From positions 229,460 to 293,459 of the forward strand of contig CAZXML010000001.1 of assembly GCA_964641245.1 (NCBI GenBank): a stretch of 64,000 bases of DNA. The letters run 5' to 3'. Position numbers and translations under genes: made by a program. The stretch comes from an uncultured Gammaproteobacteria bacterium. Lineage in GTDB: Bacteria; Patescibacteriota; Patescibacteriia; Magasanikbacterales; GWA2-37-8. The notes beneath the pieces were generated by a model. That model saw only the letters and a program-made list of their open reading frames with translations, had not been told where the DNA came from and made no database searches. Positions within the stretch are counted from its first letter, which is position 1. Each line of letters starts with the position of its first letter. This document shows, in pieces, positions 1 through 64,000 of the stretch.

Positions 1-1474
1 TGCGGGTGGGCGGAACATTTTTAATTTCTGTTTTTAATACCTCAAATGGCAGTAAACCTTTGTAAACATAACCAACTTCTCCTTCGGCGCAGGAAACAGT
101 AACTTCTTCTCCGTTGGAAATAACCTGGCGGGCTTTGGCGGCGCCCACAATGCAAGGCGTGCCCAGTTCCCGGCTAACAATGGCCGCATGCGAGGTTTTT
201 CCGCCTTGCTCGGTAACGATGGCGCTGGCCATGCGCATAATTGGCTCCCAATCCGGATCGGTAATGCGGGTTATTAGAACCTCACCAGGCTTGAATTGCT
301 TCATTTGCTTGGGCGAACTTATAACTCTGGCCCGTCCCTGGCCGATTTTTTGACCAACACTGGTACCGGTGAGCAAAACCTTGCCTTTTTGTTTTTGTTT
401 TAAATGGTATTGTTCTATTACATTTACTTTAACCCGGGAACGCACGGTTTCGGATCTGGCTTGCACAATAAATAACTTCCCGGTAACGCCGTCTTTGGCC
501 CATTCCATATCCATAGGGTGGCCATAATGTTCTTCTATGATTACGCCCCACTTGGCCAATTGCAAAACTTCGTCATCGGTTAGACAATACTTTTTTTGAT
601 CCGGCATTTTTACTTTTTCCTGTTTTGTTCCACCTGTTACCACCGCCGAGGCGGGGTGCCGCTTCATAGCGGCATAAACTAATTTTACTTCCTTACTTCC
701 CAAACGCCTGCTGATGATAGATTTAAAACCATTTTTTAGGCCATCTTTGAAAATATAAAATTGATCCGGAATAACCTGGCCCTTTACAACATATTCGCCC
801 AAACCATAAGCGGCATTTATTAAAACTACACCCTTAAAACCGGATTCGGTGTCTAGAGTAAACATTACCCCGCTGGCTCCAACATCGGAACGAACCATTT
901 CTTGCACGCCCACAGATAAAGCAATGGCCGTGTGTTCGTAGCCTTTGTCTTCGCGGTAGGAAATTGCGCGGTCGGTAAATAACGACGCGATACATTTTTT
1001 ACAGGCGAGCATCAATTCTTCTTCGCCACGAACATTTAAATATGTTTCCTGCTGACCGGCAAAACTGGCATCCGGTAAATCTTCAGCGGTAGCGCTACTG
1101 CGTACGGCAACGTCTACATTATGCTTTTTAGATGTTTTACAAAGTTGTTTATAAGAATTTCTGATTTCTTTTTCTATGTCTTTGGGAAAGGTGGCGGCCA
1201 AAATCATTTTTCGCACTTTATCGCCCACTCTTTTTAATTCGTTGATATCTTTCTTATTCAAACCTTTTAATGTTTCCTTAATTTTTTTATCCAATTTATT
1301 GGCGCGCAAAAAAGACCAGTACACATCGGCAGTTAACGCAAAGCCGTTTGGTACAGGCACTCCTTTAGATTTTAATTTAGCGTACATTTCTCCCAATGAA
1401 GCGTTTTTTCCGCCAACGGAAGGGATGTCTTTGATGGTGAGGTCTTTGAACCAAGAGATGTAATTGGGACTCAT
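1..1474 (-). CDS. ppsA: Phosphoenolpyruvate synthase (PEP-utilising enzyme), 3'-truncated by the window edge; N-terminal ~491 aa present.
   Basis: Minus-strand translation from the ATG at 1474 gives MSPNYISWFKDLTIKDIPSVGGKNASLGEMY, which matches the PpsA N-terminus. Downstream motifs SVGVQEMVRSD and TEQGGKTSHAAIVSRELGTPCIVG (phosphohistidine domain) are present. No stop is reached before the window edge, which is why the ORF track omits it. Confidence 0.85.
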   Translation of the reverse strand, partial: MSPNYISWFKDLTIKDIPSVGGKNASLGEMYAKLKSKGVPVPNGFALTADVYWSFLRANKLDKKIKETLKGLNKKDINELKRVGDKVRKMILAATFPKDIEKEIRNSYKQLCKTSKKHNVDVAVRSSATAEDLPDASFAGQQETYLNVRGEEELMLACKKCIASLFTDRAISYREDKGYEHTAIALSVGVQEMVRSDVGASGVMFTLDTESGFKGVVLINAAYGLGEYVVKGQVIPDQFYIFKDGLKNGFKSIISRRLGSKEVKLVYAAMKRHPASAVVTGGTKQEKVKMPDQKKYCLTDDEVLQLAKWGVIIEEHYGHPMDMEWAKDGVTGKLFIVQARSETVRSRVKVNVIEQYHLKQKQKGKVLLTGTSVGQKIGQGRARVISSPKQMKQFKPGEVLITRITDPDWEPIMRMASAIVTEQGGKTSHAAIVSRELGTPCIVGAAKARQVISNGEEVTVSCAEGEVGYVYKGLLPFEVLKTEIKNVPPTR

Positions 1475-1489
1475 AGTGCGATAATTATA

Positions 1490-3580
<2,091 letters not shown>

Positions 3581-3589
3581 TTATTCTGG

Positions 3590-3751
3590 TTTGTCATTGC
3601 GACCCGTCAAGCGGGGAAGCAATCCTATCCACAGCTCACTCACTCTCTCCCCTACAAGGGGAGAGATAAAGAGAGGGGTTTATCGTTAAAATGTTAGCTT
3701 AACAACAACCAAAACCCCCTCTACTGTTCTCCCCCTTATAGGGGGAGAAAC
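3590..3751. repeat. Composite of repeat-element fragments (family B end, GC-hairpin fragment, two family C GGGGAGAG hairpins).
   Basis: The region contains tgtcattgcgac...gcaatcc and caagcggggaa. It also contains ctctctcccctacaaggggagag...gaggggtttatcg and cccctctactgttctcccccttatagggggagaaacc, which match pieces found at 36272, 32251 and 47041. Confidence 0.6.
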
Positions 3752-4540
3752 CTACTTCAAAAAACCTATATACCATTGTAAAATCCGCTCTCCCCACAAC
3801 ATAGCTACAAACGTACCAAGCGCGAGGTACGTTCCAAACGGAATGGCGCTGGAAAGATGCTTTTTGCGGGATGCCAGGAGTAATAAGCCGACAAAAGCTC
3901 CGACTACATACGCGATAAATAAAGCCACCAGCGTTACCGGCCAGCCCAACCAAATGCCCATCATGACACCAAGTCTAACATCTCCTCCTCCTATCCATTT
4001 TCCGCTGGAAATGACGTATTGTAAAAAGAAAAATCCTCCGGCGATTAGCGCGCCGATTAGCATTGATAACAAGCTATGTCCCAAGAAAATATTAAAAAAT
4101 AATCCGGCCAGAGCGCCAAACCAAATTACCTGGGGTAAAATTTCCTGATACAAATAATCGTAGATAAAAATTACAATGAGCAAGGATACAAAGGTAAAAT
4201 CCCGCAAAAAAAGCGCAGGCTCAACTGCCCCGCTGTTTAAATTTTTCCAGGCCACAAGCACAAAAATTAAGGCCGTGCCAAACTCTACAAAAGAAAAGTG
4301 TTTGGGAATTGCCGCTTTACATGTTCGGCATTTCCCCCATAACACTAAATAACTCAAAACCGGAATATTTTCGTACCAGGTAAGCTGACGCCGGCAGGCG
4401 GGGCACATACTGCGGCCGTTAACAATTTTAAAATTTTCGTGAGCGCGCCAAATCCAGGAGTTTAAAAAACTGCCCAGCGCGAGGCCGAGGAAAAAAATTA
4501 TAAAGTAAAAAAATTGCCCGATATCGTCCAAGTAATTCAT
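3752..4540 (-). CDS. pilD: Type IV prepilin peptidase (A24 family, PilD-like).
   Basis: 262 aa polytopic membrane protein with an N-terminal CPxC...CxxC zinc motif (MCPACRR...CRTC) and a conserved A24 layout. It lies adjacent to the pilin gene. Confidence 0.8.
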   Translation of the reverse strand: MNYLDDIGQFFYFIIFFLGLALGSFLNSWIWRAHENFKIVNGRSMCPACRRQLTWYENIPVLSYLVLWGKCRTCKAAIPKHFSFVEFGTALIFVLVAWKNLNSGAVEPALFLRDFTFVSLLIVIFIYDYLYQEILPQVIWFGALAGLFFNIFLGHSLLSMLIGALIAGGFFFLQYVISSGKWIGGGDVRLGVMMGIWLGWPVTLVALFIAYVVGAFVGLLLLASRKKHLSSAIPFGTYLALGTFVAMLWGERILQWYIGFLK

Positions 4541-4571
4541 ACGGACTAATTATATCATAATCAATAAAATC

Positions 4572-4604
4572 CACAACAAAAAACCCATCTTGCGAAGGGT
4601 TTTT
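4572..4604 (-). terminator. Intrinsic terminator downstream of the pilin gene.
   Basis: On the minus strand the hairpin aaacccttcgcaagatgggttt is followed by a T-run, directly after the pilin stop. Confidence 0.55.
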
Positions 4605-4624
4605 TGTTTTAAACTAAGTTTAAA

Positions 4625-5065
4625 CTATTGTTGAGCTATACCGGATGGGCTAAGGGAAATTCCTCCGCTCAATCCGTTAACTGTTGTTTCTAAGTTAGCA
4701 GTTACGATGTAAGAACTGGAAGTTGCTAATGTGTAAACGTAAGATTGGGTTGCTAAAGGATCTGACGGGACTTGACCCATATACGGGCTGCCACATCCGA
4801 CGGTTGTAAAGCCAGAAGCGTTTAAACAAGCTTGGCCAGTGGCTCCCAATGTGACGCCAGCACCTGCCGGGTAGGCAGTTTGATCAGTATAGTAAAGTTC
4901 CAAAGCGGTTTGTAATTGTTTTAAGTCGGACAAACGGCGCGCATCGCGGGCTTTTTGTCTGGCGTTTCCTAAGGCTACTACAGCTAAGGTTGATAATAAA
5001 CCAATAATAGCTATAACCACCAACAATTCAATCAAAGTGAAACCTTTCTTGTTCATGTTTTTCAT
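4625..5065 (-). CDS. Type IV pilin (prepilin with class III signal peptide).
   Basis: N-terminus [32 protein letters not shown] is a canonical G|FTLIELLVV prepilin cleavage and hydrophobic segment. A GGAGGGGG RBS lies upstream. Confidence 0.85.
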
Positions 5066-5152
5066 AGTTTCACCCCCTCTCCATAATTAATTCTGACATC
5101 ATTTTGCATACTTGGATTACATTAGACACGTCGCCATCATTTCATCACTGTG

Positions 5153-5236
5153 GAGTATTAAGTATTAGGTAGTAAGTATTATGCGACAATTTCGACTTGT
5201 ACGCTTAATACATAATACTTGATACTTAATACTAAA
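5153..5236. repeat. Family D element: inverted arrays of the heptamers (AAGTATT)n ... (AATACTT)n.
   Basis: Sequence gagtattaagtattaggtagtaagtatt...cttaatacataatacttgatacttaatact. Near-identical elements lie at 20182-20270 and 50955-51031. Confidence 0.7.
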
Positions 5237-5263
5237 ATTGCGTTTCTATTATATCACATTAAA

Positions 5264-5662
5264 CTATTTTTTATGCAAGACCGCCCGAACTTTATCCACA
5301 ACCTCTGATGGTTTAAAGTGGGTTTTTAGTAAATAACCGGCGGCGCCTTCGTCCAACCCGCGCTTAACATCATCTTTTTGGCCAAGGTTAGTAAGTAAAA
5401 TTATAGGGATATTTTTTATGGATGCGTCCGCCTTGACCGCTTCTAAAACCGCAAATCCGTCTAATTTTGGCAAGAGAATATCCAGCAAAACGATATCGGG
5501 CCTCTTTTTTTTGATATCGCTCAACCCCTTTTCACCATTATTGGCCATACTTACTTTAAACCCCTCCATTTCAAATTTTTTCTGATAAATTTCCGCCAGG
5601 AAAACGTCGTCTTCCACAATTAAAACATGGGATTGATTGTCTGACATAATTAAAATTAGCAA
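5264..5662 (-). CDS. Stand-alone response-regulator receiver (CheY-like REC) protein.
   Basis: 132 aa with the acidic pocket (VEDD...DIVLLDILLP), conserved T/S (LLTN) and K (GAAGYLLK) of REC domains. It sits inside the pilus gene cluster (PilH-like position). Confidence 0.75.
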   Translation of the reverse strand: MLILIMSDNQSHVLIVEDDVFLAEIYQKKFEMEGFKVSMANNGEKGLSDIKKKRPDIVLLDILLPKLDGFAVLEAVKADASIKNIPIILLTNLGQKDDVKRGLDEGAAGYLLKTHFKPSEVVDKVRAVLHKK

Positions 5663-5712
5663 TTAACAATTAGCAATTAACAATTGTTGGTTGTTAATTG
5701 TTTTTTGTTCAT
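5663..5712. repeat. Family F hairpin element (caattaacaattg palindrome plus ttgttaattgttttttgtt).
   Basis: Tandem agcaattaacaatt units form a CAATTAACAA/TTGTTAATTG stem followed by T-runs. The same motif lies at 26402-26470. Confidence 0.55.
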
Positions 5713-5715
5713 TAT

Positions 5716-6867
5716 TTAAACAATATTCCGTAACGCCAAACCAATGGCCACGGACATGCGCGGCCCTATTTGGCGCAAAATCGGTTTCAACCCCTCCTGA
5801 TATACGACTCTGGCCCAAGAATCTCCTACATATGTTTTAATTTTAAATTTTTCTTGAATATACTTTGCCAGAAACGGCATCAAGGCCATTCCGCCGGTTA
5901 AAATAATTTTTTCGGGGCGCTTGCCTTCATTGCCGGTTTGACGCAAATATAATTCCAAACTGACTTCTACCTCCTTCATTATAGGATCTACCACCGGCAT
6001 TAAAATGTCCAGCCATTTTTGTTCGGTTAATATATTATTACTGGTCGCGGCCAGATAGTCAAATAAATCATGCTTAGCCTGCTCAACTAGATCGCGTTCA
6101 ACCCCTAAAATATTTTGTAAAACCTTGTCTATTTTATCGCCACCCGATTCTATGCTTTGATGAGTAATTGGCATGCCCTGGTCTATTATAAAAAAGTTTG
6201 TGCGTTCGGAACCGATGTCTATTATCATAGATAACGCCTGATCCCTGCCAACCAAACATCGAGACAAGGCCGTTGATTCGGGTTCCAACGCCTCTAAAGA
6301 CAATCCGGCGCGCTGGAAAATTTTGGAATAAAATTCTATGAGTTTATGCGGTACGGCATTTACCAAAACCCGCTGTGATTTATCTTCGGGCAAACCTTTT
6401 AACACCTGATAATCCAAGGCCATTTCTTCTAAAGGCATGGGCAATAATTTTTTTACTTCCGCTTTAACAATATGATCTAGTTCTTCTTTCTTTAATATAG
6501 GAAGCGTAACCACCGCGTGAAAAACAGATGAAACCGGCAGGCTGACAACCGCAGTTTTGGATATTATTCGAGACGATTTGCAAATCGCCTTAAGAGTGTT
6601 CGCGTATTTTTCTATTTGCGCCTCGTTGTCACCCTCCCCTTTTAGGGGAGGGACAGAGGGTGGGGTATTCGCGGAGTTTTGTTTCTCTAAAAGACCGGCG
6701 ATATTTTTTTCTTCATTGGCCGCAAGTTTATGGATATCCTGTTTGCCGGATGTTAAACCGTACGAAAACAAAACCGGCCTGTTTTTTTCCAGGCGTAATT
6801 CTACTAATTTTATTCCCCCGGACCCGATGTCTACTCCGAGAAAGGATTTTGGTTTATTCCAAAACAT
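5716..6867 (-). CDS. pilM: Type IV pilus assembly ATPase-fold protein PilM.
   Basis: N-terminus FLGVDIGSGGIKLVELR has an actin-like/PilM fold with acetate-kinase-like phosphate loops. It contains an in-frame ~45 nt repeat-derived insertion (NTPPSVPPLKGEGD). Confidence 0.75.
   Translation of the reverse strand: MFWNKPKSFLGVDIGSGGIKLVELRLEKNRPVLFSYGLTSGKQDIHKLAANEEKNIAGLLEKQNSANTPPSVPPLKGEGDNEAQIEKYANTLKAICKSSRIISKTAVVSLPVSSVFHAVVTLPILKKEELDHIVKAEVKKLLPMPLEEMALDYQVLKGLPEDKSQRVLVNAVPHKLIEFYSKIFQRAGLSLEALEPESTALSRCLVGRDQALSMIIDIGSERTNFFIIDQGMPITHQSIESGGDKIDKVLQNILGVERDLVEQAKHDLFDYLAATSNNILTEQKWLDILMPVVDPIMKEVEVSLELYLRQTGNEGKRPEKIILTGGMALMPFLAKYIQEKFKIKTYVGDSWARVVYQEGLKPILRQIGPRMSVAIGLALRNIV
6628..6675. 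repeat. Family C (GGGGAGRG hairpin) element copy lying in-frame inside pilM.
   Basis: ccctccccttttaggggagggacagagggtggggtattcgcgg aligns with 47050 (ctctccccttttaggggagagacagagagaggggtatcgcgg). Confidence 0.65.
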
Positions 6868-7009
6868 AGTAACCTTAATTTCTAATAAGTTAAGTATACC
6901 ATATATGGGACTATTTGATAACTGGGGATAAATGATGTAAACTAAAGAAATAATGAAATTAGAAAATAAAGAAATTTCTTAATTTCGCAATTTCTCAATT
7001 TCCGTTTCT

Positions 7010-8389
7010 ATGAAACTATACAATACATTATCCAGAAAAATAGACGACTTTAAGGAAATAAAACGTGGAAAAGTAGGTATCTACGCTTGCGGACCAACTG
7101 TTTATAATTTCGCGCATATTGGCAATCTGCGGACTTTTCTTTTTGAAGATATTTTGAAAAGGACACTTCTATATAATGGGTACGCTGTGAACCTGGTAAT
7201 GAATATTACCGACGTTGGCCATTTAACCGGCGACGGCGATGAAGGTGAGGACAAAGTGGCTAAGAGCGCGGAGCTTATGGGAAAAAGCGCGTTACAAATT
7301 TCTAAGTTTTATACGCTGGCGTTTAGAAAAGATTTAAAAAAACTGAACATTCTGACACCAAATAAACTGCCCAAGGCCACAAGCAACATAAAAGAACAAA
7401 TTGCTTTAATAAAAAAATTGGAAACAAAAGGCTTCACTTATAAAACAAAAGACGGAATTTATTTTGATACATCCAAATTACCGGATTACGGAAAACTGGC
7501 GCAACTGGCCAAACAGGAATTAAAAGCCGGGGCCAGAGTAAGTATGGGAGAGAAAAAAAATACGACAGACTTTGCGTTGTGGAAATTCTCAACCGGAACG
7601 GAAAAACGCCAGATGGAATGGAAAAGTCCGTGGGGTGTTGGTTTTCCGGGCTGGCATATAGAATGTTCGGCCATGTCCGTAAAATATTTGGGCCAGCCGT
7701 TTGATATTCATTGCGGCGGCATAGATCTGGTACCTGTGCATCACACCAACGAAATCGCGCAAAGCGAAGCTGCCGAAGGCAAACCGTTAGCTAATTATTG
7801 GTTGCATGGCGAATTCGTGTTGATGGGTGAAGATAAAATGGCTAAATCCACCAACAACTTTATAACTTTACAAACTTTAAAAACTAAGAACTTCTCCCCC
7901 CTCGCCTATCGCTACTTATTACTGCAAACTCATTACCGGAAACAGTTGGCATTTTCTTGGGACGCTTTACAAGCCGCTCAAAATGGTTTGAATCATTTGT
8001 ATAATATAGTACGGACATGGGATAAATCCGGACCAAGTTGTACCGATTATGAAAAAAAGTTTTTGGAGGCCATAAATAATGACTTGGATATGCCCGCGGC
8101 CACAGCTATTATGTGGGAATTAATTAAAGACCCAATGTACCCGGGTTCCGCCAAAAGAAAAACAATTTTAAAGTTTGACAAAGTGCTCGGACTCGGTTTA
8201 AGTAAACTGAAAAAACAAAAAATTTCTGTCCCTGCGGAAATCCTGGCTCTGGTAGCCGGAAGAGACGGCGCCCGTTTTTCCAAAAACTGGGCAAAAAGCG
8301 ATGAGCTAAGAAAAAAAATAGAATCGGCCGGTTATTCGGTTGAGGATACGCCGGAGGGGTCAAAAATTACACCCATTTCTTCAATATAA
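7010..8389 (+). CDS. cysS: Cysteinyl-tRNA synthetase.
   Basis: 459 aa. [16 protein letters not shown] (HIGH motif) and KMAKS (KMSKS) are present. Confidence 0.95.
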
Positions 8390-8402
8390 AAAGATAAAAC
8401 AA

Positions 8403-8432
8403 AAACAGCCTTTGAAAAAGCTGTTTTTGTAT
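8403..8432 (+). terminator. Intrinsic terminator after cysS.
   Basis: Hairpin aaacagcctttgaaaaagctgttt followed by ttgtatt. Confidence 0.6.
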
Positions 8433-8531
8433 TGCCCCGTCGAAATTTCCTTGTGGAAATTCTTTGGGGCGAGTTGAACCGGAACGTGGTTACGTTACCG
8501 GGCGTTTTTGACGGGAAAGAGCGGGGTTGTG

Positions 8532-9074
8532 TTACTTTCCGGGCAACACCTCGGGCGCGTCATCGTCCTTCAACTTGAAGGGCGCCACGATGATCCGCGG
8601 CTCGACGTAGACTGACTTGACGTCCTTGCCGTTGGGATCCTTGCAGAGCACCCACGTTCCTTCCGCCGAAGCCGGTGAGAACAGGCCGTTGGGGTCCGCT
8701 TGCGCAATGACCTGATACGTATACCCATTTCGCCCGCTTTGGTTCTCGTACACGATCTTCTGCGGATTGGTGAACTGCGTGGCGTACGGGATGCCGTACC
8801 CAACAGAGTTGCAGAAGAACATTGCCTTCCCGGTCATCTCGTTGTACAGGTAGGTGTAGGTGACCAGACCATCCTGATCACGCAACTCCATGATGTCCTT
8901 CAGGATCTTCCGCTCGCGGAAGTTGTGGATGGCCGGCATGCCCACTTGGGCGGTTGCCTCGGCCAGCATTGTCTCCTGCTGTTGCTGCTGCACACTGTCA
9001 GAAGACTTGCCTCTGTCGGTGCACGAGCCCAGCAGAACAACCGTCGCAATCAGAACCACCGTTGTCGTCTTCAT
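8532..9074 (-). CDS. Putative lipoprotein encoded in the GC-rich foreign islet.
   Basis: The internal start MKTTTVVLIATVVLLGSC gives a signal peptide plus lipobox (LLGSC), preceded by a GGAG RBS. GC is ~58% versus ~42% in the flanks. The longer upstream extension in the ORF track is a probable GC-rich artefact. Confidence 0.5.
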   Translation of the reverse strand: MKTTTVVLIATVVLLGSCTDRGKSSDSVQQQQQETMLAEATAQVGMPAIHNFRERKILKDIMELRDQDGLVTYTYLYNEMTGKAMFFCNSVGYGIPYATQFTNPQKIVYENQSGRNGYTYQVIAQADPNGLFSPASAEGTWVLCKDPNGKDVKSVYVEPRIIVAPFKLKDDDAPEVLPGK

Positions 9075-9111
9075 GGCTTTTCTCCGTTTTCCTGCGTTGG
9101 GGGTTGAAGAG

Positions 9112-9492
9112 CTAGTACTTCTGACCGAGCCGTTCCTGCTTGAGCTGGTGGACGAACGCCCGCAAATCCGCGGGCATCTTCTCCTCCGGGTAGTCCGCGG
9201 CGCGATGCAGGATGATGGACGCAAGCGCATCCTTCTCCTCCTGAGACTTGGCCTGCACGTACTGGAACTGCATGTTCTGCAATTCCTGGATCATGCCCTG
9301 GTTGTAAGCCTTGGACTCCTCGAAGGTCTGCCGGCGCACCTTCTCGTACTTCGGCGCGAACGCCTTGTACAGAAAGAAGTCACTGCCTTGGACCAGCCAC
9401 ACGGATGCCAGCGCCAGAACCAGCACGCCGAGCACGCTCGCCACAGCCACCTTCACTCCCGACACGTCGGAACTTGTCACTTCAGGTCGCAT
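9112..9492 (-). CDS. Small membrane protein (hypothetical) in the GC-rich islet.
   Basis: The start MRPEVTSSDVSGVKVAVASVLGVLVLALASVWLV (single TM) has a GGAGG RBS 7 nt upstream. The GC-rich codon usage is shared with the neighbouring lipoprotein gene. Confidence 0.4.
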   Translation of the reverse strand: MRPEVTSSDVSGVKVAVASVLGVLVLALASVWLVQGSDFFLYKAFAPKYEKVRRQTFEESKAYNQGMIQELQNMQFQYVQAKSQEEKDALASIILHRAADYPEEKMPADLRAFVHQLKQERLGQKY

Positions 9493-9640
9493 TTGACACC
9501 TCCGAAAAAATCCACCACGAATCCTCCGTGGCCAAGGTTGGGCAAAATACCCAATGCATAATTGTAGCATTATAAATGTAATTTGTCAACCTTTTACAAA
9601 AGGCTATTTTGGCGTATATTACGCGTAGAATGGAGGACAA

Positions 9641-9794
9641 AATGGGCTTCAACAAGAAGCATTGGTTGTTTCATTTGGCGGCGATTAGGGCTGTTCTTTA
9701 CCTGGCTCCGGCCAATTGCGGCCACGCCAGGGTGGATAAAAAGGCTCTACCTATAGCGGACGTTGCCACGACGAGTCGTGGCTTTTTTATTTAA
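9641..9794 (+). CDS. Small hypothetical ORF (50 aa) with its own promoter-like and terminator-like signals.
   Basis: ttgtca...tatatt precedes a GGAGGA RBS and the ATG. The C-terminus overlaps a hairpin (ccacgacgagtcgtgg) followed by a T-run. Confidence 0.25.
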
Positions 9795-9842
9795 AAAAAA
9801 AGCCCTCATGCGTTCGCGGCTTTAGCGTGACCGTTCGAGGGC
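9793..9842 (-). terminator. Candidate intrinsic terminator for the 9864-10412 gene.
   Basis: On the minus strand, gccctcgaacgg...gcatgagggc is followed by a 9-nt T-run. Confidence 0.45.
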
Positions 9843-9863
9843 GACAGAATTCCTGCTGATTTA

Positions 9864-10412
9864 TTATTTTCCGTGCTCGGGCAACGCCTTCGTTTCTCCG
9901 GCTGTTGCAGTCATCTGAAGAGAAATACCGAAAATTCTCTCGGTTGATTCCGCCATTATTCGGACACAACTTTCGAACTCATCACCATCTATTTCACGAT
10001 AAGCCAGATTACAACGCAATGAATTAAGCTTATCCATCCAAATCCTGAACGGTTGGTTTCGCGCCTCAACTAAAGCAATTTGTTGCTTATGCTCCAACTG
10101 CTTGATTTTGAGCGCTTCCTTACCTTGCATCTGACTGGCAATCACCTCGACTAGCGGCTTCAATGCCTCAATAGCCGCCGGCTGACCATCAATTAAGCTG
10201 TCGGTCATAATCTCGCGAATCTTGTCATACCGCTGGGCGTCAATTGCCAGTTGAGACTGCTTTTCAGCCTCGATGACCTTGAGTTCTCGCCGGCCGTCAA
10301 GAATCTTAATACCAAAGACAAGTCCCAACAGACCCGCAATTCCCATCCCGATTAGGATCACCATTGTATTCCTCCTTGGGCCGACTATAACAAAAAACAA
10401 CCATTTTGTCAA
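9864..10412 (-). CDS. Hypothetical membrane-anchored coiled-coil protein.
   Basis: An N-terminal TM (ILIGMGIAGLLGLVFGI) is followed by a helical region. No recognisable family. Confidence 0.4.
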   Translation of the reverse strand: MTKWLFFVIVGPRRNTMVILIGMGIAGLLGLVFGIKILDGRRELKVIEAEKQSQLAIDAQRYDKIREIMTDSLIDGQPAAIEALKPLVEVIASQMQGKEALKIKQLEHKQQIALVEARNQPFRIWMDKLNSLRCNLAYREIDGDEFESCVRIMAESTERIFGISLQMTATAGETKALPEHGK

Positions 10413-10440
10413 TGGCTATGTGCGGGGAAAAAAATAATTC

Positions 10441-11370
10441 CTACATCCACTTCTTCTTTTTAAACACCAAAAACATCAGCATCGCGCCGATGACGATTAG
10501 GCCGGTTATTTTCCAAAAACCAAATGGGGTGGCGACGATAGGAGTGCCGGCGGCTTGAATGCTAAAAAGGGTGGCCACCAGGGTGAGCGGGAAGGTAATT
10601 ACGGAAATTATGGTGAGGGTGCGCATTATTTCGTTCATGCGGAGGCCGACGACGGATTCGTTGGTTTCGTGAAGCGCATCTACACTTTCTTTTTGGCTTT
10701 CCAGCGTGTGCCAAATTTCGTTTACGTGTTCACGTACAGTATTTATATAACTTTGATAAGATGATAAATCCAAATCTCTGCCACCGCTGGTAATAAGATG
10801 ATCCAAAACGGTTTTGTGGCCTTGCATGGCCCGACGGAATGTGACCACGTTGGTTTTAAGGCGCAAAATTTCTTCGGCCATTTTCCGGTCCGGCATTTTG
10901 GTAAATAAAATTTTATCTACGGAATTGATGTCGTCGTTAACATGTAAAAGAATGGGGAATACCGAATCTAAAAGACGGGTTAAGAGTTCAAAAAAAATCT
11001 TGGCGGCAGTGCCCTGAAAATATTTAGACGCGGTAGCGGTGTCTTTTTGGCATTCATTAAAAAAATTCTCTATTACAGGTAAACTGTTGTTGTGAATCGT
11101 TATTAAACTTTGACCGTTTAAAAAGAAATCCACTTCGGTAAAGCCCAGCCGGCGGGTTTTACGGTCAAAAACCGGAAAATGCAGAACCAAAAAATAATAC
11201 CCCTCGCGTTTTACAAATTTAGGGCGTTGAAATGCGGGCAGACTTTCTTTTATTTCCTGGTCTGCTAGATTAAATCTTTTTTGCACGGCGCGCAAGACTT
11301 TTTCTTCCGGCTGGGTGACGTTTACCCAGAGCAAACCGTTGTTTTGAATTTCGTTGGAGTTTTTGTGCAT
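10441..11370 (-). CDS. CorA-like divalent cation transporter family protein (GMN motif degenerate).
   Basis: 309 aa with a cytoplasmic alpha/beta domain and two C-terminal TM helices, ending in a basic KKKKW tail (CorA/ZntB architecture). The canonical YGMNF is not present, so function is uncertain. Confidence 0.5.
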   Translation of the reverse strand: MHKNSNEIQNNGLLWVNVTQPEEKVLRAVQKRFNLADQEIKESLPAFQRPKFVKREGYYFLVLHFPVFDRKTRRLGFTEVDFFLNGQSLITIHNNSLPVIENFFNECQKDTATASKYFQGTAAKIFFELLTRLLDSVFPILLHVNDDINSVDKILFTKMPDRKMAEEILRLKTNVVTFRRAMQGHKTVLDHLITSGGRDLDLSSYQSYINTVREHVNEIWHTLESQKESVDALHETNESVVGLRMNEIMRTLTIISVITFPLTLVATLFSIQAAGTPIVATPFGFWKITGLIVIGAMLMFLVFKKKKWM

Positions 11371-11422
11371 AGATTACACGGATTTTTAGCTGATTACGCG
11401 GATTAAAGAAATAGACGCTTAT

Positions 11423-11535
11423 TTGTCATCCTGAACGTAGTGAAGGATCTCTGTCCGTCGTTTTTTTGCAAACCAGACAGAGATTCTTCTCCGTCCCGCC
11501 TAGGCAGGCGGATCAGAATGACAATTGACGAAACC
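11423..11535. repeat. Family A TGTCAT-type palindromic element (MITE-like).
   Basis: ttgtcatcctgaacgtagtgaaggatctctgtc...gacagagattcttc...cagaatgacaa. Confidence 0.8.
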
Positions 11536-11604
11536 CTGTATGAGTTATGGGTAAATACATTATACCACATTGTTGGCATACTTAAAATATGTTATAATAA
11601 TAAC

Positions 11605-12090
11605 ATGGCAATTGAACCTAAGGAATCAAATTTATCACCAATAACGGAAACAGAAATTAAGGCTCCACCCGAAGAGCTTGATTTGCAATTGGAAAAAGAG
11701 AGCGCCGAGGAAACAGAACCGGCGGAAGAAAAATTACCTCCGAAGCAAGTTAGCCCGCAACCGGCGCGGCCAATGCCAAAGCCAAGACCGGCCATGCCAC
11801 TGCCCGCCAAAGACGCAGTCATGGTCAAAATAGAAAAAATAATGGAAGAGGGGCTGAACGATTCTTTTCAACGTTTATCCCCTGTTGCCAAGCAGGAATT
11901 TAAATTAAAGGGCGAACAAGCGGCTTCTCAAATCAGAGAACTATTAAAAAGCACCCACGTAAAGGTTAAAAAAATCCTGCGTCTTATTTTGGATTGGTTA
12001 AGAATTCTGCCGGGCGTAAATCATTTTTTTCTAGAACAGGAGGCAAAAATAAAAACAGACAAAATTATCGCTTTAAAAAACAAAGTCTAA
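11605..12090 (+). CDS. Hypothetical Pro/Glu-rich protein.
   Basis: Probable true start MAIEPKESNL at 11605. The ORF-track start at 11440 lies inside the repeat element. No recognisable domains. Confidence 0.45.
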   Translation: MAIEPKESNLSPITETEIKAPPEELDLQLEKESAEETEPAEEKLPPKQVSPQPARPMPKPRPAMPLPAKDAVMVKIEKIMEEGLNDSFQRLSPVAKQEFKLKGEQAASQIRELLKSTHVKVKKILRLILDWLRILPGVNHFFLEQEAKIKTDKIIALKNKV

Positions 12091-12096
12091 TTCAAC

Positions 12097-12164
12097 TGTC
12101 ATGCTGAACTTGTTTCAGCATCTACACACAAGACTAAAGATCCTGAAACAAGTTCAGGATGACA
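12097..12164. repeat. Family A' twin-hairpin element (TGTCATGCTGAA...TTCAGGATGACA).
   Basis: tgtcatgctgaacttgtttcagcatct...agatcctgaaacaagttcaggatgaca. A direct copy lies at 14725-14790 and a third at 34243-34304. Confidence 0.85.
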
Positions 12165-12168
12165 AAAT

Positions 12169-14718
12169 ATGGATATTACTGTTATAACAGATTTTCTCAA
12201 CAATTTGCTGGCGAACAGTCTTTTTCTTTTATTATTTCCTCCCGCTTTTGGCCTAATTATTTTAATTTCTTTTTTATTTATTTTAAAATCAGTCTTTACG
12301 GCAAAAGGGCGCGAAAGCAAGGCTTTTCATAAAACAGTGCTGTTAATAAAAGTTCCTAAAGAAAAAAAGGGTGAAAAACCGGATTCAACCAGCGCGGAAG
12401 CCAATCTTAATCAAACCCGCGAAGAAGTAGCCGTGGCCGAAACTCTTTTCTCGGCCATAGCCGGTTTAAAAAGAGAAAGCGGTTTTATGGCCTGGTTGCG
12501 AGGCCGGAACGATCATGTTTCATTCGAAATTGTGGTAAAGGACAGCAAAATATCTTTTTATGTGGCCATGCCGGATAAAATTAAAGGTTTTCTGGAACAG
12601 CAAATTCACGCTCAATATCCTCATGCCGAAATCACCGAAGAACCGGACTACAATATTTTCAAACCGCAAAGCCATATTGTCGGCGCTTATCTTTGGTTAA
12701 AACACAAATCGGCTTTCCCGATTAAAACATACAAAAATCTGGAAGGAGACCCTTTGATTTCTCTGCTCAATCCGCTAAGTAAAATTCTGGAAGACGAAGG
12801 AGCTATAATTCAGGTTGTAGCGCGTCCGGCTACCACTAAATGGCGCAGTCAGGGTGTCCGCATGATTCGTGATATTAAAAAAGGAGAAAAATTTGAATAC
12901 GTTGCCAGACGCGGCAAAATAGGTCGCGCTATGGCCGGGTGGACAAAGGTAATTTTCCCAAAAAAGAAAGAGAACAGCGAACATCAAGGTGAAAAACAAT
13001 ACCAACTCACCCAAATGGAAGAAGAGATGGTGAAAAACATGGAAGAAAAAATAAGCCGGGGGGGACTGGAAACCACTATTCGATTGATAAGTTCGGCCAA
13101 CAGCAAAGAAAAGGCTGTGCTTAATCTGGAAAACATTATCAACGCTTTTAGTCAATATAATTTGTACCGCTACGGCAATACTTTTGCGGCCGCTGTTCCC
13201 CGCAAGCCCAACGCTCTCATCCGCGATTCTATTTACCGCACCATGCGTGAGGATAAATATATGGTTTTGAGTACGGAAGAAATGGCCGGTTTGTGGCACT
13301 TGCCTACTCCCAGCACCGAAACTCCCAACATCAACTGGCTGGGCGCGCGCAAGGCTCCGCCACCAACAAATATGCCCAAAGAAGGCATTATTTTGGGCCG
13401 GGCCGTATACCGCGGCGAAGAAACAGTCGTGCGCATGAAACGCGACGACCGGCGCCGACATTTATATACTATTGGTAAATCCGGTAGCGGTAAATCCGTA
13501 TTTATTCAAAATTTAGCTGTTCAGGATATTATTAACGGCGAAGGCGTTTGCGTTATAGACCCGCACGGAGATTTCGCCGAATATGTTTTACAGCACGTGC
13601 CAAAAGAAAGAGCCGAAGATGTTATTTATTTCAATCCTTCCGACACCGAACGTCCGATTGGTTTAAACATGCTGGAAATAAATACCGAGGAACAAAAAGA
13701 TTTTGCCACCCAGGAAATGATTGCAATTTTTTACAGACTGGTAACGGACCCAAGCATGATTGGCCCGATGTTTGAACACAATATGCGCAACGTAATGTTG
13801 ACTCTGATGGCCGACATGGTAAACCCAGGCACAATTGCCGAAATTCCCCGCATGTTTACCGATGATGATTTTGTAAAAGAATGGAAAGCGAAACTTACGG
13901 ACCCGATGGTACTGGCTTTCTGGGATAAAGAAATGGCCAAAACATCCGACTTCCATAAATCGGAAATGCTGGGTTATTTGATTTCTAAGGTGGGACGGTT
14001 TGTGGAAAACGCCATGATCCGCAATATCATCGGCCAGTCACACTCCGGGTTTAATTTCCGCGAAATAATGGATAAGAAAAAAATTCTGATTGTAAATTTG
14101 GCCAAAGGTTTGGTGGGAGAAATAAACTCCAACCTATTGGGTTTAATAATTGTTTCCAAACTGCAGATGACCGCATTGGAGCGCGCATCTATGCCGGAAG
14201 AACAACGCAATGATTTTTATTTATACATAGATGAGTTCCAAAACTTTATCACCGAATCTATTGCCACTATTCTTTCCGAAGCGCGCAAATATCGTTTGGA
14301 GCTTATCATTGCGCATCAATATATGAAACAACTGGAAGACAATAAAGGTAAAACCACTGTGCGTGATGCCGTTTTGGGAAATGCCGGCACCATAGTTTCT
14401 TTCCGTATTGGCGTAGAAGACGCGGAAATTTTGGCTAAAGAATTCGCTCCGGTGTTTAGCGCCTACGATTTGGTGAACGTGGAGCAATATACCGCTTACG
14501 CCAAACTTTTAATTGACAATACCGCCGCTAAGCCGTTTAATATGTTTACCTATCCGCCCCGTGCCGGCAACAAAGAGCTGGCTGCAGCCATCAAAGAACT
14601 CTCCAGGCTGAAGTACGGACGGCCCAGAGAAATTGTGGAAGCGGAAATAAATGAACGCGCGCAGTTGGGTGTAGCTGTGTCTGAAGGAGAAACGACTACG
14701 AGCGAGGCGACACTTTAA
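12169..14718 (+). CDS. Membrane-anchored type IV secretion-like ATPase (VirB4/TraC-VirD4 superfamily, AAA_10/TraG-D_C-like C-terminal half).
   Basis: 849 aa with N-terminal TM helices. Walker A TIGKSGSGKS falls near residue 447 and Walker B is YLYIDEFQNF. The post-Walker-B motif ARKYRLELIIAHQYMKQL fits the (A)RK...hhhh(T/H)Q...QL signature of T4SS ATPases. The N-terminal ~440 aa are paralogous to 18610-20013. Confidence 0.6.
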   Translation: MDITVITDFLNNLLANSLFLLLFPPAFGLIILISFLFILKSVFTAKGRESKAFHKTVLLIKVPKEKKGEKPDSTSAEANLNQTREEVAVAETLFSAIAGLKRESGFMAWLRGRNDHVSFEIVVKDSKISFYVAMPDKIKGFLEQQIHAQYPHAEITEEPDYNIFKPQSHIVGAYLWLKHKSAFPIKTYKNLEGDPLISLLNPLSKILEDEGAIIQVVARPATTKWRSQGVRMIRDIKKGEKFEYVARRGKIGRAMAGWTKVIFPKKKENSEHQGEKQYQLTQMEEEMVKNMEEKISRGGLETTIRLISSANSKEKAVLNLENIINAFSQYNLYRYGNTFAAAVPRKPNALIRDSIYRTMREDKYMVLSTEEMAGLWHLPTPSTETPNINWLGARKAPPPTNMPKEGIILGRAVYRGEETVVRMKRDDRRRHLYTIGKSGSGKSVFIQNLAVQDIINGEGVCVIDPHGDFAEYVLQHVPKERAEDVIYFNPSDTERPIGLNMLEINTEEQKDFATQEMIAIFYRLVTDPSMIGPMFEHNMRNVMLTLMADMVNPGTIAEIPRMFTDDDFVKEWKAKLTDPMVLAFWDKEMAKTSDFHKSEMLGYLISKVGRFVENAMIRNIIGQSHSGFNFREIMDKKKILIVNLAKGLVGEINSNLLGLIIVSKLQMTALERASMPEEQRNDFYLYIDEFQNFITESIATILSEARKYRLELIIAHQYMKQLEDNKGKTTVRDAVLGNAGTIVSFRIGVEDAEILAKEFAPVFSAYDLVNVEQYTAYAKLLIDNTAAKPFNMFTYPPRAGNKELAAAIKELSRLKYGRPREIVEAEINERAQLGVAVSEGETTTSEATL

Positions 14719-14724
14719 TTAATT

Positions 14725-14790
14725 GTCATGCTGAACTTGTTTCAGCATCTGCTTAAGAACGAAAGATCCTGAAACAAGTTCAGGATGACA
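14725..14790. repeat. Family A' element, direct copy of 12097-12164.
   Basis: tgtcatgctgaacttgtttcagcatct...agatcctgaaacaagttcaggatgaca. Confidence 0.85.
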
Positions 14791-14796
14791 TTGCGT

Positions 14797-16383
14797 ATGA
14801 GTACGATCTACCGTAAATACCGGCCTCAATTATTTAGTGATATTGTTGGGCAACAGCATATTATAAAAACGGTTATTAACGAAATAACTGCCGGTAAGAT
14901 AGCGCACGCCTATCTTTTTTGCGGTCCCCGCGGAACGGGGAAAACCACTTTGGCCAGATTGCTCGCCAAGTCCATAAATTGCGCAAACAGAAAAGAAAAA
15001 GACAGCGAGCCGTGCGGTACGTGTTCGTCGTGCGCGGAGGTTACAGACGGCCGCAATATAGATGTGATAGAAATAGACGCGGCGTCGCACACGGGCGTAG
15101 AAAATATGCGCGAAAATATTATAGAAAACGCGCAATTTAAACCCACCAAATCAAAATATAAAGTATTTATCATCGACGAAGTGCACATGCTTTCCACCGG
15201 CGCCTTTAACGCGTTACTTAAGACGCTGGAAGAACCGCCCGCCCACGTAATTTTTATTCTGGCCACTACCGAACAACAAAAACTACCGGCCACCATTATT
15301 TCCCGCTGTCAGCGTTTTAATTTCAAAAGAGTCGGCTATGAAGATATGATGAAACGTCTGGGCGAAATTTGTAAAAGTGAAAAAGTAAAAGTAGACAAAG
15401 AAGTTTTGGAACGCGTTATAAATAAAAGCGATGGCTGTATGCGCGACGCCGAAAGTTTGCTAGGGCAAGTATTAAGTTTGGATTTGAAGAGCATTAGCCC
15501 GGAAGACGCGGAAATGATTTTGCCCACCTCCGGCATTCAAACAGTGCTGGAGTTTATAAATTTTATTTTAGAGAAACAAACCGCGGAAGCCATAAAAATG
15601 ATTCAAAATCTGGTTTCAGACGGCGTGAACCTGGAACAATTTGCTTACGATACACTGGAGGCTCTGCGACTTCTTATGATTCTACAGGTTGATCCACAGG
15701 CCAAAAATATCAACACCGATTACAGCGATGAGGCTCTAAAATCACTCAAAAAAACCGGTCTTAAAATTTCCGCCCAACATTTGGTAAAAATGATTGAAGC
15801 GTTAATTATCCGACGTCGGGATATTAAGTCATCGCCAATGCCGCAATTGCCGTTGGAGCTGTTTGTGGTGGAGTTTACGTGCGCTCCTGACCGCCACTTC
15901 GACGACACACCGATTGTCATTCTGACGAAGGAAGAATCTATACCGATAAAAAAAAATAGTATAGATCCCTCGTCGGCTACGGCCTCGCTCGGGATGACAA
16001 ACAATACAATCACCCAAACCATAAAAGACACCATCTCCAACCTTACCCACAAGCAAATTAAAACCACTTTAGAGGACATAAAAGCAAAATGGAATGACGT
16101 TATCCGGGAAATTTCCAAGGAAAACCATTCCCTTAGTTTCATTTTAAAAATGAGCAATCTTTTGGCTGTAGACGATGATGGTCTTAAAATCTCCGTCCCC
16201 TACTCTTTCCACAAAGATAAGCTGGAAGAAAATAAAACCAAAAAAACCATAGAACAGACCCTGACGAACTTTTTTTCGGAACGCATATTTTTACAATGCG
16301 AGGTTGTAGAAAGCCGGGTACAAACAAATAACGATGACGACTTAAATAAATTGGCTGCGGACTTTGGAGGGAATGTTGTATGA
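14797..16383 (+). CDS. dnaX: DNA polymerase III subunit gamma/tau.
   Basis: MSTIYRKYRPQLFSDIVGQQHI is followed by the Walker A GPRGTGKTT, the zinc module CGTCSSC and the DEVHML box. The ATG at 14785 lies within the repeat (ggATGACA), so the second ATG at 14797 is preferred. Confidence 0.9.
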   Translation: MSTIYRKYRPQLFSDIVGQQHIIKTVINEITAGKIAHAYLFCGPRGTGKTTLARLLAKSINCANRKEKDSEPCGTCSSCAEVTDGRNIDVIEIDAASHTGVENMRENIIENAQFKPTKSKYKVFIIDEVHMLSTGAFNALLKTLEEPPAHVIFILATTEQQKLPATIISRCQRFNFKRVGYEDMMKRLGEICKSEKVKVDKEVLERVINKSDGCMRDAESLLGQVLSLDLKSISPEDAEMILPTSGIQTVLEFINFILEKQTAEAIKMIQNLVSDGVNLEQFAYDTLEALRLLMILQVDPQAKNINTDYSDEALKSLKKTGLKISAQHLVKMIEALIIRRRDIKSSPMPQLPLELFVVEFTCAPDRHFDDTPIVILTKEESIPIKKNSIDPSSATASLGMTNNTITQTIKDTISNLTHKQIKTTLEDIKAKWNDVIREISKENHSLSFILKMSNLLAVDDDGLKISVPYSFHKDKLEENKTKKTIEQTLTNFFSERIFLQCEVVESRVQTNNDDDLNKLAADFGGNVV

Positions 16384-17210
16384 AGGTGAAATTGATTATT
16401 TTTATTTTTTCCGCAATGTTTTTAGTCCACCCTGTCATAATCGCCCGTGCGGCTGATTTTGTTAATCTTTCCGTGCCTTATGTGCCGGAAGCCCCGGATG
16501 GTTTAATGGTAAAACCGTGGAATAATTCCTGCGAAGAAGCTTCCACAGTTATGCTTGATGAATACTATTCCGGAAACAATGATAAGAGGCTTGCTAACGT
16601 AAAGGCAAAAAAATCAATTTTATTTTATATAGACATTGAAAATAAGCTTTTTGGATATAACAGCAACACTAACGCCGCCGAAATGACAAAAGTAATAAAC
16701 GGATACTCCAAATACTTTGAAGCTAAAATAAAAACCGACCCGACCCTGGATGAAATAAAAAATGAACTAAATTTAGGCCGTCCGGTGATTGCTCTGCTTT
16801 ACGGAAAAAACCTGAATAACCCCCGCATTCAATTTGCCCGGAGCGGTTCTTATTATCATACATTTGTAATAAAAGGCTTTGATGACGCCACCGAAGAATT
16901 TATTGTAAATGATAATGGCGACCTGAAAAAAGGCCTTGACTTGCGCTATAAATATGATACAATCTTAGGCGCTTTACGTGATTACAATCACAAGACGAAA
17001 TTAACGGAAAAGCCCGCAACTGCGCTGTTTACCAGTCAGAGAATGCTGGTAAAAACAAAGGATAGCGGACGAATTTATCTTATCAATGACAACAAAAAAC
17101 ACCATGTTTCTTCTCCACAATTGTTTAAAGACCGCAAATGGAAATGGAGCTTTGTGATGACGGTGGATAAATCATGGCTGGAGAAATTCCAATCAGGACC
17201 GGCAATATAG
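16380..17210 (+). CDS. Secreted C39-like (papain-fold) peptidase domain protein.
   Basis: A signal peptide is present. The motif NNSCEEASTVMLDEYYSG resembles the Peptidase_C39_2 catalytic Cys region. The start overlaps the dnaX stop (ATGA). Confidence 0.5.
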   Translation: MKVKLIIFIFSAMFLVHPVIIARAADFVNLSVPYVPEAPDGLMVKPWNNSCEEASTVMLDEYYSGNNDKRLANVKAKKSILFYIDIENKLFGYNSNTNAAEMTKVINGYSKYFEAKIKTDPTLDEIKNELNLGRPVIALLYGKNLNNPRIQFARSGSYYHTFVIKGFDDATEEFIVNDNGDLKKGLDLRYKYDTILGALRDYNHKTKLTEKPATALFTSQRMLVKTKDSGRIYLINDNKKHHVSSPQLFKDRKWKWSFVMTVDKSWLEKFQSGPAI

Positions 17211-17212
17211 AC

Positions 17213-17283
17213 TCCGAGGTGGTCTAATGGTAGGACAGCAGACTCTGAATCTGCTTATCTTGGTTCGAATCCAAGCCTCGGAA
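17213..17283 (+). tRNA. tRNA-Gln (anticodon CTG).
   Basis: Cloverleaf with acceptor tccgagg/cctcgga, anticodon stem gcaga/tctgc, loop ctCTGaa and T-arm cttgg-ttcgaat-ccaag. No CCA is encoded. Confidence 0.85.
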
Positions 17284-17286
17284 CAT

Positions 17287-18138
17287 ATGTCTCAAATTAT
17301 CGACGGAAAACTCATTGCGGCAAAAATAGAGACGGAAATTGCTTCGCGCATTGAAGCTCTAAAACAAACGGGTATTACTCCAAAGTTGGCCGTTGTTTTG
17401 GTTGGCGAAGACCGGCCATCTCGGATTTATATCAAAAGAAAGAAAGAAGCGGCGGAACGTGTGGGTATTAATTTTGAATTACATGAATTACCGGAAGATA
17501 TAGAAAAAAACGAGCTTATTAAAACCGTACAAAAAATACAGCAGGATCCCCTGCTTACCGGACTGATAATTCAGCTTCCCCTGCCGGAGCGTTTGTATGT
17601 GCCGGAAGTACTTAACGCAATTAATCCAAATATAGACGTTGACTGTCTGACGGATTGCAATATCGGCAAGCTTGTAATGAAAACAAATTTGATTGAACCA
17701 CCAACTCCTTGGGCTGTCATTAAAACTTTAAAAGAAATTAATTTTGACTTGGCCGGAAAAAATGCCATTATTATCGGCACCGGCGCGCTGGTGGGCAAAC
17801 CTCTGGCCATAATGCTGGTAAACGAACTGGCCAGTGTAACCACCTGTAATAGCCGGACTAGAGATATAAAAAATAAATGCCTAAACGCGGATGTGATTAT
17901 TTCCGCTGTGGGCAAAAAAGATATTGTTACGGCCGATATGGTAAATGATGGCGCTGTGGTAATTGATACCGGTATTGTTTACGACAACGGAAAAATGCGC
18001 GGCGATGTTGATTTTGCCAATGTTTCTTCAAAAACCAGCTTCATCACTCCCACCCCGGGCGGAATCGGCCCCATTACCGTTGCCAAACTTCTTCTAAATA
18101 CCACTATTTGCGCGGAAAAGATAAACGGTATACTATAG
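17287..18138 (+). CDS. folD: Bifunctional methylenetetrahydrofolate dehydrogenase/cyclohydrolase FolD.
   Basis: MSQIIDGKLIAAKI...YIKRKKEAAERVGI plus a GxGxxVG Rossmann region. The ORF-track start at 17227 overlaps the tRNA and is rejected. Confidence 0.9.
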   Translation: MSQIIDGKLIAAKIETEIASRIEALKQTGITPKLAVVLVGEDRPSRIYIKRKKEAAERVGINFELHELPEDIEKNELIKTVQKIQQDPLLTGLIIQLPLPERLYVPEVLNAINPNIDVDCLTDCNIGKLVMKTNLIEPPTPWAVIKTLKEINFDLAGKNAIIIGTGALVGKPLAIMLVNELASVTTCNSRTRDIKNKCLNADVIISAVGKKDIVTADMVNDGAVVIDTGIVYDNGKMRGDVDFANVSSKTSFITPTPGGIGPITVAKLLLNTTICAEKINGIL

Positions 18139-18152
18139 ATAAGGAGGCTGGT

Positions 18153-18350
18153 ATGGCGACAAAAAACTTGCCTTGCGGCAAAAAAGTTGGAATTGAGAAA
18201 GGCAATTGTGACGGCGAACTCATTCTAATTGACGGATCGCAGTCGCGCACTCGTGTGCGTTGCAATAAGTGCGGTAGGGTAGTTATTTTAAAAATGTCGT
18301 TACTGCAATTTGCCCAATTTTTGAAAGAAAAACAGGATTTAAAAAAGTAG
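18153..18350 (+). CDS. Small 4-Cys zinc-ribbon protein (hypothetical).
   Basis: A strong RBS (aaggagg) precedes MATKNLPCGKK...NCDG...RCNKCG. Confidence 0.45.
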   Translation: MATKNLPCGKKVGIEKGNCDGELILIDGSQSRTRVRCNKCGRVVILKMSLLQFAQFLKEKQDLKK

Positions 18351-18372
18351 GCCCAAAGGCAAGGAGCTAACC

Positions 18373-18576
18373 ATGAAACCATGGCAAACAGACTGGCAGA
18401 TTGAAGTTCTTTTAGGAAAAGTGGTGATGCACGATTGCCTGTATTGCAACCAAAGAACAGTTTACCATCTGACCATAATTCTGGATGGAAAAACAAATTT
18501 TAAGCGCTACAAATGGCTGTGCAGTGTATGTGGAGGCGTGATCTATGAAAAGCTTGGATTATTTGAGCCAAATTAA
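18373..18576 (+). CDS. Small 4-Cys zinc-ribbon protein (hypothetical), in tandem with the previous one.
   Basis: An RBS (aaggag) precedes CLYC...CSVCGG. Confidence 0.45.
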   Translation: MKPWQTDWQIEVLLGKVVMHDCLYCNQRTVYHLTIILDGKTNFKRYKWLCSVCGGVIYEKLGLFEPN

Positions 18577-18581
18577 GAGTT

Positions 18582-18612
18582 GACGGACTCTCCAAAACCG
18601 TCATTTTTTTTA
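18582..18612 (+). terminator. Intrinsic terminator.
   Basis: gacggactctccaaaaccgtc followed by attttttttagg. Confidence 0.55.
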
Positions 18613-20013
18613 GGCGAAAGGCAATTCTGCCAGCGGTGTTTCTTTCGGCTCTTCTTCCACAGCCTGTTGAACCCTTCTTTTTAACGGACTCTCGGTCATT
18701 TCTTCTATAGGCAAATTAATAGGCGGCTCGGCGCGTTTGCTGGCCGTTTTTTGTAATAGAGGGGCTTTAACCAACGGCAACGGGAAGTGCCACAAAGTAG
18801 CCAGCTCTTGGATATTTAATATATACGGATTTTTACCGGTTCTGATTTTTCTCTTTTTAAACGCGCTGACGAATCTTCTTTTAATTTCCAACGTGCGGTA
18901 ATCTCCAAAAGCATAATGAGCCTTGGTGGCCAGTACGGGTATGATAGCGTTGCGTCCGCTATAATTAAATTGATTCATAGCACCGATGAGGCCGTCCAGA
19001 CAACGGCTGGGATTGAATATTTCCTTTGGCGCGGCATATAAAACCCGGCACTTTATTTTGAAGCCGATTTTGGAAATTTTTTCTTCAATGGCCGCAACGG
19101 TATCTCTTACACCCGGAGTAAGGTCGGAAATTTTTCCGGGCATTTCTTCTTTTTTCTTAATAACCGGCCCCTCGGCCGGCGGACGGATGGCGTTTAAAAG
19201 CTCTTCCACGATAACATTAATAATTTTAAACAGAAAAAACTGCTCGGACACGTGCTTTTTATTGGTAATGATTTTTTTGATGAGCTCTATGCCTTTGGCT
19301 TTCCATGCTTCCGAAATCGGCTCTACAATAATTTGAAACCAAAGATTTTCTCCGGCGCCAATACGCGTAAAATTTTCCAAAATAGCGGCCATGGGGTCAT
19401 TGAATGTATAGTCGGGAGTAATACTGTGTTCAAATTCCGAGTAGGTTCGGATTGGGTATGGATCCGGAGCCGCTAGGCCAAATTCTAAACCGAAAATTTC
19501 GTGGGTTTCGTTTGGGTATTTGCCGGGAATAGCGCCGACATAATCCTCTACTTCGGTGATTTCGGCCATTGGATACTGGGCGTAAATGGCTGCTTCTACC
19601 AAATCTCGGTAATTGGCTTCGGTATAAATTAAAAATTGAATATAACCTTCTAAACTTATAATTTCCAAACTAAACCACCGCTGTTTTACTCCCTGCCAGT
19701 ATTTTTGCCCGATATTTGGCTCAAAAAGAGCGCCGCTAAGATGAGAAAAAATCTGTTCAACCGCTTTTGGGCTTTGAATGGTGTCTGTGGGAACATCAAC
19801 GGCCAGCACAATCCATTCCCATGTGCTTGTGTATTTTGCCTGCCGTACTTTAACCCAAAGTTCCATGCCCATAAAAAAGAAGATTAGGGCCACAATCGCC
19901 CACCCGACAATAGCAAAAATAGCCGACACTCTTTGGTCTGTTGGCAAATTTAAAATTTGGCTCCACAAGGAAAAATCTATAACAATGCCAAAAGGCAGTT
20001 CCGAAACCGGCAT
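18610..20013 (-). CDS. Membrane protein paralogous to the N-terminal (non-ATPase) half of the 12169-14718 T4SS-like ATPase.
   Basis: 467 aa. Blocks align with the ATPase N-half: SLEIISLEGYIQFLIYTEANYRDLVEAAIYAQYPMAEITEVEDY matches SFEIVVKDSKISFYVAMPDKIKGFLEQQIHAQYPHAEITEEPDY, and NIQELATLWHFPLP matches STEEMAGLWHLPTP. There is no Walker motif. Confidence 0.7.
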   Translation of the reverse strand: MPVSELPFGIVIDFSLWSQILNLPTDQRVSAIFAIVGWAIVALIFFFMGMELWVKVRQAKYTSTWEWIVLAVDVPTDTIQSPKAVEQIFSHLSGALFEPNIGQKYWQGVKQRWFSLEIISLEGYIQFLIYTEANYRDLVEAAIYAQYPMAEITEVEDYVGAIPGKYPNETHEIFGLEFGLAAPDPYPIRTYSEFEHSITPDYTFNDPMAAILENFTRIGAGENLWFQIIVEPISEAWKAKGIELIKKIITNKKHVSEQFFLFKIINVIVEELLNAIRPPAEGPVIKKKEEMPGKISDLTPGVRDTVAAIEEKISKIGFKIKCRVLYAAPKEIFNPSRCLDGLIGAMNQFNYSGRNAIIPVLATKAHYAFGDYRTLEIKRRFVSAFKKRKIRTGKNPYILNIQELATLWHFPLPLVKAPLLQKTASKRAEPPINLPIEEMTESPLKRRVQQAVEEEPKETPLAELPFA

Positions 20014-20014
20014 A

Positions 20015-20176
20015 TTATTTTTTTACAATGCTAAATACACCGCCGTAAATTATAAGGACACCAAAAATAGTCCACCACCAGCCGTATTGGCTGGATACCC
20101 AACCGCTATAATAGGCTAACGCGCAAATAATAGCCGCGCATAGCGCTACCATGTGTCGAATTGCATTATCGGACAT
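20015..20176 (-). CDS. Possible 53-aa membrane peptide translationally coupled to the downstream gene.
   Basis: MSDNAIRHMVALCAAIICALAYYSGWVSSQYGWWWTIFGVLIIYGGVFSIVKK, with the stop overlapping TAAtATG. No clear RBS. Confidence 0.3.
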   Translation of the reverse strand: MSDNAIRHMVALCAAIICALAYYSGWVSSQYGWWWTIFGVLIIYGGVFSIVKK

Positions 20177-20181
20177 ACAAC

Positions 20182-20270
20182 TAAGTATTAAGTATTAAGT
20201 ATTACGTATAAAGTATTATGAATCAAATATCGCTTTTACCTTAATACTTAATACATGATACTTGATACAA
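20182..20270. repeat. Family D heptamer inverted-array element.
   Basis: ctaagtattaagtattaagtattacgtataaagtatt...ccttaatacttaatacatgatacttgataca. Confidence 0.7.
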
Positions 20271-20348
20271 GTAACTTTTATAATTATACCACACCCCATA
20301 AAACAAAACAAAACCCGCTTTTGGCAGGTTCTGCTATGAAATAAGGTA

Positions 20349-21263
20349 TTATGCTCTTCTGCGTTCTTGCCAATTATACACCACCACCAGGAGCGGGCTG
20401 GCGATGAAAATAGAAGAATAGGCGCCGCTGGCGATACCGATTAGTAAAGCTAGGACAAAATAATGGATACTGGCTCCGCCGATAATAAATAAGGCTATGA
20501 GCGGTAATAGAGTCTTGAAGGTTGTGTTAATGGAGCGCATTAAGGTTTGGTTTAAACCCATATTGACCACATCGGAAAAATTATCTCCGCCGTGTCTTTG
20601 CAGGTTTTCACGGATGCGATCGTACACCACGATTGTATCGTTAACAGAGTACCCCAGCACCGTAAGGATTGCGACTATGAAAGCGGTGTCTATCTCTACG
20701 CCTAAATATCTGCCCAACACGGCAAACACGCCCATTACCAGCAAAACGTCATGAAAAAGGGCCACAATGGCCAGCACGCCGTATTTCCAGCTGGCTACCG
20801 GCCGGGATACTTTTCTGAAGGCGTAGGCGACGTAAATGATTATACCCAGAAGAACAAATACAAAGGCATAAGACGCTTTTGACTTTAACTGACTGCTGAT
20901 AGAAGCGCCGATGGTTTGAAAACTGCCTTCATTAATTTGGTTGTCTTGTGTTTGTAGCTTGCTTTTGACTTCACCTAAAACGCGCTGATGTTCTTCTTCA
21001 GATAGAAAGTTTGTGCGGACAATAATTCCGTTATCCCCTGTTTTTTGAATGGAAGTATTTTTTAAATCCAACTCATCAAACACTTTTTGAATTTCAACTG
21101 TTTCCGGTCTGGTGGTAAAGGATAGTTCCAACAACGAACCGCCGGTGAAATCAATTCCCGGTTTTAAACCCCACATCGCCAGAAATACCACACAAACAAC
21201 GGTAATCAGTCCGCTGACTACCAACCACAACTTGGAATATTTTATAAATGGAATGTTTCTCAT
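20349..21263 (-). CDS. secF: Protein-export membrane protein SecF.
   Basis: 304 aa with SecF topology and motifs. It immediately follows secD. Confidence 0.9.
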   Translation of the reverse strand: MRNIPFIKYSKLWLVVSGLITVVCVVFLAMWGLKPGIDFTGGSLLELSFTTRPETVEIQKVFDELDLKNTSIQKTGDNGIIVRTNFLSEEEHQRVLGEVKSKLQTQDNQINEGSFQTIGASISSQLKSKASYAFVFVLLGIIIYVAYAFRKVSRPVASWKYGVLAIVALFHDVLLVMGVFAVLGRYLGVEIDTAFIVAILTVLGYSVNDTIVVYDRIRENLQRHGGDNFSDVVNMGLNQTLMRSINTTFKTLLPLIALFIIGGASIHYFVLALLIGIASGAYSSIFIASPLLVVVYNWQERRRA

Positions 21264-21272
21264 AGGGGCGAA

Positions 21273-23033
21273 TTATTTAGTAACTGTTAATTCTTCTTTT
21301 TTTCTGTGTCCCAAAAACAATATATTCCCCCGTTCGTTCATCCACGGCAAAACAAGTCTCATAATTGTTCTTGTTAAAATGATGGCGGAAAACATACTTA
21401 CCAGCACGCCGATTGCCAGCGTGACGGCAAAGCCCTGTACAAATCCTGTTCCCATCCAGACCATAAAGAAACAACTAATAAGCGTGGTGATGTTGCTGTC
21501 TCTGATGGACGGCCAGGCCCGAACAAACGCCTCTTCAGCGGCAGATTTAAGACTTCGTCCTTCTCTTAGTTCTTCTTTAAGCCGCTCAAATATAAGCACG
21601 TTGGCATCTACGGCCATACCTATAGATAAGATGAAGCCGGCCATACCGGACAATGTAAGGGTTACGCCGATTAATTTGAATAAAGCAAGAGTTAATAAAG
21701 TGTAAATACATAAAGCAATAGAAGCCAGGAATCCAGGCAATCTATAATACAATATCATATATATAAGTACGGCAATTAAACCATAAATACCGGCCAAGAG
21801 GCTTTTTTGCATGGATTCGGCTCCTAATGTAGCGCCTACTTTTTGCTGGCTGATTAAATCCACCGGGACCGGCAAGGCGCCGGAGTTTAAACGCTGGGCC
21901 AAAAGTTTGGCTTCTTGGATAGAAAAACTGCCGGAAATTACGGCGCTACCGTTTAAAATCGGCTCATTAACTCGCGGGATGCTAACCGGGGTTCCGTCCA
22001 AAAATATGGCAACCAACTTGCCGGTACTGCGCTTGGTGATATCGGCAAATAATTGTGTGCCTTCGTCATTGAATTGCAAAGCCACTTGAACCTGACCGGT
22101 GCGGGAATCCTGACTTACTTCAGTTCTTTTTAATTGTTTGCCGGATAAACCGGTTTCCTTCCATTGTTCGGATGGCGGTACGATATCTATCGGTTGTTTT
22201 GTTTGTACAAAAATTCTGGCAATAGTATAAAGAGTCGTGCTGGCGGATACTGACCCGCCGTCTCCTTGTTGTGAAGAAATTCTTTGTACTATATTCAAAC
22301 CGTCAAAACTTTTTACCAGTTCTGTGCTGACATCGCCGTCTTTGTGAAGACCTGCCCATTTATAAATATCCGGGAAAACCGAATTGTCTATTAAACCAAC
22401 CACTCCGGCTTCGGCTTTAGATTTTTCGTCTTCGGAATATTGTGTTACCGCATCGGCAAAACTCATACCGCCTTTTATAGCGACAAGCGCTTCATTGGCT
22501 TTCTTTTGCGCCGCGGCGTTATAATCGTTCATTTCTTTTGTCTCTGCGGCTGTAAGCGGTCTTAAAGGTTCGTTATTTTCTTCTTTAAATTCTAAAATAG
22601 GAGTTTCACCAATCATTTTTATGGCCTGATTAACGTCGGTAATGCCCGGCAATTCTACAATTACCCGATAATCATTGCCGACTTTGGTTGTTTGCACCAA
22701 CGGCTCGGACACGCCCAAACCACCGCGCACCCGGCGTTCAATTACATCGCGCACGCCTTCTACGGCGCTGGCTCTGTCCGCGTCCGGAATCAATGCGGTA
22801 TCAGCCTGATATATAAGATGGGCGCCACCTTGTAAATCCAGCCCCAAATTAAACCCGGCTGACGGAAAATTAGGAATGCCTAAGTTCGCTTTTTTATTAA
22901 CCCAATCTATGCCTCGGTTAGCGTAAACCGGAAATACTATTAGCAGACAAAAGACAGTTAAAACAAAAATAGCAAAAACACGCCATTTCAGGTTTTCTCT
23001 GGACAAAGGTTTTGGTTGGTTTCTTACGGCCAT
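21273..23033 (-). CDS. secD: Protein-export membrane protein SecD.
   Basis: 586 aa with a large periplasmic domain and a C-terminal 6-TM RND-like domain. Confidence 0.9.
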   Translation of the reverse strand: MAVRNQPKPLSRENLKWRVFAIFVLTVFCLLIVFPVYANRGIDWVNKKANLGIPNFPSAGFNLGLDLQGGAHLIYQADTALIPDADRASAVEGVRDVIERRVRGGLGVSEPLVQTTKVGNDYRVIVELPGITDVNQAIKMIGETPILEFKEENNEPLRPLTAAETKEMNDYNAAAQKKANEALVAIKGGMSFADAVTQYSEDEKSKAEAGVVGLIDNSVFPDIYKWAGLHKDGDVSTELVKSFDGLNIVQRISSQQGDGGSVSASTTLYTIARIFVQTKQPIDIVPPSEQWKETGLSGKQLKRTEVSQDSRTGQVQVALQFNDEGTQLFADITKRSTGKLVAIFLDGTPVSIPRVNEPILNGSAVISGSFSIQEAKLLAQRLNSGALPVPVDLISQQKVGATLGAESMQKSLLAGIYGLIAVLIYMILYYRLPGFLASIALCIYTLLTLALFKLIGVTLTLSGMAGFILSIGMAVDANVLIFERLKEELREGRSLKSAAEEAFVRAWPSIRDSNITTLISCFFMVWMGTGFVQGFAVTLAIGVLVSMFSAIILTRTIMRLVLPWMNERGNILFLGHRKKEELTVTK

Positions 23034-23089
23034 AGTGGGAAATGTTAAGTACTAAGCGCTAAGTAATTAAGATCTAAGTTTGTTTAATC

Positions 23090-23395
23090 TTAATGTATTT
23101 TGATATTTTTGGCAAGGCCTGCCCGCGTTGAAGGCAATATAATTTTTTCCTTTTCAACCAGCTGAGCGGGCGTTTCCCGGCCTAAAATACTATTAAGTTG
23201 TTTTTTTATATCATCATATTTAAATTTTTCCTTATTTTCACTCGTCACATCAAAGCCGCCATTTTTTTCCACTATAATAACATTTGATTTTATCCGTAAT
23301 TTTTGGGTTTTTCTTCCTACCTCCAAAACAAATAGGCCGCGCAAAGAACCGATTTTATTTTCCACCGCTACCTTGCCTCCTGCTTGCAACAGCAA
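23090..23395 (-). CDS. Hypothetical protein.
   Basis: The ORF continues upstream without an ATG, so the start is uncertain. No recognisable domain. Confidence 0.35.
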   Translation of the reverse strand: MLLQAGGKVAVENKIGSLRGLFVLEVGRKTQKLRIKSNVIIVEKNGGFDVTSENKEKFKYDDIKKQLNSILGRETPAQLVEKEKIILPSTRAGLAKNIKIH

Positions 23396-23518
23396 ATTAA
23401 GCTTTCTTTCTGCCTCCTCTATATCTTTGGCAATGGTCGCGCCGGTTTCTACCCGCTTTATCGCCTTTAAGTGTTCCTTTATTTTATCCTCTTCAGTACT
23501 GTTTGGAGAAATTTGTTA

Positions 23519-23624
23519 GGAACAGCCACTTAAGCGAGTTGGGATGTGTCATATGCCGGTACTTTACCCTGCTTCAGGAGCTTTACCGAGAAGCGCGGGG
23601 TGTTACCGATGTATCTCATCTTCT
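23519..23624. mobile_element. Solo left-end remnant (~106 bp) of the IS481-family element, inverted relative to the full copy at 36961.
   Basis: Its reverse complement matches 36961-37070 at ~93% identity, including the first 12 codons of the transposase (MTHPNSLKWLFL). No transposase body follows. Confidence 0.75.
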
Positions 23625-23631
23625 GCATTAT

Positions 23632-23690
23632 CCACAACTAAAACCTCCCCGGTTAAATCAGGGAGGTTTTAGTTGTGGCTCTATTTTTTA
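23632..23690 (+). terminator. Perfect 18-bp-stem hairpin followed by a T-run.
   Basis: ccacaactaaaacctccc cggttaaatca gggaggttttagttgtgg ctctatttttta. It abuts the IS-end remnant and the GGDEF gene stop. Confidence 0.55.
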
Positions 23691-24742
23691 TCTGGCTTTG
23701 TGTGTTTTTTATATTCTCCGTCTTTTTTGTCGTAATACCAAACCTGATTTCTATTCGGCTCACCCTCATGCTTTTCCGTAACTTTGACGCCTTCTTGAAG
23801 TTTAGTTTTTTCTCCCTTAGATAAATACAATCCTGTGTCGGATATTTTTTTCATTTCTTCAAAATTTTCATCATAGGGGGAAACACCGGCGCTGATAGTT
23901 ACTTTAATTTCTTTGCCATCATAAACCATTTTTTTATTCTCAATCTCCTTGCGTAAACGTTCCGCGAACCCAGGAGTATCACCATTCGCGTTTGGTGCTA
24001 TAATTACCATTTCTTCACCACCATAACGAGCCAAGGAGTCCCCTTTACGCATATTGGCTTTTAATGTTTTTGCAACCTCTTTTAGAACATAATCGCCGGC
24101 CTGGTGTCCATAAGTATCATTTACTTTTTTAAAATGGTCAATATCTATCATAATCATAGAAAACTCACCGCGATGTTTTACTTCTTTTTGACGTCGCTCC
24201 ACATCTTTGTCAAAATGTACGCGATTATTAATGCCGGTTAACGAATCTGTTCCGGCTTTAACTTTAGCTACAATAGTTTCTTTTATTGAATCTTCCAACA
24301 CATCACTGCCTTCGCCTGTTTCGTATATTTTAGTAGATGATTTTTTAGATTTTTTTTGTTTTGATTCGCGCAAGGCATGTTCTTCCTGGGCATAATCTTG
24401 CATAAAATCTTCTATAGGCACACCAAGATTTTCTGCCTCCTGGGCCAAGCGCTGATCAAAAGACTCACGCAGTAAATCTGTGATTTCGCCTTTAAATCTA
24501 TTTAGATCCTGTGCCGCCTCGCCTTCCGGATTTTTTGCCAACTCTTCAACGATTATATTATTTATCTCTTCCAAATCAGATTCTAAATCAGGGTCTTCAA
24601 GACCGGATTCTGCCAATATTTTCTGTATGTGGGGGGATGTCTCTATTAATTTTTTAATGTTTCCAAAATTCGGCCCAACCACGGCTTCGGCTTCGCCTTC
24701 TTGATTTTCTCTTTTTTCCGCCAGCTCATTAGTCTTGGTCAT
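23681..24742 (-). CDS. GGDEF-domain diguanylate cyclase with an acidic coiled-coil N-terminal region.
   Basis: DIDHFKKVNDTYGHQAGD...RYGGEEMVI is a GG[DE]EF variant (GGEEM). The RxxD I-site region is present. Confidence 0.75.
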   Translation of the reverse strand: MTKTNELAEKRENQEGEAEAVVGPNFGNIKKLIETSPHIQKILAESGLEDPDLESDLEEINNIIVEELAKNPEGEAAQDLNRFKGEITDLLRESFDQRLAQEAENLGVPIEDFMQDYAQEEHALRESKQKKSKKSSTKIYETGEGSDVLEDSIKETIVAKVKAGTDSLTGINNRVHFDKDVERRQKEVKHRGEFSMIMIDIDHFKKVNDTYGHQAGDYVLKEVAKTLKANMRKGDSLARYGGEEMVIIAPNANGDTPGFAERLRKEIENKKMVYDGKEIKVTISAGVSPYDENFEEMKKISDTGLYLSKGEKTKLQEGVKVTEKHEGEPNRNQVWYYDKKDGEYKKHTKPDKK

Positions 24743-24743
24743 A

Positions 24744-25070
24744 CTATATAGATTTCATCTTATTTAAAATAATTTCCATTTTTTTGCGATCTGCATCGTT
24801 CAATTTTTGTTTGTATAAACTTATTATTTTCTGATCAAGTTTTTTTCTGGCGGCGGCAATTTTATTATAAAAACCAGGGTCTTCTTTCATTTTTTTTGTC
24901 AAAACTTTTTTTTGCCACTCGTTTACTTCCAGTAAAGTATTTTTTAACTTATTTAATTTTACTTCACTTAAATCTTTTGTCTTTGTCAAAACCTCTTCCT
25001 TGAATTTTGTTTCAAAAACAAGAATCTCTTCAAGCAAACCGGTAATTTCTTTTTGCGGGTCTACTGGCAT
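24744..25070 (-). CDS. Hypothetical coiled-coil protein.
   Basis: 108 aa, Lys/Glu-rich helical protein with no recognisable domain. Confidence 0.45.
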   Translation of the reverse strand: MPVDPQKEITGLLEEILVFETKFKEEVLTKTKDLSEVKLNKLKNTLLEVNEWQKKVLTKKMKEDPGFYNKIAAARKKLDQKIISLYKQKLNDADRKKMEIILNKMKSI

Positions 25071-25075
25071 ATTTT

Positions 25076-26401
25076 TTACATCAATTGATAGCTTTTGGTT
25101 GGTTCTTTTACCCCCTCAAAGACGACGTCCTTAATATTATAAACGCCAAACTGCCGGCCATCCAAGAAACCAGCCATCGCCGATTCGGCTAACCAGCCGC
25201 TGTCTACCCAGTCAAACAACCATTCGTGGGTGTATTTGGGATTGTTTTGAGAAATGCCGGCGCCAATAGTTTTTAGCCAGGTACGGTTGTAGTTTTCTTG
25301 CGCGCCGACAGACGGAGCCATAATAAGGGGTAGGCCCAAACCAGCATAAAATACCAGCTCGCTTGGTTTGCTCCAAAGGATGTCGGTGGTACGCAGGGCT
25401 TTATTAAACTGATTAAAATAATCGTCCTTATCGATGGCGAATATAATTTGAATATTTTTGCCTAATAGTTTTTGGAGTCCACATTCTTTAATTTTTTCTT
25501 GGAAATACAAATAAACATCGTTGCGCGTGCCGGCCACTAAATTGAGGTGTAAATCTTCTTTGAGAAGCCTCTTTTTTAAACTATTCAAAATATCAGTGGC
25601 CATCATTTTTTGGGCCCCGGCGCCACCCACAGCAAAGGTAAGAGTAAGCGGATGAGTCCCGGTTGTTTTCTGGGCGTCAACTTTTAAAAAGTGGGAAACG
25701 GTATCGGAATATTTTTGCCTATATCTTTTTTGCGGATCCAAATTATGAATTCTGACCACTAAGTCGGATTTCAAAACTCCCAAATCGGCGCCGCCCAAAT
25801 TTTCTTCGGGCAAGGGGAAACCGGTAAGAAAAATGTTTTCGTCTTTTACGCCGTAAAGTTTCAACCTGTCTACCACCCGCCGGCAGGGAGCCAAATATTT
25901 TATCCGGCTTTTTTTCGGGTTAGAGGCAACCCATGTACGGCTGATATCCGCGTCGCACAATACCAAATAAATATCATTTTTCAAACAATGTTCTTCCGCC
26001 ATAAAAGAAACGGCGAAGAATGTGGTGATGAGTGGAATGTCTTTGGTGTTAAGAAATTTTATTAAATCTTCTCCCCAGCCTTTGTGTATAAGCGAATACA
26101 TTTCCCGGATCTGTAAATTTGGTTTTGACAAATCGCGGCGCGGGTAAAAATCTTTAATGCTTTGCAGTTTGTCGTATAAATTAAACAAATACTTGCCGAT
26201 TAACGGGAAATTTATCAAGCGCGAAACAAAGCCATAAAAAACTTCGGATTCATGCCAAATACGAAAATCTTTTTCGGGGATTCCCTGATAATTGTTGGCG
26301 CTGATAACTTTGCCCGTAGGAGAAAGGTGGCGCAAAGGATAGGCCGCGCGCTGATGCCCGTAGCCCATATCGACCGCCACTATCCAGGCTTGTTTGTCCA
26401 T
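25076..26401 (-). CDS. GT28-like glycosyltransferase (MGDG-synthase/UgtP/MurG-like).
   Basis: The N-terminal DMGYGHQRAA resembles the GGHxxAA motif of MGDG_synth/GT28 N-domains, and a C-terminal GGAGAQKM glycine loop is present. Start assigned to MDKQAW at 26401. Confidence 0.5.
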   Translation of the reverse strand: MDKQAWIVAVDMGYGHQRAAYPLRHLSPTGKVISANNYQGIPEKDFRIWHESEVFYGFVSRLINFPLIGKYLFNLYDKLQSIKDFYPRRDLSKPNLQIREMYSLIHKGWGEDLIKFLNTKDIPLITTFFAVSFMAEEHCLKNDIYLVLCDADISRTWVASNPKKSRIKYLAPCRRVVDRLKLYGVKDENIFLTGFPLPEENLGGADLGVLKSDLVVRIHNLDPQKRYRQKYSDTVSHFLKVDAQKTTGTHPLTLTFAVGGAGAQKMMATDILNSLKKRLLKEDLHLNLVAGTRNDVYLYFQEKIKECGLQKLLGKNIQIIFAIDKDDYFNQFNKALRTTDILWSKPSELVFYAGLGLPLIMAPSVGAQENYNRTWLKTIGAGISQNNPKYTHEWLFDWVDSGWLAESAMAGFLDGRQFGVYNIKDVVFEGVKEPTKSYQLM

Positions 26402-26470
26402 ATAAATAATTAACAAATAACAATTAGCAACTAACAACCCGCCAATCGATTGTTAATTGTTTTTTGTTAA
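26402..26470. repeat. Family F hairpin element.
   Basis: taattaacaaataacaattagcaactaacaa...ttgttaattgttttttgttaattgttaatt shares ttgttaattgttttttgtt with 5663-5712. Confidence 0.55.
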
Positions 26471-27261
26471 TTGTTAATTTTTCTCTTGTTGTTTGCCCAG
26501 ATAAAACCCATGGTCTTATCAAAATGAGAAGGAAATACCTGAACACCAAAGCCGTTGGCTCTTAATTTTTCGGCAATATCCTTGTGCCTAATACCCATAT
26601 GATACTCCAAAATGACAAAATTTACCATCGCAAAATCGCTGGCAGACATACTTTCAAACAACTCGTACTCCCCTCCTTCAATATCCATTTTTAAGAGAGA
26701 TATCTTTTTAATTTTATTTTTTTTACAAAAATCGGCAAAAGAAAAAGCGTGAACCGCGATGGTTTTCTCGGCGGTTTCGTCTGCACCGGTGTAATCCGCG
26801 AATAAGCGGCCGGATGATGAACCGCCGGCCTCTGTCAAATGATGGTTATGGCTGTCGGCGGATAAAACCAGCTGTCTTTCGCCGCTTTCCGAAGCTAACG
26901 CCCCGGCAACAACCTCCACTCCCAAAATTTTATTCTCGTCCAAATGTTGTTTAAGCAATTTTAAATTTTCCGGCTCCGGTTCTATGCCAAATATTTTTAC
27001 TTTTTCATTTAAAGCCCGGCAATACATACTAAAAAATCCAGCATGCGCGCCCACGTCTACTATTGGGTGCTTAGCGGTTTTTATAGTTTCATCCGCGGCT
27101 CGGTATTCTTTGAGCTTAAAAATTTCGTTAAAAACACTCTGATCCGCTTCGTCGCGCAGATACACCTGCCAATTGTGCCCGTTTAATTTTAGGTTTACTT
27201 TTTGCATTGATTTAACGTAATCACGCCGGGTAGCGTCCATTGAAACCCGGCGCTTAATCAT
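26467..27261 (-). CDS. FkbM-family SAM-dependent methyltransferase.
   Basis: VVDVGAHAGFFSMY glycine-rich SAM motif in an FkbM-like layout. Confidence 0.65.
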   Translation of the reverse strand: MIKRRVSMDATRRDYVKSMQKVNLKLNGHNWQVYLRDEADQSVFNEIFKLKEYRAADETIKTAKHPIVDVGAHAGFFSMYCRALNEKVKIFGIEPEPENLKLLKQHLDENKILGVEVVAGALASESGERQLVLSADSHNHHLTEAGGSSSGRLFADYTGADETAEKTIAVHAFSFADFCKKNKIKKISLLKMDIEGGEYELFESMSASDFAMVNFVILEYHMGIRHKDIAEKLRANGFGVQVFPSHFDKTMGFIWANNKRKINN

Positions 27262-27328
27262 TTTAGCTTAAAAACAAACAAAAGACAATCCTTGGTTTAT
27301 TAGGATGTTAGGATGATAAAACTATTCG

Positions 27329-27399
27329 TTCCGAGGCTTGGAATCGAACCAAGATAAACAGCTTCAAAGGCTGCTGTCCTACCTTTAGACGACCTCGGA
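27329..27399 (-). tRNA. tRNA-Gln (anticodon TTG).
   Basis: The reverse complement tccgaggtcgtctaaaggtaggacagcagccttTTGaagctg...ttggttcgattccaagcctcggaa is nearly identical to the CTG isoacceptor at 17213. Confidence 0.85.
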
Positions 27400-27402
27400 G
27401 TA

Positions 27403-28311
27403 TCAGGCCCGCAATTGCTTGCGCATCGCTAAACCGCTGGATGAAACCGTGAGAAGCAACACTGCCAGAGCTTGAGCTCCGAACAGCATCAGCATATTGG
27501 ATTGAAAGTAATTTGTCAAGGAAAAACCGTTTGGCAAAACCACGGCCAAGTACGGATCTATCCATTTTAGACCAAGAAAAACAATGGCCATTGTAATGAG
27601 TACGCTTATAATTGTAAACAATAAAGACTCAATAAAATAGGGGCCACGAATAAACCAGTTACTGGCTCCCACCAATCTTTTGATATTGATTTCCATTTGT
27701 TGGGTATTGATGGCGACACGGATGGTGTTGAAAATAATAAGGAAAGAAATAAGGGCGAACAAAATTGTGAGGCCGAAACCTATTCTTTCTATACGATTGG
27801 TGATGTTCTGCAGTCTTTCGATGGCGTCTTCATGATTATCAAAACTTTTTGCCTCAATTAATTTTTCGTATTCCGGCACATTTAGGGCATCAATTATTTT
27901 CTTGTAATCTTGCGGCTCTTTTGTTTTGATAATCATAGTGGGACCAAAAGGGTTTTTACCCAGCTCGGACAAAGCGTCCAGCGCTTCTATCTGCAGTTTG
28001 TGTTGTTCGCGAAAAGAGGCCAGCACGTCTTCCTTGGATTGCAATTTTATCTCGGTGACTTCCGGAAACATTCCTACGTAAGCTTTAATTTCATTAACGT
28101 TTTTGTCTGTCGCGTCTGGCACAAAATAAATACTGATGTCTATTTGTTTTTTTACGGCTTCTACCGCGGCCTTGGTAAGCACGTCCAGCGACCATAAGGT
28201 ATTTACGGATAAAAGCATTAAAACCAAAATAAAAACCGTCATAAAAGACAGGCTGAAGTTCCGGCCGATATCCTGAAACGCAAATTTTATTACGCGTAGA
28301 AATGATTGCAT
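27403..28311 (-). CDS. ftsX: Cell-division ABC transporter permease FtsX.
   Basis: 302 aa with 4-TM FtsX topology and a periplasmic loop. It lies downstream of ftsE. Confidence 0.85.
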   Translation of the reverse strand: MQSFLRVIKFAFQDIGRNFSLSFMTVFILVLMLLSVNTLWSLDVLTKAAVEAVKKQIDISIYFVPDATDKNVNEIKAYVGMFPEVTEIKLQSKEDVLASFREQHKLQIEALDALSELGKNPFGPTMIIKTKEPQDYKKIIDALNVPEYEKLIEAKSFDNHEDAIERLQNITNRIERIGFGLTILFALISFLIIFNTIRVAINTQQMEINIKRLVGASNWFIRGPYFIESLLFTIISVLITMAIVFLGLKWIDPYLAVVLPNGFSLTNYFQSNMLMLFGAQALAVLLLTVSSSGLAMRKQLRA

Positions 28312-28357
28312 ATCTTGAAAATTTCTAATTATTAATTTCTAATAACCAGTGTCAAAT

Positions 28358-28460
28358 TGTCATCCTGAATGTAATGAAGGATCTCTGTCTCAATCGCCAA
28401 ACGGACAGAGATTCTTCGCTTCACTCAGAATGACAAATGACGTGTGACCTGAATGACAGT
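28358..28460. repeat. Family A TGTCAT-type element.
   Basis: ttgtcatcctgaatgtaatgaaggatctctgtctcaatcgccaaacggacagagattcttcgcttcactcagaatgacaa differs by 1 nt in the core from the copy at 60740. Confidence 0.85.
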
Positions 28461-28468
28461 TAAAAAAT

Positions 28469-29149
28469 TTACAACTTGTACTTTCCTTCATTTTCATCGT
28501 TAATTATTTCTCCGCCATGCAAGGTGATAACGCGGCGGCGCAGATGATTAACAATTTCGCGGTTGTGTGTTACCAAAATAATAGTGGTGCCAAATTCGTT
28601 TATTTTTTTTAAAATAGAAACAATTTCGGCGGCGTTGATAGAATCCAAGTTGCCTGTCGGTTCATCTGCCACAATAATTTTTGGTCTGTGCACCAATGAC
28701 CGGGCGATGGCGGTGCGCTGTTGCTCTCCACCGGATAATTGAAACGGATAACTGTCGGCCTTGTGCGCCAGATTTACAATTTCCAAAACTTGCGGAACTA
28801 CCTGGCAAATGCGATCTCTGTGTTCTCCGGCCACTTCCAGGGCGAACGCAATATTTTCGTAAACAGTTCTTTTTGGCAATAATTTAAAATCCTGAAACAC
28901 GACGCCGATTTGCCGGCGTAAAAAAGGAACGTCGTTAGAGTCTATATTGGTAATATCCCAACCCCCGATTTCTATAGTACCTTTGTTGGGGCGCTCTTCG
29001 GCGATAAGCATTTTGACTAACGTTGTTTTGCCTGTGCCACTCTGACCGACAATAGACACAAACTCTCCCGCGTTTATGTGCAGATTTAAATGGCGCAAGG
29101 CGGGCGTGCCGGTGGGATAAATTTTGGTGACGCCGGTTATTTTTATCAT
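28469..29149 (-). CDS. ftsE: Cell-division ATP-binding protein FtsE.
   Basis: Walker A GQSGTGKTT, ABC signature LSGGEQQRTAIARS and Walker B IIVADEPTGNLD. Confidence 0.9.
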   Translation of the reverse strand: MIKITGVTKIYPTGTPALRHLNLHINAGEFVSIVGQSGTGKTTLVKMLIAEERPNKGTIEIGGWDITNIDSNDVPFLRRQIGVVFQDFKLLPKRTVYENIAFALEVAGEHRDRICQVVPQVLEIVNLAHKADSYPFQLSGGEQQRTAIARSLVHRPKIIVADEPTGNLDSINAAEIVSILKKINEFGTTIILVTHNREIVNHLRRRVITLHGGEIINDENEGKYKL

Positions 29150-29201
29150 ATACAGTTACCGATTCATTATACCACGATTTATGGTAAACAAAAATATTAA
29201 C

Positions 29202-29315
29202 TTGTCATCCTGAATGAAATGAAGGATCTCTGTCCGTTTAGCTGTCATTCCCATAACAATGGGAATCCAGACAATCATCGATTCGACTGGATTCCCGCTT
29301 TGGCGGGAATGACAA
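29202..29315. repeat. Family A half-element fused to a family E element (TGTCATTCCC...GGGAATGACAA).
   Basis: cttgtcatcctgaatgaaatgaaggatctctgtc is followed by tgtcattcccataacaatgggaatcc...ggattcccgctttggcgggaatgacaa. Confidence 0.75.
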
Positions 29316-29321
29316 TTACCA

Positions 29322-29861
29322 TTACATAAACACCGCTTTAAGTTTGCGGCGGCGGGCTTTATAGTCCGGCACAGCTTTGGCCACCAAGGCCCAGAACCGG
29401 AAAGAGTGATTTAGCTCTTTTAGATGACAAAGTTCATGAACAACAATATATTCGGCCAATTCTACGGGCAGATGAATGATTTTGTAATTAAAATTTAGAT
29501 TGCCTTTTTTGGAACAACTGCCCCACCGGCTCTTGTGATTTTTTATGCAGACGCGGTTGAAAGAAAAATTGTAAAATTTATTTATTTCCGCAATTTTTTC
29601 TTTTACAAATTCGCGCGCCTGCTCTTTTAACTGTCGATATTCACGAACGCCGCCGCGACGCCCTTCACGAAATACCGGACCCAACTTTTGAAAGTGGGCT
29701 ACTTTTTTTAATACCCAGCCGGCTTTGTCGGCCAAAAATTTTTCCACTTTATTTTGTGAAAAAAAATGCGGCACGGTTACCACTACGCTGGCGTCGCAAC
29801 GAACTGTGATGCGCATGTGTCTGGCACGGGCGCTTTGTTTGAGGGTATAGGGTAAATTCAT
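29322..29861 (-). CDS. DUF45/YgjP-like HExxH metal-dependent hydrolase (WLM/SprT-like fold).
   Basis: HELCHLKELNHS zinc-binding motif with a YgjP-family size and layout. Confidence 0.65.
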   Translation of the reverse strand: MNLPYTLKQSARARHMRITVRCDASVVVTVPHFFSQNKVEKFLADKAGWVLKKVAHFQKLGPVFREGRRGGVREYRQLKEQAREFVKEKIAEINKFYNFSFNRVCIKNHKSRWGSCSKKGNLNFNYKIIHLPVELAEYIVVHELCHLKELNHSFRFWALVAKAVPDYKARRRKLKAVFM

Positions 29862-29919
29862 TGTGTAAGGGATTCCTCCACTACGGTCGGAATGACAATG
29901 CTAAAGTGATGCGTAAAAT

Positions 29920-30792
29920 TTACAAAAGAAGTCCGTCTCGGTTTTCTTCTTTATCGTAATTCAGGATATAAACATCGGCTTTGTATTCGTCCATGCCCAC
30001 ATATTCGGCTTTTTTGTCCAAAATTGCCTGCATGGGGCGGCAGGAACCGCAACCTTCTTCGCCGGACGGACATTTGAAACGTTCCAATTGGCGGGCTAAT
30101 TTTACCTGTTGAGCCACATCCATAATATTTTTTCGCGCGGTTTCCAAGTCGGGCAATTCTTTTGGCGTTAAGGTGTCACTGCTGTCTAAATACCAATAGC
30201 TGGCTTTGCTTACTTTGCGTTTTTGGCAGTTATGAACAAGCAGGTGGTAAATCGGCAATTGCAAAGATTCCGGATCTTCTTCGGACCGGCCGGTTTTAAA
30301 ATCTATAATATGAACACTGTCGGTTTCGGGCAGATACTCCAGCCAGTCTATTTTTCCGCATAAAATAATATTATCTTCTTCAGATAACCAAAATTGCGGC
30401 AAATCCATTTGGATTTTTACGGCCAAACCGGAAAGCGGGGCGGAATTGTTCATTACCCGGCGTAACATATCCTGCCCGCGCGTTTTGTATTTGTGTTCCG
30501 TATCGCCATTGGTAAAACCGCCGTTTTTGCCCGATACTTTTGCCCAGACTTTTTCAAACTTGGCGATAAGAGATTCGGAAAAGCGGGAGTGTTTAGGCAA
30601 AACCGACAAAGACTCCAAAACTTCGTGCACAGCCGAGCCTAAAGAAAGCGCCGGGCTGACAAGTTTTATTTTATGATTTGTTTTGGGATCGCGGTAAACA
30701 TTTTTTAGATAATACGCGCGCGGACAACGCAAAAAATCACTCATTGAAGAATGCGAAACCCAGGTGGCCGTGTATTTGTCGGGCATACACAA
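29920..30792 (-). CDS. PD-(D/E)xK nuclease of the RecB/Cas4 family with a 4-Cys cluster.
   Basis: GKIDWLEY...VHIIDFKTG...QLPIYHLL are RecB-nuclease motifs II/III/QxxxY. An N-terminal Cys (FLRCPRAYYL) plus a C-terminal C-x6-C-x2-C (CPSGEEGCGSC) gives a Cas4/AddB-type Fe-S arrangement. Confidence 0.7.
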   Translation of the reverse strand: MCMPDKYTATWVSHSSMSDFLRCPRAYYLKNVYRDPKTNHKIKLVSPALSLGSAVHEVLESLSVLPKHSRFSESLIAKFEKVWAKVSGKNGGFTNGDTEHKYKTRGQDMLRRVMNNSAPLSGLAVKIQMDLPQFWLSEEDNIILCGKIDWLEYLPETDSVHIIDFKTGRSEEDPESLQLPIYHLLVHNCQKRKVSKASYWYLDSSDTLTPKELPDLETARKNIMDVAQQVKLARQLERFKCPSGEEGCGSCRPMQAILDKKAEYVGMDEYKADVYILNYDKEENRDGLLL

Positions 30793-30844
30793 AAAATTTA
30801 TTTATAAATTTTTTTCAATTTCCAAATCCCAATTTCCAAACCAC

Positions 30845-30877
30845 TTGTCATCCTGAATGAAATGAAGGATCTCTGTC
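30845..30877. repeat. Family A half-element.
   Basis: ttgtcatcctgaatgaaatgaaggatctctgtc. Confidence 0.7.
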
Positions 30878-31041
30878 TACTCTTGCGCCTTTGCCACTGC
30901 GTCTTCTTCGTCGTAGCCTTCGTCTTCCAATTTCTCAACCTTTTTGGCTTCTTTTTCGTCTAAATCAAATTCGTCCATTAATTCGTGGACATCTTCGGCC
31001 AAATCGTCGGCTGGTTTTTTGTCGTCGTCGTCATTTTGCAT
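30878..31041 (-). CDS. Possible 54-aa highly acidic protein.
   Basis: MQNDDDDKKPADDLAEDVHELMDEFDLDEKEAKKVEKLEDEGYDEEDAVAKAQE. The stop abuts the repeat half-element. Confidence 0.3.
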
Positions 31042-31113
31042 ATAACTTAATTTAATGAATTAGAATTTAACACTATAATTCTACTATGTTATTTGTTTGT
31101 TGGCAAACTTAAA

Positions 31114-31223
31114 TTGTCATTCTGAGTGAAACGAAGAATCTCTGTCTGGTTGGCCAACGCGATACTGACAGATATCCTTCACGGAGTTTACACTGAACGC
31201 AGTGAATGTGTTCAGGATGACAA
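31114..31223. repeat. Family A-related TGTCAT element (divergent).
   Basis: ttgtcattctgagtgaaacgaagaatctctgtc...tgttcaggatgacaa. Confidence 0.7.
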
Positions 31224-31232
31224 TCGATGATG

Positions 31233-32198
31233 TTATACGTCCCACTTAAAACCATTGCCGTAGCTACCCCACTCGGCGGTTTTTTCGAATTGGGGTTGGC
31301 GGAGTTCCAGGAAATCTATTATTCCCTGCGGGGATAAATCATAACCGGATATGGAAAAATCTACAGCTTCGTTGGTGGTTGGGCGGGTGACGGAAACCAT
31401 AACCGGTTGTTTTTTGCCGATGGCGTAAGCCAGCTTAACCATCACTTCTCCGCCAACTTTTTTCACCGCGTCTACCGCTATTTTGCGCGCCATATAGGCG
31501 CCACTGCGGTCTACTTTGGTGCCGTCTTTGCCGGAATAGGCGCCACCGCCAACCGGAACTTGCGGGCCATAAGCGTCACAAATAATTTTTCGGCCGGTGA
31601 CGCCGGTGTCCGCGTCAAATCCGCCGATGTCCCAATCGCCGGCCGGGTTGGCGTAGATGGATAATTCGGAATCCACTTCTTTGCCTTTAAACCATTCAAA
31701 AATTATATCGCGCAGTTCGGAAGATTTTGCTTTGTGAAAACTGGCCACCACGCTGCAGATTTTTCCGTCGCGCAATGTGATTTGAGTTTTTCCATCATTG
31801 GGGAATTTGGCATAGATTAATTTGTTTAAATTCCGCGCCAAATATAATTCTTGTGGAACGAATTCTTCGTTTGCGTCGCAGGCATAGCCAACCATTATTC
31901 CCTGATCGCCCGCCCCGCCTACATCCACTCCTTGGGCAATCTCTGAACTCTGTTGAACAATATTTGTATTCACCTGATATTGTTCGCCGGCCACGCGCTT
32001 GGCAATTTGCGCGGCGTCGATTTTTGCGTTAGTGGTAAGTTCGCCGGTAAGAGTGATAAGTCCGTGACCGCCCATGCTTTCCATAGCCACCCGGCTATGC
32101 GGATCCTGTTCTAAACAAGCGTCTAAAATAGCGTCCGATATTCTGTCGCAAATTTTATCCGGGTGACGCGGCGAAACCGATTCGGCTGTGATGAGCAT
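31233..32198 (-). CDS. metK: S-adenosylmethionine synthetase (compact, 321 aa).
   Basis: ESVSPRHPDKICDRISDAILDA, GAGDQGIMVGYA, TGRKIICDAYG and GGGAYSGKDGTKVDRSGAYMAR are present. Confidence 0.9.
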   Translation of the reverse strand: MLITAESVSPRHPDKICDRISDAILDACLEQDPHSRVAMESMGGHGLITLTGELTTNAKIDAAQIAKRVAGEQYQVNTNIVQQSSEIAQGVDVGGAGDQGIMVGYACDANEEFVPQELYLARNLNKLIYAKFPNDGKTQITLRDGKICSVVASFHKAKSSELRDIIFEWFKGKEVDSELSIYANPAGDWDIGGFDADTGVTGRKIICDAYGPQVPVGGGAYSGKDGTKVDRSGAYMARKIAVDAVKKVGGEVMVKLAYAIGKKQPVMVSVTRPTTNEAVDFSISGYDLSPQGIIDFLELRQPQFEKTAEWGSYGNGFKWDV

Positions 32199-32250
32199 AT
32201 GCGTTGATTTATGAATTAGGATTTATAATTTAAGAAACGGCCTTTTGTAT

Positions 32251-32351
32251 TCCCCGCTTGGGCGGGGCAAGCCTCAAGGCCAGGGGTGGGTTGGGAGTGC
32301 GTTGATTTACGACGAACCGGCCAACCCACCCCTACCCCGCCCAAGCGGGGA
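32251..32351. repeat. GC-rich ~100-nt perfect hairpin element.
   Basis: tccccgcttgggcgggg...aggggtgggttgg...ccaacccacccct...ccccgcccaagcgggga. A partial copy lies in-frame inside ligA (2237-2318). Confidence 0.7.
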
Positions 32352-32569
32352 ATTGACCTCGACCGAACAAATAAATTAAACAAAAAAACTTTCCTTGGCA
32401 GGAAAGAAAGTCGACCTTTATCTTTCCCCGTTGGGGCTAGATTTGGCACCTTATCCCGACTAAGTCGGGACAGGTTGTCGGCAGGTCTTAGGGCTAGTTC
32501 CCTCGCTGCACTCTTGATAACTATATCGTACCAGGTATTTCTTAATTATCAAAAAATACCTGGGGATAA

Positions 32570-32920
32570 CTATGCCGCCCCCGCTGTCTTTAAATCTGAC
32601 AGCACTTCCTCGGCGTGAGTATTCGGTTTAACATCCGGATAAGATTTATATATTTGGCCTTGCGGATCTATTAAATACGAAATGCGTTTGGTAAAAATTC
32701 CTTCCGCTTCGTATTTTTTTATCACTTCTTTTTTATCGTCCGATAATAATGTAAAATTTAATTTATATTTTTCCGCAAACCGAAAATGGCTGCTGGTGGG
32801 GTCCGCGCTGATGCCTAAAATTTTGATATTTAGTTTATCAAGGTAGTCGGATAATCTATGATTCACCGCATTTTGATCCGGTAATTCAAAATCCGGCGCC
32901 GTGGTTTTTTCCGCCAACAT
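32570..32920 (-). CDS. Bcp/peroxiredoxin-like protein lacking the peroxidatic Cys segment (degenerate or pseudogene).
   Basis: APDFELPDQNAV...LGISADPTSSHFRFAEKYKLNFTLLSDD aligns to Bcp. The ~30-aa VYFYPKDxTPGCT block is absent. Confidence 0.55.
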   Translation of the reverse strand: MLAEKTTAPDFELPDQNAVNHRLSDYLDKLNIKILGISADPTSSHFRFAEKYKLNFTLLSDDKKEVIKKYEAEGIFTKRISYLIDPQGQIYKSYPDVKPNTHAEEVLSDLKTAGAA

Positions 32921-32947
32921 ATATTAAAAATTAAAAATTCGTTTTAG

Positions 32948-33018
32948 AGCCCCCTGTCAGAATCGGACTGACGTTTGTGGTTTACGATACCACCGTTCTG
33001 CCACTGAACTAAGGGGGC
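32948..33018 (-). tRNA. tRNA-Thr (anticodon CGT).
   Basis: The reverse complement gcccccttagttcagtggcagaacggtggtatCGTaaaccac...gtcagtccgattctgacagggggct folds as a cloverleaf. The T-loop is atypical (TCCGATT). Confidence 0.7.
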
Positions 33019-33028
33019 ACTCATCTTG

Positions 33029-33099
33029 AGCGGGATACCGGAATCGAACCGGCCTCTCATCCTTGGGAAGGACGTATACTACCGATGTACTAATCCCGC
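33029..33099 (-). tRNA. tRNA-Gly (anticodon CCC).
   Basis: The reverse complement gcgggattagtacatcggtagtatacgtccttCCCaaggatgagaggccggttcgattccggtatcccgct folds as a cloverleaf. Confidence 0.85.
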
Positions 33100-33176
33100 A
33101 CTTGTCCCGACCGTGAGCGCCGGGATACACAAGGGGGTTCTCTGAAAACCAGAGAACCCCCTTGTAAAAAACCTAA

Positions 33177-34235
33177 CTATTTAGTTGTTGAAGTCAGTTC
33201 CGCAAACGGGTTATGAACGTTGATATATAAACGAATGTTGCCGTCTTTAGCCTGTTTGTCAAGATAGCTCATCAAGTCTTGGAATCGGAAAAGAACCTGG
33301 CTGGCACGGACCATCTCCTTATTCACCATTCTTCCCAGCTCATTCTTTACTCTTTCGGTTTTTTTGTCGTCTAATCTGATGATGTGGTAACCGTAAACAC
33401 TCTCTACCAGAGTCGGATTGATTTCACCTTTTTTTAAAGCGAAAGCGGCTTTTTCAAATTCCGGCACCATTTCTCCTTTTCCAAACCAGCCCAAATCACC
33501 GCCGCGTTCACCGGTACTGTCGGTATTATATTTTGTGGCCAGTGCGGCAAAATCCGAGCCGTTTTTTACCTCTTCCAAAACTTTTTCGGCTTGAGCCTTT
33601 AATTCTTCTTTCATTTTTGTATCATCTTTTAATTTTTGCGCCAATTTTGTCTGTAAAATAAACGGACGCATTACTTTTTGTTCGTAGACAGCCATTGTCC
33701 AGCCGTAACGCTTGGTTAATTCTTCGTTGGCGGCCGCTTCATCTTTAAATTGTTGCAACATTTGCGCTTTTAAAGTTTCCACATCTTTATCTTCGGCTAC
33801 CACTTCAAATTTTTTGGCGGCTTCTTGCACCAATAAATTATTTACCAAACGCCACAAAACTTGGTCGGTCATTTGCTCTTCGGTAAGATCGGCTCCGGGA
33901 CTTCTGTCCGGGGCAATACCGGCTTCTCTTTGCGCTTTATCATAATCGCGCATGACGGTGATGGCTTTTAAATCTTCCACGAATGCGACGTAAGGAATTT
34001 TTTCATTTCCTACTTTTAGAACCGGCAAATTTAACGCCTTGGCAACGGCCAGACTGAATTTATCGGTAGCTGTTTTGGCGTATACTTTATAAATACCCAA
34101 ACCGGCAATTGCGCCAACCACAACTACGGCCACACCCAGCCAAACATAACGCTTCATAGAAGCATTTAACGTTTTTGGGCTCTCCGGTGTGTTTTTAATT
34201 TCCACATTTCCTCCTGCCAAATTTTGCTCGTCCAT
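33177..34235 (-). CDS. PpiC/parvulin-type peptidyl-prolyl isomerase (PrsA/SurA-like), membrane anchored.
   Basis: The C-terminal parvulin domain DLGWFGKGEMVPEFEKAAFALKKGEI...YGYHIIRL follows an N-terminal TM helix. Confidence 0.8.
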   Translation of the reverse strand: MDEQNLAGGNVEIKNTPESPKTLNASMKRYVWLGVAVVVVGAIAGLGIYKVYAKTATDKFSLAVAKALNLPVLKVGNEKIPYVAFVEDLKAITVMRDYDKAQREAGIAPDRSPGADLTEEQMTDQVLWRLVNNLLVQEAAKKFEVVAEDKDVETLKAQMLQQFKDEAAANEELTKRYGWTMAVYEQKVMRPFILQTKLAQKLKDDTKMKEELKAQAEKVLEEVKNGSDFAALATKYNTDSTGERGGDLGWFGKGEMVPEFEKAAFALKKGEINPTLVESVYGYHIIRLDDKKTERVKNELGRMVNKEMVRASQVLFRFQDLMSYLDKQAKDGNIRLYINVHNPFAELTSTTK

Positions 34236-34242
34236 ATTTATA

Positions 34243-34304
34243 TCATAGTTGTCATGCTGAATTTATTTCAGCATCTAATCGGTATAGATCCTGAAACAAG
34301 TTCA
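34243..34304. repeat. Family A' twin-hairpin element.
   Basis: tgtcatgctgaatttatttcagcatct...agatcctgaaacaagttcaggatgac. Confidence 0.8.
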
Positions 34305-34312
34305 GGATGACG

Positions 34313-34699
34313 TTAGTTAGTAAAATACTGCCACCATTTTTTATAATTTGAAATATTGCTTAATCCTATCATACTGTTATTTTCTTGTCTATTGCCTTTG
34401 ACTTCGGCTTTCGGCACCACCAAAACCTGCTCGCCAGGCTTCACCATATTTAATTCCGTGCGCGCTTTTTCTTCCGCAAAACTGTCGGACTTTACATATT
34501 TAAGCACTTCCAATAATTCCATTTTTTTGGCCTGCAAATTTTTGGCCTGATCCTGCAAGTTCCGTATTTCCTGCGTCACCAAATAATCCTGATAATACGC
34601 CCGCGCGTATCCAAACATCACCATCATGGCAATAATGGTGGCCGCAAACATAAATAATCGGGAGCCTAAAATAATTTTCCAACCGGCGTCTTTTGCCAT
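34313..34699 (-). CDS. FtsB/DivIC-like septum formation initiator.
   Basis: TM helix, coiled coil and ARTELNMVKPGEQV (FtsB signature). Start MAKDAGW at 34699 is preferred. The ORF-track extension to 34750 is encoded by the repeat element. Confidence 0.6.
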   Translation of the reverse strand: MAKDAGWKIILGSRLFMFAATIIAMMVMFGYARAYYQDYLVTQEIRNLQDQAKNLQAKKMELLEVLKYVKSDSFAEEKARTELNMVKPGEQVLVVPKAEVKGNRQENNSMIGLSNISNYKKWWQYFTN

Positions 34700-34713
34700 T
34701 GATTTAAAGTTAC

Positions 34714-34795
34714 TTGTCATCCTGAATGAAATGAAGGATCCCTGTCTCAATCGACAATGACGGACAGAGATTCTTCGCTTTGCTCAGAATGACAA
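34714..34795. repeat. Family A TGTCAT-type element.
   Basis: ttgtcatcctgaatgaaatgaaggatccctgtctcaatcgacaatgacggacagagattcttcgctttgctcagaatgacaa. Confidence 0.85.
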
Positions 34796-34808
34796 AGGAC
34801 AATTGATA

Positions 34809-35429
34809 TTATACCATGTCCGAACCCAATTGATCCTCAATCAACTTCTTAACTTCCACCAAATCTCCATCCGTTAAATCCGGAATTATTTTGATAAAAT
34901 TATTGTAAATAACTTTCATGTTAGCCACTTTAATATCTTGCTTATACTGCTGACTGATATCGGAGAGCAGGAGTTGAGTTTTGGAAGGGCTGGCGATATT
35001 TAAAATTTCCAGAACAAACTGCTGGCTTTTGGTTTGAATGGCGATGCCGCCAAAATTAAATAAACTTTGGGCGATACCTTTTTTTCTGACGACCACATCT
35101 TTTACATCCAAATAACTGACGGATGAAATAATTTCATCAAACCAGCCCAGCCGGTGAATATCCACCACCCGGTCGCTGGTGATAACCAAAACATTTACGT
35201 GGTTTAAAAACCAGGTGCGTAAAATTATATAAAGTCCAATAAACATTCCCAACCCGTAAACTATATTCCCCCACCAGCCATAGAAAAAAAGGCGGAACAT
35301 AAAAAAAGACGAGGCAAATAAAAATATCAGACCGAGTAAATACTTCCAGGCATAAGCCGCCACGTGGGGCGCGATTACGGAAATAATTTTTTCATCTTCT
35401 TTCAGGTGGATTTTTTTGGCAATGGACAT
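34809..35429 (-). CDS. Membrane protein with a bacterial PH-like domain (YdbS/YdbT-like).
   Basis: Two N-terminal TM helices are followed by a ~100-aa beta-rich domain, matching the bPH_2 architecture. Confidence 0.5.
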   Translation of the reverse strand: MSIAKKIHLKEDEKIISVIAPHVAAYAWKYLLGLIFLFASSFFMFRLFFYGWWGNIVYGLGMFIGLYIILRTWFLNHVNVLVITSDRVVDIHRLGWFDEIISSVSYLDVKDVVVRKKGIAQSLFNFGGIAIQTKSQQFVLEILNIASPSKTQLLLSDISQQYKQDIKVANMKVIYNNFIKIIPDLTDGDLVEVKKLIEDQLGSDMV

Positions 35430-35472
35430 AAGTAAATTCTAATTTCTCAATTTCCTAATTTCTAATCTCGAA

Positions 35473-35577
35473 TTGTCATCCTGAACGGAGTGAAGGATCT
35501 CTGTCCGTATAGTTTTCACCAACCAGACAGAGATTCTTCGCTTTGCTCAGAATGACAGTTACGTACGGGATGACAAT
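35473..35577. repeat. Family A TGTCAT-type element plus an extra terminal fragment.
   Basis: ttgtcatcctgaacggagtgaaggatctctgtc...gacagagattcttcgctttgctcagaatgacag, followed by ttacgtacgggatgacaatgc. It supplies the last 6 codons and the stop of the Mur ligase gene. Confidence 0.8.
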
Positions 35578-36896
35578 GCGGATAACACTTCTCTGGCAAC
35601 ACGGCGGTCATCCCAAACAATTTTCTTTCCCCCGGCCACCGCAATATACGGCTCCGTGCCTTTGGCGGTAATAACCACCACGTCTCCGGCTTGAGCCAAG
35701 GAAACGGCTTTAATTATTGCCTGACGACGGTCCACAATCACAAACAAGTCTGCATTGTCTTTTTTTCCGGACGAACGCGCGCCAACCGCCAGCATTTCGG
35801 CAATTTGTTCCGGATCTTCATCGTAACAGTTCACATCTGTAATTATAACATAATCGGTTAATTTACCTGCTATTTGCCCCATAGATTCTCTTTTGCTTTT
35901 GTCGCGACCGCCGCCGTCGGACCCAACCACCGCAATAATTTTGTGGTCATGACCAACCATTTCACGCAAACTTTTAAACAATTCGGTTAAACTTACGGGT
36001 TCGTGCGCATAATCTACTATCACCTTAAAATTTTGTCCTTCATCAATTAATTCCATTCTGCCCTCCACTAATTTTACGCTCGCCAACCCTTCGGCAATTT
36101 TCTCATCGGAAATTTTCTGCGCCCTGCCCACCGCAATCGCAGCCAGCGCGTTGTAAACGTTAAACCGGCCGATTATATTTAATCTGAATTTTTTGCCACC
36201 GACTGTAAAATCAGAACCATTCTGATCGGAAACGATATTTTCTCCGCTTAATAATTTTGTCGCGCTGTTTTTGTCATTGCGAGGAGCTAAAAGCGACGTG
36301 GCAATCCCATTGTTGGCACTACCAGTACTGTGGGATTGCTTCGCTTTGCTCGCAATGACAGAAAACGCCCACTTCTCCACCGCCGGAAAACTCAAAAAAT
36401 AATCCGCATGCTCATCATCCGTATTAGCAACAATTGTTTTTGCTTTCGCAAAAATTTTGGCTTTGTCTTTTTTTAGATTATCAAATCCACCGTGGCGTTC
36501 CGAATGTTCGGTTCCTAAATTAGTAAACACCGCCGTATGGTAATTCAATCCGATATGCCGGTACTGCAAAATTCCTTCCGAAGATGTTTCCACCACCGCG
36601 TATTTGCACCCGGCTTTTACCATTTGTTTTAATAAACTCTGAATTTTCCCTCGCCCTAGCATGGTCATTTTTTTATCGTTCAGCCAGCGCTTATTGGCCA
36701 CCTGAAATTCTACGGTGCTTAGTAGCCCAACTTTATTTCCTCCCGCTTCTAAAACAGACGCAATAAGCCGGCAAGTGGTAGACTTGCCCTTGGTGCCGGT
36801 TACCCCAATCACAGTTAATTTTCGGGCCGGCCGGCCATACCACCAATAAGCGGACCAGGCCAATAAAAAATGAAGGATTTTCTTAAAAAAAGACAT
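35559..36896 (-). CDS. Mur ligase family protein (MurE-like UDP-N-acetylmuramoyl-tripeptide ligase).
   Basis: VIGVTGTKGKSTT (P-loop), DYAHEPVSL and AKGTEPY motifs are present. It carries a ~30-aa in-frame repeat-encoded insertion (SVIASKAKQSHSTGSANNGIATSLLAPRND). Confidence 0.75.
   Translation of the reverse strand: MSFFKKILHFLLAWSAYWWYGRPARKLTVIGVTGTKGKSTTCRLIASVLEAGGNKVGLLSTVEFQVANKRWLNDKKMTMLGRGKIQSLLKQMVKAGCKYAVVETSSEGILQYRHIGLNYHTAVFTNLGTEHSERHGGFDNLKKDKAKIFAKAKTIVANTDDEHADYFLSFPAVEKWAFSVIASKAKQSHSTGSANNGIATSLLAPRNDKNSATKLLSGENIVSDQNGSDFTVGGKKFRLNIIGRFNVYNALAAIAVGRAQKISDEKIAEGLASVKLVEGRMELIDEGQNFKVIVDYAHEPVSLTELFKSLREMVGHDHKIIAVVGSDGGGRDKSKRESMGQIAGKLTDYVIITDVNCYDEDPEQIAEMLAVGARSSGKKDNADLFVIVDRRQAIIKAVSLAQAGDVVVITAKGTEPYIAVAGGKKIVWDDRRVAREVLSALSSRT
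36272..36360. repeat. Family B element (GTCATTGCGAGGAG...GCTCGCAATGACA) lying in-frame inside the Mur ligase gene.
   Basis: tgtcattgcgaggagctaaaagcgacgtggcaatcccattgttggcactaccagtactgtgggattgcttcgctttgctcgcaatgaca. Intergenic copies lie at 52370 and 53868. Confidence 0.85.
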
Positions 36897-36960
36897 AAAA
36901 TTTATGGCTGATACCTAAAAATTATACCAAAAAAATGGCAAAATGACAAGCTGCATTATG

Positions 36961-38130
36961 TAGAAGATGAGATACATCGGTAACACTCCACGCTTCTCGG
37001 CAAAGCTCCTGAAGCAGGGTAAAGTACCGACATATGACACATCCCAACTCTCTTAAATGGCTGTTCCTGACCAAGGAAAAGCTACCACAGGTTTTTTTCA
37101 GAGACAACCAAAAGAAATTGCTTGCCCATCATGATCGTTGGCGGCGAACCGCAGGCCTCCTTAAATTATCCAAGGGCGCGAAGAGCCGCCTCGAGTGGAT
37201 GATATTTTATGAAACGAAAGGTGAGCGGAATGCTCGTTTAACTGCCAGGCATTTCGGCATCGTTCCCAAGACTTTTTATCAATGGCATAATCGCTTTGAT
37301 GAAGGCGACCTTAAAACGCTCGAAGAGCGTTCACGCGCGCCCGTTAGCAAACGGGTGCGGGAGTACACACCCCTCCAGTATGTCCGGGTAATTAAACTTC
37401 GCAAGGAACATATCCGGTGGGGCAAGATGAAGCTTTTAAAACTGTATCAAGATGACTTTCCAAAAGATGCAACAATTACCAGTTGGAAGGTTCAATGTAT
37501 TATTGAAGTATCCGGCATCTACTACCACCCTCAAAAACAAGCTAGAATCAACCGCAAACGCATATTGTCGGTGAAGCGGAAGAAGATTACTGACCTCGCC
37601 AAAAAACCACGGCAGGGTTTTTTGGTATGTCTCGACACAATCGTGCGTTATGTTGCCGGACAGAAGCGCTACATTTTGACGGCGATTGACCAATACTCAA
37701 AAATTACCTTTGGCCGAATGTACACGACACATAGCTCGGCAAACGCGAGGGACTTTCTTCACCGCCTCCACTATCTGCTTGACGGAAAGATTGAAAACAT
37801 TCAAACTGACAACGGCAGTGAATTCAAATTGCATTTTGATACGGCCTTAACGAAGTTGAATATTCCACACTACCATTCTCGGGTAAGGACACCAAAAGAT
37901 AACGCGGTGAACGAACGGTTCAATCGTACCCTAGATGAAGAATTCCTGGCTATGGGCAATCTGATGGCAGATACCGTTCTTTTTAACCAACGTCTGACTG
38001 AGTGGCTGGTAGAATACAACTTCAAACGTCCGCATCAATCTCTGGGGTATCTACCACCAATTAACTTTCATTTTAAATATCATAAAGTGTTACCGATGTA
38101 CCCGTCTAGTACAACTGATTGACACATCGC
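36961..38130 (+). mobile_element. IS481-family insertion sequence (single transposase ORF).
   Basis: Transposase 37034-38122 (362 aa) has an N-terminal HTH and an rve/DDE core (DNGSEF...RPHQSLGY). An imperfect terminal repeat core TACATCGGTAACACT lies at both ends. The left end is defined by comparison with the remnant at 23519-23624. The right boundary is approximate. Confidence 0.8.
37034..38122 (+). CDS. IS481-family DDE transposase.
   Basis: HTH, integrase core D...D...E region, DNGSEFK and KRPHQSLGYLPP are present. Confidence 0.85.
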   Translation: MTHPNSLKWLFLTKEKLPQVFFRDNQKKLLAHHDRWRRTAGLLKLSKGAKSRLEWMIFYETKGERNARLTARHFGIVPKTFYQWHNRFDEGDLKTLEERSRAPVSKRVREYTPLQYVRVIKLRKEHIRWGKMKLLKLYQDDFPKDATITSWKVQCIIEVSGIYYHPQKQARINRKRILSVKRKKITDLAKKPRQGFLVCLDTIVRYVAGQKRYILTAIDQYSKITFGRMYTTHSSANARDFLHRLHYLLDGKIENIQTDNGSEFKLHFDTALTKLNIPHYHSRVRTPKDNAVNERFNRTLDEEFLAMGNLMADTVLFNQRLTEWLVEYNFKRPHQSLGYLPPINFHFKYHKVLPMYPSSTTD

Positions 38131-38147
38131 GCCAATTATGATACACT
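38119..38147 (+). promoter_or_regulatory. Candidate outward-reading promoter created by the IS right end.
   Basis: TTGACA (38119-38124, overlapping the transposase stop), a 17-nt spacer, then TACACT. An aggaaggg RBS precedes the ATG at 38180. Confidence 0.3.
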
Positions 38148-38179
38148 CATCACAGATACAAACAGAAAGGAAGGGTCGC

Positions 38180-38662
38180 ATGAAACGATGTACATCCTGC
38201 GGAAAGTCCGATTTACGTTTGGGTACAGTGTCTCACCACCTATCGGTCGGTGGGTATAAATTTAGCGGGCGAATGCCTGGCGAAATCTGTGATACATGTG
38301 GCAGAGAGACTGTGGAAGCTAAGTATTTGGTGACATTCGAGCTGGTGGTGGCTGGACTATTCGCTGAATCGGGACTAACCTCAACACCTGAAGCGTTCCA
38401 TTTCATGCGCCATTCGCTAGGTATGACGGCTGTTGAAATGGCAAGCCTGTTCGGAGTGACGCCCGAAACAGTTTCCCGATGGGAAAATGGAAAACTCCCA
38501 ATCGAAACGCGGTCCCTCGCGCTACTTGGTTGCATGGTCATGGATGCGGTTAATCGACGCAAGAATACCATGAATTTGCTCCACGCAGTTCGTTCGCCCA
38601 CGAATATGAAGGGGATAGTACTGGTGCTTGATGGAGTCAATGTCTGGGCTGACGTGCCCTAA
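38180..38662 (+). CDS. MqsA-like protein (N-terminal CxxC...CxxC zinc ribbon plus XRE-type HTH).
   Basis: MKRCTSCGKSDLRLG...GEICDTCGRETV zinc ribbon, then MTAVEMASLFGVTPETVSRWENGK HTH. No MqsR-like toxin is adjacent. Confidence 0.55.
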   Translation: MKRCTSCGKSDLRLGTVSHHLSVGGYKFSGRMPGEICDTCGRETVEAKYLVTFELVVAGLFAESGLTSTPEAFHFMRHSLGMTAVEMASLFGVTPETVSRWENGKLPIETRSLALLGCMVMDAVNRRKNTMNLLHAVRSPTNMKGIVLVLDGVNVWADVP

Positions 38663-38725
38663 AACACCTGCTAATTAGTTAGTTCCTTTGTCGCCAAAGC
38701 GTAATGCGGAGGCGATTTTTTTATA

Positions 38726-38754
38726 TTGACAAAACCCTATTTTTAGGGTATACC
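38726..38754 (+). promoter_or_regulatory. Sigma70-like promoter overlapping a perfect palindrome.
   Basis: TTGACA, then aaaCCCTAtttttTAGGGta (17 nt), then TATACC. An AGGAGG RBS and an 11-codon ORF (MMPESIVPANT) follow. Confidence 0.35.
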
Positions 38755-38938
38755 TACTCCTAGTTTTTAGGAGGTGTTCAGATGATGCCGGAATCAATCG
38801 TTCCGGCTAATACGTGAAGGTGCGGGAAAATTCGTAATGTTGGCAGTTTGCTTTACGGATAACCGCTATCCAGGGCTTGGCTCCGGAATATATTTCGGGA
38901 TTCGCAACCCCAAATGACGGGGGTTTTTCATTTAATTT

Positions 38939-39511
38939 TTACTGTCTAATACTTACTTCGTAAAGAATCTGCTCCAACTTATGCAAAGCCTGTTTGGCCT
39001 GATCAAACTTCTGGCGATTATAGCCGGTCAAATTCATATCTACCAATTCGGTAATAATTTCATCGGCAACTTTACTGCATCTTTTTACTTCTTCGTATTT
39101 TTTTTCGGTGGCGGATTTTATGGCGTAACGCAAAAGTTCTCCGGGCACATCGCATAAACCGCTGATAAAAATATCCGAATCAACCTTGATTTTTGCTATC
39201 TTGCCGATAGTTTTCTTGTGCAGATACTGATTAAAAATAGAAGCCTCCACAAATTCTTCCAACGCCGCTTTATATGAACCCTCTTCAAAAATTCCCGGGT
39301 CTTTCTTATTTTTTAAATTTAAGTCCAGCAGTATTTTTTCCGCCTGACCCAAATAATTTTGCCCTTCGCTTGCATCGTCTCTTTGCATGGCAAATATCGC
39401 CTTCTTCGCCAGAAATTGCGCATCACCCGCTGATTTTATAATCCCCCGCCGTTTGGCGGAATAATCCAATAATTCCTGGCGTACCTGGTTGAAATATTTT
39501 TTGTCCAACAT
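38939..39511 (-). CDS. Translin-family protein (bacterial homologue).
   Basis: 190-aa all-helical protein. The C-terminus KLEQILYEVSIRQ matches translin KVEEVVYDLSIRG, with further alignable helices (LLRYAIKSA..., NLTGYNRQKFDQ). Confidence 0.5.
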   Translation of the reverse strand: MLDKKYFNQVRQELLDYSAKRRGIIKSAGDAQFLAKKAIFAMQRDDASEGQNYLGQAEKILLDLNLKNKKDPGIFEEGSYKAALEEFVEASIFNQYLHKKTIGKIAKIKVDSDIFISGLCDVPGELLRYAIKSATEKKYEEVKRCSKVADEIITELVDMNLTGYNRQKFDQAKQALHKLEQILYEVSIRQ

Positions 39512-39512
39512 A

Positions 39513-40511
39513 CTATTCTTTTTTTAACTGTTTAATATAATCCGAAATATCATTTACACCCTTACTCTCCAACCACAACCACCATTCCGCCCCCCAAAGA
39601 TACGCCCTGGGCATGCCGGTTCGCGCGGCAAATTCAACATTGCTTTTTAATCTGGCCAAGTTCATTGATTTATATTGTTCGGCGAGCGGTGTTTCGGCAA
39701 ACGGCGTATTTGGTATCCACGGTTCGGCCTGAAGTTCGGTAATAAACGCGCTGTTCGTGCCCCGACCATTAAGCCACAGCCTGGCGGTATATGCAAGCGG
39801 TGACAAAATCCAGTCATAAGTCCAATAACCGAATGTTTTATCCCAAACAACTCTGTATAAAGTAGCGCCAAACAAATCTGCCGACTTAGCCGAACGAAAC
39901 CACATACTCAATTCTCCGCTGTCGGTAACCATGGTTTGGTGCGATGAGTCAAGTTGTTTTACCAATTCCACTTCTTCTTTTAGTTCCTGTTTGGCAATCG
40001 GTCCGCAACCTCCAAAACTCAAAAATGGTTCGTTTTCCACCTGCCAAATTTCCAGCGCCGGATTATTTTTATAACGTTCCACTGTAATTTTGATAAAACT
40101 TAACACGTCGGGCTGATGACTGCCATGGCTGGAAGCGTCTACCCAGTTGGGATAATGACATTCAGGCCAGCGCGGAGTTTTGTGTCCAACTGCCAAAACT
40201 ACTTTGGCGTTTCTTTTACCCGCCTCGTTCATCATCCAGTCCAAATCATTCCAATCGTATTGGCCTTTTGTTTTTTCTATTAAATCCCACTGCGCGGATA
40301 ACCGGATATATTTAAACTGCCAGTTATCTAAAATTTTTATATATGAATCCCGCGGGTTAAGGCCCAAAAAAGATGCGTATTCCGTGTTAAAACTAACGCC
40401 GTAAATCATTTTATTATTTTTGAAGCCGGAAAATTTTATAAGATAAATCCAAGCCGCCGCAATTACGGCTATCGCAAAAATTATCCACATAGTTTTTTTT
40501 GTTTTAAACAT
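39513..40511 (-). CDS. Clan GH-A (GH5/GH113-like) glycoside hydrolase, membrane anchored.
   Basis: N-terminal TM helix, then a TIM-barrel-like sequence with the catalytic WQVENEP (NEP acid/base motif). Start assigned to MFKTKK at 40511. Confidence 0.55.
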   Translation of the reverse strand: MFKTKKTMWIIFAIAVIAAAWIYLIKFSGFKNNKMIYGVSFNTEYASFLGLNPRDSYIKILDNWQFKYIRLSAQWDLIEKTKGQYDWNDLDWMMNEAGKRNAKVVLAVGHKTPRWPECHYPNWVDASSHGSHQPDVLSFIKITVERYKNNPALEIWQVENEPFLSFGGCGPIAKQELKEEVELVKQLDSSHQTMVTDSGELSMWFRSAKSADLFGATLYRVVWDKTFGYWTYDWILSPLAYTARLWLNGRGTNSAFITELQAEPWIPNTPFAETPLAEQYKSMNLARLKSNVEFAARTGMPRAYLWGAEWWLWLESKGVNDISDYIKQLKKE

Positions 40512-40512
40512 G

Positions 40513-41445
40513 CTACTTAAATAATAATAAAAACAAACCAACACTGATGATAAATACAGCTATCGCTTTTTGAATTATTTCTTTTTTGGTAAATGATTCT
40601 TTTATTATTTTGGGGAAGAATTTTGACATAAGAGCCACAACCACGATAAGTATGGCGTATTGCACTCCGGCGAGCGCGTTTACCAGCGAAACACTGCCAA
40701 TGGCCATGGCGTATTGCAATAAAACTGACCCCATTACTCCAAACGCGAGATCCACGGCAATCAAAACAAGACGTTTTTTACTTGCCGCTTTCTCGGTTAT
40801 TGTTTGTTCTTTTTTACTAAAAATTGCGCGGATGGACGGATTTATAATTAAGGCTAAACCAAAAATACCGATTGGCAATTTGGTCAAAACAAAACCATTA
40901 TAAAAACCATACGCGTCGTAAGCATATTTTGCGGCCACATGCGAAACGGCAAAAAATAATCCGGCCACTACCCCCCACTCCAGACCGCGACGCCAACCCC
41001 GAAGGGGCCCCTTTGAGGCCAGCTGTTGCGCGCTTTGATCAAACGAAATTACTAGTGAGCCGATGATTAAAATAGTAGCCGCTAACAGGTGGTAAGGGGT
41101 TAAATTTTCTCCCAAAAAAATCCGGCTAAAAAATAAAATAAAAAAAGGCGCGGCCGCCCCAATGAGCGGTCCGATGTGGCTAATTTCGCTTTTCTGAATA
41201 CCAATATACATTGTCCACAAACCAAGGACGAAGCAGAAGCCCGATACGGCAAAAATTAAATAGTCTGTCTGGACAGCGGGCATTTTTATCCCAAATGGCA
41301 GGAGTAGAAAAAACGGCAGAACAATAATTGAGGAATAAAAAACAAAGATAATCGGTTTAACAACAGATTTGCTTAAAATGTATTTATCCATGACGCCCAC
41401 AATCGCCAGTAGCGCGTTTCCGATTAAAGCCACGAGAAGCCACAT
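40513..41445 (-). CDS. EamA/DMT-family transporter.
   Basis: 310 aa with 10 predicted TM helices as two EamA repeats. Confidence 0.7.
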   Translation of the reverse strand: MWLLVALIGNALLAIVGVMDKYILSKSVVKPIIFVFYSSIIVLPFFLLLPFGIKMPAVQTDYLIFAVSGFCFVLGLWTMYIGIQKSEISHIGPLIGAAAPFFILFFSRIFLGENLTPYHLLAATILIIGSLVISFDQSAQQLASKGPLRGWRRGLEWGVVAGLFFAVSHVAAKYAYDAYGFYNGFVLTKLPIGIFGLALIINPSIRAIFSKKEQTITEKAASKKRLVLIAVDLAFGVMGSVLLQYAMAIGSVSLVNALAGVQYAILIVVVALMSKFFPKIIKESFTKKEIIQKAIAVFIISVGLFLLLFK

Positions 41446-41740
41446 AATAATAAAAATAAAAAACTAATGATTAAGAAATTGATGACTAGGAAATTAATTT
41501 CTTTATTTCATAATTTCCCAATAATTTTATTGGTTATATTTTACCATTAAAAACAGTCCGGGACAAATATCTGACCTTCAAAAACGACCGTTTACCCCTT
41601 GACAAAACCGCTAAAATATGCTATAGTATGCGGTTCTATTTGTAAATCAAAATAGAGCAAATTTATATAGGCTACGCATATATTCTCATTCGCTCGGACA
41701 TAGTTTGGCAAGCCAACTATGCCACTCACTCATTTCAAAT

Positions 41741-42901
41741 ATGAAAATATTCATGATTGGACAAAAAGGCATCCCAGCCATCTACGGGGGCATAGAACGC
41801 CACGTGGAGGAGCTGTCGGTAGAATTGGCTAAACAGAGCCATGATGTTGTGGTATATGCCCGTGAGTGGTATACGCCAAAAAACATCGCTACCTACCACG
41901 GCGTGCGGATTGTGCACACGCCTACTTTGCGTACCAAACATTTTGACGCTATTTTTCACACCTTTACTTCTACTATCCACGCGCTTTTTCAAAAGGCGGA
42001 CGTGATTCATTATCATGGTGTTGGACCGGCATTACTCTCTTGGATTCCGAGAATTTTTTCTCCTAAAACTAAAGTGGTAGTAACCATGCATTGTTTGGAC
42101 CGCTATCACCAGAAATGGGGATTTTTGGCTCGATTCATGTTGCGTATGGGTGAATGGATGGGTTGTGTTTTTGCTCATCAGGCTATTTCGGTGTCAAAAA
42201 CAATTCAAAATTATTGTTTAAATGAATACCAAAAATCAACCGCTTATATTCCTAACGGCGTTGTGCCGGCTGAGCCGCAAAATTGTTCGCTGATTGATCA
42301 GTGGGATATTGCGCCGGGAAAATATTTACTGATGGTTTCCCGTTTGGTGAAACACAAAGGCGCCCACTATTTGTTGGAAGCGTGGCAGTTTGCGCGTCAG
42401 CAAAATCCGGAATTACTGAAGGATTATAAGTTGGTGATTGTCGGCGACGCCGCTTTTACCGATGATTACGTGGCCCAGTTGCGCCACATTGCCCGCGGTG
42501 ATAACAGCATTATCTTTACCGGCTGGCAAAAAGGCCGGGCTTTGGATGAGTTGTATGCCAACTCCACTATGTTGGTGCACCCTTCCGAAAATGAAGGTTT
42601 GCCGATTACTGTTTTGCAGGCCATGAGTCACGCGCGACCGGTATTGGTTTCGGATATTTCCGAACACAAAGAAGTTATCAGCGATGAACGTTTTTGGTTT
42701 AGCAACACCAACATTATTTCCTTGGCGCAAAAAATTACCGAACTGATGCAAAATCCGGAATTGCTGAAAGAAAAAGGAATAAAAAATAAAGCGCTGGTAG
42801 AAAAGAATTACAATTGGAAAGACATCACCAAACAAACCATCGCGCTTTACACTTCTCCCAAAACCAAAGCCCTCAAAAAATTAACGACTTTAGAGGCATA
42901 A
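41741..42901 (+). CDS. GT4-family glycosyltransferase.
   Basis: MKIFMIGQKGIPAIYGGIERHVEEL N-terminus and a C-terminal E...EGLPITVLQAMSHARPVLVSD GT4 motif. The ORF-track start at 41705 is a TTG; the ATG at 41741 is preferred. Confidence 0.75.
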   Translation: MKIFMIGQKGIPAIYGGIERHVEELSVELAKQSHDVVVYAREWYTPKNIATYHGVRIVHTPTLRTKHFDAIFHTFTSTIHALFQKADVIHYHGVGPALLSWIPRIFSPKTKVVVTMHCLDRYHQKWGFLARFMLRMGEWMGCVFAHQAISVSKTIQNYCLNEYQKSTAYIPNGVVPAEPQNCSLIDQWDIAPGKYLLMVSRLVKHKGAHYLLEAWQFARQQNPELLKDYKLVIVGDAAFTDDYVAQLRHIARGDNSIIFTGWQKGRALDELYANSTMLVHPSENEGLPITVLQAMSHARPVLVSDISEHKEVISDERFWFSNTNIISLAQKITELMQNPELLKEKGIKNKALVEKNYNWKDITKQTIALYTSPKTKALKKLTTLEA

Positions 42902-42926
42902 AAAATCCCGACTTAATCGGGATTTT

Positions 42927-44147
42927 TTAATTGTTTTTTACCTCCGCGTAAACCGCCTCCAGCCTGTCAAAGTAATCTTCCGGACGGTGGTTTTGTTCTA
43001 GGGTTTTAACCGCGTTGGCGGAAATAACGGCGGCTTCTTCGTCTGATGTGTCCATGGCGCGTTTAATGACGCGGGCCAAATCGGACGGATCTTCCGGCTT
43101 GCACAAAAATCCGCTGATGCCGTCTTTTATCAGTTCGGGATTGCCGCCGCGGTCTACAGAGACGACGATACGGCCGTAGCTGAAGGCTTCCAAAATTCCC
43201 ATGGAACAATTTTCATAAAATAATGAGGGGACAACAATTACTTTGGCCTCCAACATTGTTTTCTGCCACGAATCTCCGCCCACCCAGCCCACCCGTTCTA
43301 CGTTGGAAAGAATATTTTTGCGCGCAAATTCCGCCACCCATTCATCTTCCGGGCCGTTGCCGGCGATTAAAACTTTATAATCGCGCAGTTCTTTGGCGGC
43401 TTCCATTAAAATTTTAATTCCTTTTTCGTAATGAATGCGCCCGAGATAAACTATTTTGTTGCCCAGCGGAGGAATAACGACTTGCGGTTTAAACGGGTTA
43501 GGAACGACCCGCATTTTTTCTTCCGGAAATCCGAACTCAACCATTTTATCGGCCATAAATTGGCTGGGGCAAATATACAAATCTATATGTTTCCAGATTT
43601 TTTTAAACTGATAATAATAAGTTTCCAAAGTGCCGACAATGCTGGGCAAAAGTTTTCTGTTTATACAGCGGTAGCGGATGCAATTGTATGGTTTATTTTT
43701 ATAACAATTTTCGCAAAGAGTTTCGCCTTTAAGCAGACTATGATTGGGGCAGAGAGGAAAAACATCGTGCACGGTTAATACGGTGGGGATTTTTAATTCG
43801 TAAAGTTTGGTAAAAGTGCTGGCGGATAAATGATGATAAACATTGTGCAGATGGGCCACTTCGGGTTCCACGGCCATTACCAGCGCGCCCAATTTTTGTT
43901 CTATTTCCTGCGAATGGAATAAACGCTTAAAAATTTTCCAAGCCGTGGCCGGATCCTGCTTCCGCAAAAGTTCCGGCAGACCGGATGCAAAGTACGCCGA
44001 ATAATCCGACGGCAAATTGCTGGGATGAACCATGGAAAATTCGCTGACCTCGTGCCCGCGTTCACGAAGACCGTTGACCGTTTGAAAAAAAACAGTCTCG
44101 GCTCCGCCACGGCGGTAGAAAAATTTGTTTACTTGTAGGATTCTCAT
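42927..44147 (-). CDS. GT4-family glycosyltransferase.
   Basis: MRILQVNKFFYRRGGAETV...ENCSMGILEAFSYGRIVVSVDRGGNPELI. Confidence 0.75.
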   Translation of the reverse strand: MRILQVNKFFYRRGGAETVFFQTVNGLRERGHEVSEFSMVHPSNLPSDYSAYFASGLPELLRKQDPATAWKIFKRLFHSQEIEQKLGALVMAVEPEVAHLHNVYHHLSASTFTKLYELKIPTVLTVHDVFPLCPNHSLLKGETLCENCYKNKPYNCIRYRCINRKLLPSIVGTLETYYYQFKKIWKHIDLYICPSQFMADKMVEFGFPEEKMRVVPNPFKPQVVIPPLGNKIVYLGRIHYEKGIKILMEAAKELRDYKVLIAGNGPEDEWVAEFARKNILSNVERVGWVGGDSWQKTMLEAKVIVVPSLFYENCSMGILEAFSYGRIVVSVDRGGNPELIKDGISGFLCKPEDPSDLARVIKRAMDTSDEEAAVISANAVKTLEQNHRPEDYFDRLEAVYAEVKNN

Positions 44148-44148
44148 A

Positions 44149-44859
44149 TTATTTAACGGCTATGGCGATAAGATTCCGTCCGCCTTTTTTATCTGTCCAG
44201 TTTGTTCTCTCGCTGTAGTCAATTTTTTTTATTTTGAATCCGGCTTCTGTTAATAACCCGCTTAATTCTTCTTTGGGAAAATGATGATAATATCTTTCGG
44301 CTAATTGCTCGCCTTCAGGAGTTTTCCAGGGAACCAGAAAATCATTTTCTCCGATTTGCTTCCAACTTTTGTCTATTTTACTTTTTGCCCAATCGCTTTC
44401 CAGATTCCAAACCGTAATAATTAATTTTCCGGACGGTTTTAATTGTTTATAAACATCTTTTAATAATTCCAAACGGCTTTGTTTGTCCGGCAAATGATGA
44501 AACGAAGCAATCATGAAAACCAGATCAAAAAAATCTTTTGAGAAGCTCTTTTTTTTCTTGGCGGTGGAAAAAAATTTTATCCAACCTTCTTTTATTTCTT
44601 TTTGGTAATTTTTTTTCGCGATTTTTAATAATTCATCGCTTTGGTCCGTGCCAATATAATTCACCCGCTTCTCTTTTAACAATAAAACCAACCGGCCGTT
44701 TCCACAGCCCCAATCCAAAATATTCTGCCCGTTTTTTATAAACGGTTTAAACATTTCCAGCTCGCCGGCGTTATTTCTGGTGCTGTCAAAATACCTGGCT
44801 ATACGGTTGTAATCTTCGCGGGTTTTGTGTATAATCTTAGTTGTATCTTTTCTTAACAT
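44149..44859 (-). CDS. Class I SAM-dependent methyltransferase.
   Basis: Motif I ILDWGCGNGRLV in a Rossmann layout. Confidence 0.7.
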   Translation of the reverse strand: MLRKDTTKIIHKTREDYNRIARYFDSTRNNAGELEMFKPFIKNGQNILDWGCGNGRLVLLLKEKRVNYIGTDQSDELLKIAKKNYQKEIKEGWIKFFSTAKKKKSFSKDFFDLVFMIASFHHLPDKQSRLELLKDVYKQLKPSGKLIITVWNLESDWAKSKIDKSWKQIGENDFLVPWKTPEGEQLAERYYHHFPKEELSGLLTEAGFKIKKIDYSERTNWTDKKGGRNLIAIAVK

Positions 44860-46628
44860 GTATGTCTGTTACAGAGGAAATGATTAAATATCTGCTGGCC
44901 AATCCCCCCAAAACGGAGGATGCTTTTGGCGTGGTTTTAAGAAAAATTTTGCGTCAGACCAAAAACGCGCAGGCCAACATTCCCACCAAATCGTCGCTGA
45001 TTAAATCATATCATAAATTGTTAAAACAGCACAAGATTAAAAAGAGTCCGGCGCTGGAAAAAACCTTAATGAAGCGGGCGGTGCGCACTTTGTCCGGCGT
45101 CAGCATTATTACCGTGCTCACCAAACCATTCCCCTGTCCCGGAAAGTGCATTTATTGCCCCACCGAAGCGCGCATGCCTAAAAGTTACATTTCCGATGAA
45201 CCGGCCGCGGCGCGCGCCTTAAGTTTGGCGTTTGATCCTTACCAACAGGTTGTTCAACGCTTTAAGGCTTTAGAAAATAACGGCCACCCCACCGATAAAG
45301 TGGAGTTGATTATTAAGGGTGGAACATGGAATTCGTATCCGATTAAATACCAATACTGGTTTGTTGCCAGATGTTTTGAAGCGTGCAATAATGTAAAATT
45401 TAATGCAGCCAAGCCAAGGGGCGCGCGTTCGGCAGTAGACGAGAAATTTTCTTTGGATAAATTGCGCCAATTGAGTTTCAAAATTCAAAAAGCAAATGAA
45501 AACGGCAAACACCGCCTGATTGGTTTAACCATAGAAACCCGCCCCGATTTTATAAACGCCGGCACTATCGCGGCTATGCGGGAAATGGGTACCACCAGAA
45601 TAGAACTAGGCGTACAAAATACCAATGAAAAAATATTAAAATTAACAAAACGCGGCCATGGCACGGCCGAAGTAAAACGCGCCACCAAAATGCTAAAAGA
45701 TTACGGTTTTAAAGTTGACTACCATTTAATGCCCCAATTGCCCGGAGCGACTCCGGCGACGGATTTAAAAATGATGTTAAAAGTTTTTGACGACCCGGAT
45801 TACCGTCCGGATATGATTAAGGTGTATCCGTGCACGGTGGTGAAAACTTCCGAACTTTACGACTGGCTAAAACGGGGTGAATACAAAACGTATTCAGACC
45901 GCCATTTGATAAACATGCTGAAAAAATTTAAAGTAAAAGTTCCGCGCTACGTGCGCATTTCCCGGTTAATCCGCGATATTCCCGGTCATCATATTCAAGC
46001 CGGAAATAAAATGACAAACTTGCGCCAGGTAATCCAGGAGGAGTTAAAAAAAGAAGGATTAAAATGCAGTTGTCTGCGCTGTCGCGAGGTCGGACATCAA
46101 CACATCGAGTCAAATGTCAAAAGTCAAAAGTCAAAAGTCAAAATGTTTGTAGACAAATACGAAGCCAACGGCGGGACGGAATATTTCTTAAGTTTCGAAG
46201 ATACCAAACGCGACGTTGTTTACGCGTTTTGCCGATTGCGTGTTCTCAAGCCTGTCATCCTGAGCAAAGCGAAGGATCTCTCTCTTTCAAACAAAAGGGA
46301 TTCTTCGGTCACTTCACTCCCTCAGAATGACAACCACAACCTCCCCAACGAAGGAATTAGCGCGGCCGAATTAGTCAAAATGGGCTACCCCGCTTTTATC
46401 CGCGAACTCCATACTTACGGCCAACTTATAAACATTGGGAAAAAAGCCAAAGGGGCTAGCCAGCATATTGGCATGGGCACAAAATTAATTGTTGAAGCGG
46501 AAAAAATCTGTAGAAAAAACAAGGCCTACAAATTAGCCGTAATTTCCGGAGTGGGTGTACGCGAATATTACAAAAAATTTGGCTACAAACTGGAAAACAC
46601 CTATATGGTAAAGACTTTGAAAAAGTAG
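44841..46628 (+). CDS. elp3: Elp3-family radical-SAM/GNAT protein (tRNA uridine-34 modification homologue).
   Basis: CPGKCIYCP radical-SAM cluster motif, LIGLTIETRPDF, and a C-terminal GNAT region (HIGMGTKLIVEAEKIC). A start at 44862 (MSVTEEM) is also possible. It carries two in-frame repeat insertions. Confidence 0.8.
   Translation: MYLFLTCMSVTEEMIKYLLANPPKTEDAFGVVLRKILRQTKNAQANIPTKSSLIKSYHKLLKQHKIKKSPALEKTLMKRAVRTLSGVSIITVLTKPFPCPGKCIYCPTEARMPKSYISDEPAAARALSLAFDPYQQVVQRFKALENNGHPTDKVELIIKGGTWNSYPIKYQYWFVARCFEACNNVKFNAAKPRGARSAVDEKFSLDKLRQLSFKIQKANENGKHRLIGLTIETRPDFINAGTIAAMREMGTTRIELGVQNTNEKILKLTKRGHGTAEVKRATKMLKDYGFKVDYHLMPQLPGATPATDLKMMLKVFDDPDYRPDMIKVYPCTVVKTSELYDWLKRGEYKTYSDRHLINMLKKFKVKVPRYVRISRLIRDIPGHHIQAGNKMTNLRQVIQEELKKEGLKCSCLRCREVGHQHIESNVKSQKSKVKMFVDKYEANGGTEYFLSFEDTKRDVVYAFCRLRVLKPVILSKAKDLSLSNKRDSSVTSLPQNDNHNLPNEGISAAELVKMGYPAFIRELHTYGQLINIGKKAKGASQHIGMGTKLIVEAEKICRKNKAYKLAVISGVGVREYYKKFGYKLENTYMVKTLKK
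46109..46143 (+). repeat. Tandem heptanucleotide repeat (GTCAAAT then GTCAAAA x4) inside the elp3 coding sequence.
   Basis: gtcaaat gtcaaaa gtcaaaa gtcaaaa gtcaaaa, encoding SNVKSQKSKVK. Confidence 0.85.
46264..46332. repeat. Family A TGTCAT-type element inserted in-frame in elp3.
   Basis: tgtcatcctgagcaaagcgaaggatctctctc...ccctcagaatgacaa, encoding VILSKAKDLSLSNKRDSSVTSLPQND. Confidence 0.8.
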
Positions 46629-46643
46629 TAATATACCATTTAT

Positions 46644-47030
46644 ATGAAATTACCGATGAATTCAATTATCGCTTCCGGGCCTGTTATTATAGAAAACAAC
46701 AAGGTTTTACTTAACCGCGAACAAAAAGCAGATGGCATTACACCTTGGATGTTTCCCGGCGGAGAAGTGGAAGATTTTGATAAGAGCTTGGAAGATGCTT
46801 GCCGACGTGAAGTTATGGAAGAAATGGGAGTTGAAATAGAAATAATAAAACCGCTTAAACCGATAATGCTGAATCAAAACGGAAGAGTTATTATTTTAAT
46901 TCATTATCTGGCAAAACGAATTGGAGAAATAAAACCAGGCGAAGATATTACAGATTGGGCTTGGCATGATATAAATAATTTACCTGATAATTGCGCACCA
47001 AACGTATATGGTATAATCAGCTCTCTATAA
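46644..47030 (+). CDS. NUDIX hydrolase.
   Basis: Nudix box GGEVEDFDKSLEDACRREVMEEMGV. Confidence 0.7.
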   Translation: MKLPMNSIIASGPVIIENNKVLLNREQKADGITPWMFPGGEVEDFDKSLEDACRREVMEEMGVEIEIIKPLKPIMLNQNGRVIILIHYLAKRIGEIKPGEDITDWAWHDINNLPDNCAPNVYGIISSL

Positions 47031-47040
47031 TTTGAATCTC

Positions 47041-47150
47041 TACCCAATCGCTCTCTCCCCTTTTAGGGGAGAGACAGAGAGAGGGGTATCGCGGATGTCG
47101 AATTACAAATACCCCCACCCTGCCCTCCCCCTAAATGGGGGAGGAACGAT
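47041..47150. repeat. Family C element (two GGGGAG hairpins).
   Basis: ctctctccccttttaggggagagacagagagaggggtatcgcg...ccctccccctaaatgggggagg. Confidence 0.7.
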
Positions 47151-47199
47151 ACAAAACGACATGAATTGAATTATTTTATTCAAACTTATTATATTTTTT

Positions 47200-48447
47200 A
47201 TGCACACTCAAAATTTAAAAGACTTTGATAACAGTATCTACGAAAGTATAAAAAAAGAACAACAGCGCCAGGAGGAGGGGCTAGAAATGATTCCTTCCGA
47301 GAATTTTGTATCCCCTGCCGTACTGGAGGCTTTGGGTTCAATACTCACCAACAAATATTCCGAGGGCTATCCGGGAAAAAGATATTATGGCGGTTGTGAA
47401 TTTGTTGATGAAGTGGAGCAATTGGCCATAGACCGGGCGAAACAAATTTTTGGCGCCGAGCATGTAAATGTGCAACCGCTTTCCGGAGCGCCGGCCAACA
47501 TTGCCGTGTATTTTGCTTTGCTTAAACCTGGCGATACTGTATTGGGAATGGACTTGTCGCACGGAGGGCATCTTACCCACGGCCATCCGGTAACTTACAT
47601 GGCCAAAATATATAATTTTATCCGCTACAAAACCAACACCGAAGGCTTGATTGATTTGGATAATTTGCGTCAGATGGCTTTGGAGCACAAGCCAAAAATA
47701 ATTTTAGTCGGATATTCCGCGTATTCCAGAGAAATTGAATACGCCAAAATAAAAACCATTGCCGATGAAGTGGGCGCCATTACCATGGCCGACATTGCTC
47801 ATATTGCCGGGCTAATTGCCGGCGGAGAAATGGTTAATCCGGTGCCAATTTTTGATATTGTGACCACCACTACCCACAAAACCTTGCGCGGTCCGCGCGG
47901 GGGCATGATAATGTGCAAAGAAAAATTCGCCAAAGATATAGATAAAGCCGTGTTCCCCGGATTCCAAGGCGGACCTCACGAAAATAATATCGCGGCCAAA
48001 GCCGTGGCTTTTAAAGAAGCCATGGAACCGGAATTTAAAGAATATGTTAAACAGATAAAAAAGAATATAAAAATTTTGGAAGCCGAATTTAACCGGCTGG
48101 GCTATAAATTATGTTTTGGCGGTTCGGATAATCATTTGCTTCTTATAGATGTAACTCCCAAAGGCGTGTCTGGCAAACAAGCGCAAATTGCTTTAGACAA
48201 AGCCGGCATTACCGTAAACAAAAATATGATTCCCGATGACACCCGCTCGCCCATAGATCCGTCCGGCATTCGTTTGGGCACTCCGGCCATTACCACCCGG
48301 GGCATGAAAGAACCTGAAATGAAAATTATTGCCGGTTGGATTGACGAAGCGATTACCAATTGGCAAGACGACGCCAAACTGGCTGATATTAAAAAACAAG
48401 TAAGCGAAATGACAAAAAAGTTCCCACTATATTCGACGCTTAAATAA
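47200..48447 (+). CDS. glyA: Serine hydroxymethyltransferase.
   Basis: 415 aa. SHGGHLTHG and the PLP-Lys region [13 protein letters not shown] are present. Confidence 0.95.
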
Positions 48448-48485
48448 AAAATAGCCCCGACACACCGTCGGGGCTATTTTTTTTA
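48446..48485. terminator. Bidirectional intrinsic terminator between glyA and pyk.
   Basis: aaaaaatagccccgacacaccgtcggggctatttttttt has an A-run, a 10-bp GC stem and a T-run. Confidence 0.8.
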
Positions 48486-48527
48486 ATTGACTTTATGAAC
48501 TTTACAAACTTTAAGAACTTTATAAAC

Positions 48528-49967
48528 TTATTTAATTTCCCGCACCACCACCAAATTAACATTACCTGCCTGCCCGACCGGCTCACCGGCAACCACCACC
48601 ATATTATCGCCATTTTTGGCGATTTTGTGTTTTTTTATATAGGAAATGGAGCGCTCTACCAGTTCTTCTATACTACTGCAAGGTTCCAGAATAAATGGAA
48701 TTATACCCCATGACATATTTAATTGTCTTTGCGTTCTTTGACTGCTGGTGCCGACCAAAATCGGCAACGGCGGACGCACATGGCTGATCATCCGGCCGGT
48801 TTCTCCGGAAATGGAGGCGGCTAAAATTATTTTTGCTTTTACTTCTTCGGCCAGAATGCGTGAGAGTTCGGTGATGGCGATATCTATAGATGTGCCTTTT
48901 TTATGAATTCCCGGCAAAGCGGTATCATCATAATGAGATTTTTCCGTGCTGATAATAATATCGGCCATAGTTTCTACCACCAGAATCGGATGTTTGCCTA
49001 CGGCAGTTTCGTTAGAAAGCATTAAAGTGTCGGCGTGATCTATGACCGCGTTAGCCACATCGCTAACCTCGGCGCGAGTGGGACGGCGATTTTCGCGCAT
49101 GGAGTCCAGCATTTGGGTAGCTACAATTACCGGTTTGGCGTGAGCATTGGCCATATCTATCATTTTTTTCTGTACCAAAGGCACTTCCGCGGCCGGCACT
49201 TCCATACCTAAATCTCCGCGGGCTACCATAATACCATCGGCAACTTCCAAAATTTCTTCCAGATTATCTACGGCCACCCTTCTTTCTATTTTAGCGATTA
49301 AACGGATAGGCTGTTGATTTTTAAAACCCAACTCTTCTTCATGCTGTTTAATCAAAAACCGCAAATCCATAATATCTTTTCCGGAACGGACAAAAGACAG
49401 CGCCACCAAGTCCACCCCCTGCTCCACGCCAAATTTTACATCTTTTTTGTCTTTATCGCTTAAAGTTTCTATGTTTAAATCGCTATCCGGCAAATTTAAT
49501 CCTTTATGAGAAAAAATTAATGTTCCTTCCACCACTGTGCCGGTTATTTTTGTGCCGGTTACATTTTTTACTTTTACTTCTATGTGTCCGTCGTCCACCA
49601 ATATTCTTTGGCCCGGTAAAATAAATTTATGCAAGTCGTGATAATCCAGCGGAATTTCCTTATCCTTATATTCTGTTATGGAAGTATCAAAAACTATTTC
49701 ATCTCCTACTTTTATCGGCACGCCGGCTTCGGGCATAGCGCCCACCCTAATCTTTGGCCCTTGCAAATCTTGCATAATGGCAATAGGCTCGCCGGTCATT
49801 TCTTCCGCTTTCCGGATATTAGAAATTAAAGCGGCATGGCTAGCGTAATCGCCGTGAGAAAAATTTAACCGGGCAATGTTCATGCCGGCTTTTACCATAT
49901 CGCTTAAAACTTTGACACTATCGCAAGACGGCCCGATGGTACAACAGATTTTGGTTTTTTTAAACAT
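48528..49967 (-). CDS. pyk: Pyruvate kinase.
   Basis: MFKKTKICCTIGPS...NFSHG...MVARGDLG. Confidence 0.9.
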   Translation of the reverse strand: MFKKTKICCTIGPSCDSVKVLSDMVKAGMNIARLNFSHGDYASHAALISNIRKAEEMTGEPIAIMQDLQGPKIRVGAMPEAGVPIKVGDEIVFDTSITEYKDKEIPLDYHDLHKFILPGQRILVDDGHIEVKVKNVTGTKITGTVVEGTLIFSHKGLNLPDSDLNIETLSDKDKKDVKFGVEQGVDLVALSFVRSGKDIMDLRFLIKQHEEELGFKNQQPIRLIAKIERRVAVDNLEEILEVADGIMVARGDLGMEVPAAEVPLVQKKMIDMANAHAKPVIVATQMLDSMRENRRPTRAEVSDVANAVIDHADTLMLSNETAVGKHPILVVETMADIIISTEKSHYDDTALPGIHKKGTSIDIAITELSRILAEEVKAKIILAASISGETGRMISHVRPPLPILVGTSSQRTQRQLNMSWGIIPFILEPCSSIEELVERSISYIKKHKIAKNGDNMVVVAGEPVGQAGNVNLVVVREIK

Positions 49968-49968
49968 A

Positions 49969-50463
49969 CTACTTTAATAATGCTTTTAACTGTTCCTCTT
50001 TGGCGGGATCTAAATTAAACATCTTTAATAAACTATCCATGGATACGGGTTTGGAGTCGCTTTGCTGCTCCATGCCCAGCAAACTGCCGTATTGTTTAAG
50101 AACTCCGCTTATCATAGGCTGTAAATAAATGTAGGCCAAAATAAGCGGCACGACAATTAAAATAAGTTTTATCCAACTAAAAATAGCCGCCCACAAAAGT
50201 TTGTTATTTATTTTCCGGTTTTGTTCATAAATAATTTGGGACCATTTTAGATTTTTTTCCATAAGTTCTTTTAGGCTTGGGTCGACCTTAGGAACCTCTG
50301 GTGCAGAGGGCTTTTTTGGAACAACTCCGGCAATCTCGGCAACTCCTCCTACCTCCTCTTGGGAAGAGGAGGATTTGACCGTGTCGCTGGCTGTGGTTTC
50401 TTTGTGTCTAAACATATTATTATGGTTATTGGTGAAATTGATGAAAATGGTCAAGTTGATCAA
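49969..50463 (-). CDS. Hypothetical membrane protein.
   Basis: 164 aa with two central TM helices. No recognisable domain. Confidence 0.45.
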   Translation of the reverse strand: MINLTIFINFTNNHNNMFRHKETTASDTVKSSSSQEEVGGVAEIAGVVPKKPSAPEVPKVDPSLKELMEKNLKWSQIIYEQNRKINNKLLWAAIFSWIKLILIVVPLILAYIYLQPMISGVLKQYGSLLGMEQQSDSKPVSMDSLLKMFNLDPAKEEQLKALLK

Positions 50464-50494
50464 GCGAAGCGATTTACCATTTTTACCATCTTCA

Positions 50495-50947
50495 TCATTT
50501 ATTCGACAGCTTCTTTAGTTCTTTTTCGAAAGTGCGGACATCTCTGAAATCGCGGTAAACGCTGGCAAAACGGATGTAGGCGACTTTATCAAAACTTCTC
50601 AAATGTTTTATGACAACCTCTCCCAGTTCTTTGCTGGAAATTTCTTTGGCTTTCTTTTTTTGGATATCTCGTTCTATGGAATGAATAAGGCGGTGAAAGC
50701 TGTCGCGGGTATATGGCCGTTTGGTTAAAGCCATTTTGATACCGCCCTCTAACTTGTCGCGCATATAAATTTCCCGGTGCCCGTCGCTTTTTACCACAAT
50801 AACATCCAGCAACTCCATTTCTTCAACGGTAGAAAAACGATACTGACATTTATCGCATTCCCGGCGCCGGCGGATAGACAAGTCGTCTTCTGCCGGACGC
50901 GTATCAATCACGCTAATTTCCTTGTTATTACAAATTGGACATCTCAT
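50495..50947 (-). CDS. nrdR: Transcriptional repressor NrdR.
   Basis: MRCPICNNKEISVIDTR...CDKCQYRF zinc ribbon plus an ATP-cone. Confidence 0.85.
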   Translation of the reverse strand: MRCPICNNKEISVIDTRPAEDDLSIRRRRECDKCQYRFSTVEEMELLDVIVVKSDGHREIYMRDKLEGGIKMALTKRPYTRDSFHRLIHSIERDIQKKKAKEISSKELGEVVIKHLRSFDKVAYIRFASVYRDFRDVRTFEKELKKLSNK

Positions 50948-50954
50948 GCGACAA

Positions 50955-51031
50955 GTATAAAGTATTAAGTATTAGGTATTAAGTATTTAACAAATATTCC
51001 CATAATACTTGATACATAATACTTAATACTT
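50955..51031. repeat. Family D heptamer inverted-array element.
   Basis: gtataaagtattaagtattaggtattaagtatt...cataatacttgatacataatacttaatactt. Confidence 0.7.
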
Positions 51032-51102
51032 CAAGAATAGTGTATCACTTATTTAATAACAAAACAACCCCAATTTTATAGGGATTGCTTTGAATTCAGG
51101 GG

Positions 51103-52326
51103 TTAGATTCCCATCTTCTTCCGGATAAAAGCCGGGATTTCCAATTCTTCTTCGGGGTTGCCCTTGTCTTTTACGGGCGCGGGCTGGGTTCTGTCCGCAG
51201 ACTGCCGTAACGGCATGGCGGTGTTATTGCTTTGAATAATTTGTTTAAACTTTTTTTCTTCTTCCTCTTCATCCTTCTGCACCTTTCTCATAAAATTGCT
51301 CGGCATATATTTATTGGCCGAGAAAAATGACTGCGGTGTTTGCTCTTCCACTGCAGCCTGAATATTTTGACGGCGGTCATCGAAACCGGTGGCGATAACG
51401 GTGATACGCATACTGCCCGTCATAGATTCGTCTATATTTGCTCCGAAGATTACTTTAGCGTCATCGGCGGCTGAACTGGTAACCATTTTGGCCGCATCGC
51501 TGACTTCGCTTAACGCCATATCCGGACCGCCCGTTATGGTTAACAAAATTCCTCTGGCGCCATCAATAGAAACTTCCAACAACGGACTGGAAATTGCCGC
51601 CTTAGCCGCATCGACCGCCCTGTTTTCACCGGTACCGGTGCCGATGCCCATAAGAGCAGTGCCTGCGTCCCGCATAATTGTTTTCACATCCGCAAAATCC
51701 AGGTTAATCATGGCGTGGACAGTAATTAATTCCGCGATACCTTGTACACCTTGGCGCAAAACATCATCAACAATTTTAAAAGATTCTACCAAAGTTGTTT
51801 TTTTATCTACTATTTGCAAAATACGATCGTTGGGAATTGTAATAATAGCATCTACATTCCGGGCTAATTGTTCCCACGCTTTCTCGGCAACATCCCGTCG
51901 CTGCGGGCCTTCAAAACCAAACGGCTTTGTGACGACGGCAACCGTTAAGGCGCCGGCCTCTTTTGCTACAGCGGCAACTACCGGAGCGGCTCCGGAACCG
52001 GTTCCCCCGCCTAAACCACAGGTAATGAAAACCATATCTGCGTCTTTCACAATTTCTCTGATTTCATTTTGAGTTTCTTCGGCCGCTTTTCTGCCAACTT
52101 CCGGATCCATACCGGCGCCCAAACCACGGGTAACGCTTTTTCCAATATGTAATTTCTGCGGGGCGTTGCTGTGATGAAGCGCCTGCACATCGGTATTCAT
52201 AGCAATAAAATCCACACCGCGAATACGGCTTGCAACCATGCGATTCACCGCGGATCCTCCGGACCCGCCCACACCAATAACTTTTATTTTGGCGAATGTT
52301 TCTATATCAGGTTTTACTTGCGGCAT
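51103..52326 (-). CDS. ftsZ: Cell-division GTPase FtsZ.
   Basis: GVGGSGGSAVNRM and the tubulin signature GGGTGSGAAPVVA are present. Confidence 0.95.
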   Translation of the reverse strand: MPQVKPDIETFAKIKVIGVGGSGGSAVNRMVASRIRGVDFIAMNTDVQALHHSNAPQKLHIGKSVTRGLGAGMDPEVGRKAAEETQNEIREIVKDADMVFITCGLGGGTGSGAAPVVAAVAKEAGALTVAVVTKPFGFEGPQRRDVAEKAWEQLARNVDAIITIPNDRILQIVDKKTTLVESFKIVDDVLRQGVQGIAELITVHAMINLDFADVKTIMRDAGTALMGIGTGTGENRAVDAAKAAISSPLLEVSIDGARGILLTITGGPDMALSEVSDAAKMVTSSAADDAKVIFGANIDESMTGSMRITVIATGFDDRRQNIQAAVEEQTPQSFFSANKYMPSNFMRKVQKDEEEEEKKFKQIIQSNNTAMPLRQSADRTQPAPVKDKGNPEEELEIPAFIRKKMGI

Positions 52327-52369
52327 ACAGTAAATTTAAGATTTATGATTTCAGATTTGTGTCTAGTTT

Positions 52370-52456
52370 TGTCATTGCGAGGAGTCGTAGCGACGTGGCA
52401 ATCCCATAGTCAGTACTACTAGTATAGTGGGATTGCTTCGCTTTGCTCGCAATGAC
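52370..52456. repeat. Family B element (intergenic, ftsA-ftsZ).
   Basis: tgtcattgcgaggagtcgtagcgacgtggcaatcccatagtcagtactactagtatagtgggattgcttcgctttgctcgcaatgaca. Confidence 0.85.
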
Positions 52457-52586
52457 AGATAAAGTTCCATTGAACACATTTTGTATTCAGCATCCTCTTA
52501 AACAAAACAACGGAGTGGTCTCCGTTGTATAGTTTATAGATAATAGTTTTTACTGTCAAGAAAACAAGTGCACTCTTTGTGTACAA

Positions 52587-53825
52587 TCAGGGAATTAGCG
52601 CTTTTAGCCATTTTTTTAGCTGGCCGGAAACAGCGCCCATATTTTTAGTCCCGGATTTGCGCTTGCTTCCTCCCTGCATTTCACTCCCCCATTTTACCAG
52701 CCCTACAGCCGTGGCAAAACCCAAATCATTCACCTTATCGGTAACACTTACCACATTTAAAGGATAACCAACATTAGCCGGCAACCGTAAAACTTTTTTG
52801 GCCATTTCTACCAAGCCGGGCAATTTGGCTCCGGCGCCGGTAAACACCACGCCGGCCGGAAGTAAACCGGAACGCTGAATCTTACGAAGTTCATCATCCA
52901 CTTTCTGTAATATCTCTTCTACGCGAGCAGAAACTATCTCGCTTAAAAATTTCTTTTTTATAATCTGGTGATCTGGAGCGCCCACATCAAATAAATCTAT
53001 TGAGCTTGAATCGGAATTACAGTCTCCATATTCTACTTTTACCCGTTCCGCAACATCCACGGATACCTTCAGTCCTAGCGCGATATCATTAGTAATATTT
53101 TGAGAGCCAAAAGGAATAATTGAGGTTTGGATTAATTCTCCTTCTTCAAATACAGCCATACCGGTAGTAGAACCGCCCAAATTTACCACCATTACCCCCA
53201 GTTCTTTTTGGCGTTTGGTAACCACAATTTCGGCGGTGGCCAGAATAAACAAAACCAGGTCTTCAATATCCAGTCCGGCCCGGTAAACGGCTTTGGTTAA
53301 GTTCTTTATTTGCGAAGATGAACCTAAAATAATTTGTGTATCCACCTCTAACCGTACGCCGGTCATTGATGTGGGGTCCTTTATTCCCGTTTGTCCGTCT
53401 ACCGTATAATGGCGGGGTAATACGTGTAAAACTTCATAATTTAACGGTGTGGCAATAGACCTGGCCGCCTCGATGGCACGAGTAACATCTTCTTCGGTTA
53501 TTTCGCTGTTGGCTTTGGATACGGCCACAACCCCTTTACTGCTTTGAGATAAAATATGCAGGCCGGAGATTCCCACCCAAACGCTGTCTATGGGAACTCC
53601 CACCATTCTTTCTACCCGTTCTAAACAGGCGGAAATTGCGGACACCACATCTTCTATACTGCTGACCACTCCTTTTTGCACTCCTTCCGAAGGAACTTCA
53701 GCCGCGCCCAAAATCTGCAACTCAACATTGCCTTCTTCTTTTCCGATTAATTGTCCAACGGCCATGCGTACCGAATTTGATCCGATATCCAGCCCGCCGA
53801 TTAAATTTCCTTGTCCGTTTTTCAT
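52587..53825 (-). CDS. ftsA: Cell-division protein FtsA.
   Basis: LIGGLDIGSNSVRMAVG actin-fold phosphate loops and a C-terminal amphipathic tail. Confidence 0.9.
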   Translation of the reverse strand: MKNGQGNLIGGLDIGSNSVRMAVGQLIGKEEGNVELQILGAAEVPSEGVQKGVVSSIEDVVSAISACLERVERMVGVPIDSVWVGISGLHILSQSSKGVVAVSKANSEITEEDVTRAIEAARSIATPLNYEVLHVLPRHYTVDGQTGIKDPTSMTGVRLEVDTQIILGSSSQIKNLTKAVYRAGLDIEDLVLFILATAEIVVTKRQKELGVMVVNLGGSTTGMAVFEEGELIQTSIIPFGSQNITNDIALGLKVSVDVAERVKVEYGDCNSDSSSIDLFDVGAPDHQIIKKKFLSEIVSARVEEILQKVDDELRKIQRSGLLPAGVVFTGAGAKLPGLVEMAKKVLRLPANVGYPLNVVSVTDKVNDLGFATAVGLVKWGSEMQGGSKRKSGTKNMGAVSGQLKKWLKALIP

Positions 53826-53844
53826 ACAATAGATTACGCGGATT

Positions 53845-53955
53845 TGTCATGCCTAGCGAGGTCTTACTGTCATTGCGAGGAGCCGGAGCGACGCGGCAAT
53901 CCCACTGTCGGGACTACCAGTACTTTGGGTTTGCTTCGCTTTGCTCGCAATGACA
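53845..53955. repeat. Family B element with an extra partial TGTCAT end.
   Basis: tgtcatgcctagcgag is followed by tgtcattgcgaggagccggagcgacgcggcaatcccactgtcgggactaccagtactttgggtttgcttcgctttgctcgcaatgaca. Confidence 0.85.
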
Positions 53956-53976
53956 AAATATTCGCTTATTATAACA

Positions 53977-54342
53977 CTACTTAATCAAATTCTCCAAATG
54001 CGGATAAAAAATTATCGCTCCCACTATTAAAGCCACCAGGGATGTAAGCAATACCGCTCCGGCCATAAGATCCTTGACCACTCCTACGTAATGATGCAAA
54101 CGGGGCTTAAGCAAATCGCTAAAATTCTCAAAGGCGGTGTTTAAAATTTCTACTAATAAAACCAGCAGTACCAGCAAGATAAGCAATATTACTTCCCAGC
54201 TGCGCAACGGAAAATATGTAGCGGCCGCAAAAACTAAAAAACCCAGTAATACCTGTATCCGAAAATTCTGCTCTGATTTAAAAACATGCTTTAAGCCTCT
54301 AAAGGCGTCGGTAAAACTTTTTAACAGCCTATATAAAGACAT
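53977..54342 (-). CDS. dgkA: Diacylglycerol kinase (DgkA family).
   Basis: 121 aa, 3-TM. EILNTAFE catalytic motif. Confidence 0.75.
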   Translation of the reverse strand: MSLYRLLKSFTDAFRGLKHVFKSEQNFRIQVLLGFLVFAAATYFPLRSWEVILLILLVLLVLLVEILNTAFENFSDLLKPRLHHYVGVVKDLMAGAVLLTSLVALIVGAIIFYPHLENLIK

Positions 54343-54749
54343 ACTATTTCTTCTTGAATTTTAAACATTTTTTGCGCCTCTTTTATTTCCACGTGATCGT
54401 AACCAAGGATGTGAAGAAATCCGTGTACCAGCATTCTAGCAAATTCTTCTTTGGTTTTGATGGTTAATTCTTTTGACTGACGCACGATCTGGGGATAGCA
54501 GATATAAATTTGCCCCAGAAATTTCGATTTTACCACCCCATCTTCTCCCCAGGCAAAAGACAACACATCCGTAATTTTATTTTTACCTCTGTAGCTAAAA
54601 TTTAACTCTTTTATTTCCTTCTCCCCCACAATATTTACCTCCAGTTCGCCGTTAATTTTTAATTTCCGGTGAATTATGTTAAATACTTTTTTTACCTCGC
54701 CTTGCGTCCATGGACATTTTATCCGTTTGTTAAAATTTATTGACAACAT
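54321..54749 (-). CDS. ybeY: rRNA maturation endoribonuclease YbeY.
   Basis: HGFLHILGYDH zinc-binding motif. Confidence 0.85.
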   Translation of the reverse strand: MLSINFNKRIKCPWTQGEVKKVFNIIHRKLKINGELEVNIVGEKEIKELNFSYRGKNKITDVLSFAWGEDGVVKSKFLGQIYICYPQIVRQSKELTIKTKEEFARMLVHGFLHILGYDHVEIKEAQKMFKIQEEIVCLYIGC

Positions 54750-54780
54750 GATTGTGAATTTAGTATTTAGTATTTAGGAT

Positions 54781-55899
54781 TTAGGGATTGATGGTGGATG
54801 GCATTTCGGTCGGATAAGCGCTTGATTCGGTAACCGGCGGTATTATTTCCGGCGGAGTGAAACCGGCAGACCGGAAACTTCTGGCCATCATTACCATTAC
54901 GGACCGGAAATTAACCACGTTGGAATCGGTGGTGTGATAAACCATTACATACACATGGGCATCATCCGTAAAATAATAAGCTAAATTGTCCGCCCTATTT
55001 TGGCCGGATTCTGTAAATCTTGTTTGGAAATTTACTAAATTCTGATACTGCTCGTTGGGCGCCCACTGCGCAAACCAGTCGGAAAATGTTTGGCCGGGTA
55101 CGCGGTCAAAAACCCGCACTTCGATATTTTCACCGGTAATGGTGCTAAATAAAACATCGCGCCCACTTTCGTCTACATTGCCGATGGCCCAATTTAACGG
55201 ATAATAAACTTTATAGCCAAAAACCGGATTAATATAATCATTCATGAATCCGGAATCAATCAATTTCATTGGCTCTTTGCCGGCCGGATTATACAAGTAA
55301 AAAACTTCATGGCCGTCATTATAACCGTCTTCGTCCGTATCCGGCTTGCTTGGGTCCGTGCCAAATAATTCTTCGGCGGTGTCGGTTAAATTGTCTTTAT
55401 CCAAATCCGGACTTTCTCCCAATAGGGCGGATGGGAATTCAATTGGCGCTTCGGCTAAGGACGGCGCGGTGGTGGTTGGCGCGGGTTCCTGTACAACCGG
55501 GGTTTCCACAACCGGCTCCGTAACAACAGGCGGAGTTACCACAACTTTAGGCGCTACCGGCAAAGCTCCGGTTGGCTGTTGTCTTAATTGCAAATAATAA
55601 TAAACACTTACTCCGGCCACCAGAACCACAAAAAGCGATGACCCTAAAATTATAGCGTATTTTTTATTGGTAAGGATATTCGCCGGATGCAAAACAGACC
55701 CACTCCCCGCGGCCGTGCTTTTGTCCAGCATTTTCTTTTCCGGCGCGGTCAGTTTTGGTGTTGCTTTTAACACCACTTCTTTTTCCACTCTTTTAAACTT
55801 TATTTCCGGATTTACGCCGCCATAAAAATCCGCGGGGATTGTTTGCACGCTTATGCTTTTATCAATTTCGGTTTTTACGTCTGCTTTTTTTCCAAACAT
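54781..55899 (-). CDS. Membrane-anchored protein with a TSP3-like acidic Ca-binding repeat and a C-terminal beta-rich domain.
   Basis: Central TM helix, Pro/Thr/Val-rich linker, DLDKDNLTD...DPSKPDTDEDGYNDGHE motifs. Confidence 0.55.
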   Translation of the reverse strand: MFGKKADVKTEIDKSISVQTIPADFYGGVNPEIKFKRVEKEVVLKATPKLTAPEKKMLDKSTAAGSGSVLHPANILTNKKYAIILGSSLFVVLVAGVSVYYYLQLRQQPTGALPVAPKVVVTPPVVTEPVVETPVVQEPAPTTTAPSLAEAPIEFPSALLGESPDLDKDNLTDTAEELFGTDPSKPDTDEDGYNDGHEVFYLYNPAGKEPMKLIDSGFMNDYINPVFGYKVYYPLNWAIGNVDESGRDVLFSTITGENIEVRVFDRVPGQTFSDWFAQWAPNEQYQNLVNFQTRFTESGQNRADNLAYYFTDDAHVYVMVYHTTDSNVVNFRSVMVMMARSFRSAGFTPPEIIPPVTESSAYPTEMPSTINP

Positions 55900-55953
55900 A
55901 TAAAATGATGAATGATGCTAATGCGCTGTGGCGCCACGAATCTTGCGAATTGA

Positions 55954-56718
55954 TTAAGGCGACGTGGTGGGCGTGGTGGAAGGAGTGCTAAAAAGCTTAC
56001 CAGCCCCAAGCGGATTATAACCATTTTTAACTTCGGTTCCATCCGGATAGGTATCCCCGTCTGAATCCGGGTTTAACGGATTAGTGCGCCAAATAAGCAC
56101 TTCGTCGCCGTCGCTTAAGCCGTCGCCGTCCGTGTCCGCTTTTAACGGATCGGTTTTATAAACAATCACTTCGTCGCCGTCGCTTAAGCTGTCACTGTCG
56201 CTGTCGGCAAGTTGCGGATTGGCGCCAATTTCTTTTTCCCGCACATCGTCTAAACCGTCTTTATCGCTATCCACAGCCTGACCGAATAATATTTGATCAT
56301 TATTTTGTTGGGCAGGAACGTTGGTATTTGCCGGAGCGGTAGTTTGCGAAGTTTGATTTTGCACGGTTTGATTATCCGGTACTACGGGTAATTTAACAAT
56401 CTGATTTTTACTGGCGTAAAAATACCACCAACCACCATAACCAAGACCGCCCAATAATAAAACAATAACGAGTCCCAGTAATATTTTCCCCAAAACAGGC
56501 GCGCTGGTTTTGTATAGCTCGCCGCCTGCTGATGAATTTGACTGTAAATTAGGCATAGTTCTGACATCGTCTTTTTTCTTTAATAATCCAACGGCCAGAG
56601 CATCGGGCGCGGACGGCGGCATTGCTCCCTCGTTTTTTTCTACACCCGCAAACATATCTACCGGTTCGGTTGGTAGATTTTTTGGCGCATTTGGATTTTG
56701 ATTTTGGTCATCGAACAT
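55954..56718 (-). CDS. Membrane-anchored TSP3-like repeat protein.
   Basis: TM helix (ILLGLVIVLLLGGLGYGGWWYFY), then four DxDxDG-type repeats (DSDKDGLDD, DSDSDSLSDGDE, DTDGDGLSDGDE, DSDGDTYPDGTE). Confidence 0.6.
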   Translation of the reverse strand: MFDDQNQNPNAPKNLPTEPVDMFAGVEKNEGAMPPSAPDALAVGLLKKKDDVRTMPNLQSNSSAGGELYKTSAPVLGKILLGLVIVLLLGGLGYGGWWYFYASKNQIVKLPVVPDNQTVQNQTSQTTAPANTNVPAQQNNDQILFGQAVDSDKDGLDDVREKEIGANPQLADSDSDSLSDGDEVIVYKTDPLKADTDGDGLSDGDEVLIWRTNPLNPDSDGDTYPDGTEVKNGYNPLGAGKLFSTPSTTPTTSP

Positions 56719-56758
56719 ACTTTTTTAGAAATTAGAAATTAGAAATTAGAAATTTATG

Positions 56759-57136
56759 TCACTTTGCTTTATCAAGCGGATTTGTTCCGCGGCGAACCTC
56801 GTAACCATCGGCTTTACCATCGCCATCGGTGTCTGCTTTAAGCGGATTCGTTTTAAAAACAAATACTTCCTGACTATCTATTAAACCATCCTCATCGGTA
56901 TCGGCAGATGTAACGCTGGTTTGATATTTTGCTTCTTCGCTATCCGGTATGCCATCCAAGTCCTTGTCTGTAGCCGTTAATTTTTTTAAAGCGACATTAA
57001 ATTCTTGTTCTCTGACTGAAGTACTTGGCGCTACCGGCGCCATTGATTTTTTAATTATAACTCTATAAACCAAAACACCCGCTCCCGTCAGAGCGACAAT
57101 GATGAAAAAAAATATTATTTTTTTACTTGTTGACAT
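56759..57136 (-). CDS. Small membrane-anchored TSP3-like repeat protein.
   Basis: N-terminal TM, then DKDLDGIPDSEE, DTDEDGLIDSQE and DTDGDGKADGYE. Confidence 0.6.
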   Translation of the reverse strand: MSTSKKIIFFFIIVALTGAGVLVYRVIIKKSMAPVAPSTSVREQEFNVALKKLTATDKDLDGIPDSEEAKYQTSVTSADTDEDGLIDSQEVFVFKTNPLKADTDGDGKADGYEVRRGTNPLDKAK

Positions 57137-57142
57137 ACTTAA

Positions 57143-60100
57143 TTAAATTTCACGGTTCGGAACGGCTTCTACTTCATTAGAAGCCGCACTCTCGCCGTTG
57201 GCATTTACCGCTGTCACTTTATAACGGTACCTGGTCCCGTTAGTCAGCCCCGTGTTATTGAACGAGGTAGAACTGCCGTTTAGAGTCGTGTAAACAAGGC
57301 TGTAGAAGTCAAAAAACAAATATGTCTTTCTATATACTTTATAACTAGTTATGGCCGAACCGCCATTGCTGGCCGGCGCATTCCAGGCCATTTGAACACT
57401 TCCACTACCAACACCGGTTACCACCAAATTCTGTGGAGCGGAGAGAGCGGGAGTTAAAGTTACATATTGAAAATGCTCTGGGTCAGTAATGATTGCGTTT
57501 ACATCTATTATATCATGCAAAGATAAGGTGGTTGCCGGTTTATTGATATTAAAGACCTGCCAATAGCGGGCGTTTTGGTTATCCGAAGGAGACGCGGATT
57601 GGAAAAAATACGTTTTTGCCGGCGTACCAAAATGATACGGATTTGTGTCGGTGTCCGGTAAATATATCTCTACTTTTAATTTAACCGTGTTTTTAAAGGT
57701 TCTAATTGGATAACTGGGCGAGCGCACATAAAACGCATAGGTGTTGCCAGACATCGCAGACGTATCAATTGTAAATGCTTCAGAATCAGTTTGGCCGGGA
57801 GTGGCTGTAAAACCGTGATACCAAATTCCATACGCTTCTGAATTGGGCGTGCTGTAATAGTTTATACCGGTGGCGTAATTCTTTTGCGAAGCCTCGCATA
57901 CATTCAGGTAACAATATGACGGCCCTTCTATTTCGGGATTAACAATAAACGGATTCAAAACACCGCTATAAAAATCTCCGGAACCTACCCAGCTGGTAAC
58001 AATCCGTAAATCATGGGCGCGCAAAGTGCTGGAAATCACCGGCGATAATACCAAGTCATACTGCCAAGGTTGTGGTTCGGCTACCACTCGAAAATTTAAT
58101 GGCCGAGCCCAATCATAATTAACATACATTTGATACTTTTTTTCCGGATTAGCATCCGCTGAACAGATTGGGTCGCTGGCGATTATAGCTTTCATATAGT
58201 CGAACGTTACATCACGAGATCCTAAATTATCAGGTTTGCGTAGGGTGTAAGACATAAAATCCATGGAGGTGTCATTTTTTATATCTAAGCCCACAAGCGA
58301 TGCAAAAGTGTTGCTGCCAATCGCCAAACCAAGTGAGCCACCACCTGTTATTTTCTTGGCAAAAAGCGGATCTGGAGTAAGGCCTGTTCCGGAGAAACTG
58401 TCCCATAAGGCATTCTCCAAAACATTAACCACATTCCCATGCACTTCTACTCCATCAGAAACTACTCCGCATGTCACGCAATTTCTAACTACACCCACCG
58501 AACAATCCGCGCAGCTCTTAGCGCCTTTTTTTATAGTGCGCGGATCTTTTGACTCGGCCGAGCAGGCCAATTCTTGATAACCGTTACGGCCAGGGGTTTT
58601 TAAAACTTCTGTTCTGCCGGTAGTAGACGCGGATGAGAAAATATTTTCTTCAAACACCTCGCATTTTTCCGGACTTTGAATAACACCATCGCCACAATAC
58701 TGGCCGGGTTGAACATCGATTGTGTTTTGGCAATCAGAAGAACAATAAGAACAAGGTTTGCCATAAGCGGGAGTGCAAACGTGGCCATTATTGACCAGTC
58801 CTTGGTCGCACGTTTCACCGGCATCTACTATATTATTACCACAACTGCCGACAGGTAGAACGGGTGTTAGTGTGCTGGTGGCGGCGCAAAACCAACCACT
58901 TTGATAATTATTTTGCACTTCCGAGGCCGACAAGGCGCGATTGTAGATTTTAACTTCGTCTAAACTGCCAAAGAAGTAATTACCACTGCCAACTGGAGCA
59001 GATTTACCAATGACTAAATCCCCTGTGCCTACTGCCATTATGGCCGTATCACTACTGACAGTATTTGTATTTTCTAAAACGCCATTAACATAAATCTTAG
59101 TAATATGGCTGTTACCATTTCTTGAATATGTACCCACCACATGCGTCCAAGTATTGGTGGCGATACTGCTGTTTGAATCAACTACTGCAGTTTGTAAATT
59201 ATTATTCCACAAGTTAAAACGGATATTATGCAGGGTAGTAGAGGCATTAAATTCTAAATCGTAACTCCTAAACCCAAACGGCCCTTCCTTTTCCACAATT
59301 CTCTGATAAGGATAAAGAGCACGCTCATCTTCAGTAGGATAAATCCACGCTTCTACCGTTAATGAGCTGGTGGCTACCAAACTAAAACTAGGACTGCTTT
59401 TCGCAATTAAATATCGCCGACCAAAAGACGAACCAAACTCAAAGCCATGACCATATTTACCCGTGCCCACCACCGGACAAGCGCGGGCTTTGTTGTCGCA
59501 AATGGCATTATTGCCATTAACCGAACTGTCGTCTGTTCTATATACGCCGACCAGATCATTTTCAAACCGCCACCAAGCCACCGCGTCTCTGTCTTTTTTT
59601 AAACAATTACTGCCACAAACTTTTGTACCCGGATTTCCATCTACCGAACAAGTTTGCGAACCGTCGCATGTTTCTCCATACTGGGTTTGGATAATACTGT
59701 CACCACAATACGGTCCCCAGTTTTGGCAATCCCAACTGCAGGAATTATTTCTGGAAATTAAACTATATTTTTCCACTCCAGGCGTGACTGGATCGCAAAC
59801 TTCATAAGCCTCTTGCAAGTGACCGTCTCCACATCTGCCCGGTGTAGGACTATCGACCGGACCTGTACAGCTAATATTGCAATGATTATATTTCCCATTT
59901 AAAAAAGTTCCATCGTCACAAGTTTCACCGGCCTCCAATGCGCCATTTCCACAATGACTAAACTTGCTACACAAAGTGGTAGACGGCGGGCCCCACTTAC
60001 AACTACTATTACAAACTTTTAAATTTTTAAGAGGTGGCACCGCGCTACTGCATCCGGCCTCGTATTCTATTCTGCCGGGCGGATCGCACTGTTCGCCTTT

Positions 60101-60712
60101 ATTTAAATTTAATTTCCCGTCTCCGCAAACACCGGATTCCATTGTGGAAATTTCCTCATTATAATTACAGACACCGCTACTGTCGCTGATTTTAAAAATG
60201 GTGGTGCTAATAAAACTGGCCACAAAACTTTCGTCATTTGCCGGTGAAATTCCGTCATCTTCAAATTTGGCGCGCACAGTATAAACTCCGGGCGTGGTGG
60301 AAACTATATACCGGTAGGCGTAAGAATCTTTGGAGCAGGCAAAACTGAAGCGTCTATTCGCAACGCTCCAGCCGGTTTCCGGACTGTGCAGAACGCAGGT
60401 TTCATTAGCCGCGGTATCCGGCGGTTTGCAATCATTATCACTTAAACAAAACCGATTAGTGCTAATAACGCAGGTACCCGCCGGGGACAGTTGATTTATC
60501 GGGTCGGTAGGGAAAGCGACACCCGCGGCATTCCCTAATAATGACCATGATGGCCAGACACTTAAAGTCTGTCCGGTTAAATAGGTTCCTTCTTTTAGGG
60601 TGGGAGCGGTGGCGGCTACAACTTTTTGGTATACAAAAAAACTAAGTGTCGCCACCATTACCAAAGAAAGAAAAATTAATTTTTTTGTTTTCATACAACT
60701 ATTATACCACAA
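57143..60712 (-). CDS. Giant secreted surface protein with Myxococcus-type Cys-rich repeats, a LamG/ConA-like domain and a C-terminal FN3 domain.
   Basis: Signal peptide; at least six CxxCGDG/CGNG...GE.CD repeats (for example CGDGKLNLNKGEQCDPPG, CGNGALEAGETCDDGTF); LamG signature LDEVKIYNRALSASEV; FN3 region (PQNLVVTGVGSGSVQMAWNAP...YRYKVTAVNANGES). Confidence 0.75.
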   Translation of the reverse strand: MWYNSCMKTKKLIFLSLVMVATLSFFVYQKVVAATAPTLKEGTYLTGQTLSVWPSWSLLGNAAGVAFPTDPINQLSPAGTCVISTNRFCLSDNDCKPPDTAANETCVLHSPETGWSVANRRFSFACSKDSYAYRYIVSTTPGVYTVRAKFEDDGISPANDESFVASFISTTIFKISDSSGVCNYNEEISTMESGVCGDGKLNLNKGEQCDPPGRIEYEAGCSSAVPPLKNLKVCNSSCKWGPPSTTLCSKFSHCGNGALEAGETCDDGTFLNGKYNHCNISCTGPVDSPTPGRCGDGHLQEAYEVCDPVTPGVEKYSLISRNNSCSWDCQNWGPYCGDSIIQTQYGETCDGSQTCSVDGNPGTKVCGSNCLKKDRDAVAWWRFENDLVGVYRTDDSSVNGNNAICDNKARACPVVGTGKYGHGFEFGSSFGRRYLIAKSSPSFSLVATSSLTVEAWIYPTEDERALYPYQRIVEKEGPFGFRSYDLEFNASTTLHNIRFNLWNNNLQTAVVDSNSSIATNTWTHVVGTYSRNGNSHITKIYVNGVLENTNTVSSDTAIMAVGTGDLVIGKSAPVGSGNYFFGSLDEVKIYNRALSASEVQNNYQSGWFCAATSTLTPVLPVGSCGNNIVDAGETCDQGLVNNGHVCTPAYGKPCSYCSSDCQNTIDVQPGQYCGDGVIQSPEKCEVFEENIFSSASTTGRTEVLKTPGRNGYQELACSAESKDPRTIKKGAKSCADCSVGVVRNCVTCGVVSDGVEVHGNVVNVLENALWDSFSGTGLTPDPLFAKKITGGGSLGLAIGSNTFASLVGLDIKNDTSMDFMSYTLRKPDNLGSRDVTFDYMKAIIASDPICSADANPEKKYQMYVNYDWARPLNFRVVAEPQPWQYDLVLSPVISSTLRAHDLRIVTSWVGSGDFYSGVLNPFIVNPEIEGPSYCYLNVCEASQKNYATGINYYSTPNSEAYGIWYHGFTATPGQTDSEAFTIDTSAMSGNTYAFYVRSPSYPIRTFKNTVKLKVEIYLPDTDTNPYHFGTPAKTYFFQSASPSDNQNARYWQVFNINKPATTLSLHDIIDVNAIITDPEHFQYVTLTPALSAPQNLVVTGVGSGSVQMAWNAPASNGGSAITSYKVYRKTYLFFDFYSLVYTTLNGSSTSFNNTGLTNGTRYRYKVTAVNANGESAASNEVEAVPNREI

Positions 60713-60720
60713 AGTATTAC

Positions 60721-60845
60721 ATTGTCATCCCGAGCGAGTGGTTGTCATCCTGAATGTAATGAAGGATCTCTGTCTCAATCGCCGAACGGACAGAGATTCT
60801 TCGCTTCACTCAGAATGACAAGTGGTGTGCGGTCAGAATGACAAA
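60721..60845. repeat. Composite family A element with nested partial ends.
   Basis: ttgtcatcccgagcgagtgg is followed by ttgtcatcctgaatgtaatgaaggatctctgtctcaatcgccgaacggacagagattcttcgcttcactcagaatgacaa, then gtggtgtgcggtcagaatgacaa. Confidence 0.85.
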
Positions 60846-60866
60846 CAATAAAACAGAACGGCAGGT

Positions 60867-63800
60867 CTAATACCCGAGCAAATTTTGAATAATATTCAAA
60901 TCACGAAGTCTTCGGTAGTTTCTCTTCAACTTATCTATCTGAACAGAGCAAACTTCGGCGCTGGAACAATCTAAGTCTGTTTGACAGGTGGTGGATGCGC
61001 CGGGGTTGGCCATATCCGCTCCGCAATAACCGTAATTGGTTAAATTGGTGTTAAAGCGCAGGTTGCCGATAATTTGTTCAAATACTTTTTTGGTACTGGC
61101 TTGGGCGTTGGCGTTTATGCTGAATAAATAAATATTGGAATAAAGATTGCCGGCAACAGGCGGAACAGCGGTGGAAAAATTAATATTGAGAGCATCCACA
61201 TAAATATTATTGCCGTCTGTAAGCGCGTCGTATCCGTCTATTTTTGTGGTTTGCATTGCGCCTAGGAATCCCTGCCCGCCCAAAGCGCGATCGGTGGCAA
61301 ACCATTGCGATACGGTTAGGTGCATGGGGTTGGAGAAAACAGCCATACCGATAGCGTCGTTATTGGTGGCGCTGGTGAAAATAAATCGTTTTAAACTTGT
61401 GGTTGGAGTATCACCAACAATGGCGCCGGAAACCTGAACGGCCGGACGCAAATACGGTAAATCATCGGCTGTGCCAAAACCGCCGGCGTCCGCGCAATAA
61501 TAAGACCGGAAATTAAAGTAGCCGCCGCTTGGGGAAGGCGGTATAGAAGTGTTATCAAAAGCTCCGGCGGCTAAATTAAAGCCATCATTGTTTCCAACTT
61601 TATCTTCATAAGGAAAAATAATATAAGGACCAAGACCACCTAAAAATAAATCCTTTGGCGGCCAAGGGTTTTCACATAAAAATACAATGGCATGAGATTT
61701 ACCGGTGGCCACGGCGCCGAATTGGCCGGAATAAATATTATCGGTAATGACAGCCGAAGCGCGCACATCAATTTCACCATTGCGGTTTTGGGCGGAGATT
61801 GTATTTTTGGAAGAAGTGCTAATTTCCAAATTGACATAAGGGTTGCCGGCCGGTTGCCATAAATATTTCCAATCGTAATAACCCGGTATCGGTTGAACTT
61901 GCGCGTTATTAACATTATAAGCGTGAGCAATTAAAGTGCTGGTGGCGCCAACTTTGTTTAAATAAACTTGGGTCGGCTCTACGGCCACATGATCTATTTC
62001 ACACATTTTTGATCCGGTAATAAATTTCCAGCTGAACGGTTTACCGTTTGATTTTTTACCGATACTAATCCCCTGCTTACTGCGCAAACCGTCTTTTAAG
62101 GCCACAAAATAATCCGTGTCAAAAGCAAGCGGTTTGCTTAATTTAAAAGTAATTTTGCTTAAGGTACTGCTGGTGGTAATGATATCCGCCTGTCCCAAAT
62201 CTTCTCCGGCGCACCATTTTGCCGATTGAATTTCGGTACGCACCGCGGCCGCATTCTGGCCGATTAAATTTTTGAAGAAATCAACCACGGCCACAATTAT
62301 TTTTTTGTACCACGGTAAGTTATTATAATCGGAACCGGAAACAGCGGAAACTAAATCGGTAACTTCTTCGGTGCCGGTACAACTGGAAGTAGCGCCAATA
62401 CCGCGCGCCACAACCAAATTATTATTTAAACTGGAAAGACTGATCTCCTGATCAAAAGTGGCTTCGATGCTTGTGTTTGGACAAACATTTGATTGATTGG
62501 TGCTGGTATTGCCCGGGTAAACGCTTAATAATTTTGGCCGGACATAACAACAACCGTTGGTTGCTACTCCCCAATCACTACCCATATGCGCCTGACATTC
62601 GGCATCAGTTTTATATCCGCAGGCAATAGTAAATTGGCCCTTATCGCCCACTGCTCCGCCCACGGTTGACGAGGTGGTGTTGGCGCTGATATCTGTTTTC
62701 TGGGCCGGTGGAACTCCGGTGGCTACTCCTAAACCAACACCGGTCACCAAAGCCCACGGATTATTTCCCGAGTGTGAGTCGGGTAAAAGTGTTTCACAGA
62801 ATGCGTCCTCACCAATTCCGGCTACGCCGTCTCCGCATAATGACGGCGGTGTATATAGAAGCGAGGAACCTAAATTCTGACGGTTTACATCACAACCATC
62901 GGCACCGGCCACACATTCTGAATGAGTGCTGGTATTAATCAAACAAAAATCATTACACCAATCCGCTTTTAATCCACCACCTAAATCACAACCAACATCT
63001 TCATCCAAACTGACTTCTCCGTCTCCGCAACGGCTGATGGCGTTTCTACACGCGGAATTAAAATCAGCCTGAACAAAACCGCCGTAAGGAGCGGCATCAT
63101 TATCGGAACACCATTTAGCGGATAATTTTGTGCCTTTATGCAGACAAGTTTCCGAACAGCGCAAGGCTGAATTTGAAATTGTTGATGAGGAAGAAATTCC
63201 CGTGTCACAATCTTCACCGCTGCCAACGGAACCGTTACCGCAAATAGAGGCGCCGGTGGCGGTTGCGCCCGTAGAACGCGATGAACCGGTATGTAAACAA
63301 TTACTACCGCAACCAACTGCCGAAGTAATAAGTCCGGGGTCGCAGGTTTCTCCCAAGTCGGGCTCAATTATTCCGTTACCGCAAGTAGTTGTATTTGTGT
63401 TTCCCAAACGGCGGCAATCCAAACTGCAACCAGATAGTTTGTTTGGCGTATCGCAATCTTCACCGGCTTCTATTTTATTATTGCCACAAACCGGCACACC
63501 CACGGTAAAGCTGGCCGGAATCGTACTGCCCTTTCGCACACAACCCAAGGTGCAATAAGGATTATTTCCTACGGTGCTAAATGTTTTTACATCGGCCACT
63601 AATGGCGAGGAAGAATCCCAGTTCCAGCTTACGGTCCACGGATTTAATTTTTGGCCTTGAGCGCTACAGGTATCCGGTGAAGAATAAGGCTGGGCGCTAA
63701 ATAATTCTTTGTCGTTGATAAATTCGGCAAAATAATTTTGCGGAACAACATCTACCCGGCTAATTTTACATTTTTCTTTTTTAGTTTTGAAACGCCAGGT

Positions 63801-64000
63801 GAATTGTTTGTTGTAAGGTTTGGAATGAGTGGAGGGGTCTCCTAATACGGCCGCAGACCACAATAATTCCGGCGAACTTACATCGGTAGTGGTAACAGAT
63901 AATATCACTTGATAAATTGTATCCGGCTGTAATTCTACCGAAGCGCCGTTGGAATTGGCAATTTTTAAAATTCTAAAATCGGAACCGTCATCTAAAAATA
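60867..64000 (-). CDS. Second giant Cys-rich repeat surface protein; the 5' end probably lies beyond the window.
   Basis: More than 1013 aa with repeated CGNG/CGDG...GE.CD modules (CGNNKIEAGEDCDTP, CGNGIIEPDLGETCDPG, CGDGEVSLDEDVGCD). No signal peptide follows the first in-window Met, and the reading frame stays open to the window edge. Confidence 0.7.
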   Translation of the reverse strand, partial: FLDDGSDFRILKIANSNGASVELQPDTIYQVILSVTTTDVSSPELLWSAAVLGDPSTHSKPYNKQFTWRFKTKKEKCKISRVDVVPQNYFAEFINDKELFSAQPYSSPDTCSAQGQKLNPWTVSWNWDSSSPLVADVKTFSTVGNNPYCTLGCVRKGSTIPASFTVGVPVCGNNKIEAGEDCDTPNKLSGCSLDCRRLGNTNTTTCGNGIIEPDLGETCDPGLITSAVGCGSNCLHTGSSRSTGATATGASICGNGSVGSGEDCDTGISSSSTISNSALRCSETCLHKGTKLSAKWCSDNDAAPYGGFVQADFNSACRNAISRCGDGEVSLDEDVGCDLGGGLKADWCNDFCLINTSTHSECVAGADGCDVNRQNLGSSLLYTPPSLCGDGVAGIGEDAFCETLLPDSHSGNNPWALVTGVGLGVATGVPPAQKTDISANTTSSTVGGAVGDKGQFTIACGYKTDAECQAHMGSDWGVATNGCCYVRPKLLSVYPGNTSTNQSNVCPNTSIEATFDQEISLSSLNNNLVVARGIGATSSCTGTEEVTDLVSAVSGSDYNNLPWYKKIIVAVVDFFKNLIGQNAAAVRTEIQSAKWCAGEDLGQADIITTSSTLSKITFKLSKPLAFDTDYFVALKDGLRSKQGISIGKKSNGKPFSWKFITGSKMCEIDHVAVEPTQVYLNKVGATSTLIAHAYNVNNAQVQPIPGYYDWKYLWQPAGNPYVNLEISTSSKNTISAQNRNGEIDVRASAVITDNIYSGQFGAVATGKSHAIVFLCENPWPPKDLFLGGLGPYIIFPYEDKVGNNDGFNLAAGAFDNTSIPPSPSGGYFNFRSYYCADAGGFGTADDLPYLRPAVQVSGAIVGDTPTTSLKRFIFTSATNNDAIGMAVFSNPMHLTVSQWFATDRALGGQGFLGAMQTTKIDGYDALTDGNNIYVDALNINFSTAVPPVAGNLYSNIYLFSINANAQASTKKVFEQIIGNLRFNTNLTNYGYCGADMANPGASTTCQTDLDCSSAEVCSVQIDKLKRNYRRLRDLNIIQNLLGY

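Follow-up and report, generated by a model that had tools for sequence, protein, structure and literature searches.

TGTC-tagged hairpin units of a Patescibacteria genome: probable members of the CGTC/TGTC-tagged REP superfamily, with an Ssn-type GIY-YIG nuclease as proposed partner

The window, a 64-kb stretch of DNA, comes from a Magasanikbacteria-like CPR bacterium (Patescibacteria), where its DnaX and MetK place it; an origin in Bacteroidetes was considered and rejected. By curated count it holds about 34 hairpin units, arranged as 15 inverted doublets of 63-108 nt and four singletons, together with five truncated half ends, and the elements jointly cover about 1.44 kb (2.3%) of its sequence. 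The original prediction had described at least 18 copies of a repeat bracketed by the words TGTCAT and ATGACA and divided into subfamilies A, A', B and E. These words do bracket repeated elements where it had placed them, the number of copies is exceeded, and the subfamilies are as described, with an extra arm type (TCT/CCC) in the dnaX doublet at 15915-15999. Most elements lie between co-directional genes, 0-14 nt downstream of a stop codon, three are intragenic (in the dnaX, Mur-ligase and radical-SAM ORFs), and composite or nested arrangements are found at 29203-29314 and 60723-60843, so that the reported locations also hold. The two copies at 28357-28436 and 60742-60821, which had been noticed to differ by a single nucleotide, are indeed identical but for 1 of 80 nt, and some copies have been duplicated recently. 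The elements are as follows (positions in the window; a strand is given for single and truncated units, and doublets are listed without one):

3592..3625, + strand: single unit, B-like (TGTCATTGCGACCCGTCAAGCGGGGAAGCAATCC)
11424..11523: A doublet between divergent genes, CCT arm on the left, TCT arm with a long loop on the right
12097..12164: A' doublet with 8-bp stems (ATGCTGAA/ATCCTGAA); a stop codon lies 6 nt before it and the next start 4 nt after it
14724..14790: A' doublet; stop of a TraG-like gene 5 nt before, dnaX start abutting
15915..15999: doublet of a TCT arm and a CCC arm, inside dnaX; an A9 run (15948-15956) lies between the arms, with out-of-frame TAGs after it
28358..28435: A doublet, lacking at the orthologous site in five relatives; 60743-60820 differs from it by 1 nt
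28441..28458, - strand: truncated unit end (..CCTGAATGACAG)
29203..29234, + strand: single A unit adjoining the E doublet (composite)
29243..29314: E doublet, stems ATTCCC-N-GGGAAT, dRS3/NTS-like; stop codon 7 nt before
29871..29897, - strand: single unit (TTGTCATTCCGACCGTAGTGGAGGAATCC), lacking in relative L082
30846..30877, + strand: single A unit
31115..31222: A doublet, reversed, with the TCT arm on the left and a CCT arm with a 36-nt loop insert; metK stop 10 nt before; kept in relative L087
34250..34312: A' doublet directly after the stop of an ftsB-like gene; the orthologue in relative L095 has a nested E doublet
34715..34794: A doublet; stop codon 14 nt before; lacking in relative L089
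35474..35557: A doublet; Mur-ligase stop 1 nt before; lacking in L089 and in relative L090
35563..35575, - strand: truncated end (CGTACGGGATGACAA), overlapping the final Mur-ligase codons
36272..36360: B doublet inside a Mur-ligase ORF, in-frame, within Mur_ligase_M; lacking in L089 and L090
46253..46332: A doublet, degenerate, within the radical-SAM ORF 44841-46628
52370..52457: B doublet
53845..53866, + strand: truncated unit start (TTGTCATGCCTAGCGAGG..)
53868..53955: B doublet
60723..60742, + strand: truncated unit start (TTGTCATCCCGAGCGAGTGG), outer piece of a composite
60743..60820: A doublet, near-identical to 28358-28435
60826..60843, - strand: truncated unit end (..GGTCAGAATGACAA), outer piece of the composite

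A structural scan, which required GTCAT, a hairpin with 5 bp or more opening with AT, and a following C, returned 38 tag-plus-hairpin matches in the window, of which 32 passed a flanking-base filter, while 50 Markov simulations gave a chance expectation of 3.6 on average and 7 at most. The exact search TGTCAT-N10-40-ATGACA found no match in the window because the doublets are too long for it.

The conserved entity is the hairpin unit and not the doublet. Each unit is 24-37 nt long: a (T/C)GTC tag precedes a stem that begins and ends with AT around a variable core, and a C follows the stem; the elements are mostly head-to-head doublets of this unit, which also occurs singly. Within the window, the tag is TGTC in all genuine units bar one (CGTC at 34288-34311), GTC and the 3' C are invariant, and the tail after the stem is CTC, CCC or CCA with its C constant. 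The AT...AT stem ends are present in every unit of all subfamilies, and the proposal of one superfamily joined by a conserved terminus was right. The two arms of one doublet are unlike (ATCCT..AGGAT versus ATTCT..AGAAT), with compensation lying within the arm and not between the arms, and every A, A' and B doublet is a heterodimer. Covariation was followed in 143 distinct units pooled from all DNA examined, which were chosen on GTC and the 3' C and so give no independent support for those letters. One stem pair was CG, TA or GC in 70, 26 and 11 units, another was TA or CG in 90 and 17, and another was GC or AT in 68 and 31, each exceeding all of 1000 shuffles. TGTCAT and ATGACA are not the terminal inverted repeats (TIRs) of a transposon; each is made up of the TGTC tag and the AT that opens the stem of a self-contained hairpin unit.

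Two hairpin architectures can be distinguished. The A' and E units have an 8-bp stem and a loop of 4-5 nt. The A, B and C units have 5 bp, G.A/A.G, 2 bp and a 3-nt loop, and reach nine stacked positions only when the G.A pairs are counted. With standard DNA parameters the A/B-type units are about as stable as shuffled sequences (z about 0), and their loops fit a G-N-A triloop with tandem G.A pairs, which is a compact DNA hairpin motif.

The comparison with sister genomes that had been suggested revealed presence/absence polymorphism among syntenic relatives. Doublets are missing at orthologous sites in one to five relatives (75-88% nucleotide identity), and most of the window doublets are absent from syntenic relatives. 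In L095, the E doublet nested in the orthologue of the A' doublet at 34250..34312 is 77 nt long. Target-site duplications or direct repeats were not visible at the borders of the 15 doublets. Doublets have been gained and lost between the syntenic genomes, apparently as whole units.

The class to which the units belong was already described in 2013 and 2025, and the window units are a divergent and unusually abundant addition to it. The CGTC-tagged REPs, a pan-bacterial superfamily, carry the tag CGTC, often TGTC and with CCTC also permitted, have A-T and T-A as first stem pairs and a 3-nt tail, are predominantly head-to-head dimers with some intragenic copies, and include dRS3 and the Rickettsia RPE (Di Nocera 2013, PMC3733652). 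The window units are like families CGTC-1 to -4, including Rickettsia RPE-4 and RPE-6, in their tag, A-T/T-A first pairs and short 3' tail, in the prevalence of head-to-head dimers as well as heterodimers, in lying after ORFs, and in having in-frame copies within genes, replication genes included (PMC3733652). However, only A' and E fit the 8-9-bp stems and 4-5-nt loops of those families, with the A and B units falling outside when only canonical pairs are counted; the tail is more often CTC or CCC than the consensus CCA; and the families are listed from five phyla, CPR not among them (PMC3733652). The units are also like the NTS of Neisseria, which contain dRS3: there, too, GTC immediately precedes a palindrome that opens with AT, and a C immediately follows that palindrome (PMC11893778). 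Family E (ATTCCC-N-GGGAAT-CC) is close to the NTS core. Both NTS and the window units show hundreds-of-copies behaviour and clustering around genes. Unlike NTS, the A and B units, which make up most of those in the window, have the 5-bp stem, tandem G.A pairs and G-N-A triloop, and the window units occur almost only as tight inverted doublets, in a Patescibacteria host, with no ssn within 64 kb. The published pattern for Ssn-related motifs (SRM), HGTCWYN(0-2)YYVSBRHN(0-5)WNVSBRGN(0-2)RNCYNB, gave 0 matches on both strands of the window versus 0.12 expected, and a literature search with words of the unit sequence returned only primer matches.

The trans-acting partner had been predicted to be a transposase or recombinase, but the literature and the locus checks point to a small GIY-YIG ssDNA endonuclease (Ssn) in its place. 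SsnA, a 94-aa single-domain GIY-YIG nuclease of Neisseria, binds and cuts the NTS as ssDNA only. Binding depends critically on the C behind the palindrome and cutting on the 3 nt in front of it, and in many phyla the motif flanks ssn genes, which encode cd10448-type GIY-YIG proteins of about 95 aa (Chenal et al. 2025, PMC11893778). For Ssn, cutting has been demonstrated but transposition has not (PMC11893778). Patescibacteria have PF01541 proteins of 94-97 aa, one of which shows 56% identity (E = 4e-28) to a canonical-NTS-flanked N. gonorrhoeae locus. The ssn gene of three CPR genomes is bracketed in the order TGTCAT-hairpin ... ORF ... hairpin-ATGACA, with hairpins of the 8-bp type, and dozens of homologues bear N- or C-terminal over-extensions that translate such hairpins. 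The A-type unit, the commonest in the window, flanks an ssn homologue of Planktothrix, where one flanking unit has 29 consecutive nt (TGTCATTCTGAGTGAAACGAAGAATCTCT) in common with the window arm at 31115. A Spirosoma homologue is flanked by an ATCCC-GA-GGAAC-GA-GGGAT doublet, a similar GA-type unit.

As had been predicted, the window itself encodes no partner gene, and the elements are non-autonomous here. Neither a GIY-YIG protein (regex and tblastn, with Pfam on ten ORFs) nor a Y1 transposase was found in it, and its sole IS, with an rve integrase (ORF 37034-38122), has ends unrelated to the units. A GIY-YIG ORF was likewise absent from a 15-kb overlapping JGI contig and about 150 kb of syntenic relatives, and no match of the homologue search for this genome's own ssn lay on the 304-kb source contig. 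Exact protein look-up returned one JGI contig of 31.8 kb, which ends 3.4 kb beyond the window; the gene at the right end of the window runs off it. Viral contigs with A-type units, 729 kb in all, yielded no ssn gene, and 86 viral stretches with an A-type unit had no recurrent neighbour gene, only phage structural genes. A small GIY-YIG clade that is common in CPR (84-86 aa) was considered as the TGTC partner and rejected, its ends being different (ATCCCGTACGAAA...TTTCGTACGGGAT).

A different reading is that the elements work primarily as RNA, as operon stem-loops that attenuate read-through, provide outward promoters or confer stability on the upstream mRNA, and are selected for their effect on expression. 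The position of most of them just past a stop in co-directional operons is consistent with this, as are the folding of doublets to hairpins of -25 to -50 kcal/mol, the 3-8 kcal/mol greater stability of A doublets on the strand from which most are transcribed, and the ATGACA ends, which are -35-like hexamers with plausible -10 boxes. However, the orientation of the doublets tracks the chromosome strand and not the gene strand (6/7 for A, 3/3 for A' and 3/3 for B). It is unchanged when gene direction flips, three elements among + strand genes being oriented like those among - strand genes, and further non-orthologous doublets in relatives agree. No T-tracts were seen at units in the window, and intrinsic terminators were rejected, with 0 terminator-like sites coinciding with a unit. 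Rfam searches of the window (at gathering, then E <= 1) matched only tRNAs, a SAM riboswitch and chance miRNAs, and the elements correspond to no known family of RNAs. Also against an RNA-level function are the in-frame intragenic copies, the finding that SsnA binds no RNA (PMC11893778), and the relatives that manage without elements at the same sites. We consider such a function improbable as the primary one, though it could be a secondary effect. Strand orientation, the absent T-tracts, the absent Rfam family and the loops of compact DNA hairpin type favour units that act as ssDNA rather than RNA elements.

The orientation bias is also what lagging-strand ssDNA chemistry predicts for a system of the REPIN-RAYT type (Pseudomonas, Enterobacteria), where the doublets would be REPINs and would move in single-stranded form, the work of an IS200-like HUH/Y1 transposase, present in a single copy, that reads the hairpin and a 5' guide tetranucleotide. 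On paper the two systems are alike in the tagged ssDNA hairpin, the inverted doublet of conserved spacing as the replicating unit, the single trans-acting enzyme gene within its own repeats and vertical persistence, and Y1_Tnp genes are present in CPR genomes (L112). This too is unlikely, since the tag is TGTC and not a GT[AG]G guide (GTAG in REPINs), the enzyme there is a covalent HUH/Y1 transposase versus a hydrolytic GIY-YIG nuclease, the L112 Y1_Tnp is bracketed by its own 27-nt TIR and not by TGTCAT hairpins, and a Y1 gene is lacking in the window. Furthermore, no RAYT is linked to the units, and CGTC units flank no RAYT or IS200 gene (Di Nocera et al., PMC3733652). The Bacteroidetes-type RAYT subclass 2.6 was rejected, its listed hairpins being unrelated. 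The least probable reading, and in our judgement a very improbable one, is that of classical MITEs, which would be deletion derivatives of a DDE IS with TGTCAT TIRs, moved by cut-and-paste in dsDNA. The original interpretation in terms of MITEs and a transposase was right about the superfamily, the recent copies and the polymorphism, but not about transposon TIRs or a transposase/recombinase partner. Like MITEs and the Correia elements of Neisseria, the elements are small (63-108 bp), abundant, intergenic, sometimes co-transcribed and strain-polymorphic, and they are AT-rich, have TG...CA ends and share the window with an rve-type IS. MITEs and Correia elements, however, have true TIRs, TA target-site duplications and a DDE IS origin, none of which was seen in the window. 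All 15 doublets lack a visible target-site duplication, single and half units are common, it is the covarying within-arm hairpin that is conserved and not an arm-to-arm match, the ends of the IS are unrelated, and across phyla the same termini adjoin the nuclease gene and not a DDE gene.

We consider it likely that the units are members of the CGTC/TGTC-tagged REP superfamily, with an Ssn-type GIY-YIG ssDNA endonuclease of the genome as their partner. Under this explanation the genome is expected to carry an ssn gene, the product of which would cut the window units, and Ssn nicking, rather than another enzyme, would drive their spread. Whenever DNA becomes single-stranded, as the lagging-strand template, during repair or during competence/type IV pilus uptake, each unit would fold, and the Ssn-family nuclease encoded elsewhere in the genome would bind the stem and the following C and nick on the 5' side of the GTC tag, a few nucleotides away from it. 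The doublets would then be ORF-less counterparts of the hairpin-ssn-hairpin cassettes, with whole-unit gain and loss probably occurring via repair or recombination begun by Ssn nicks. Nicking alone does not explain copying, since no covalent intermediate arises with a GIY-YIG nuclease. It also counts against the nicking account that each strand of a doublet offers just one unit that can be cut. To our knowledge, Ssn-dependent mobility has not been demonstrated by anyone. Rather doubtful is the further proposal that the doublets are the non-autonomous form of an unrecognised mobile element whose sole protein is a ~95-aa GIY-YIG ssDNA nickase (Ssn) and whose spread is replication-coupled. If true, this would account for an orientation that is almost uniform on one replichore, for the insertion into spacers of other doublets, and for finding in-frame copies within two genes (dnaX and a Mur ligase) of a streamlined CPR genome. 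Hairpin repeats would then have a third route by which to proliferate, in addition to those of HUH transposases and DDE MITEs. As a side reading, the dnaX copy may have been recruited around the A9 run as a slippage site that makes a short form of DnaX.

The analysis assigns a dense and hitherto unexplained repeat population of a Patescibacteria genome to a defined system of CGTC/TGTC-tagged hairpins and Ssn nucleases. It also shows that the published SRM pattern misses a large cosmopolitan variant, with the 5-bp stem, tandem G.A pairs and G-N-A triloop, which was found in contigs of CPR, cyanobacteria and Bacteroidota as well as in many from metagenomes and viruses. The syntenic groundwater populations are a natural data set for the gain and loss of units, and could be used to test the mobilisation of repeats by Ssn. 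CPR bacteria have tiny genomes and rely on DNA uptake, and a self-marking system of an ssDNA nuclease and its sites could be relevant to their handling of imported DNA and to the plasticity of their genomes.

Repeated elements bounded by TGTCAT and ATGACA words were found all along the window. A structural scan of both strands for GTCAT, a hairpin stem beginning with AT (≥5 bp) and a C after the stem gave 38 raw matches in the 64 kb, or 32 with a flanking-base filter, where 50 first-order Markov simulations gave a mean of 3.6 and a maximum of 7. Curation against the sequence left 15 inverted doublets (63-108 nt), four single units and five truncated ends, summing to about 1.44 kb or 2.3% of the window. 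The subfamilies of the original prediction proved real, being recovered as repeat families D1-D6 and D13, and the two copies it had described as near-identical (28357-28436 and 60742-60821) have a single mismatch over 80 positions. Unit density was 0.5 per kb, as against 0.19 per kb in the syntenic relatives and 0-0.19 per kb in the dnaX surroundings of 80 other genomes; isolated units built in the same way are present in several distant CPR and deltaproteobacterial loci.

What is conserved is the single unit rather than the doublet. Each unit reads (T/C)TGTC, AT, three variable stem bases, a core, three complementary bases, AT and C(T/C)(C/A), and two architectures occur. In subfamilies A' and E the stem has 8 Watson-Crick pairs and the loop 4-5 nt, as in ATGCTGAA-CTTGT-TTCAGCAT and ATTCCCGC-CAAA-GCGGGAAT, and the ssDNA fold of these units is much better than that of shuffles (z = -4.2 and -6.0). 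The A, B and dnaX type has a 5-bp stem, G-A opposite G-A, two further pairs and a 3-base loop, for example ATCCT-GA-AT-GAA-AT-GA-AGGAT. Both tandem sheared G.A pairs and G-N-A triloops are well-known motifs of compact DNA hairpins. Since nearest-neighbour parameters give these no credit, the 5-bp-stem units score no better than shuffles, a caveat that stays with this type.

For covariation we collected every TGTCAT-N17-ATC string in the window and the other compared DNA, a choice made on the outer letters only, which yielded 143 different sequences. The inner stem covaried (CG/TA/GC = 70/26/11; TA/CG = 90/17; GC/AT = 68/31), with pairing higher than in 1000 of 1000 column shuffles. The two G.A positions were G.A/A.G in 81 and 87 sequences and are G-C/A-T in the 8-bp type, and the loop consensus was G-N-A. 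The entire doublet can also be folded as one hairpin (-25 to -50 kcal/mol). The arms of one doublet are unlike (ATCCT..AGGAT versus ATTCT..AGAAT) yet each compensated internally, and therefore selection acts on the arm hairpin rather than on arm-to-arm pairing.

The best GTDB matches of DnaX were Patescibacteria (55% identity to a Magasanikiibacteriota MAG), and MetK falls in one 90% cluster with Candidatus Magasanikbacteria proteins. The source contig measures 304,216 bp. A metagenome scan yielded 26 syntenic groundwater loci at 75-88% nucleotide identity. The sister-genome comparison, proposed earlier as a check, revealed presence/absence polymorphism at orthologous sites: 28312-28468 has no element at the orthologous position in five loci, 29862-29919 is empty in locus L082, and the elements at 34715 and 35474 and the intragenic Mur-ligase copy are missing from L089 and/or L090, both of which lack the Mur-ligase insert. 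In L095 the A' doublet 34250-34312 has an orthologue with nearly identical arms, whose spacer holds a 77-nt segment with an E doublet; L097 has an A doublet with an E doublet nested within.

Most elements lie between co-directional genes, 0-14 nt past the stop codon, and three lie within ORFs, in agreement with the gene-boundary and in-gene placement first described:
15915-15999, doublet in dnaX (ORF 14785-16383, + strand)
36272-36360, doublet in the Mur ligase middle domain, an in-frame insert of 29-30 codons translated ..VIASKAKQSH..IATSLLAPRNDK..
46253-46332, in-frame doublet in a radical-SAM protein

The last two are reminiscent of Rickettsia RPE insertions in proteins. Heterodimer orientation is almost uniform on the + strand (A 6/7, A' 3/3, B 3/3), is unchanged for three elements among + strand genes and agrees in the extra non-orthologous doublets of the syntenic relatives. 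Since this holds regardless of gene strand, and GC skew has a single sign over the whole window, the bias follows the chromosome or replication strand, not transcription.

Outward-reading -35-like hexamers, formed by ATGACA unit ends or adjoining sequence, with correctly spaced -10-like boxes, may be outward promoters:
28355-28328, - strand
29208-29181, - strand
29892-29919, + strand
34789-34817, + strand

Between the arms of the dnaX doublet is an A9 run (15948-15956), directly after which the -1 and the +1 frame each have a TAG. Many CPR dnaX genes have, at this position after domain III and with no repeat there, a run of A8-A9 and then at once a stop codon out of frame (loci L001, L003, L009, L015, L022 and others). 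The site has the look of a Thermus-type slippage site that would give a short DnaX form; in the window it has hairpins on both sides. Other features of the window are:
3637-3679, 3715-3750, 6624-6666 and 47045-47087, a second, unrelated family, hairpin CTCTCCCCT-N4-AGGGGAGAG then mirror purine tract AGAGAGGGGT; two facing copies make a doublet at 3637-3750
5154-5236, 20191-20265 and 50961-51026, a third, palindromic intergenic family with AGTATTAAGTATTA words, ~30-nt arms and a 20-25-nt spacer
28320-28345, 35436-35470, 6951-7001 and 56727-56765, arrays of AATTAGAAATT-like words directly upstream of several gene starts, kept in relatives (L082, L106) and a possible promoter or leader motif
32415-32523, - strand, SAM riboswitch upstream of metK (31233-32198, - strand)
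17213, 27329, 32948 and 33029, tRNA genes
3752-6867, type IV pilus and prepilin peptidase genes

Di Nocera et al. (PMC3733652) defined the CGTC-tagged REP superfamily, whose tag is frequently TGTC, whose first stem pairs are A-T and T-A, and which has a 3-nt tail; its members, including Neisseria dRS3 and Rickettsia RPE, form head-to-head dimers, frequently heterodimers, have in-gene copies (replication genes among them) and are described with "no dedicated transposase". The Neisseria target motif NTS, CGTCATTCCCGCGMAVGCGGGAATCYRG, was characterised by Chenal et al. 2025, who showed that SsnA, a GIY-YIG nuclease of 94 aa with a single domain, binds and cuts it as ssDNA only and on just one of the strands; the C 3' of the palindrome is critical for binding and the three bases 5' of it for cutting, which occurs a few nt upstream, and ssn genes are flanked by such motifs in multiple phyla (PMC11893778). 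The letters that never vary among the window's units stand at exactly these positions. The published search pattern for Ssn-related motifs matches none of the window's units.

No GIY-YIG or Y1 ORF was found in the window or any syntenic locus, and the claim that no partner transposase is encoded in the window holds. A homologue search with an approximate family consensus returned 94-97-aa PF01541 proteins at ≤83% identity, several of them under the names Patescibacteria, Moraniibacteriota or Doudnabacteria. The ssn homologue lies within TGTCAT-hairpin ... ORF ... hairpin-ATGACA in three independent CPR genomes, and dozens of homologues have over-extended gene calls in which such hairpins are translated (MSFPRKRES, CHSRESGNPE, SGLPDQVGQ). 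One CPR homologue is 56% identical (E = 4e-28) to the 94-aa product of an N. gonorrhoeae locus with canonical NTS on its flanks. A-type units, the window's commonest, flank an ssn homologue on a Planktothrix plasmid, one sharing an identical 29-nt stretch, TGTCATTCTGAGTGAAACGAAGAATCTCT, with the window arm at 31115; in Spirosoma an ATCCC-GA-GGAAC-GA-GGGAT doublet does so. No ssn was found near A-type units of viral contigs (729 kb). Ssn nicking alone is insufficient to explain copying, and Ssn-driven mobility is hypothetical.

CPR genomes very often carry another clade of small GIY-YIG proteins, of 84-86 aa, with the boundaries ATCCCGTACGAAA...TTTCGTACGGGAT, and the window fragment ACGTACGGGATGACAA (35560-35577) is similar to its right end:
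L201 3985-4275, clade member
L202 3975-4275, clade member between two halves of a permease gene

The anatomy would also match a REPIN-RAYT type system mobilised by a Y1 transposase, but the tag, the literature and the listed RAYT-2.6 hairpins are all contrary, and the CPR Y1 gene carries a TIR of its own, which makes this improbable. That Y1_Tnp (IS200-like) gene (19229-19876 of L112, a CPR genome) has the 27-nt TIR CCAATATACAGCGGTTCAACCCCTGTA on either side, making a TIRYT-type element, 9 kb from an ssn cassette. An origin as MITEs of a DDE transposon is more doubtful still: the elements have no target duplications, singletons and within-arm covariation fit it poorly, and the window's IS (~36951-38125; rve-type integrase ORF 37034-38122) has ends unrelated to TGTCAT. 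An inverted ~120-nt copy of the left end and first codons of this IS lies at 23503-23620. The post-stop position and stable folds could suggest elements acting primarily as RNA, a reading we consider as improbable as the Y1 system given the orientation, the intragenic copies and the lack of T-tracts or an Rfam match, but an RNA-level role may be a secondary effect.

The original prediction of MITE-like repeats served by a transposase or recombinase was partly right in spirit, as to non-autonomous, polymorphic elements with a trans-acting partner, but wrong as to the nature of the termini and, probably, of the partner enzyme. The elements are a real feature of a known kind, most likely the CGTC-tagged REPs, and a divergent and unusually dense new member of it in a CPR genome.

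Follow-up and report, generated by a model that had tools for sequence, protein, structure and literature searches.

Three elements in a 64,000-nt window (the whole stretch of DNA that was analysed), here called E1, E2 and E3, are best explained as transcribed leader hairpins built of fast-evolving heptamer repeats that would act in cis at the RNA level. Our confidence in this explanation is about even. Each element is a quasi-palindrome of (AAGTATT)n, a loop and (AATACTT)n that lies between a putative extended −10 box and a start codon. E1–E3 are a new family among the known but unexplained heptamer repeats of bacteria.

Anatomy of the three elements

E1–E3 lie at 5153-5236, 20183-20270 and 50953-51031, and each consists of 4-5 AAGTATT-like units, a spacer of 16-26 nt and 4 AATACTT-like units. 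The parts are listed below without a strand.

5153..5180: E1 start-proximal arm, four AAGTATT-like units (GAGTATT, AAGTATT, AGGTAGT, AAGTATT), AATACTT-like in sense RNA; direct reading, probe and arm complementarity
5181..5206: E1 spacer or loop, 26 nt; direct reading and folding
5207..5236: E1 promoter-proximal arm (the 5' arm in sense RNA), four AATACTT-like units (AATACAT, AATACTT, GATACTT, AATACTA at 5207-5234); direct reading and probe
20183..20217: E2 start-proximal arm, five AAGTATT-like units (AAGTATT three times, ACGTATA, AAGTATT), 5 nt away from the ATG (20177)
20218..20242: E2 spacer or loop, 25 nt; direct reading and folding
20243..20270: E2 promoter-proximal arm, four AATACTT-like units (AATACTT, AATACAT, GATACTT, GATACAA); direct reading and probe
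50953..50987: E3 start-proximal arm, five AAGTATT-like units (AAGTATA, AAGTATT, AAGTATT, AGGTATT, AAGTATT), ends 5 nt before the nrdR ATG (50947)
50988..51003: E3 spacer or loop, 16 nt; direct reading and folding
51004..51031: E3 promoter-proximal arm, four AATACTT-like units (AATACTT, GATACAT, AATACTT, AATACTT); direct reading and probe

The three elements reported in the initial annotation are real and far above chance, but they have 4-5 units per arm and not the 3-4 given there. Searched with a two-unit probe (2 mismatches allowed), the window gave 22 matches where 0.89 were expected; 19 of them are inside the E1–E3 loci, and none of 100 shuffles reached 22. Complementarity between the arms of E1–E3 is 81-93%. 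Among lags of 4-12, tandem period 7 alone is enriched in the window (61 windows compared with 0-2 for the other lags). The loops are dissimilar except for a short CAAATAT common to E2 and E3, and inspection by eye did not reveal direct repeats flanking E1–E3. A scan of the window against Rfam 15 at the gathering threshold placed no family over E1–E3, and for six Bacteroides loci with related palindromes Rfam 15 at E <= 1 gave only a chance sub-threshold match to mir-251. A full-text literature search for AAGTATT-type 14-mers found nothing relevant, only one unrelated human paper.

Promoter boxes, terminators and genes around the elements

The initial annotation had placed all three elements in the 5' regions of genes on the minus strand, and this was borne out: E1 precedes a pilin gene, E2 a 53-aa peptide and then a DUF8128 protein, and E3 nrdR. 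The surrounding features are as follows.

5248..5256, minus strand: extended −10 box TGATATAAT of the pilin gene, right after the response-regulator stop; ends 11 nt before E1
5066..5152, minus strand: remaining pilin leader with a conserved strong Shine-Dalgarno (SD) sequence GGAGAGGGGGTGA, homologous to the leaders of the relatives L133 and L141
4625..5065, minus strand: type IV pilin-like gene (N_methyl and T2SSG domains)
20307..20335, minus strand: classical intrinsic terminator of secF (GC stem and T-run), separate from E2
20283..20291, minus strand: extended −10 box TGGTATAAT, ends 12 nt before E2, kept in L154-L157
20016..20177, minus strand: conserved 53-aa membrane peptide ORF (MSDNAIRH...)
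18610-20013, minus strand: DUF8128-family gene after the 53-aa peptide ORF
51068..51083, minus strand: classical intrinsic terminator of ftsZ (stem and TTGTTTTGTT), separate from E3
51039..51047, minus strand: weaker extended −10-like box TGATACACT, ends 7 nt before E3
50495..50947, minus strand: nrdR

A TGnTAnnnT box thus stands 11, 12 and 7 nt before the distal arms of E1, E2 and E3, and the chance of finding it at all three is about 1.6e-5. The pilin box is conserved as TG(T/G)GGTATAAT in about 15 relatives, and at the position of the E3 box relatives have TGTATAAT, GGTATAAT or TGCTAGAAT. The TGATACACT box of E3 is weak, which counts against the leader model. TGNTATAAT is genuinely enriched in this genome: there are 15 sites where 3.3 would be expected, and 12 of them are on the gene-rich strand. 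For five of the 15 TGnTATAAT boxes the distance to a start codon is 6-9 nt, a leaderless arrangement, and nearly all of the long leaders behind such boxes contain palindromic repeats. Among 20 distant CPR copies of the palindrome, none had an upstream TGnTAnnnT box. Because the boxes, or equivalents in place, are also present in relatives without the element, E1–E3 are predicted to be situated downstream of the promoter. We infer from the sequence that the boxes are active promoters, and for the pilin, peptide and nrdR genes transcription is predicted to begin 0-5 nt upstream of the elements. Since they lie between box and start codon, E1–E3 are predicted to be the first 80-90 nt of the mRNA.

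It is very unlikely that the elements are themselves promoters, or an operator array for a dimeric regulator, as the initial annotation had proposed. Their location in 5' regions, dyad symmetry and fixed polarity are in favour of this, and protein binding would explain the polarity. The omega repressor of pSM19035 binds heptad arrays, and a site past the transcription start could be a repressor roadblock. In the distant CPR copies of L100 and L101, divergent genes adjoin both arms, which would place promoters in or near the element. However, E1, E2 and E3 are each preceded by a separate extended −10 box, and such boxes also occur in relatives that lack the elements. That the repeats are a distinct family, as the initial annotation had suggested, is supported. 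TTGATA, one of the two hexamers (with TAATAC) that had been regarded as embedded promoter sequences, occurs on the plus strand only, in the arm facing away from the minus-strand genes. A sigma-70-type −35/−10 match on the gene strand was found inside E3 alone (TTAATA-17-TATACT, 9/12, in the proximal arm, 6 nt before the nrdR ATG, a leaderless geometry), and the scan of the gene strand within E1 and E2 gave no match. The pilin, peptide and nrdR genes also have no obvious common regulon. A leaderless promoter of the form TAATAC-N6-ATG was attractive for the distant CPR copies and was dropped for E1–E3 because of the conserved −10 boxes upstream.

Turnover at orthologous sites in relatives

Terminators, promoters and genes at the three sites are conserved in relatives, and the leader slot is empty or contains arrays or palindromes of other units (ATCAATT, AATCCGA/TTTCGAA, AATTTCA and AGAAATT). 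The pilin locus in relatives consists of the response-regulator stop, TGTGGTATAAT, a leader of 35-50 nt, the SD and the ATG. In the window the promoter and SD of the relatives are kept and E1 follows the box as an insertion. The pilin slot is taken up by heptamer palindromes of other units in L126 and L133 and is free of palindromes in the closest relatives (88-90% identity in PilM). At the secF–peptide junction the terminator and TGnTATAAT are kept in L154-L157, and the leader array differs in each genome or is missing. At the ftsZ–nrdR junction of relatives the terminator and a canonical box are present and the repeats are absent. The sole second copy of E3, in L118 (another JGI contig), is identical, and the AAGTATT family recurs at another locus in L156. 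An identical nrdR locus is present in the JGI sample 3300010391, and relatives occur in the Hainich ERZ1292xxx samples.

E1–E3 are dispensable, since they are absent from the closest relatives. The presence of different units or nothing at orthologous slots argues against the site of a sequence-specific regulator, for which a conserved recognition sequence would be expected. The leader slot between −10 box and start codon appears to behave like a hypervariable cassette site, and judging from these comparisons the heptamer arrays turn over quickly.

Other heptamer arrays in the window and the clade

Arrays of other units, including one inside an ORF (46106-46147), were overlooked in the initial annotation.

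5654..5713, no strand: AATTAAC/GTTAATT palindrome of the same class as E1–E3, fills the junction of pilM and the response regulator
6947..7002, no strand: GAAATTn/AATTTCn palindrome of the same class, ends 7 nt before the cysS ATG
26402..26482, no strand: AATTAAC-type palindrome of the same class, in a 29-nt gene junction
46106..46147, plus strand: (AAAGTCA)x4 array in a variable loop of a radical-SAM (ELP3-like) ORF
54750..54790, minus strand: direct array of AAATMCT (sense), fills the 31-nt gap before ybeY; relatives have no array
56721..56758, minus strand: direct array (AATTTCT)x4 (sense), fills a 40-nt gap

All window arrays but one are intergenic. L120 and L122 have one AATTTCT at the 56721-56758 site compared with four in the window, and the ybeY array begins from the end of the upstream gene (...AATCCC TAA). 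As read from these two cases and from the array in the coding loop, arrays grow in place. In 295 kb of the clade there are 27 period-7 arrays and at most 2 for other periods; array arms adjoin starts only (6) or stop and start (5), and never stops only. When the strong arrays are taken out, intergenic DNA no longer shows a general lag-7 signal; for this reason we claim degenerate arrays in 8 of 57 upstream regions and none of the others picked by eye. The AGAAATT/AATTTCT family is found in both orientations upstream of start codons. Stop codons in all frames were considered as a rationale for the unit and rejected, since TCGAAAT-type units lack stop codons and the same could be achieved with a simpler sequence. 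The window arrays show the features of bacterial intergenic heptamer simple-sequence repeats, namely an excess of period 7, intergenic location and fast change.

Distribution and polarity of the AAGTATT palindrome

The AAGTATT palindrome occurs in many CPR and Bacteroidota genomes, among others, always in the same polarity. Within loci seeded with the observed arrangement, plus the window and L156, the swapped arrangement (AATACTT)n...(AAGTATT)n was found 0 times compared with dozens of the observed one. Viral contigs gave 0 matches for both arrangements, so that this search says nothing on polarity. The Bacteroides copies, one of which lies at 1,316,391-1,316,464 of NC_021017, have the loop boxes CCATGCGGA and GCTACG in common; their unit number varies between strains, and one loop is inverted between species.

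CPR copies lie against start codons and Bacteroidota copies at gene 3' ends. For distant CPR copies the median distance is 5 nt to the start codon and 1 nt to the upstream stop codon, and in about 20 of them a start codon follows the last AATACTT unit by 0-7 nt, in some on both arms. In Bacteroidota the median distance from the stop codon to the beginning of the copy is 4 nt; 22 of 65 copies lie between convergent genes, compared with a background of 14%, and only 2 between divergent genes. CPR copies are depleted between convergent genes (1/24). A positional bias to gene starts, whose absence would speak against the first reading, was seen in the distant CPR copies, whereas in Bacteroidota the bias is to stop codons. 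Because Bacteroidota copies are at gene 3' ends, a leader role cannot be the general function of the palindrome. Copies between convergent genes in Bacteroidota are also against a promoter or operator. Neither the 3'-end copies of Bacteroidota nor the empty or differently filled slots of relatives fit a dedicated operator. As the family spans CPR, Bacteroidota and others, a single dedicated regulator is unlikely.

The Bacteroidota pattern would fit a bidirectional transcription terminator or a REP-like element that stabilises the 3' end of the upstream gene, and flanking A/T runs are present in about 13% of 113 copies elsewhere. For the window this explanation is most improbable. The terminators of secF and ftsZ lie upstream of E2 and E3 and are followed by promoter boxes, the stems of the elements are AU-rich and no T-run follows any of them in the window, and CPR copies are rare between convergent genes. 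A 3'-end or terminator element had been suggested by the pooled gene context and was dropped for the window after the phyla were split and the separate terminators were found.

The CPR pattern could also reflect an element for SD-independent translation, an explanation that we consider unlikely. The AATACTT-type array at the start codon would recruit ribosomes or an RNA-binding protein (S1, Csp), a role that has been suggested for TAACTGA repeats, and the opposite arm would sequester the landing site or, intercistronically, draw the stop codon close to the start codon. SD sequences are almost absent from the genome, E2 and E3 end 5 nt before SD-less ATGs, the direct arrays at 54750 and 56721 reach the ATG, and about 20 distant CPR copies have the same geometry of a few nt before an SD-less start. 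TAACTGA repeats have this geometry too, with no RBS (PMC4679880). E1 differs, because it is 88 nt from the pilin ATG, where a strong conserved SD is present. Furthermore, the same genes of relatives are translated without the array, the units differ between genomes, AGAAATT/AATTTCT stands before starts in both orientations, and Bacteroidota copies adjoin stop codons.

RNA folding

On both strands the folding of E1–E3 is much more stable than that of shuffled sequences (sense z = -3.1 to -6.7, antisense z = -6.3 to -9.0). The sense-strand minimum free energy in silico is -20 to -26.5 kcal/mol, and none of 200 shuffles folded as well. The leader RNA would form an AU-rich hairpin of 28-32 bp that begins 0-5 nt from the predicted 5' end. 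On the leader model the hairpin would also form in vivo. The antisense (plus) strand folds better than the sense strand in E1, E2 and E3, as the imperfections are G.U on the plus strand and A.C on the minus strand; GC skew was considered as the cause and does not account for the bias. Among 60 copies elsewhere in tandem context there was no sense-strand folding advantage (31 vs 28, p = 0.33). For these two reasons there is no sign of selection on the sense RNA fold. An RNase III signature motif was not found in about 300 kb of clade sequence, which is a small genome fraction and uninformative.

It is possible, though we doubt it, that E1–E3 are neutral or selfish structural repeats. Slippage and template switching would make AT-rich palindromes that have no role in expression and persist where they are harmless, that is, in leaders, intercistronic gaps, 3' ends and tolerant protein loops. 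The fast turnover, with elements missing in relatives at 88-94% protein identity, is consistent with this, as are growth in place, the array inside a coding loop and the lack of a sense-strand folding bias. The differences in unit number between Bacteroides strains and the inverted loop between species indicate instability at the DNA level, and polymerase slippage has been proposed as the cause of heptamer excess (PMC4692102). However, neutral repeats would not be expected to keep a fixed polarity in the loci compared. It is the leader slot that is occupied at 3 of 3 sites in the window, and again in L126, L133, L154, L155 and L156, and not the longer stretch from stop to promoter. The AAGTATT unit recurs across phyla, and a hairpin of 80 nt at the mRNA 5' end, 5 nt from an SD-less start, is unlikely to be silent for expression.

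Discussion

We favour transcribed leader hairpins as the explanation of E1–E3. The elements would belong to the fast-evolving heptamer simple-sequence repeats, which in this CPR clade, with few Shine-Dalgarno sequences and often leaderless mRNAs, seem to have filled the slot upstream of start codons repeatedly. Arrays may lengthen in place by 7-bp slippage, and the mirrored arms are probably kept by template switching or recombination between arms. Long duplexes are RNase III substrates. The 5'-terminal stem-loop may change mRNA stability, processing or access to the start codon, and changes in unit number might be a tunable expression setting, as in the heptamer leader hairpin of Haemophilus hmw1A. 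The E1–E3 hairpins would in this way affect expression.

The closest parallel in design is hmw1A/hmw2A of Haemophilus influenzae, where 7-nt tandem units follow the promoter, form an arm of a long leader hairpin and belong to a surface-structure gene (PMC12721329). The (ATCTTTC)n repeat of hmw1A is transcribed from its first base, the 5'-UTR hairpin is an RNase III target, and the more repeats there are, the lower the expression (PMC12721329); for E1–E3 transcription is predicted. Repeat number is variable in hmw, and AAGTATT unit number varies between Bacteroides strains. In hmw one arm is a repeat and the other is a G-rich non-repeat arm, whereas the two arms of E1–E3 are arrays that mirror each other. 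Cleavage by RNase III, the link of expression to repeat number and phase variation have been shown for hmw, whereas E1–E3 are known from sequence. The two cases are unrelated in organism and in unit sequence.

TAACTGA direct repeats occur in Beggiatoaceae, Cyanobacteria and some Bacteroidetes (MacGregor 2015, PMC4679880). They are similar to the elements described here in being stop-containing heptamers, in 2-6 copies in the case of TAACTGA, mostly a few nt before starts without an RBS. A few copies lie in ORFs, relatives have shorter repeat-free gaps, and the distribution is cross-phylum with no evident transfer mechanism. Unlike E1–E3, which are obligate inverted pairs with a loop, TAACTGA repeats are direct, with one inverted case in 170 sets. 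The unit sequence is different, and the position of E1–E3 relative to predicted promoters can be defined.

Heterocystous cyanobacteria reportedly have STRR heptanucleotide repeats, which are said to go back to Mazel et al. 1990. STRR are mentioned, and the GGGAATC/GGGGAYT repeats of Xanthomonas and Nostoc described, in Rehm 2015 (PMC4692102). These repeats also show an intergenic excess of period 7 only and strong variation in length and sequence between close relatives; some are inverted repeats able to form stem-loops or cruciforms, and an origin by polymerase slippage has been proposed (PMC4692102). However, they are G-rich with G-quadruplex potential or GC-balanced and are found in large genomes, whereas E1–E3 are AT-rich in a minimal CPR genome and their class is tied to the leader and start-codon position.

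The REP/BIME of enterobacteria, like the palindromes described here, are imperfect, dispersed and situated in intergenic DNA that is transcribed, and the Bacteroidota copies are also at 3' ends. REPs differ in being GC-rich, about 35 nt long, without internal tandem structure and associated with RAYT transposases, whereas the copies of the window occupy 5' leaders and showed no link to a transposase. For a mobile palindrome of the MITE or REP kind the observations point both ways: the window loops are mostly dissimilar, no flanking repeats were noticed and arrays of other units grow in place, but Bacteroides copies share loop boxes and the family recurs at another locus in L156. Stem-loops at the 5' terminus stabilise the ompA and papA (pilin) mRNAs, as cited in the reference list of PMC3997798, and the aprE leader belongs to the same group. 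The predicted stable hairpin a few nt from the mRNA 5' end is similar in E1–E3, a pilin mRNA included. The ompA, papA and aprE leaders are unique and conserved and their effect on half-life has been demonstrated, whereas E1–E3 are repetitive and hypervariable and are known at the level of sequence.

A broader idea, which we regard as rather unlikely, is that bacteria of several phyla which dispense with Shine-Dalgarno sequences use polar heptamer palindromes as a common device, or that a dedicated activity builds AAGTATT arrays at transcript ends in CPR and Bacteroidota. In many CPR genomes the palindromes fill the whole gap from stop to start, and the folded stem would bring the two codons together. 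Terminating ribosomes might then cross the stem base, so that the hairpin would mediate coupling or shunting and evolution could adjust it through the unit number.

An excess of heptamers in bacterial intergenic DNA has been noted since 1990 and was quantified in 2007, and to our knowledge it is still without an explanation. The host of the elements described here is a tiny groundwater (CPR) bacterium. Its compact genome, the readable TGnTATAAT promoters and terminators and the many relatives allow the repeat position to be fixed to the slot from −10 box to start codon. This slot is filled by different repeat families in different lineages while the surroundings stay conserved. Assemblies break at these elements, which can also lead gene callers and tools that predict promoters or terminators astray in CPR genomes. 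The AAGTATT unit, in one polarity, is common to CPR and Bacteroidota at opposite gene ends, which raises the question of its origin by transfer, a shared generator or convergence. Should the leader hairpins adjust the stability or translation of mRNAs, organisms that are poor in regulators would have in them a simple and rapidly evolving expression dial.

Results

Heptamer palindromes and their genomic setting

The genes flanking the elements encode a type IV pilin, a response regulator (RR), PilM, SecDF, FtsZ and NrdR. By its NrdR and SecF homologues, the window belongs to the Patescibacteria (CPR), close to 'Parcubacteria group bacterium Gr01-1014_13' and Magasanikbacteria. The initial annotation described three AAGTATT/AATACTT arrays in the 5' regions of minus-strand genes. 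Reading of the loci, the probe excess and the arm complementarity confirmed the elements, and their placement was correct.

Palindromes and upstream boxes (boxes on the minus, gene strand; distance from box end to the distal arm, the arm nearest the box)
5153-5236, E1, before the pilin gene: 4-5 AAGTATT-like units, 26-nt spacer, 4 AATACTT-like units; box TGATATAAT at 5248-5256, 11 nt
20183-20270, E2, before a 53-aa peptide gene: 4-5 AAGTATT-like units, 25-nt spacer, 4 AATACTT-like units; box TGGTATAAT at 20283-20291, 12 nt
50953-51031, E3, before nrdR: 4-5 AAGTATT-like units, 16-nt spacer, 4 AATACTT-like units; box TGATACACT at 51039-51047, 7 nt

Allowing up to 2 mismatches, a probe of two units matched the window 22 times against 0.89 expected, a count reached by 0 of 100 shuffles. 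The arms of E1-E3 are 81-93% complementary, and for either strand the predicted fold is far more stable than that of shuffled sequences. In all three elements the plus (antisense) strand gives the more stable fold, with a margin of 1.4-7.4 kcal/mol over the sense strand; arm imperfections are G.U on the plus strand and A.C on the minus strand, though the plus strand is C-rich overall, and GC skew does not explain the difference. The E2 and E3 loops (20218-20242; 50988-51003) have CAAATAT(C/T) in common. TCGAAATT is common to the E1 loop, one Gracilibacteria copy and one other Patescibacteria copy (L113, L077), and is itself a heptamer unit in palindromes of the relatives L133 and L155.

A wider pattern had been missed, in which further heptamer units form similar arrays. 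Of the tandem periods 4-12, period 7 alone was in excess in the window, with 61 sliding windows versus 0-2 for the others.

Heptamer arrays of other units in the window
5654-5713 and 26402-26482, AATTAAC/GTTAATT palindromes
6947-7002, GAAATTn/AATTTCn palindrome
54750-54790 and 56721-56758, direct arrays
46106-46147, (AAAGTCA)x4 inside an ORF

Translated as ...NVKSQKSKVKM..., the last falls in a variable loop of a radical-SAM (ELP3-like) protein; relatives have 3 aa fewer there. Arrays of (AAAGTCN)n also lie inside protein-coding genes at L124:6417-6453 and L133:6826-6865. Other palindromic repeat families are dispersed in the window (TGTCATCCTGAA..., TGTCATGCTGAAC..., TGTCATTCCC...; 12097-12164, 14724-14790, 28357-28436, 35471-35560, 60742-60821 and 29243-29314). 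Rfam matches unrelated to the heptamers are a SAM riboswitch and four tRNA genes (32415-32523, minus strand; 17213-17283; 27329-27399; 32948-33099).

Promoter boxes and start codons

Extended -10 boxes of sequence TGNTATAAT far exceed expectation in the window (15 sites versus 3.3), and 12 of the 15 are on the gene-rich minus strand. Leaderless mRNAs appear to be common in this genome, because 5 of the 15 boxes lie just 6-9 nt from a start codon (among such TGnTATAAT boxes are those at 1484-1492, 4549-4557, 11590-11598 and 60701-60709). Where a box has a long leader, the length is nearly always due to a palindromic repeat. TGTCAT-type palindromes, similar to the other dispersed families listed above, follow the TGnTATAAT boxes at 11559-11567 and 53968-53976 (ftsA) and use the same leader slot as the heptamer palindromes. 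Shine-Dalgarno (SD) use is almost nil, typical starts being ...AGT ATG or stop-start coupled; the pilin gene is the exception, and its SD AGAAAGGGGGTGA is kept in ~25 relatives.

The chance of the box placement is 0.025 per site and ~1.6e-5 for all three elements. Classical terminators of secF and ftsZ lie farther upstream of E2 and E3, so that these loci read gene, terminator, promoter box, palindrome, ATG. SD-less start codons stand 5 nt past the ends of E2 and E3, and E1 is followed by an 88 nt leader with a strong SD before the pilin ATG. We place E1-E3, with high confidence from these motif predictions, between conserved promoter boxes and start codons. A transcription start ~7 nt past the box would leave 0-5 nt ahead of the first heptamer. 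The initial annotation had also suggested promoter activity. For E1-E3 this lacks support, given the separate conserved boxes upstream, the lack of a promoter match on the gene strand of E1 and E2, and the TTGATA hexamers, which point away from the genes.

Orthologous sites in relatives

Across 30 PilM-anchored loci, nearly all relatives have the RR stop, TGTGGTATAAT, a 35-50 nt leader, the pilin SD and ATG. In the window, box and SD are retained and E1 is inserted directly past the box. The same slot holds heptamer palindromes of other units in L126 and L133 (ATCAATT/AATTGAA; AATCCGA/TTTCGAn) and a non-repeat hairpin in L141, and it is empty in the closest relatives (88-90% PilM identity). 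Relatives have no repeats at the ftsZ-nrdR site, where a terminator precedes a canonical box (TGTATAAT; GGTATAAT and a TATAAT-N8-ATG box; TGCTAGAAT). At secF-peptide, the terminator, TGnTATAAT box and 53-aa peptide are all conserved. The secD promoter region (TTGCCA-17-TAAGAT) is likewise conserved, and the leader after it carries a different repeat in each genome.

Leader content (L154-L157, relatives)
secF-peptide: window, AAGTATT palindrome; L154, AATTTCA/AATGTCA array; L155, AAATCCG/TTCGAAT palindrome; L156, two AGAAATT units; L157, nothing
secD: window 23034-23100, nCTTAnn units; L154, GC-rich CTCTCCCC palindromes; L155, TGTCAT palindrome and TTCATAA array; L156:640-745, AAGTATT palindrome; L157, nothing

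Three operon junctions with arrays in the window have array-free gaps of 1-33 nt in relatives; at one, AATTTCT occurs once in L120 and L122 versus 4 times in the window. The ybeY array starts from the ...AATCCC TAA end of the upstream gene. A count over 295 kb of the clade gave 27 arrays of period 7 versus at most 2 for every other period, and their arms abut start codons only (6), both stop and start (5) or stops only (0). Period 7 is preferred and not exclusive, because the pilM-RR junction of some relatives has palindromes of longer units (L128:1305-1420, ~10-11 nt AAAGCAnnTTA; L149:3296-3410, ~8 nt AAAGTTnn). These orthologous-site comparisons show that the class is defined by architecture and position, not sequence, and that its members arise and grow in place with fast turnover while the occupied slot is conserved.

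The AAGTATT family outside the clade

Species-representative genomes were scanned for two AAGTATT units, 20-50 nt and then AATACTTRATAC. At least 117 loci matched, with a chance expectation well below one as we estimate from the length of the pattern and the size of the collection. The matches listed include Bacteroidota (Bacteroides isolates and MAGs, Prevotella, Flavobacterium, Saprospiraceae, Cytophagales, Sphingobacterium), many CPR groups (Peregrinibacteria/Peribacteria, Saccharibacteria, Parcubacteria, Microgenomates, Gracilibacteria), a few MAGs labelled Gammaproteobacteria and one labelled Nanoarchaeota; in them, variant units are mirrored between the two arms. The swapped order (AATACTT)n...(AAGTATT)n was absent from the matches listed, all seeded by the observed arrangement, and from the window and L156. 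The viral collection contained neither arrangement.

Gene context differs by phylum.

Gene context among the matches listed
Bacteroidota: 65 classified, 22 convergent, 2 divergent (background ~14% / 14%); median 4 nt to stop, 26 nt to start
CPR: 24 classified, 1 convergent, 6 divergent (background 11.5% / 14%); median 1 nt to stop, 5 nt to start

Also among the matches listed, a long ORF starts 0-7 nt past the last unit in ~20 CPR copies, at times at both arms; many distant CPR copies occupy the entire stop-to-start gap, and 0 of 20 had an upstream TGnTAnnnT box.

Unit number varies between Bacteroides strains, including the arm units of two B. xylanisolvens genomes. At an orthologous site between the same two genes in B. 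xylanisolvens and B. vicugnae (L008:4391-4464, L076:293-359, L033:304-377), the 40-nt loop between the AAGTATT/AATACTT arms is inverted in B. vicugnae, 38/40 identical after flipping, within collinear, ~95% identical flanks. The locus resembles a small segment that can invert between its heptamer arms. Two boxes, CCATGCGGA and GCTACG, are conserved in the loops of many Bacteroides copies (L001-L117, e.g. L052, L097, L089, L103, L042). In this the Bacteroides copies differ from those of CPR and resemble a dispersed family whose members share internal sequence.

Discussion

Our sequence comparisons show that E1-E3 are additions to leaders otherwise short or absent, are dispensable and were built by in-place heptamer amplification. 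The initial annotation had proposed a binding array for a dimeric regulator. Dyad symmetry and a fixed polarity would suit such an operator, but orthologous slots hold different units and the AAGTATT unit also lies at gene 3' ends in another phylum, which leaves this reading a small probability. The observation is confirmed and its earlier interpretation partly supported.

The best explanation, to which we give about an even chance, is a transcribed heptamer-repeat leader hairpin. Each of E1-E3 would be transcribed and form a 28-32 bp hairpin at the 5' end of its mRNA, acting in cis on that mRNA, and we have moderate confidence in an effect on expression. Among experimentally established cases the nearest is the leader of Haemophilus hmw1A, in which (ATCTTTC)n is transcribed from the first base and supplies one side of a long hairpin that RNase III cleaves, adhesin expression being inverse to repeat number (PMC12721329). 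The ompA and papA (pilin) mRNAs are stabilised by 5'-terminal stem-loops, according to work cited in PMC3997798. The antisense strand out-folds the sense strand in all three elements, and copies elsewhere have no sense-strand folding advantage. Because this folding evidence speaks against an RNA-selected structure, the main rival holds that slippage and template switching made the elements and that leaders tolerate them as neutral sequence. The unit-number differences and loop inversion in Bacteroides show that such DNA-level dynamics are real.

An excess of heptamer SSRs in bacteria is documented, along with fast turnover, inverted arrangements in some cases and polymerase slippage as a hypothesis of origin (PMC4692102). 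TAACTGA repeats resemble these elements in lying against start codons with no RBS, in occasional copies in ORFs, in absence from close relatives and in an unexplained cross-phylum spread including Bacteroidetes (PMC4679880). Rfam had no family for E1-E3 or six Bacteroides loci, and a full-text literature search did not find the sequence of the AAGTATT palindrome in a bacterial context. Within the known heptamer repeats it is set apart as an obligate double-array palindrome of fixed polarity. From its position in the genomes compared, it appears tied in this CPR clade to the slot between -10 box and start codon, and Bacteroidota have it too, there in the opposite gene context.

What the first reader, a model, noticed from the sequence alone, without database searches (positions are those of the whole stretch)
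6628..6675. Family C (GGGGAG hairpin) repeat fragment translated inside pilM
ccctccccttttaggggagggacagagggtggggtattcgcgg matches the intergenic element at 47050 at about 40 of 45 nt. It is read in-frame on the minus strand as ANTPPSVPPLKGEGD inside PilM. This is a third repeat family found within a coding sequence.
Basis: seen in the sequence. Interest (0 to 1): 0.65.

Follow-up and report, generated by a model that had tools for sequence, protein, structure and literature searches.

The report
Triplex-type mini-repeat translated inside pilM
A 35-50 base copy of a short dispersed DNA repeat of the known "intrastrand triplex motif" type sits in frame inside the pilus gene pilM of a Candidatus Magasanikbacteria genome, where it encodes part of a floppy linker; it looks like a tolerated passenger, as with the repeats translated inside Rickettsia genes.

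Summary
Window 6628-6675 matches the intergenic element at 47045-47093 in 40 of 48 aligned columns, far above chance and above what the encoded peptide alone would give. It is read in frame as A66-N81 (ANTPPSVPPLKGEGDN) of a bona fide PilM. The segment is one complete repeat unit: pyrimidine arm CCCTCCCC, purine arm GGGGAGGG, and a mirror-image third segment GGGTGGGG. This is the class II intrastrand triplex architecture described for E. coli BoxC/PIT/TMECO repeats (Holder 2015), but a different sequence family. The four intergenic units in the window form two inverted pairs. The pilM unit lies in a hypervariable linker that AlphaFold leaves disordered and that P. aeruginosa PilM lacks. Relatives at 81-90% identity share it, while the closest one (P0009) does not. 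Its hairpin decays without compensation in several lineages, and other repeat families occupy the same linker elsewhere. Best reading: a tolerated in-frame passenger at an indel-prone spot, analogous to Rickettsia palindromic elements. The same hairpin core also sits in frame in UvrB, UvrC, LeuRS, GlyS, RlmN, QueA, TatD and RsmB of other phyla. It is a new member of known kinds, and interest is moderate.

The parts
5716..6867 (-). pilM coding sequence (383 aa)
   Evidence: ORF. Pfam PilM_2 E=5.1e-37. Homologues are named PilM in Candidatus Magasanikbacteria / Patescibacteria. AlphaFold pTM 0.83.
6637..6726 (-). Codons for residues 48-77, the hypervariable and disordered PilM linker
   Evidence: pLDDT is below 50 for residues 48-75. 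Length and sequence vary in all homologues. Query residues 4-34 and 72-381 align to residues 10-40 and 47-355 of P. aeruginosa PilM 5eox, so about 30 aa are lineage-specific.
6625..6672 (-). Repeat-derived codons A66-N81 (ANTPPSVPPLKGEGDN)
   Evidence: Translation. The same peptide with variants occurs in P0001, P0002, P0005, P0011, P0013 and P0019.
6632..6639 (+). Y arm CCCTCCCC (pyrimidine stem)
   Evidence: Class II scan. It pairs with 6645-6652 in the DNA and RNA folds.
6640..6644 (+). Loop 1, TTTTA
6645..6652 (+). R arm GGGGAGGG (purine stem, Watson-Crick partner of the Y arm)
6653..6657 (+). Loop 2, ACAGA
6658..6665 (+). R' segment GGGTGGGG, the mirror image of the R arm (G.G and T.A triads, 8 of 8 compatible)
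   Evidence: The mirror relation holds in the units listed when read by eye, and is statistically supported in 116 copies from other genomes.
6666..6675 (+). Conserved tail TATTCGCGGA, shared with the intergenic units
   Evidence: Alignment and local alignment. The same tail follows units in metagenome copies.
47051..47087 (+). Intergenic unit, left half of an inverted pair between the NUDIX gene and the next gene downstream
   Evidence: The pair folds at -26 kcal/mol, z=-5.1.
47111..47146 (-). Intergenic unit, right half of that inverted pair
3643..3679 (+). Intergenic unit, half of an inverted pair between ligA and the A24 prepilin peptidase gene
   Evidence: The whole spacer of about 175 nt is absent in the relatives L001 and L002.
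3714..3750 (-). Intergenic unit, the other half of that pair

Best explanation
Window 6628-6675 is one complete unit of a short dispersed repeat of the G/C-rich 'intrastrand triplex motif' kind. The unit consists of a pyrimidine arm, a purine arm and a mirror-image purine segment. Elsewhere in this genome such units sit between genes as inverted pairs. In an ancestor of a sub-clade of Candidatus Magasanikbacteria, one unit became part of pilM at the C-terminal end of a long, disordered, lineage-specific linker, replacing about as much linker as it added. It survived for two reasons. First, in this orientation two of the three frames through the unit are open (read directly from the sequence). 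Second, the frame in use gives a Pro/Gly-rich peptide (TPPSVPPLKGEG) that suits a flexible linker. Since then it has been inherited as ordinary coding sequence: synonymous and conservative changes accumulate and the hairpin decays in some lineages. I infer no role for it in PilM. It is a tolerated passenger that marks an indel- and recombination-prone spot. Shown here: family membership, the in-frame reading, the location in a disordered linker, sharing by relatives, and decay. Inferred: that it arrived by insertion with deletion or by recombination, that it is neutral, and that the repeat's unusual DNA structure contributes to the local instability.
For: The similarity is far above chance and above the peptide-constrained null. 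The unit meets the class II triplex criteria with 8 of 8 triads, and the window holds 6 such G-rich motifs against 0.00 in 40 shuffles. The linker is disordered in the AlphaFold model and absent from P. aeruginosa PilM. Its length and sequence vary in all homologues. The same unit, at the same place and in the same frame, occurs in P0001, P0002, P0005, P0011, P0013 and P0019, which are 81-91% identical to the window protein, and in the metagenome PilM on L139; a rearranged version occurs in P0008. The hairpin carries uncompensated mismatches in L007, L008 and L010 (for example GGG to GTG). A GTCCCGC-type repeat occupies the same linker in L005 and L010, and another palindrome is nested inside the unit's loop in L005. 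No terminator-like site lies at the unit. The same hairpin core lies in frame inside GlyS, UvrC, LeuRS, UvrB, RlmN, QueA, TatD, RsmB and an FtsJ-type methyltransferase of unrelated bacteria, and all four open frames are used. In UvrB it is a clean 24-aa insertion relative to solved structures. Literature: TM-type repeats are associated with rearranged flanks in E. coli (PMC4666352), and in-frame repeat insertions are well known in Rickettsia (PMC10969869).
Against: The unit is at least as well conserved at the nucleotide level as the flanking codons: 51-53 of 60 identical in the block containing it for L001, L007 and L009, against 45-57 elsewhere. The window, L001 and L009 keep a perfect hairpin. 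Selection on the nucleic-acid structure therefore cannot be excluded from about 14 codons. The distribution is patchy: the window's nearest PilM (P0009) lacks the unit, while more distant relatives have it. This needs repeated loss or recombination, which I did not demonstrate. No target-site duplication is visible and no mobilising enzyme was found, so how the unit got there is unknown. Triplex formation was not tested and, for the E. coli family, has not been seen in vivo (PMC4666352).
Confidence: 0.75

Rival explanations
1. The unit is kept in pilM because its nucleic-acid structure does something. Possibilities are a stable mRNA hairpin that pauses ribosomes after the N-terminal beta-sheet, or a DNA hairpin, triplex or G-quadruplex on the template strand that modulates transcription or generates useful linker variation.
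For: The RNA fold of the region is -26.2 kcal/mol, z=-3.35, and the DNA fold is -13.2 kcal/mol, z=-2.97. The triads are a perfect 8 of 8. GGGGAGGGACAGAGGGTGGGG also fits the G3+N1-7 quadruplex pattern. Nucleotide conservation of the unit is not lower than that of the flanks. The linker is unusually variable among close relatives.
Against: The hairpin is broken without compensation in L007, L008 and L010, and it is split by a nested insertion in L005. The closest relative manages without the unit. There is no terminator-like tail. The quadruplex pattern is absent from the sister units at 3643 and 47051 (GGGGAGAGA...GAGAGGGG), so it is not a family feature. PIT/TMECO elements showed no promoter or terminator activity and no effect on polymerases in vivo (PMC4666352).
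Confidence: 0.12
2. The encoded peptide itself is adaptive. The PPSVPP stretch would serve as a proline-rich spacer or interaction motif that tunes the PilM linker, so the repeat was exapted as protein sequence.
For: The peptide core PPS[VIL]PPLK is retained across relatives that are 81-91% identical to the window protein overall, while many of the differences within the unit are synonymous third-position changes (CCA/CCT/CCG).
Against: The residues lie in a region without a confident structure. Close relatives carry unrelated linkers of similar length. The same DNA core yields four different peptides in other proteins (PLKGE, SPKRG, SPFRG, PLLGE), depending only on orientation and frame. That pattern points to DNA-level origin followed by tolerance, not to selection for a motif.
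Confidence: 0.1
3. The similarity is a coincidence of Pro/Gly-rich low-complexity coding sequence.
For: The segment is rich in C and G runs, and its peptide is rich in Pro and Gly.
Against: The score of 31 compares with a maximum of 17 in shuffles and a maximum of 29 in 20,000 synonymous recodings. Other P/G-rich coding windows score 9 or less. The match extends into the non-P/G tail TATTCGCGGA.
Confidence: 0.01

Closest known systems
E. coli BoxC / PIT / TMECO intrastrand triplex motifs (Hoyne and Maher 2000, as cited in Holder et al. 2015, PMC4666352)
   Same: The order of parts is the same: a 5' pyrimidine stem, a purine stem, then a 3' mirror purine stem with G.G, A.A and T.A triads. Stems are 8-9 nt, loops are short, and the units are G/C-rich. 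There are many dispersed copies, some arranged as inverted ('palindromic') pairs. No associated mobility genes are known, and the flanks are variable between relatives.
   Different: The sequence differs: CCCTCCCC/GGGGAGGG/GGGTGGGG here, against CCCTCNCCC N3-6 GGGNGAGGG N3 GGGNGAGGG. Loop 2 is 5 nt rather than 3. The host is a Patescibacterium rather than a proteobacterium. TMECO is reported as always intergenic in E. coli K-12, whereas this copy is translated.
Rickettsia palindromic elements (RPEs) and other MITE-like repeats that insert in frame (review PMC10969869)
   Same: A dispersed palindromic repeat is found both between genes and in frame inside unrelated genes. It adds a peptide at a structurally permissive place without destroying the protein.
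   Different: RPEs are about 150 bp per the review and encode a conserved peptide. This unit is 35-50 nt, has a three-segment architecture, is read in four different frames in different genes, and shows no sequence relation to RPEs.
REP / REPIN doublets mobilised by RAYT transposases (PMC3337134, PMC3116915, PMC3733652)
   Same: The intergenic copies are two hairpin units in inverted orientation separated by a short spacer, like REPINs.
   Different: The 64-kb window encodes no Y1/RAYT transposase; its only transposase is an rve-type one. I saw no GTAG or CGTC tag at the unit ends on reading. REPs have no mirror third segment.
Rfam Whalefall-1 RNA motif (RF01762)
   Same: The model consensus is a CUCUCC/GGAGAG hairpin followed, after a second stem-loop, by a conserved purine tail AGgGuGAGG that mirrors the 3' arm. 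Many cross-phylum copies found here have the same layout, with a hairpin nested in loop 2.
   Different: The window units score only 16.4 and 13.6 bits against a gathering score of 37, and they lack the second stem-loop. None of the 16 cross-phylum loci tested reached any relevant Rfam threshold. This is a resemblance, not membership.

Membership tests
Class II intrastrand triplex motif (ITxF definition, Holder et al. 2015) | Order of parts: 5' pyrimidine stem, then purine stem, then 3' reverse-Hoogsteen stem | tested here: met
   CCCTCCCC / GGGGAGGG / GGGTGGGG at 6632-6665 on the + strand. The definition is quoted.
Class II intrastrand triplex motif (ITxF definition, Holder et al. 2015) | Stems of 6-15 nt (8 or more for confident calls), at most one mismatched triad, triads C-G.G, T-A.A or T-A.T | tested here: met
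   8-nt stems and 8 of 8 compatible triads in my re-implementation of the rule (rule text).
Class II intrastrand triplex motif (ITxF definition, Holder et al. 2015) | Loops of 1-6 nt | tested here: met
   The loops are TTTTA (5 nt) and ACAGA (5 nt).
Class II intrastrand triplex motif (ITxF definition, Holder et al. 2015) | Excess over shuffled sequence | tested here: met
   6 G-rich motifs in the window against a mean of 0.00 in 40 dinucleotide shuffles.
Class II intrastrand triplex motif (ITxF definition, Holder et al. 2015) | The strand actually folds into a triplex (CD, NMR, footprinting) | not testable with these tools
   ViennaRNA models only the hairpin. For TMECO the triplex was shown in vitro but not in vivo.
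TMECO / PIT / BoxC sequence family of Proteobacteria | Match to CCCTCNCCC N3-6 GGGNGAGGG N3 GGGNGAGGG | tested here: not met
   The stems are CCCTCCCC / GGGGAGGG / GGGTGGGG and loop 2 is 5 nt (pattern quoted). The class is the same but the family is different.
TMECO / PIT / BoxC sequence family of Proteobacteria | Intergenic location | tested here: not met
   This copy is inside pilM. Four other window units are intergenic.
RPE-like in-frame repeat insertion | Member of a dispersed repeat family that also has intergenic copies | tested here: met
RPE-like in-frame repeat insertion | The reading frame is kept, the host protein is otherwise intact, and close homologues lack the segment | tested here: met
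   The PilM_2 match and the fold are intact. P0009, P0004, P0027 and others lack the segment.
RPE-like in-frame repeat insertion | Lies at a structurally permissive (surface or loop) site | tested here: met
   The pLDDT<50 segment spans residues 48-75, and the linker is absent from 5eox.
RPE-like in-frame repeat insertion | Size (about 150 bp per PMC10969869) and sequence of the Rickettsia RPE families | tested here: not met
   The unit is 35-50 nt. It is an analogy only.
REP / REPIN | Two hairpin units in inverted orientation with a spacer | tested here: met
   3643-3750 and 47051-47146. The pilM copy is a singleton.
REP / REPIN | A RAYT (Y1 transposase) gene in the genome | tested here: inconclusive
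   None among the 48 distinct window ORFs scanned against Pfam; there is one rve-type transposase at 37034-38122. Only 64 kb of the genome is available.
REP / REPIN | A GTAG or CGTC tetranucleotide tag at one end of the unit | tested here: not met
   Neither tetranucleotide is present at the unit ends in the sequences, read directly.
MITE | Terminal inverted repeats with a target-site duplication | tested here: inconclusive
   No direct repeat flanks the pilM unit. Because the event replaced linker sequence, a duplication could have been lost.
Rfam Whalefall-1 (RF01762) | Score at or above the gathering threshold (37 bits) | tested here: not met
   16.4 and 13.6 bits for the intergenic units, and nothing for the pilM unit.

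The most novel reading that the evidence does not exclude
Three-segment (pyrimidine arm, purine arm, mirror purine arm) mini-repeats may form one pan-bacterial class of elements that spread by a structure-dependent route and not through a recognisable transposase. On this reading they routinely become in-frame, translated insertions in essential genes across phyla (UvrB, UvrC, LeuRS, GlyS, RlmN, QueA, TatD, RsmB, PilM, a reverse transcriptase). That would make them a 35-50 nt counterpart of Rickettsia RPEs and an unrecognised general source of linker and loop variation in proteins. The evidence does not exclude this. In 116 copies from many phyla anchored only on the hairpin, the mirror third segment lies downstream in 51 and upstream in 4, and it covaries with the purine arm. 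Most of the copies with a third segment (37 of 50) have no inverted partner. About 8% of copies lie inside recognised protein domain families.
Probability: 0.3. Interest if true: 0.6.

Novelty: new member of a known kind. Interest (0 to 1): 0.4.

Why it matters
For annotation, Pro/Gly-rich oddities such as ...PPLKGEG..., ...SPKRGG..., ...SPFRGE... and ...PLLGEG... inside otherwise conserved proteins can be repeat units rather than sequencing errors or real motifs. For Patescibacteria, it shows that even very small genomes carry several hairpin repeat families and tolerate them inside genes, and that the PilM linker is a recurrent landing and rearrangement site. For the intrastrand triplex literature, TMECO is described as always intergenic in E. 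coli K-12; translated copies, and copies in phyla far from Proteobacteria, extend that picture. They also offer natural experiments on whether the third segment is maintained by selection, because coding copies let DNA-level and peptide-level constraint be separated.

Tried and rejected
Chance or low-complexity similarity is rejected by the shuffle test and by the synonymous-recoding null.

An intrinsic terminator or promoter at the unit was not found.

No known RNA family matches. Nothing reached the gathering score in the window or in 16 cross-phylum loci. The sub-threshold hits are miRNA-like palindrome noise plus a weak Whalefall-1 resemblance.

The G-quadruplex as the family's common feature is rejected, because only the G-richer units (6632 and 47111) fit the pattern and 3643 and 47051 do not.

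I asked whether the third segment exists only to pair with the partner unit of an inverted pair. This is rejected: 37 of 50 cross-phylum copies that have a third segment have no partner within 200 nt, and the two halves at 47051 and 47111 pair poorly with each other in that segment.

A simple insertion with clean boundaries is not supported. The unit-free relative L004 has a linker only 6 nt shorter, with unrelated sequence.

A single gain with strictly vertical inheritance is not supported by the neighbour-joining tree of the C-terminal 315 columns. The tree is shallow and I did not test recombination formally.

The search for a mobilising enzyme in the window found only an rve-type transposase unrelated in position to the units.

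Literature searches for such repeats in the Candidate Phyla Radiation found nothing specific.
Full report
**1. Observation**

Window 6628-6675 reads gtcaccctccccttttaggggagggacagagggtggggtattcgcgg. The intergenic stretch 47045-47093 reads cgctctctccccttttaggggagagacagagagaggggtatcgcgg. Aligned, they share 40 of 48 columns with one 1-nt gap. The best local alignment has 36 of 40 identities, score 31.

- With the known units masked, nothing else in the window scores above 15. Thirty dinucleotide shuffles of the whole window reach at most 17.
I tested it directly. None of 20,000 synonymous recodings of the same 20-aa peptide, drawn with the window's codon usage, reaches 31 (mean 14.8, max 29). 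The other Pro/Gly-rich coding windows score 9 or less.
- The 17-mer core occurs at three loci against 0.13 matches expected, and the repeat finder groups them as one family.
- The minus-strand ORF 5716-6867 reads the segment as ...NSANTPPSVPPLKGEGDNE.... It is a genuine PilM: Pfam PilM_2 E=5e-37, and more than 1900 homologues, the named ones from Candidatus Magasanikbacteria and Patescibacteria.

**2. Anatomy of the unit**

All five units in the window, written in the G-rich orientation, have three segments.

| Unit | Strand | Y arm | R arm | R' segment |
|---|---|---|---|---|
| 3643-3679 | + | CTCTCCCC | GGGGAGAG | GAGAGGGG |
| 3714-3750 | - | TCTCCCCC | GGGGGAGA | AGAGGGGG |
| 6632-6666 (pilM) | + | CCCTCCCC | GGGGAGGG | GGGTGGGG |
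| 47051-47087 | + | CTCTCCCC | GGGGAGAG | mirror of R when read with a 5-nt loop (GAGAGGGG); the scan reported GAGAGAGG with a 3-nt loop |
| 47111-47146 | - | pyrimidine arm, register ambiguous | G-rich arm | GGTGGGGG when read with a short loop |

- The R arm is the Watson-Crick complement of the Y arm.
- The R' segment is the mirror image, not the complement, of the R arm, with A opposite A or T.
- Read by eye, the three segments change together between units. For example GAGAGGGG mirrors GGGGAGAG, and GGGTGGGG mirrors GGGGAGGG.
- The four intergenic units form two inverted pairs with spacers of 23-35 nt. The 47040-47155 pair folds at -26 kcal/mol, z=-5.1.
- The pilM copy is a single complete unit plus the shared tail TATTCGCGGA. 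It is half of a pair, not a broken piece.

**3. What kind of repeat this is**

The layout is exactly the 'class II intrastrand triplex motif' of Holder et al. 2015 (PMC4666352). That motif is a 5' pyrimidine stem, a purine stem, and a 3' reverse-Hoogsteen stem with C-G.G, T-A.A or T-A.T triads. Stems are 6-15 nt and loops 1-6 nt. The paper characterises the E. coli family formerly called BoxC or PIT, now TMECO:

- Its pattern is CCCTCNCCC N3-6 GGGNGAGGG N3 GGGNGAGGG.
- It occurs 23 times in E. coli K-12 and is always intergenic there.
- Some copies are inverted pairs.
- It forms a triplex in vitro but none was detected in vivo.
- It has no promoter or terminator activity and no associated mobility genes.
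- Its flanks are unusually rearranged between strains.

I re-implemented the rule with stem 8, at most one bad triad and loops of 1-6 nt.

- The window holds six G-rich motifs against 0.00 in 40 shuffles.
- The pilM unit is perfect, with 8 of 8 triads.
- It does not match the TMECO consensus, so it belongs to the same class but a different family.

**4. Is the third segment real?**

The loci came from Oscillospiraceae, Chitinophagaceae, Nostoc, Desulfobacteraceae, Planctomycetia, Chloroflexota, Paceibacteria and others. In the 116 copies with enough flank:

- The mirror hexamer G[AT]GGGG lies within 30 nt downstream in 51 copies and upstream in 4. Its complement lies downstream in 1.
- It is followed by T in 46 of 56 cases.
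- The first position outside the anchored core is triplex-compatible in 45 of 55 copies, against 25.4 expected (max 36 in 2000 shuffles).

Many copies carry an extra hairpin nested in loop 2. Of 50 copies with a third segment, 37 have no inverted partner nearby, so pairing with a partner does not explain the segment. Copies within one genome are related, so these counts are not independent events. They do agree with the literature that the three-segment design is a feature of the repeats. Whether a triplex forms in cells is untested.

**5. Where the unit sits in PilM**

- AlphaFold (45-sequence alignment, pTM 0.83) gives a confident actin-like fold except residues 1-3 and 48-75, where pLDDT is below 50. 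A helix starts at residue 78.
- The repeat-derived residues are A66-N81, so they form the C-terminal part of the disordered linker and the cap of that helix.
- Against P. aeruginosa PilM (5eox), query residues 4-34 and 72-381 align to chain residues 10-40 and 47-355. About 30 residues of linker are therefore specific to this lineage.
- Across 120 homologues the linker varies freely in length and sequence.

**6. History**

- The same unit, at the same place and in the same frame, is present in P0001, P0002, P0005, P0011, P0013 and P0019, which are 81-91% identical to the window protein. It is also in a metagenome PilM on L139, and in rearranged form in P0008.
- It is absent from P0009, P0004, P0027 and others in the same clade.
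- In a neighbour-joining tree of the region after the linker, the bearers are interspersed with non-bearers, and the window's sister (P0009) lacks the unit.
- The unit-free linker of L004 is only 6 nt shorter and is unrelated in sequence. The event was therefore a replacement (insertion with deletion, or allelic exchange), not a clean insertion.
- In L007, L008 and L010 the hairpin has uncompensated mismatches. In L005 a different palindrome (CCACCGCC...GGCGGTGG) is nested in its loop. A third family (GTCCCGC...GCGGGAT...GCGGGAC, peptide LSRNSGI...AGQ) occupies the same linker in L005 and L010, and by peptide in P0003, P0006 and P0018.
- Nucleotide identity of the unit block between genomes (51-53 of 60 for L001, L007 and L009) is not lower than elsewhere in the gene. 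About 14 codons cannot exclude some constraint.
- The intergenic pair at 3643-3750 lies in a spacer of about 175 nt that is missing in L001 and L002, where the prepilin peptidase gene and ligA abut. Units are therefore gained or lost on the timescale separating these genomes.

**7. Generality**

Of the roughly 125 cross-phylum copies, 19 lie in stop-free spans of at least 600 nt.

- Nine of the spans were scanned against Pfam, and all nine matched recognised protein families: GlyS, UvrC, LeuRS, UvrB, RlmN, QueA, TatD, RsmB and an FtsJ-type methyltransferase.
- In UvrB the segment VTSPGLRPPSPKRGGNTAMSSSTL is a clean 24-aa insertion between residues that are adjacent in solved UvrB.
- All four open frames of the core are used: PLKGE, SPKRG, SPFRG and PLLGE.
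- A metagenome scan for the Magasanikbacteria subfamily found 23 contigs, mostly from Hainich groundwater. Most were intergenic pairs. Coding copies lay in PilM, in a probable reverse transcriptase (judged only from the RYADD motif next to the unit; I ran no family scan on it), and as a whole pair inside an unidentified ORF with a hydrophobic N-terminal stretch.

**8. Mechanism and rivals**

The best-supported reading is a tolerated passenger. A dispersed structured repeat was captured in a disordered linker. It was kept because the frame is open and the peptide is innocuous. It now evolves as coding sequence at a spot prone to indels and exchange.

- Rival A, selection on the mRNA or DNA structure. 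The stable folds support it. The decay in relatives and the absence from the sister lineage count against it.
- Rival B, an adaptive proline-rich peptide. The frame-dependent variety of peptides that the same core yields elsewhere counts against it.
- Rival C, chance. It is excluded.

No terminator lies at the unit. No Rfam family matches. No Y1/RAYT transposase is encoded in the window; its only transposase is an rve-type one at 37034-38122. How units move remains unknown, as it does for TMECO.

**9. Comparison and novelty**

- It works like an RPE-type in-frame repeat (PMC10969869).
- It is built like a TM/PIT element (PMC4666352).
- Its intergenic form looks like a REPIN doublet (PMC3337134).
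- It is not a member of the TMECO, RPE or Whalefall-1 sequence families. REPIN membership cannot be decided without the whole genome.
- I found no paper describing such repeats in Patescibacteria or translated TM-type units, but the library is incomplete. From memory, and not checked here, small dispersed repeats with nested insertions were described in Nostoc by Elhai and colleagues in 2008. This is a lead, not a test.

The cross-phylum coding captures are the part most worth following up.

Noticed in passing
window 2228-2323 (- strand, inside ligA 1490-3577): LigA carries extra residues (about 14 aligned gap columns; ...[24 protein letters not shown]...) relative to L001 and L002, which read ...SPFGRGRGG.... 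The DNA is a hairpin repeat (GTCCCGATTCTCAAGAATCGAGGATCCTCGACCGCGGTCGGGA) nested inside a CCCCG...CGGGG...TAGGGGTGGG element. This is a second repeat-in-gene case with nesting.
   Followed up: partly
window 46252-46295 (+), inside the ELP3-like radical SAM gene 44841-46628: A copy of the most abundant repeat family in the window (TGTCATCCTGA...GAAGGATCTC, 9 copies) lies in frame and is read as ...VILSKAKDLSLS....
   Followed up: no
L005 6167-7390, L010 961-2091; proteins P0003, P0006, P0018: The same PilM linker hosts other repeat families in relatives. One is a GTCCCGC/GCGGGAT/GCGGGAC element (peptide LSRNSGI..AGQ). In L005 a CCACCGCC...GGCGGTGG palindrome is nested in the loop of the family C unit. 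The linker is a recurrent landing site.
   Followed up: partly
window 3578-3751; L001 8204-8207; L008 8188-8598; L010 4154-4429: The junction between the prepilin peptidase gene and ligA is variable. The window has 175 nt of stacked repeats, L001 and L002 have nothing, L008 has a DUF559 endonuclease-like gene, and L010 has a GIY-YIG gene.
   Followed up: partly
window 50342-50372 (- strand), inside ORF 49969-50463: A sixth class II triplex-type motif of different sequence (CCTCCTCT tccca AGAGGAGG ta GGAGGAGT) lies in the N-terminal part of a 164-aa ORF that has no Pfam match. It could be another coding copy or chance.
   Followed up: no
L147 672-699; L141 and L149: In groundwater metagenome contigs, a family C unit lies in frame immediately before an RYADD motif in what looks like a reverse transcriptase (not confirmed by a family scan). 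A whole inverted pair lies inside an unidentified ORF with a hydrophobic N-terminal stretch.
   Followed up: no
window 47051-47086 (+) and 47111-47147 (-): Both intergenic units give weak sub-threshold hits to Rfam Whalefall-1 (16.4 and 13.6 bits, gathering score 37). The model consensus is itself a CUCUCC/GGAGAG hairpin, then a second stem-loop, then a mirror purine tail AGgGuGAGG. That Rfam 'sRNA' may therefore be a triplex-type repeat with a hairpin nested in loop 2.
   Followed up: partly
window 37034-38122 (+); 23512-23634 and 36952-37074: An rve-type (DDE) transposase gene. Its upstream region overlaps one arm of a 123-nt, 91% complementary inverted repeat whose other arm lies 13 kb away.
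   Followed up: no
window 32415-32523 (-) and 31233-32198 (-): A SAM riboswitch (55.8 bits) lies upstream of the S-adenosylmethionine synthetase gene.
   Followed up: no
window 21273-23033 (-): The SecD homologue carries a PPIC-type rotamase domain (residues 166-251) between its N-terminal P1 segment and its P1 head, which is an unusual fusion.
   Followed up: no
window 38939-39511 (-): A 190-aa protein matches the Translin family (E=3.6e-17), which is mostly known from eukaryotes and archaea.
   Followed up: no
window 17213-17283 (+) and 27329-27399 (-): Two tRNA genes are 91% complementary copies of each other, 10 kb apart and on opposite strands.
   Followed up: no
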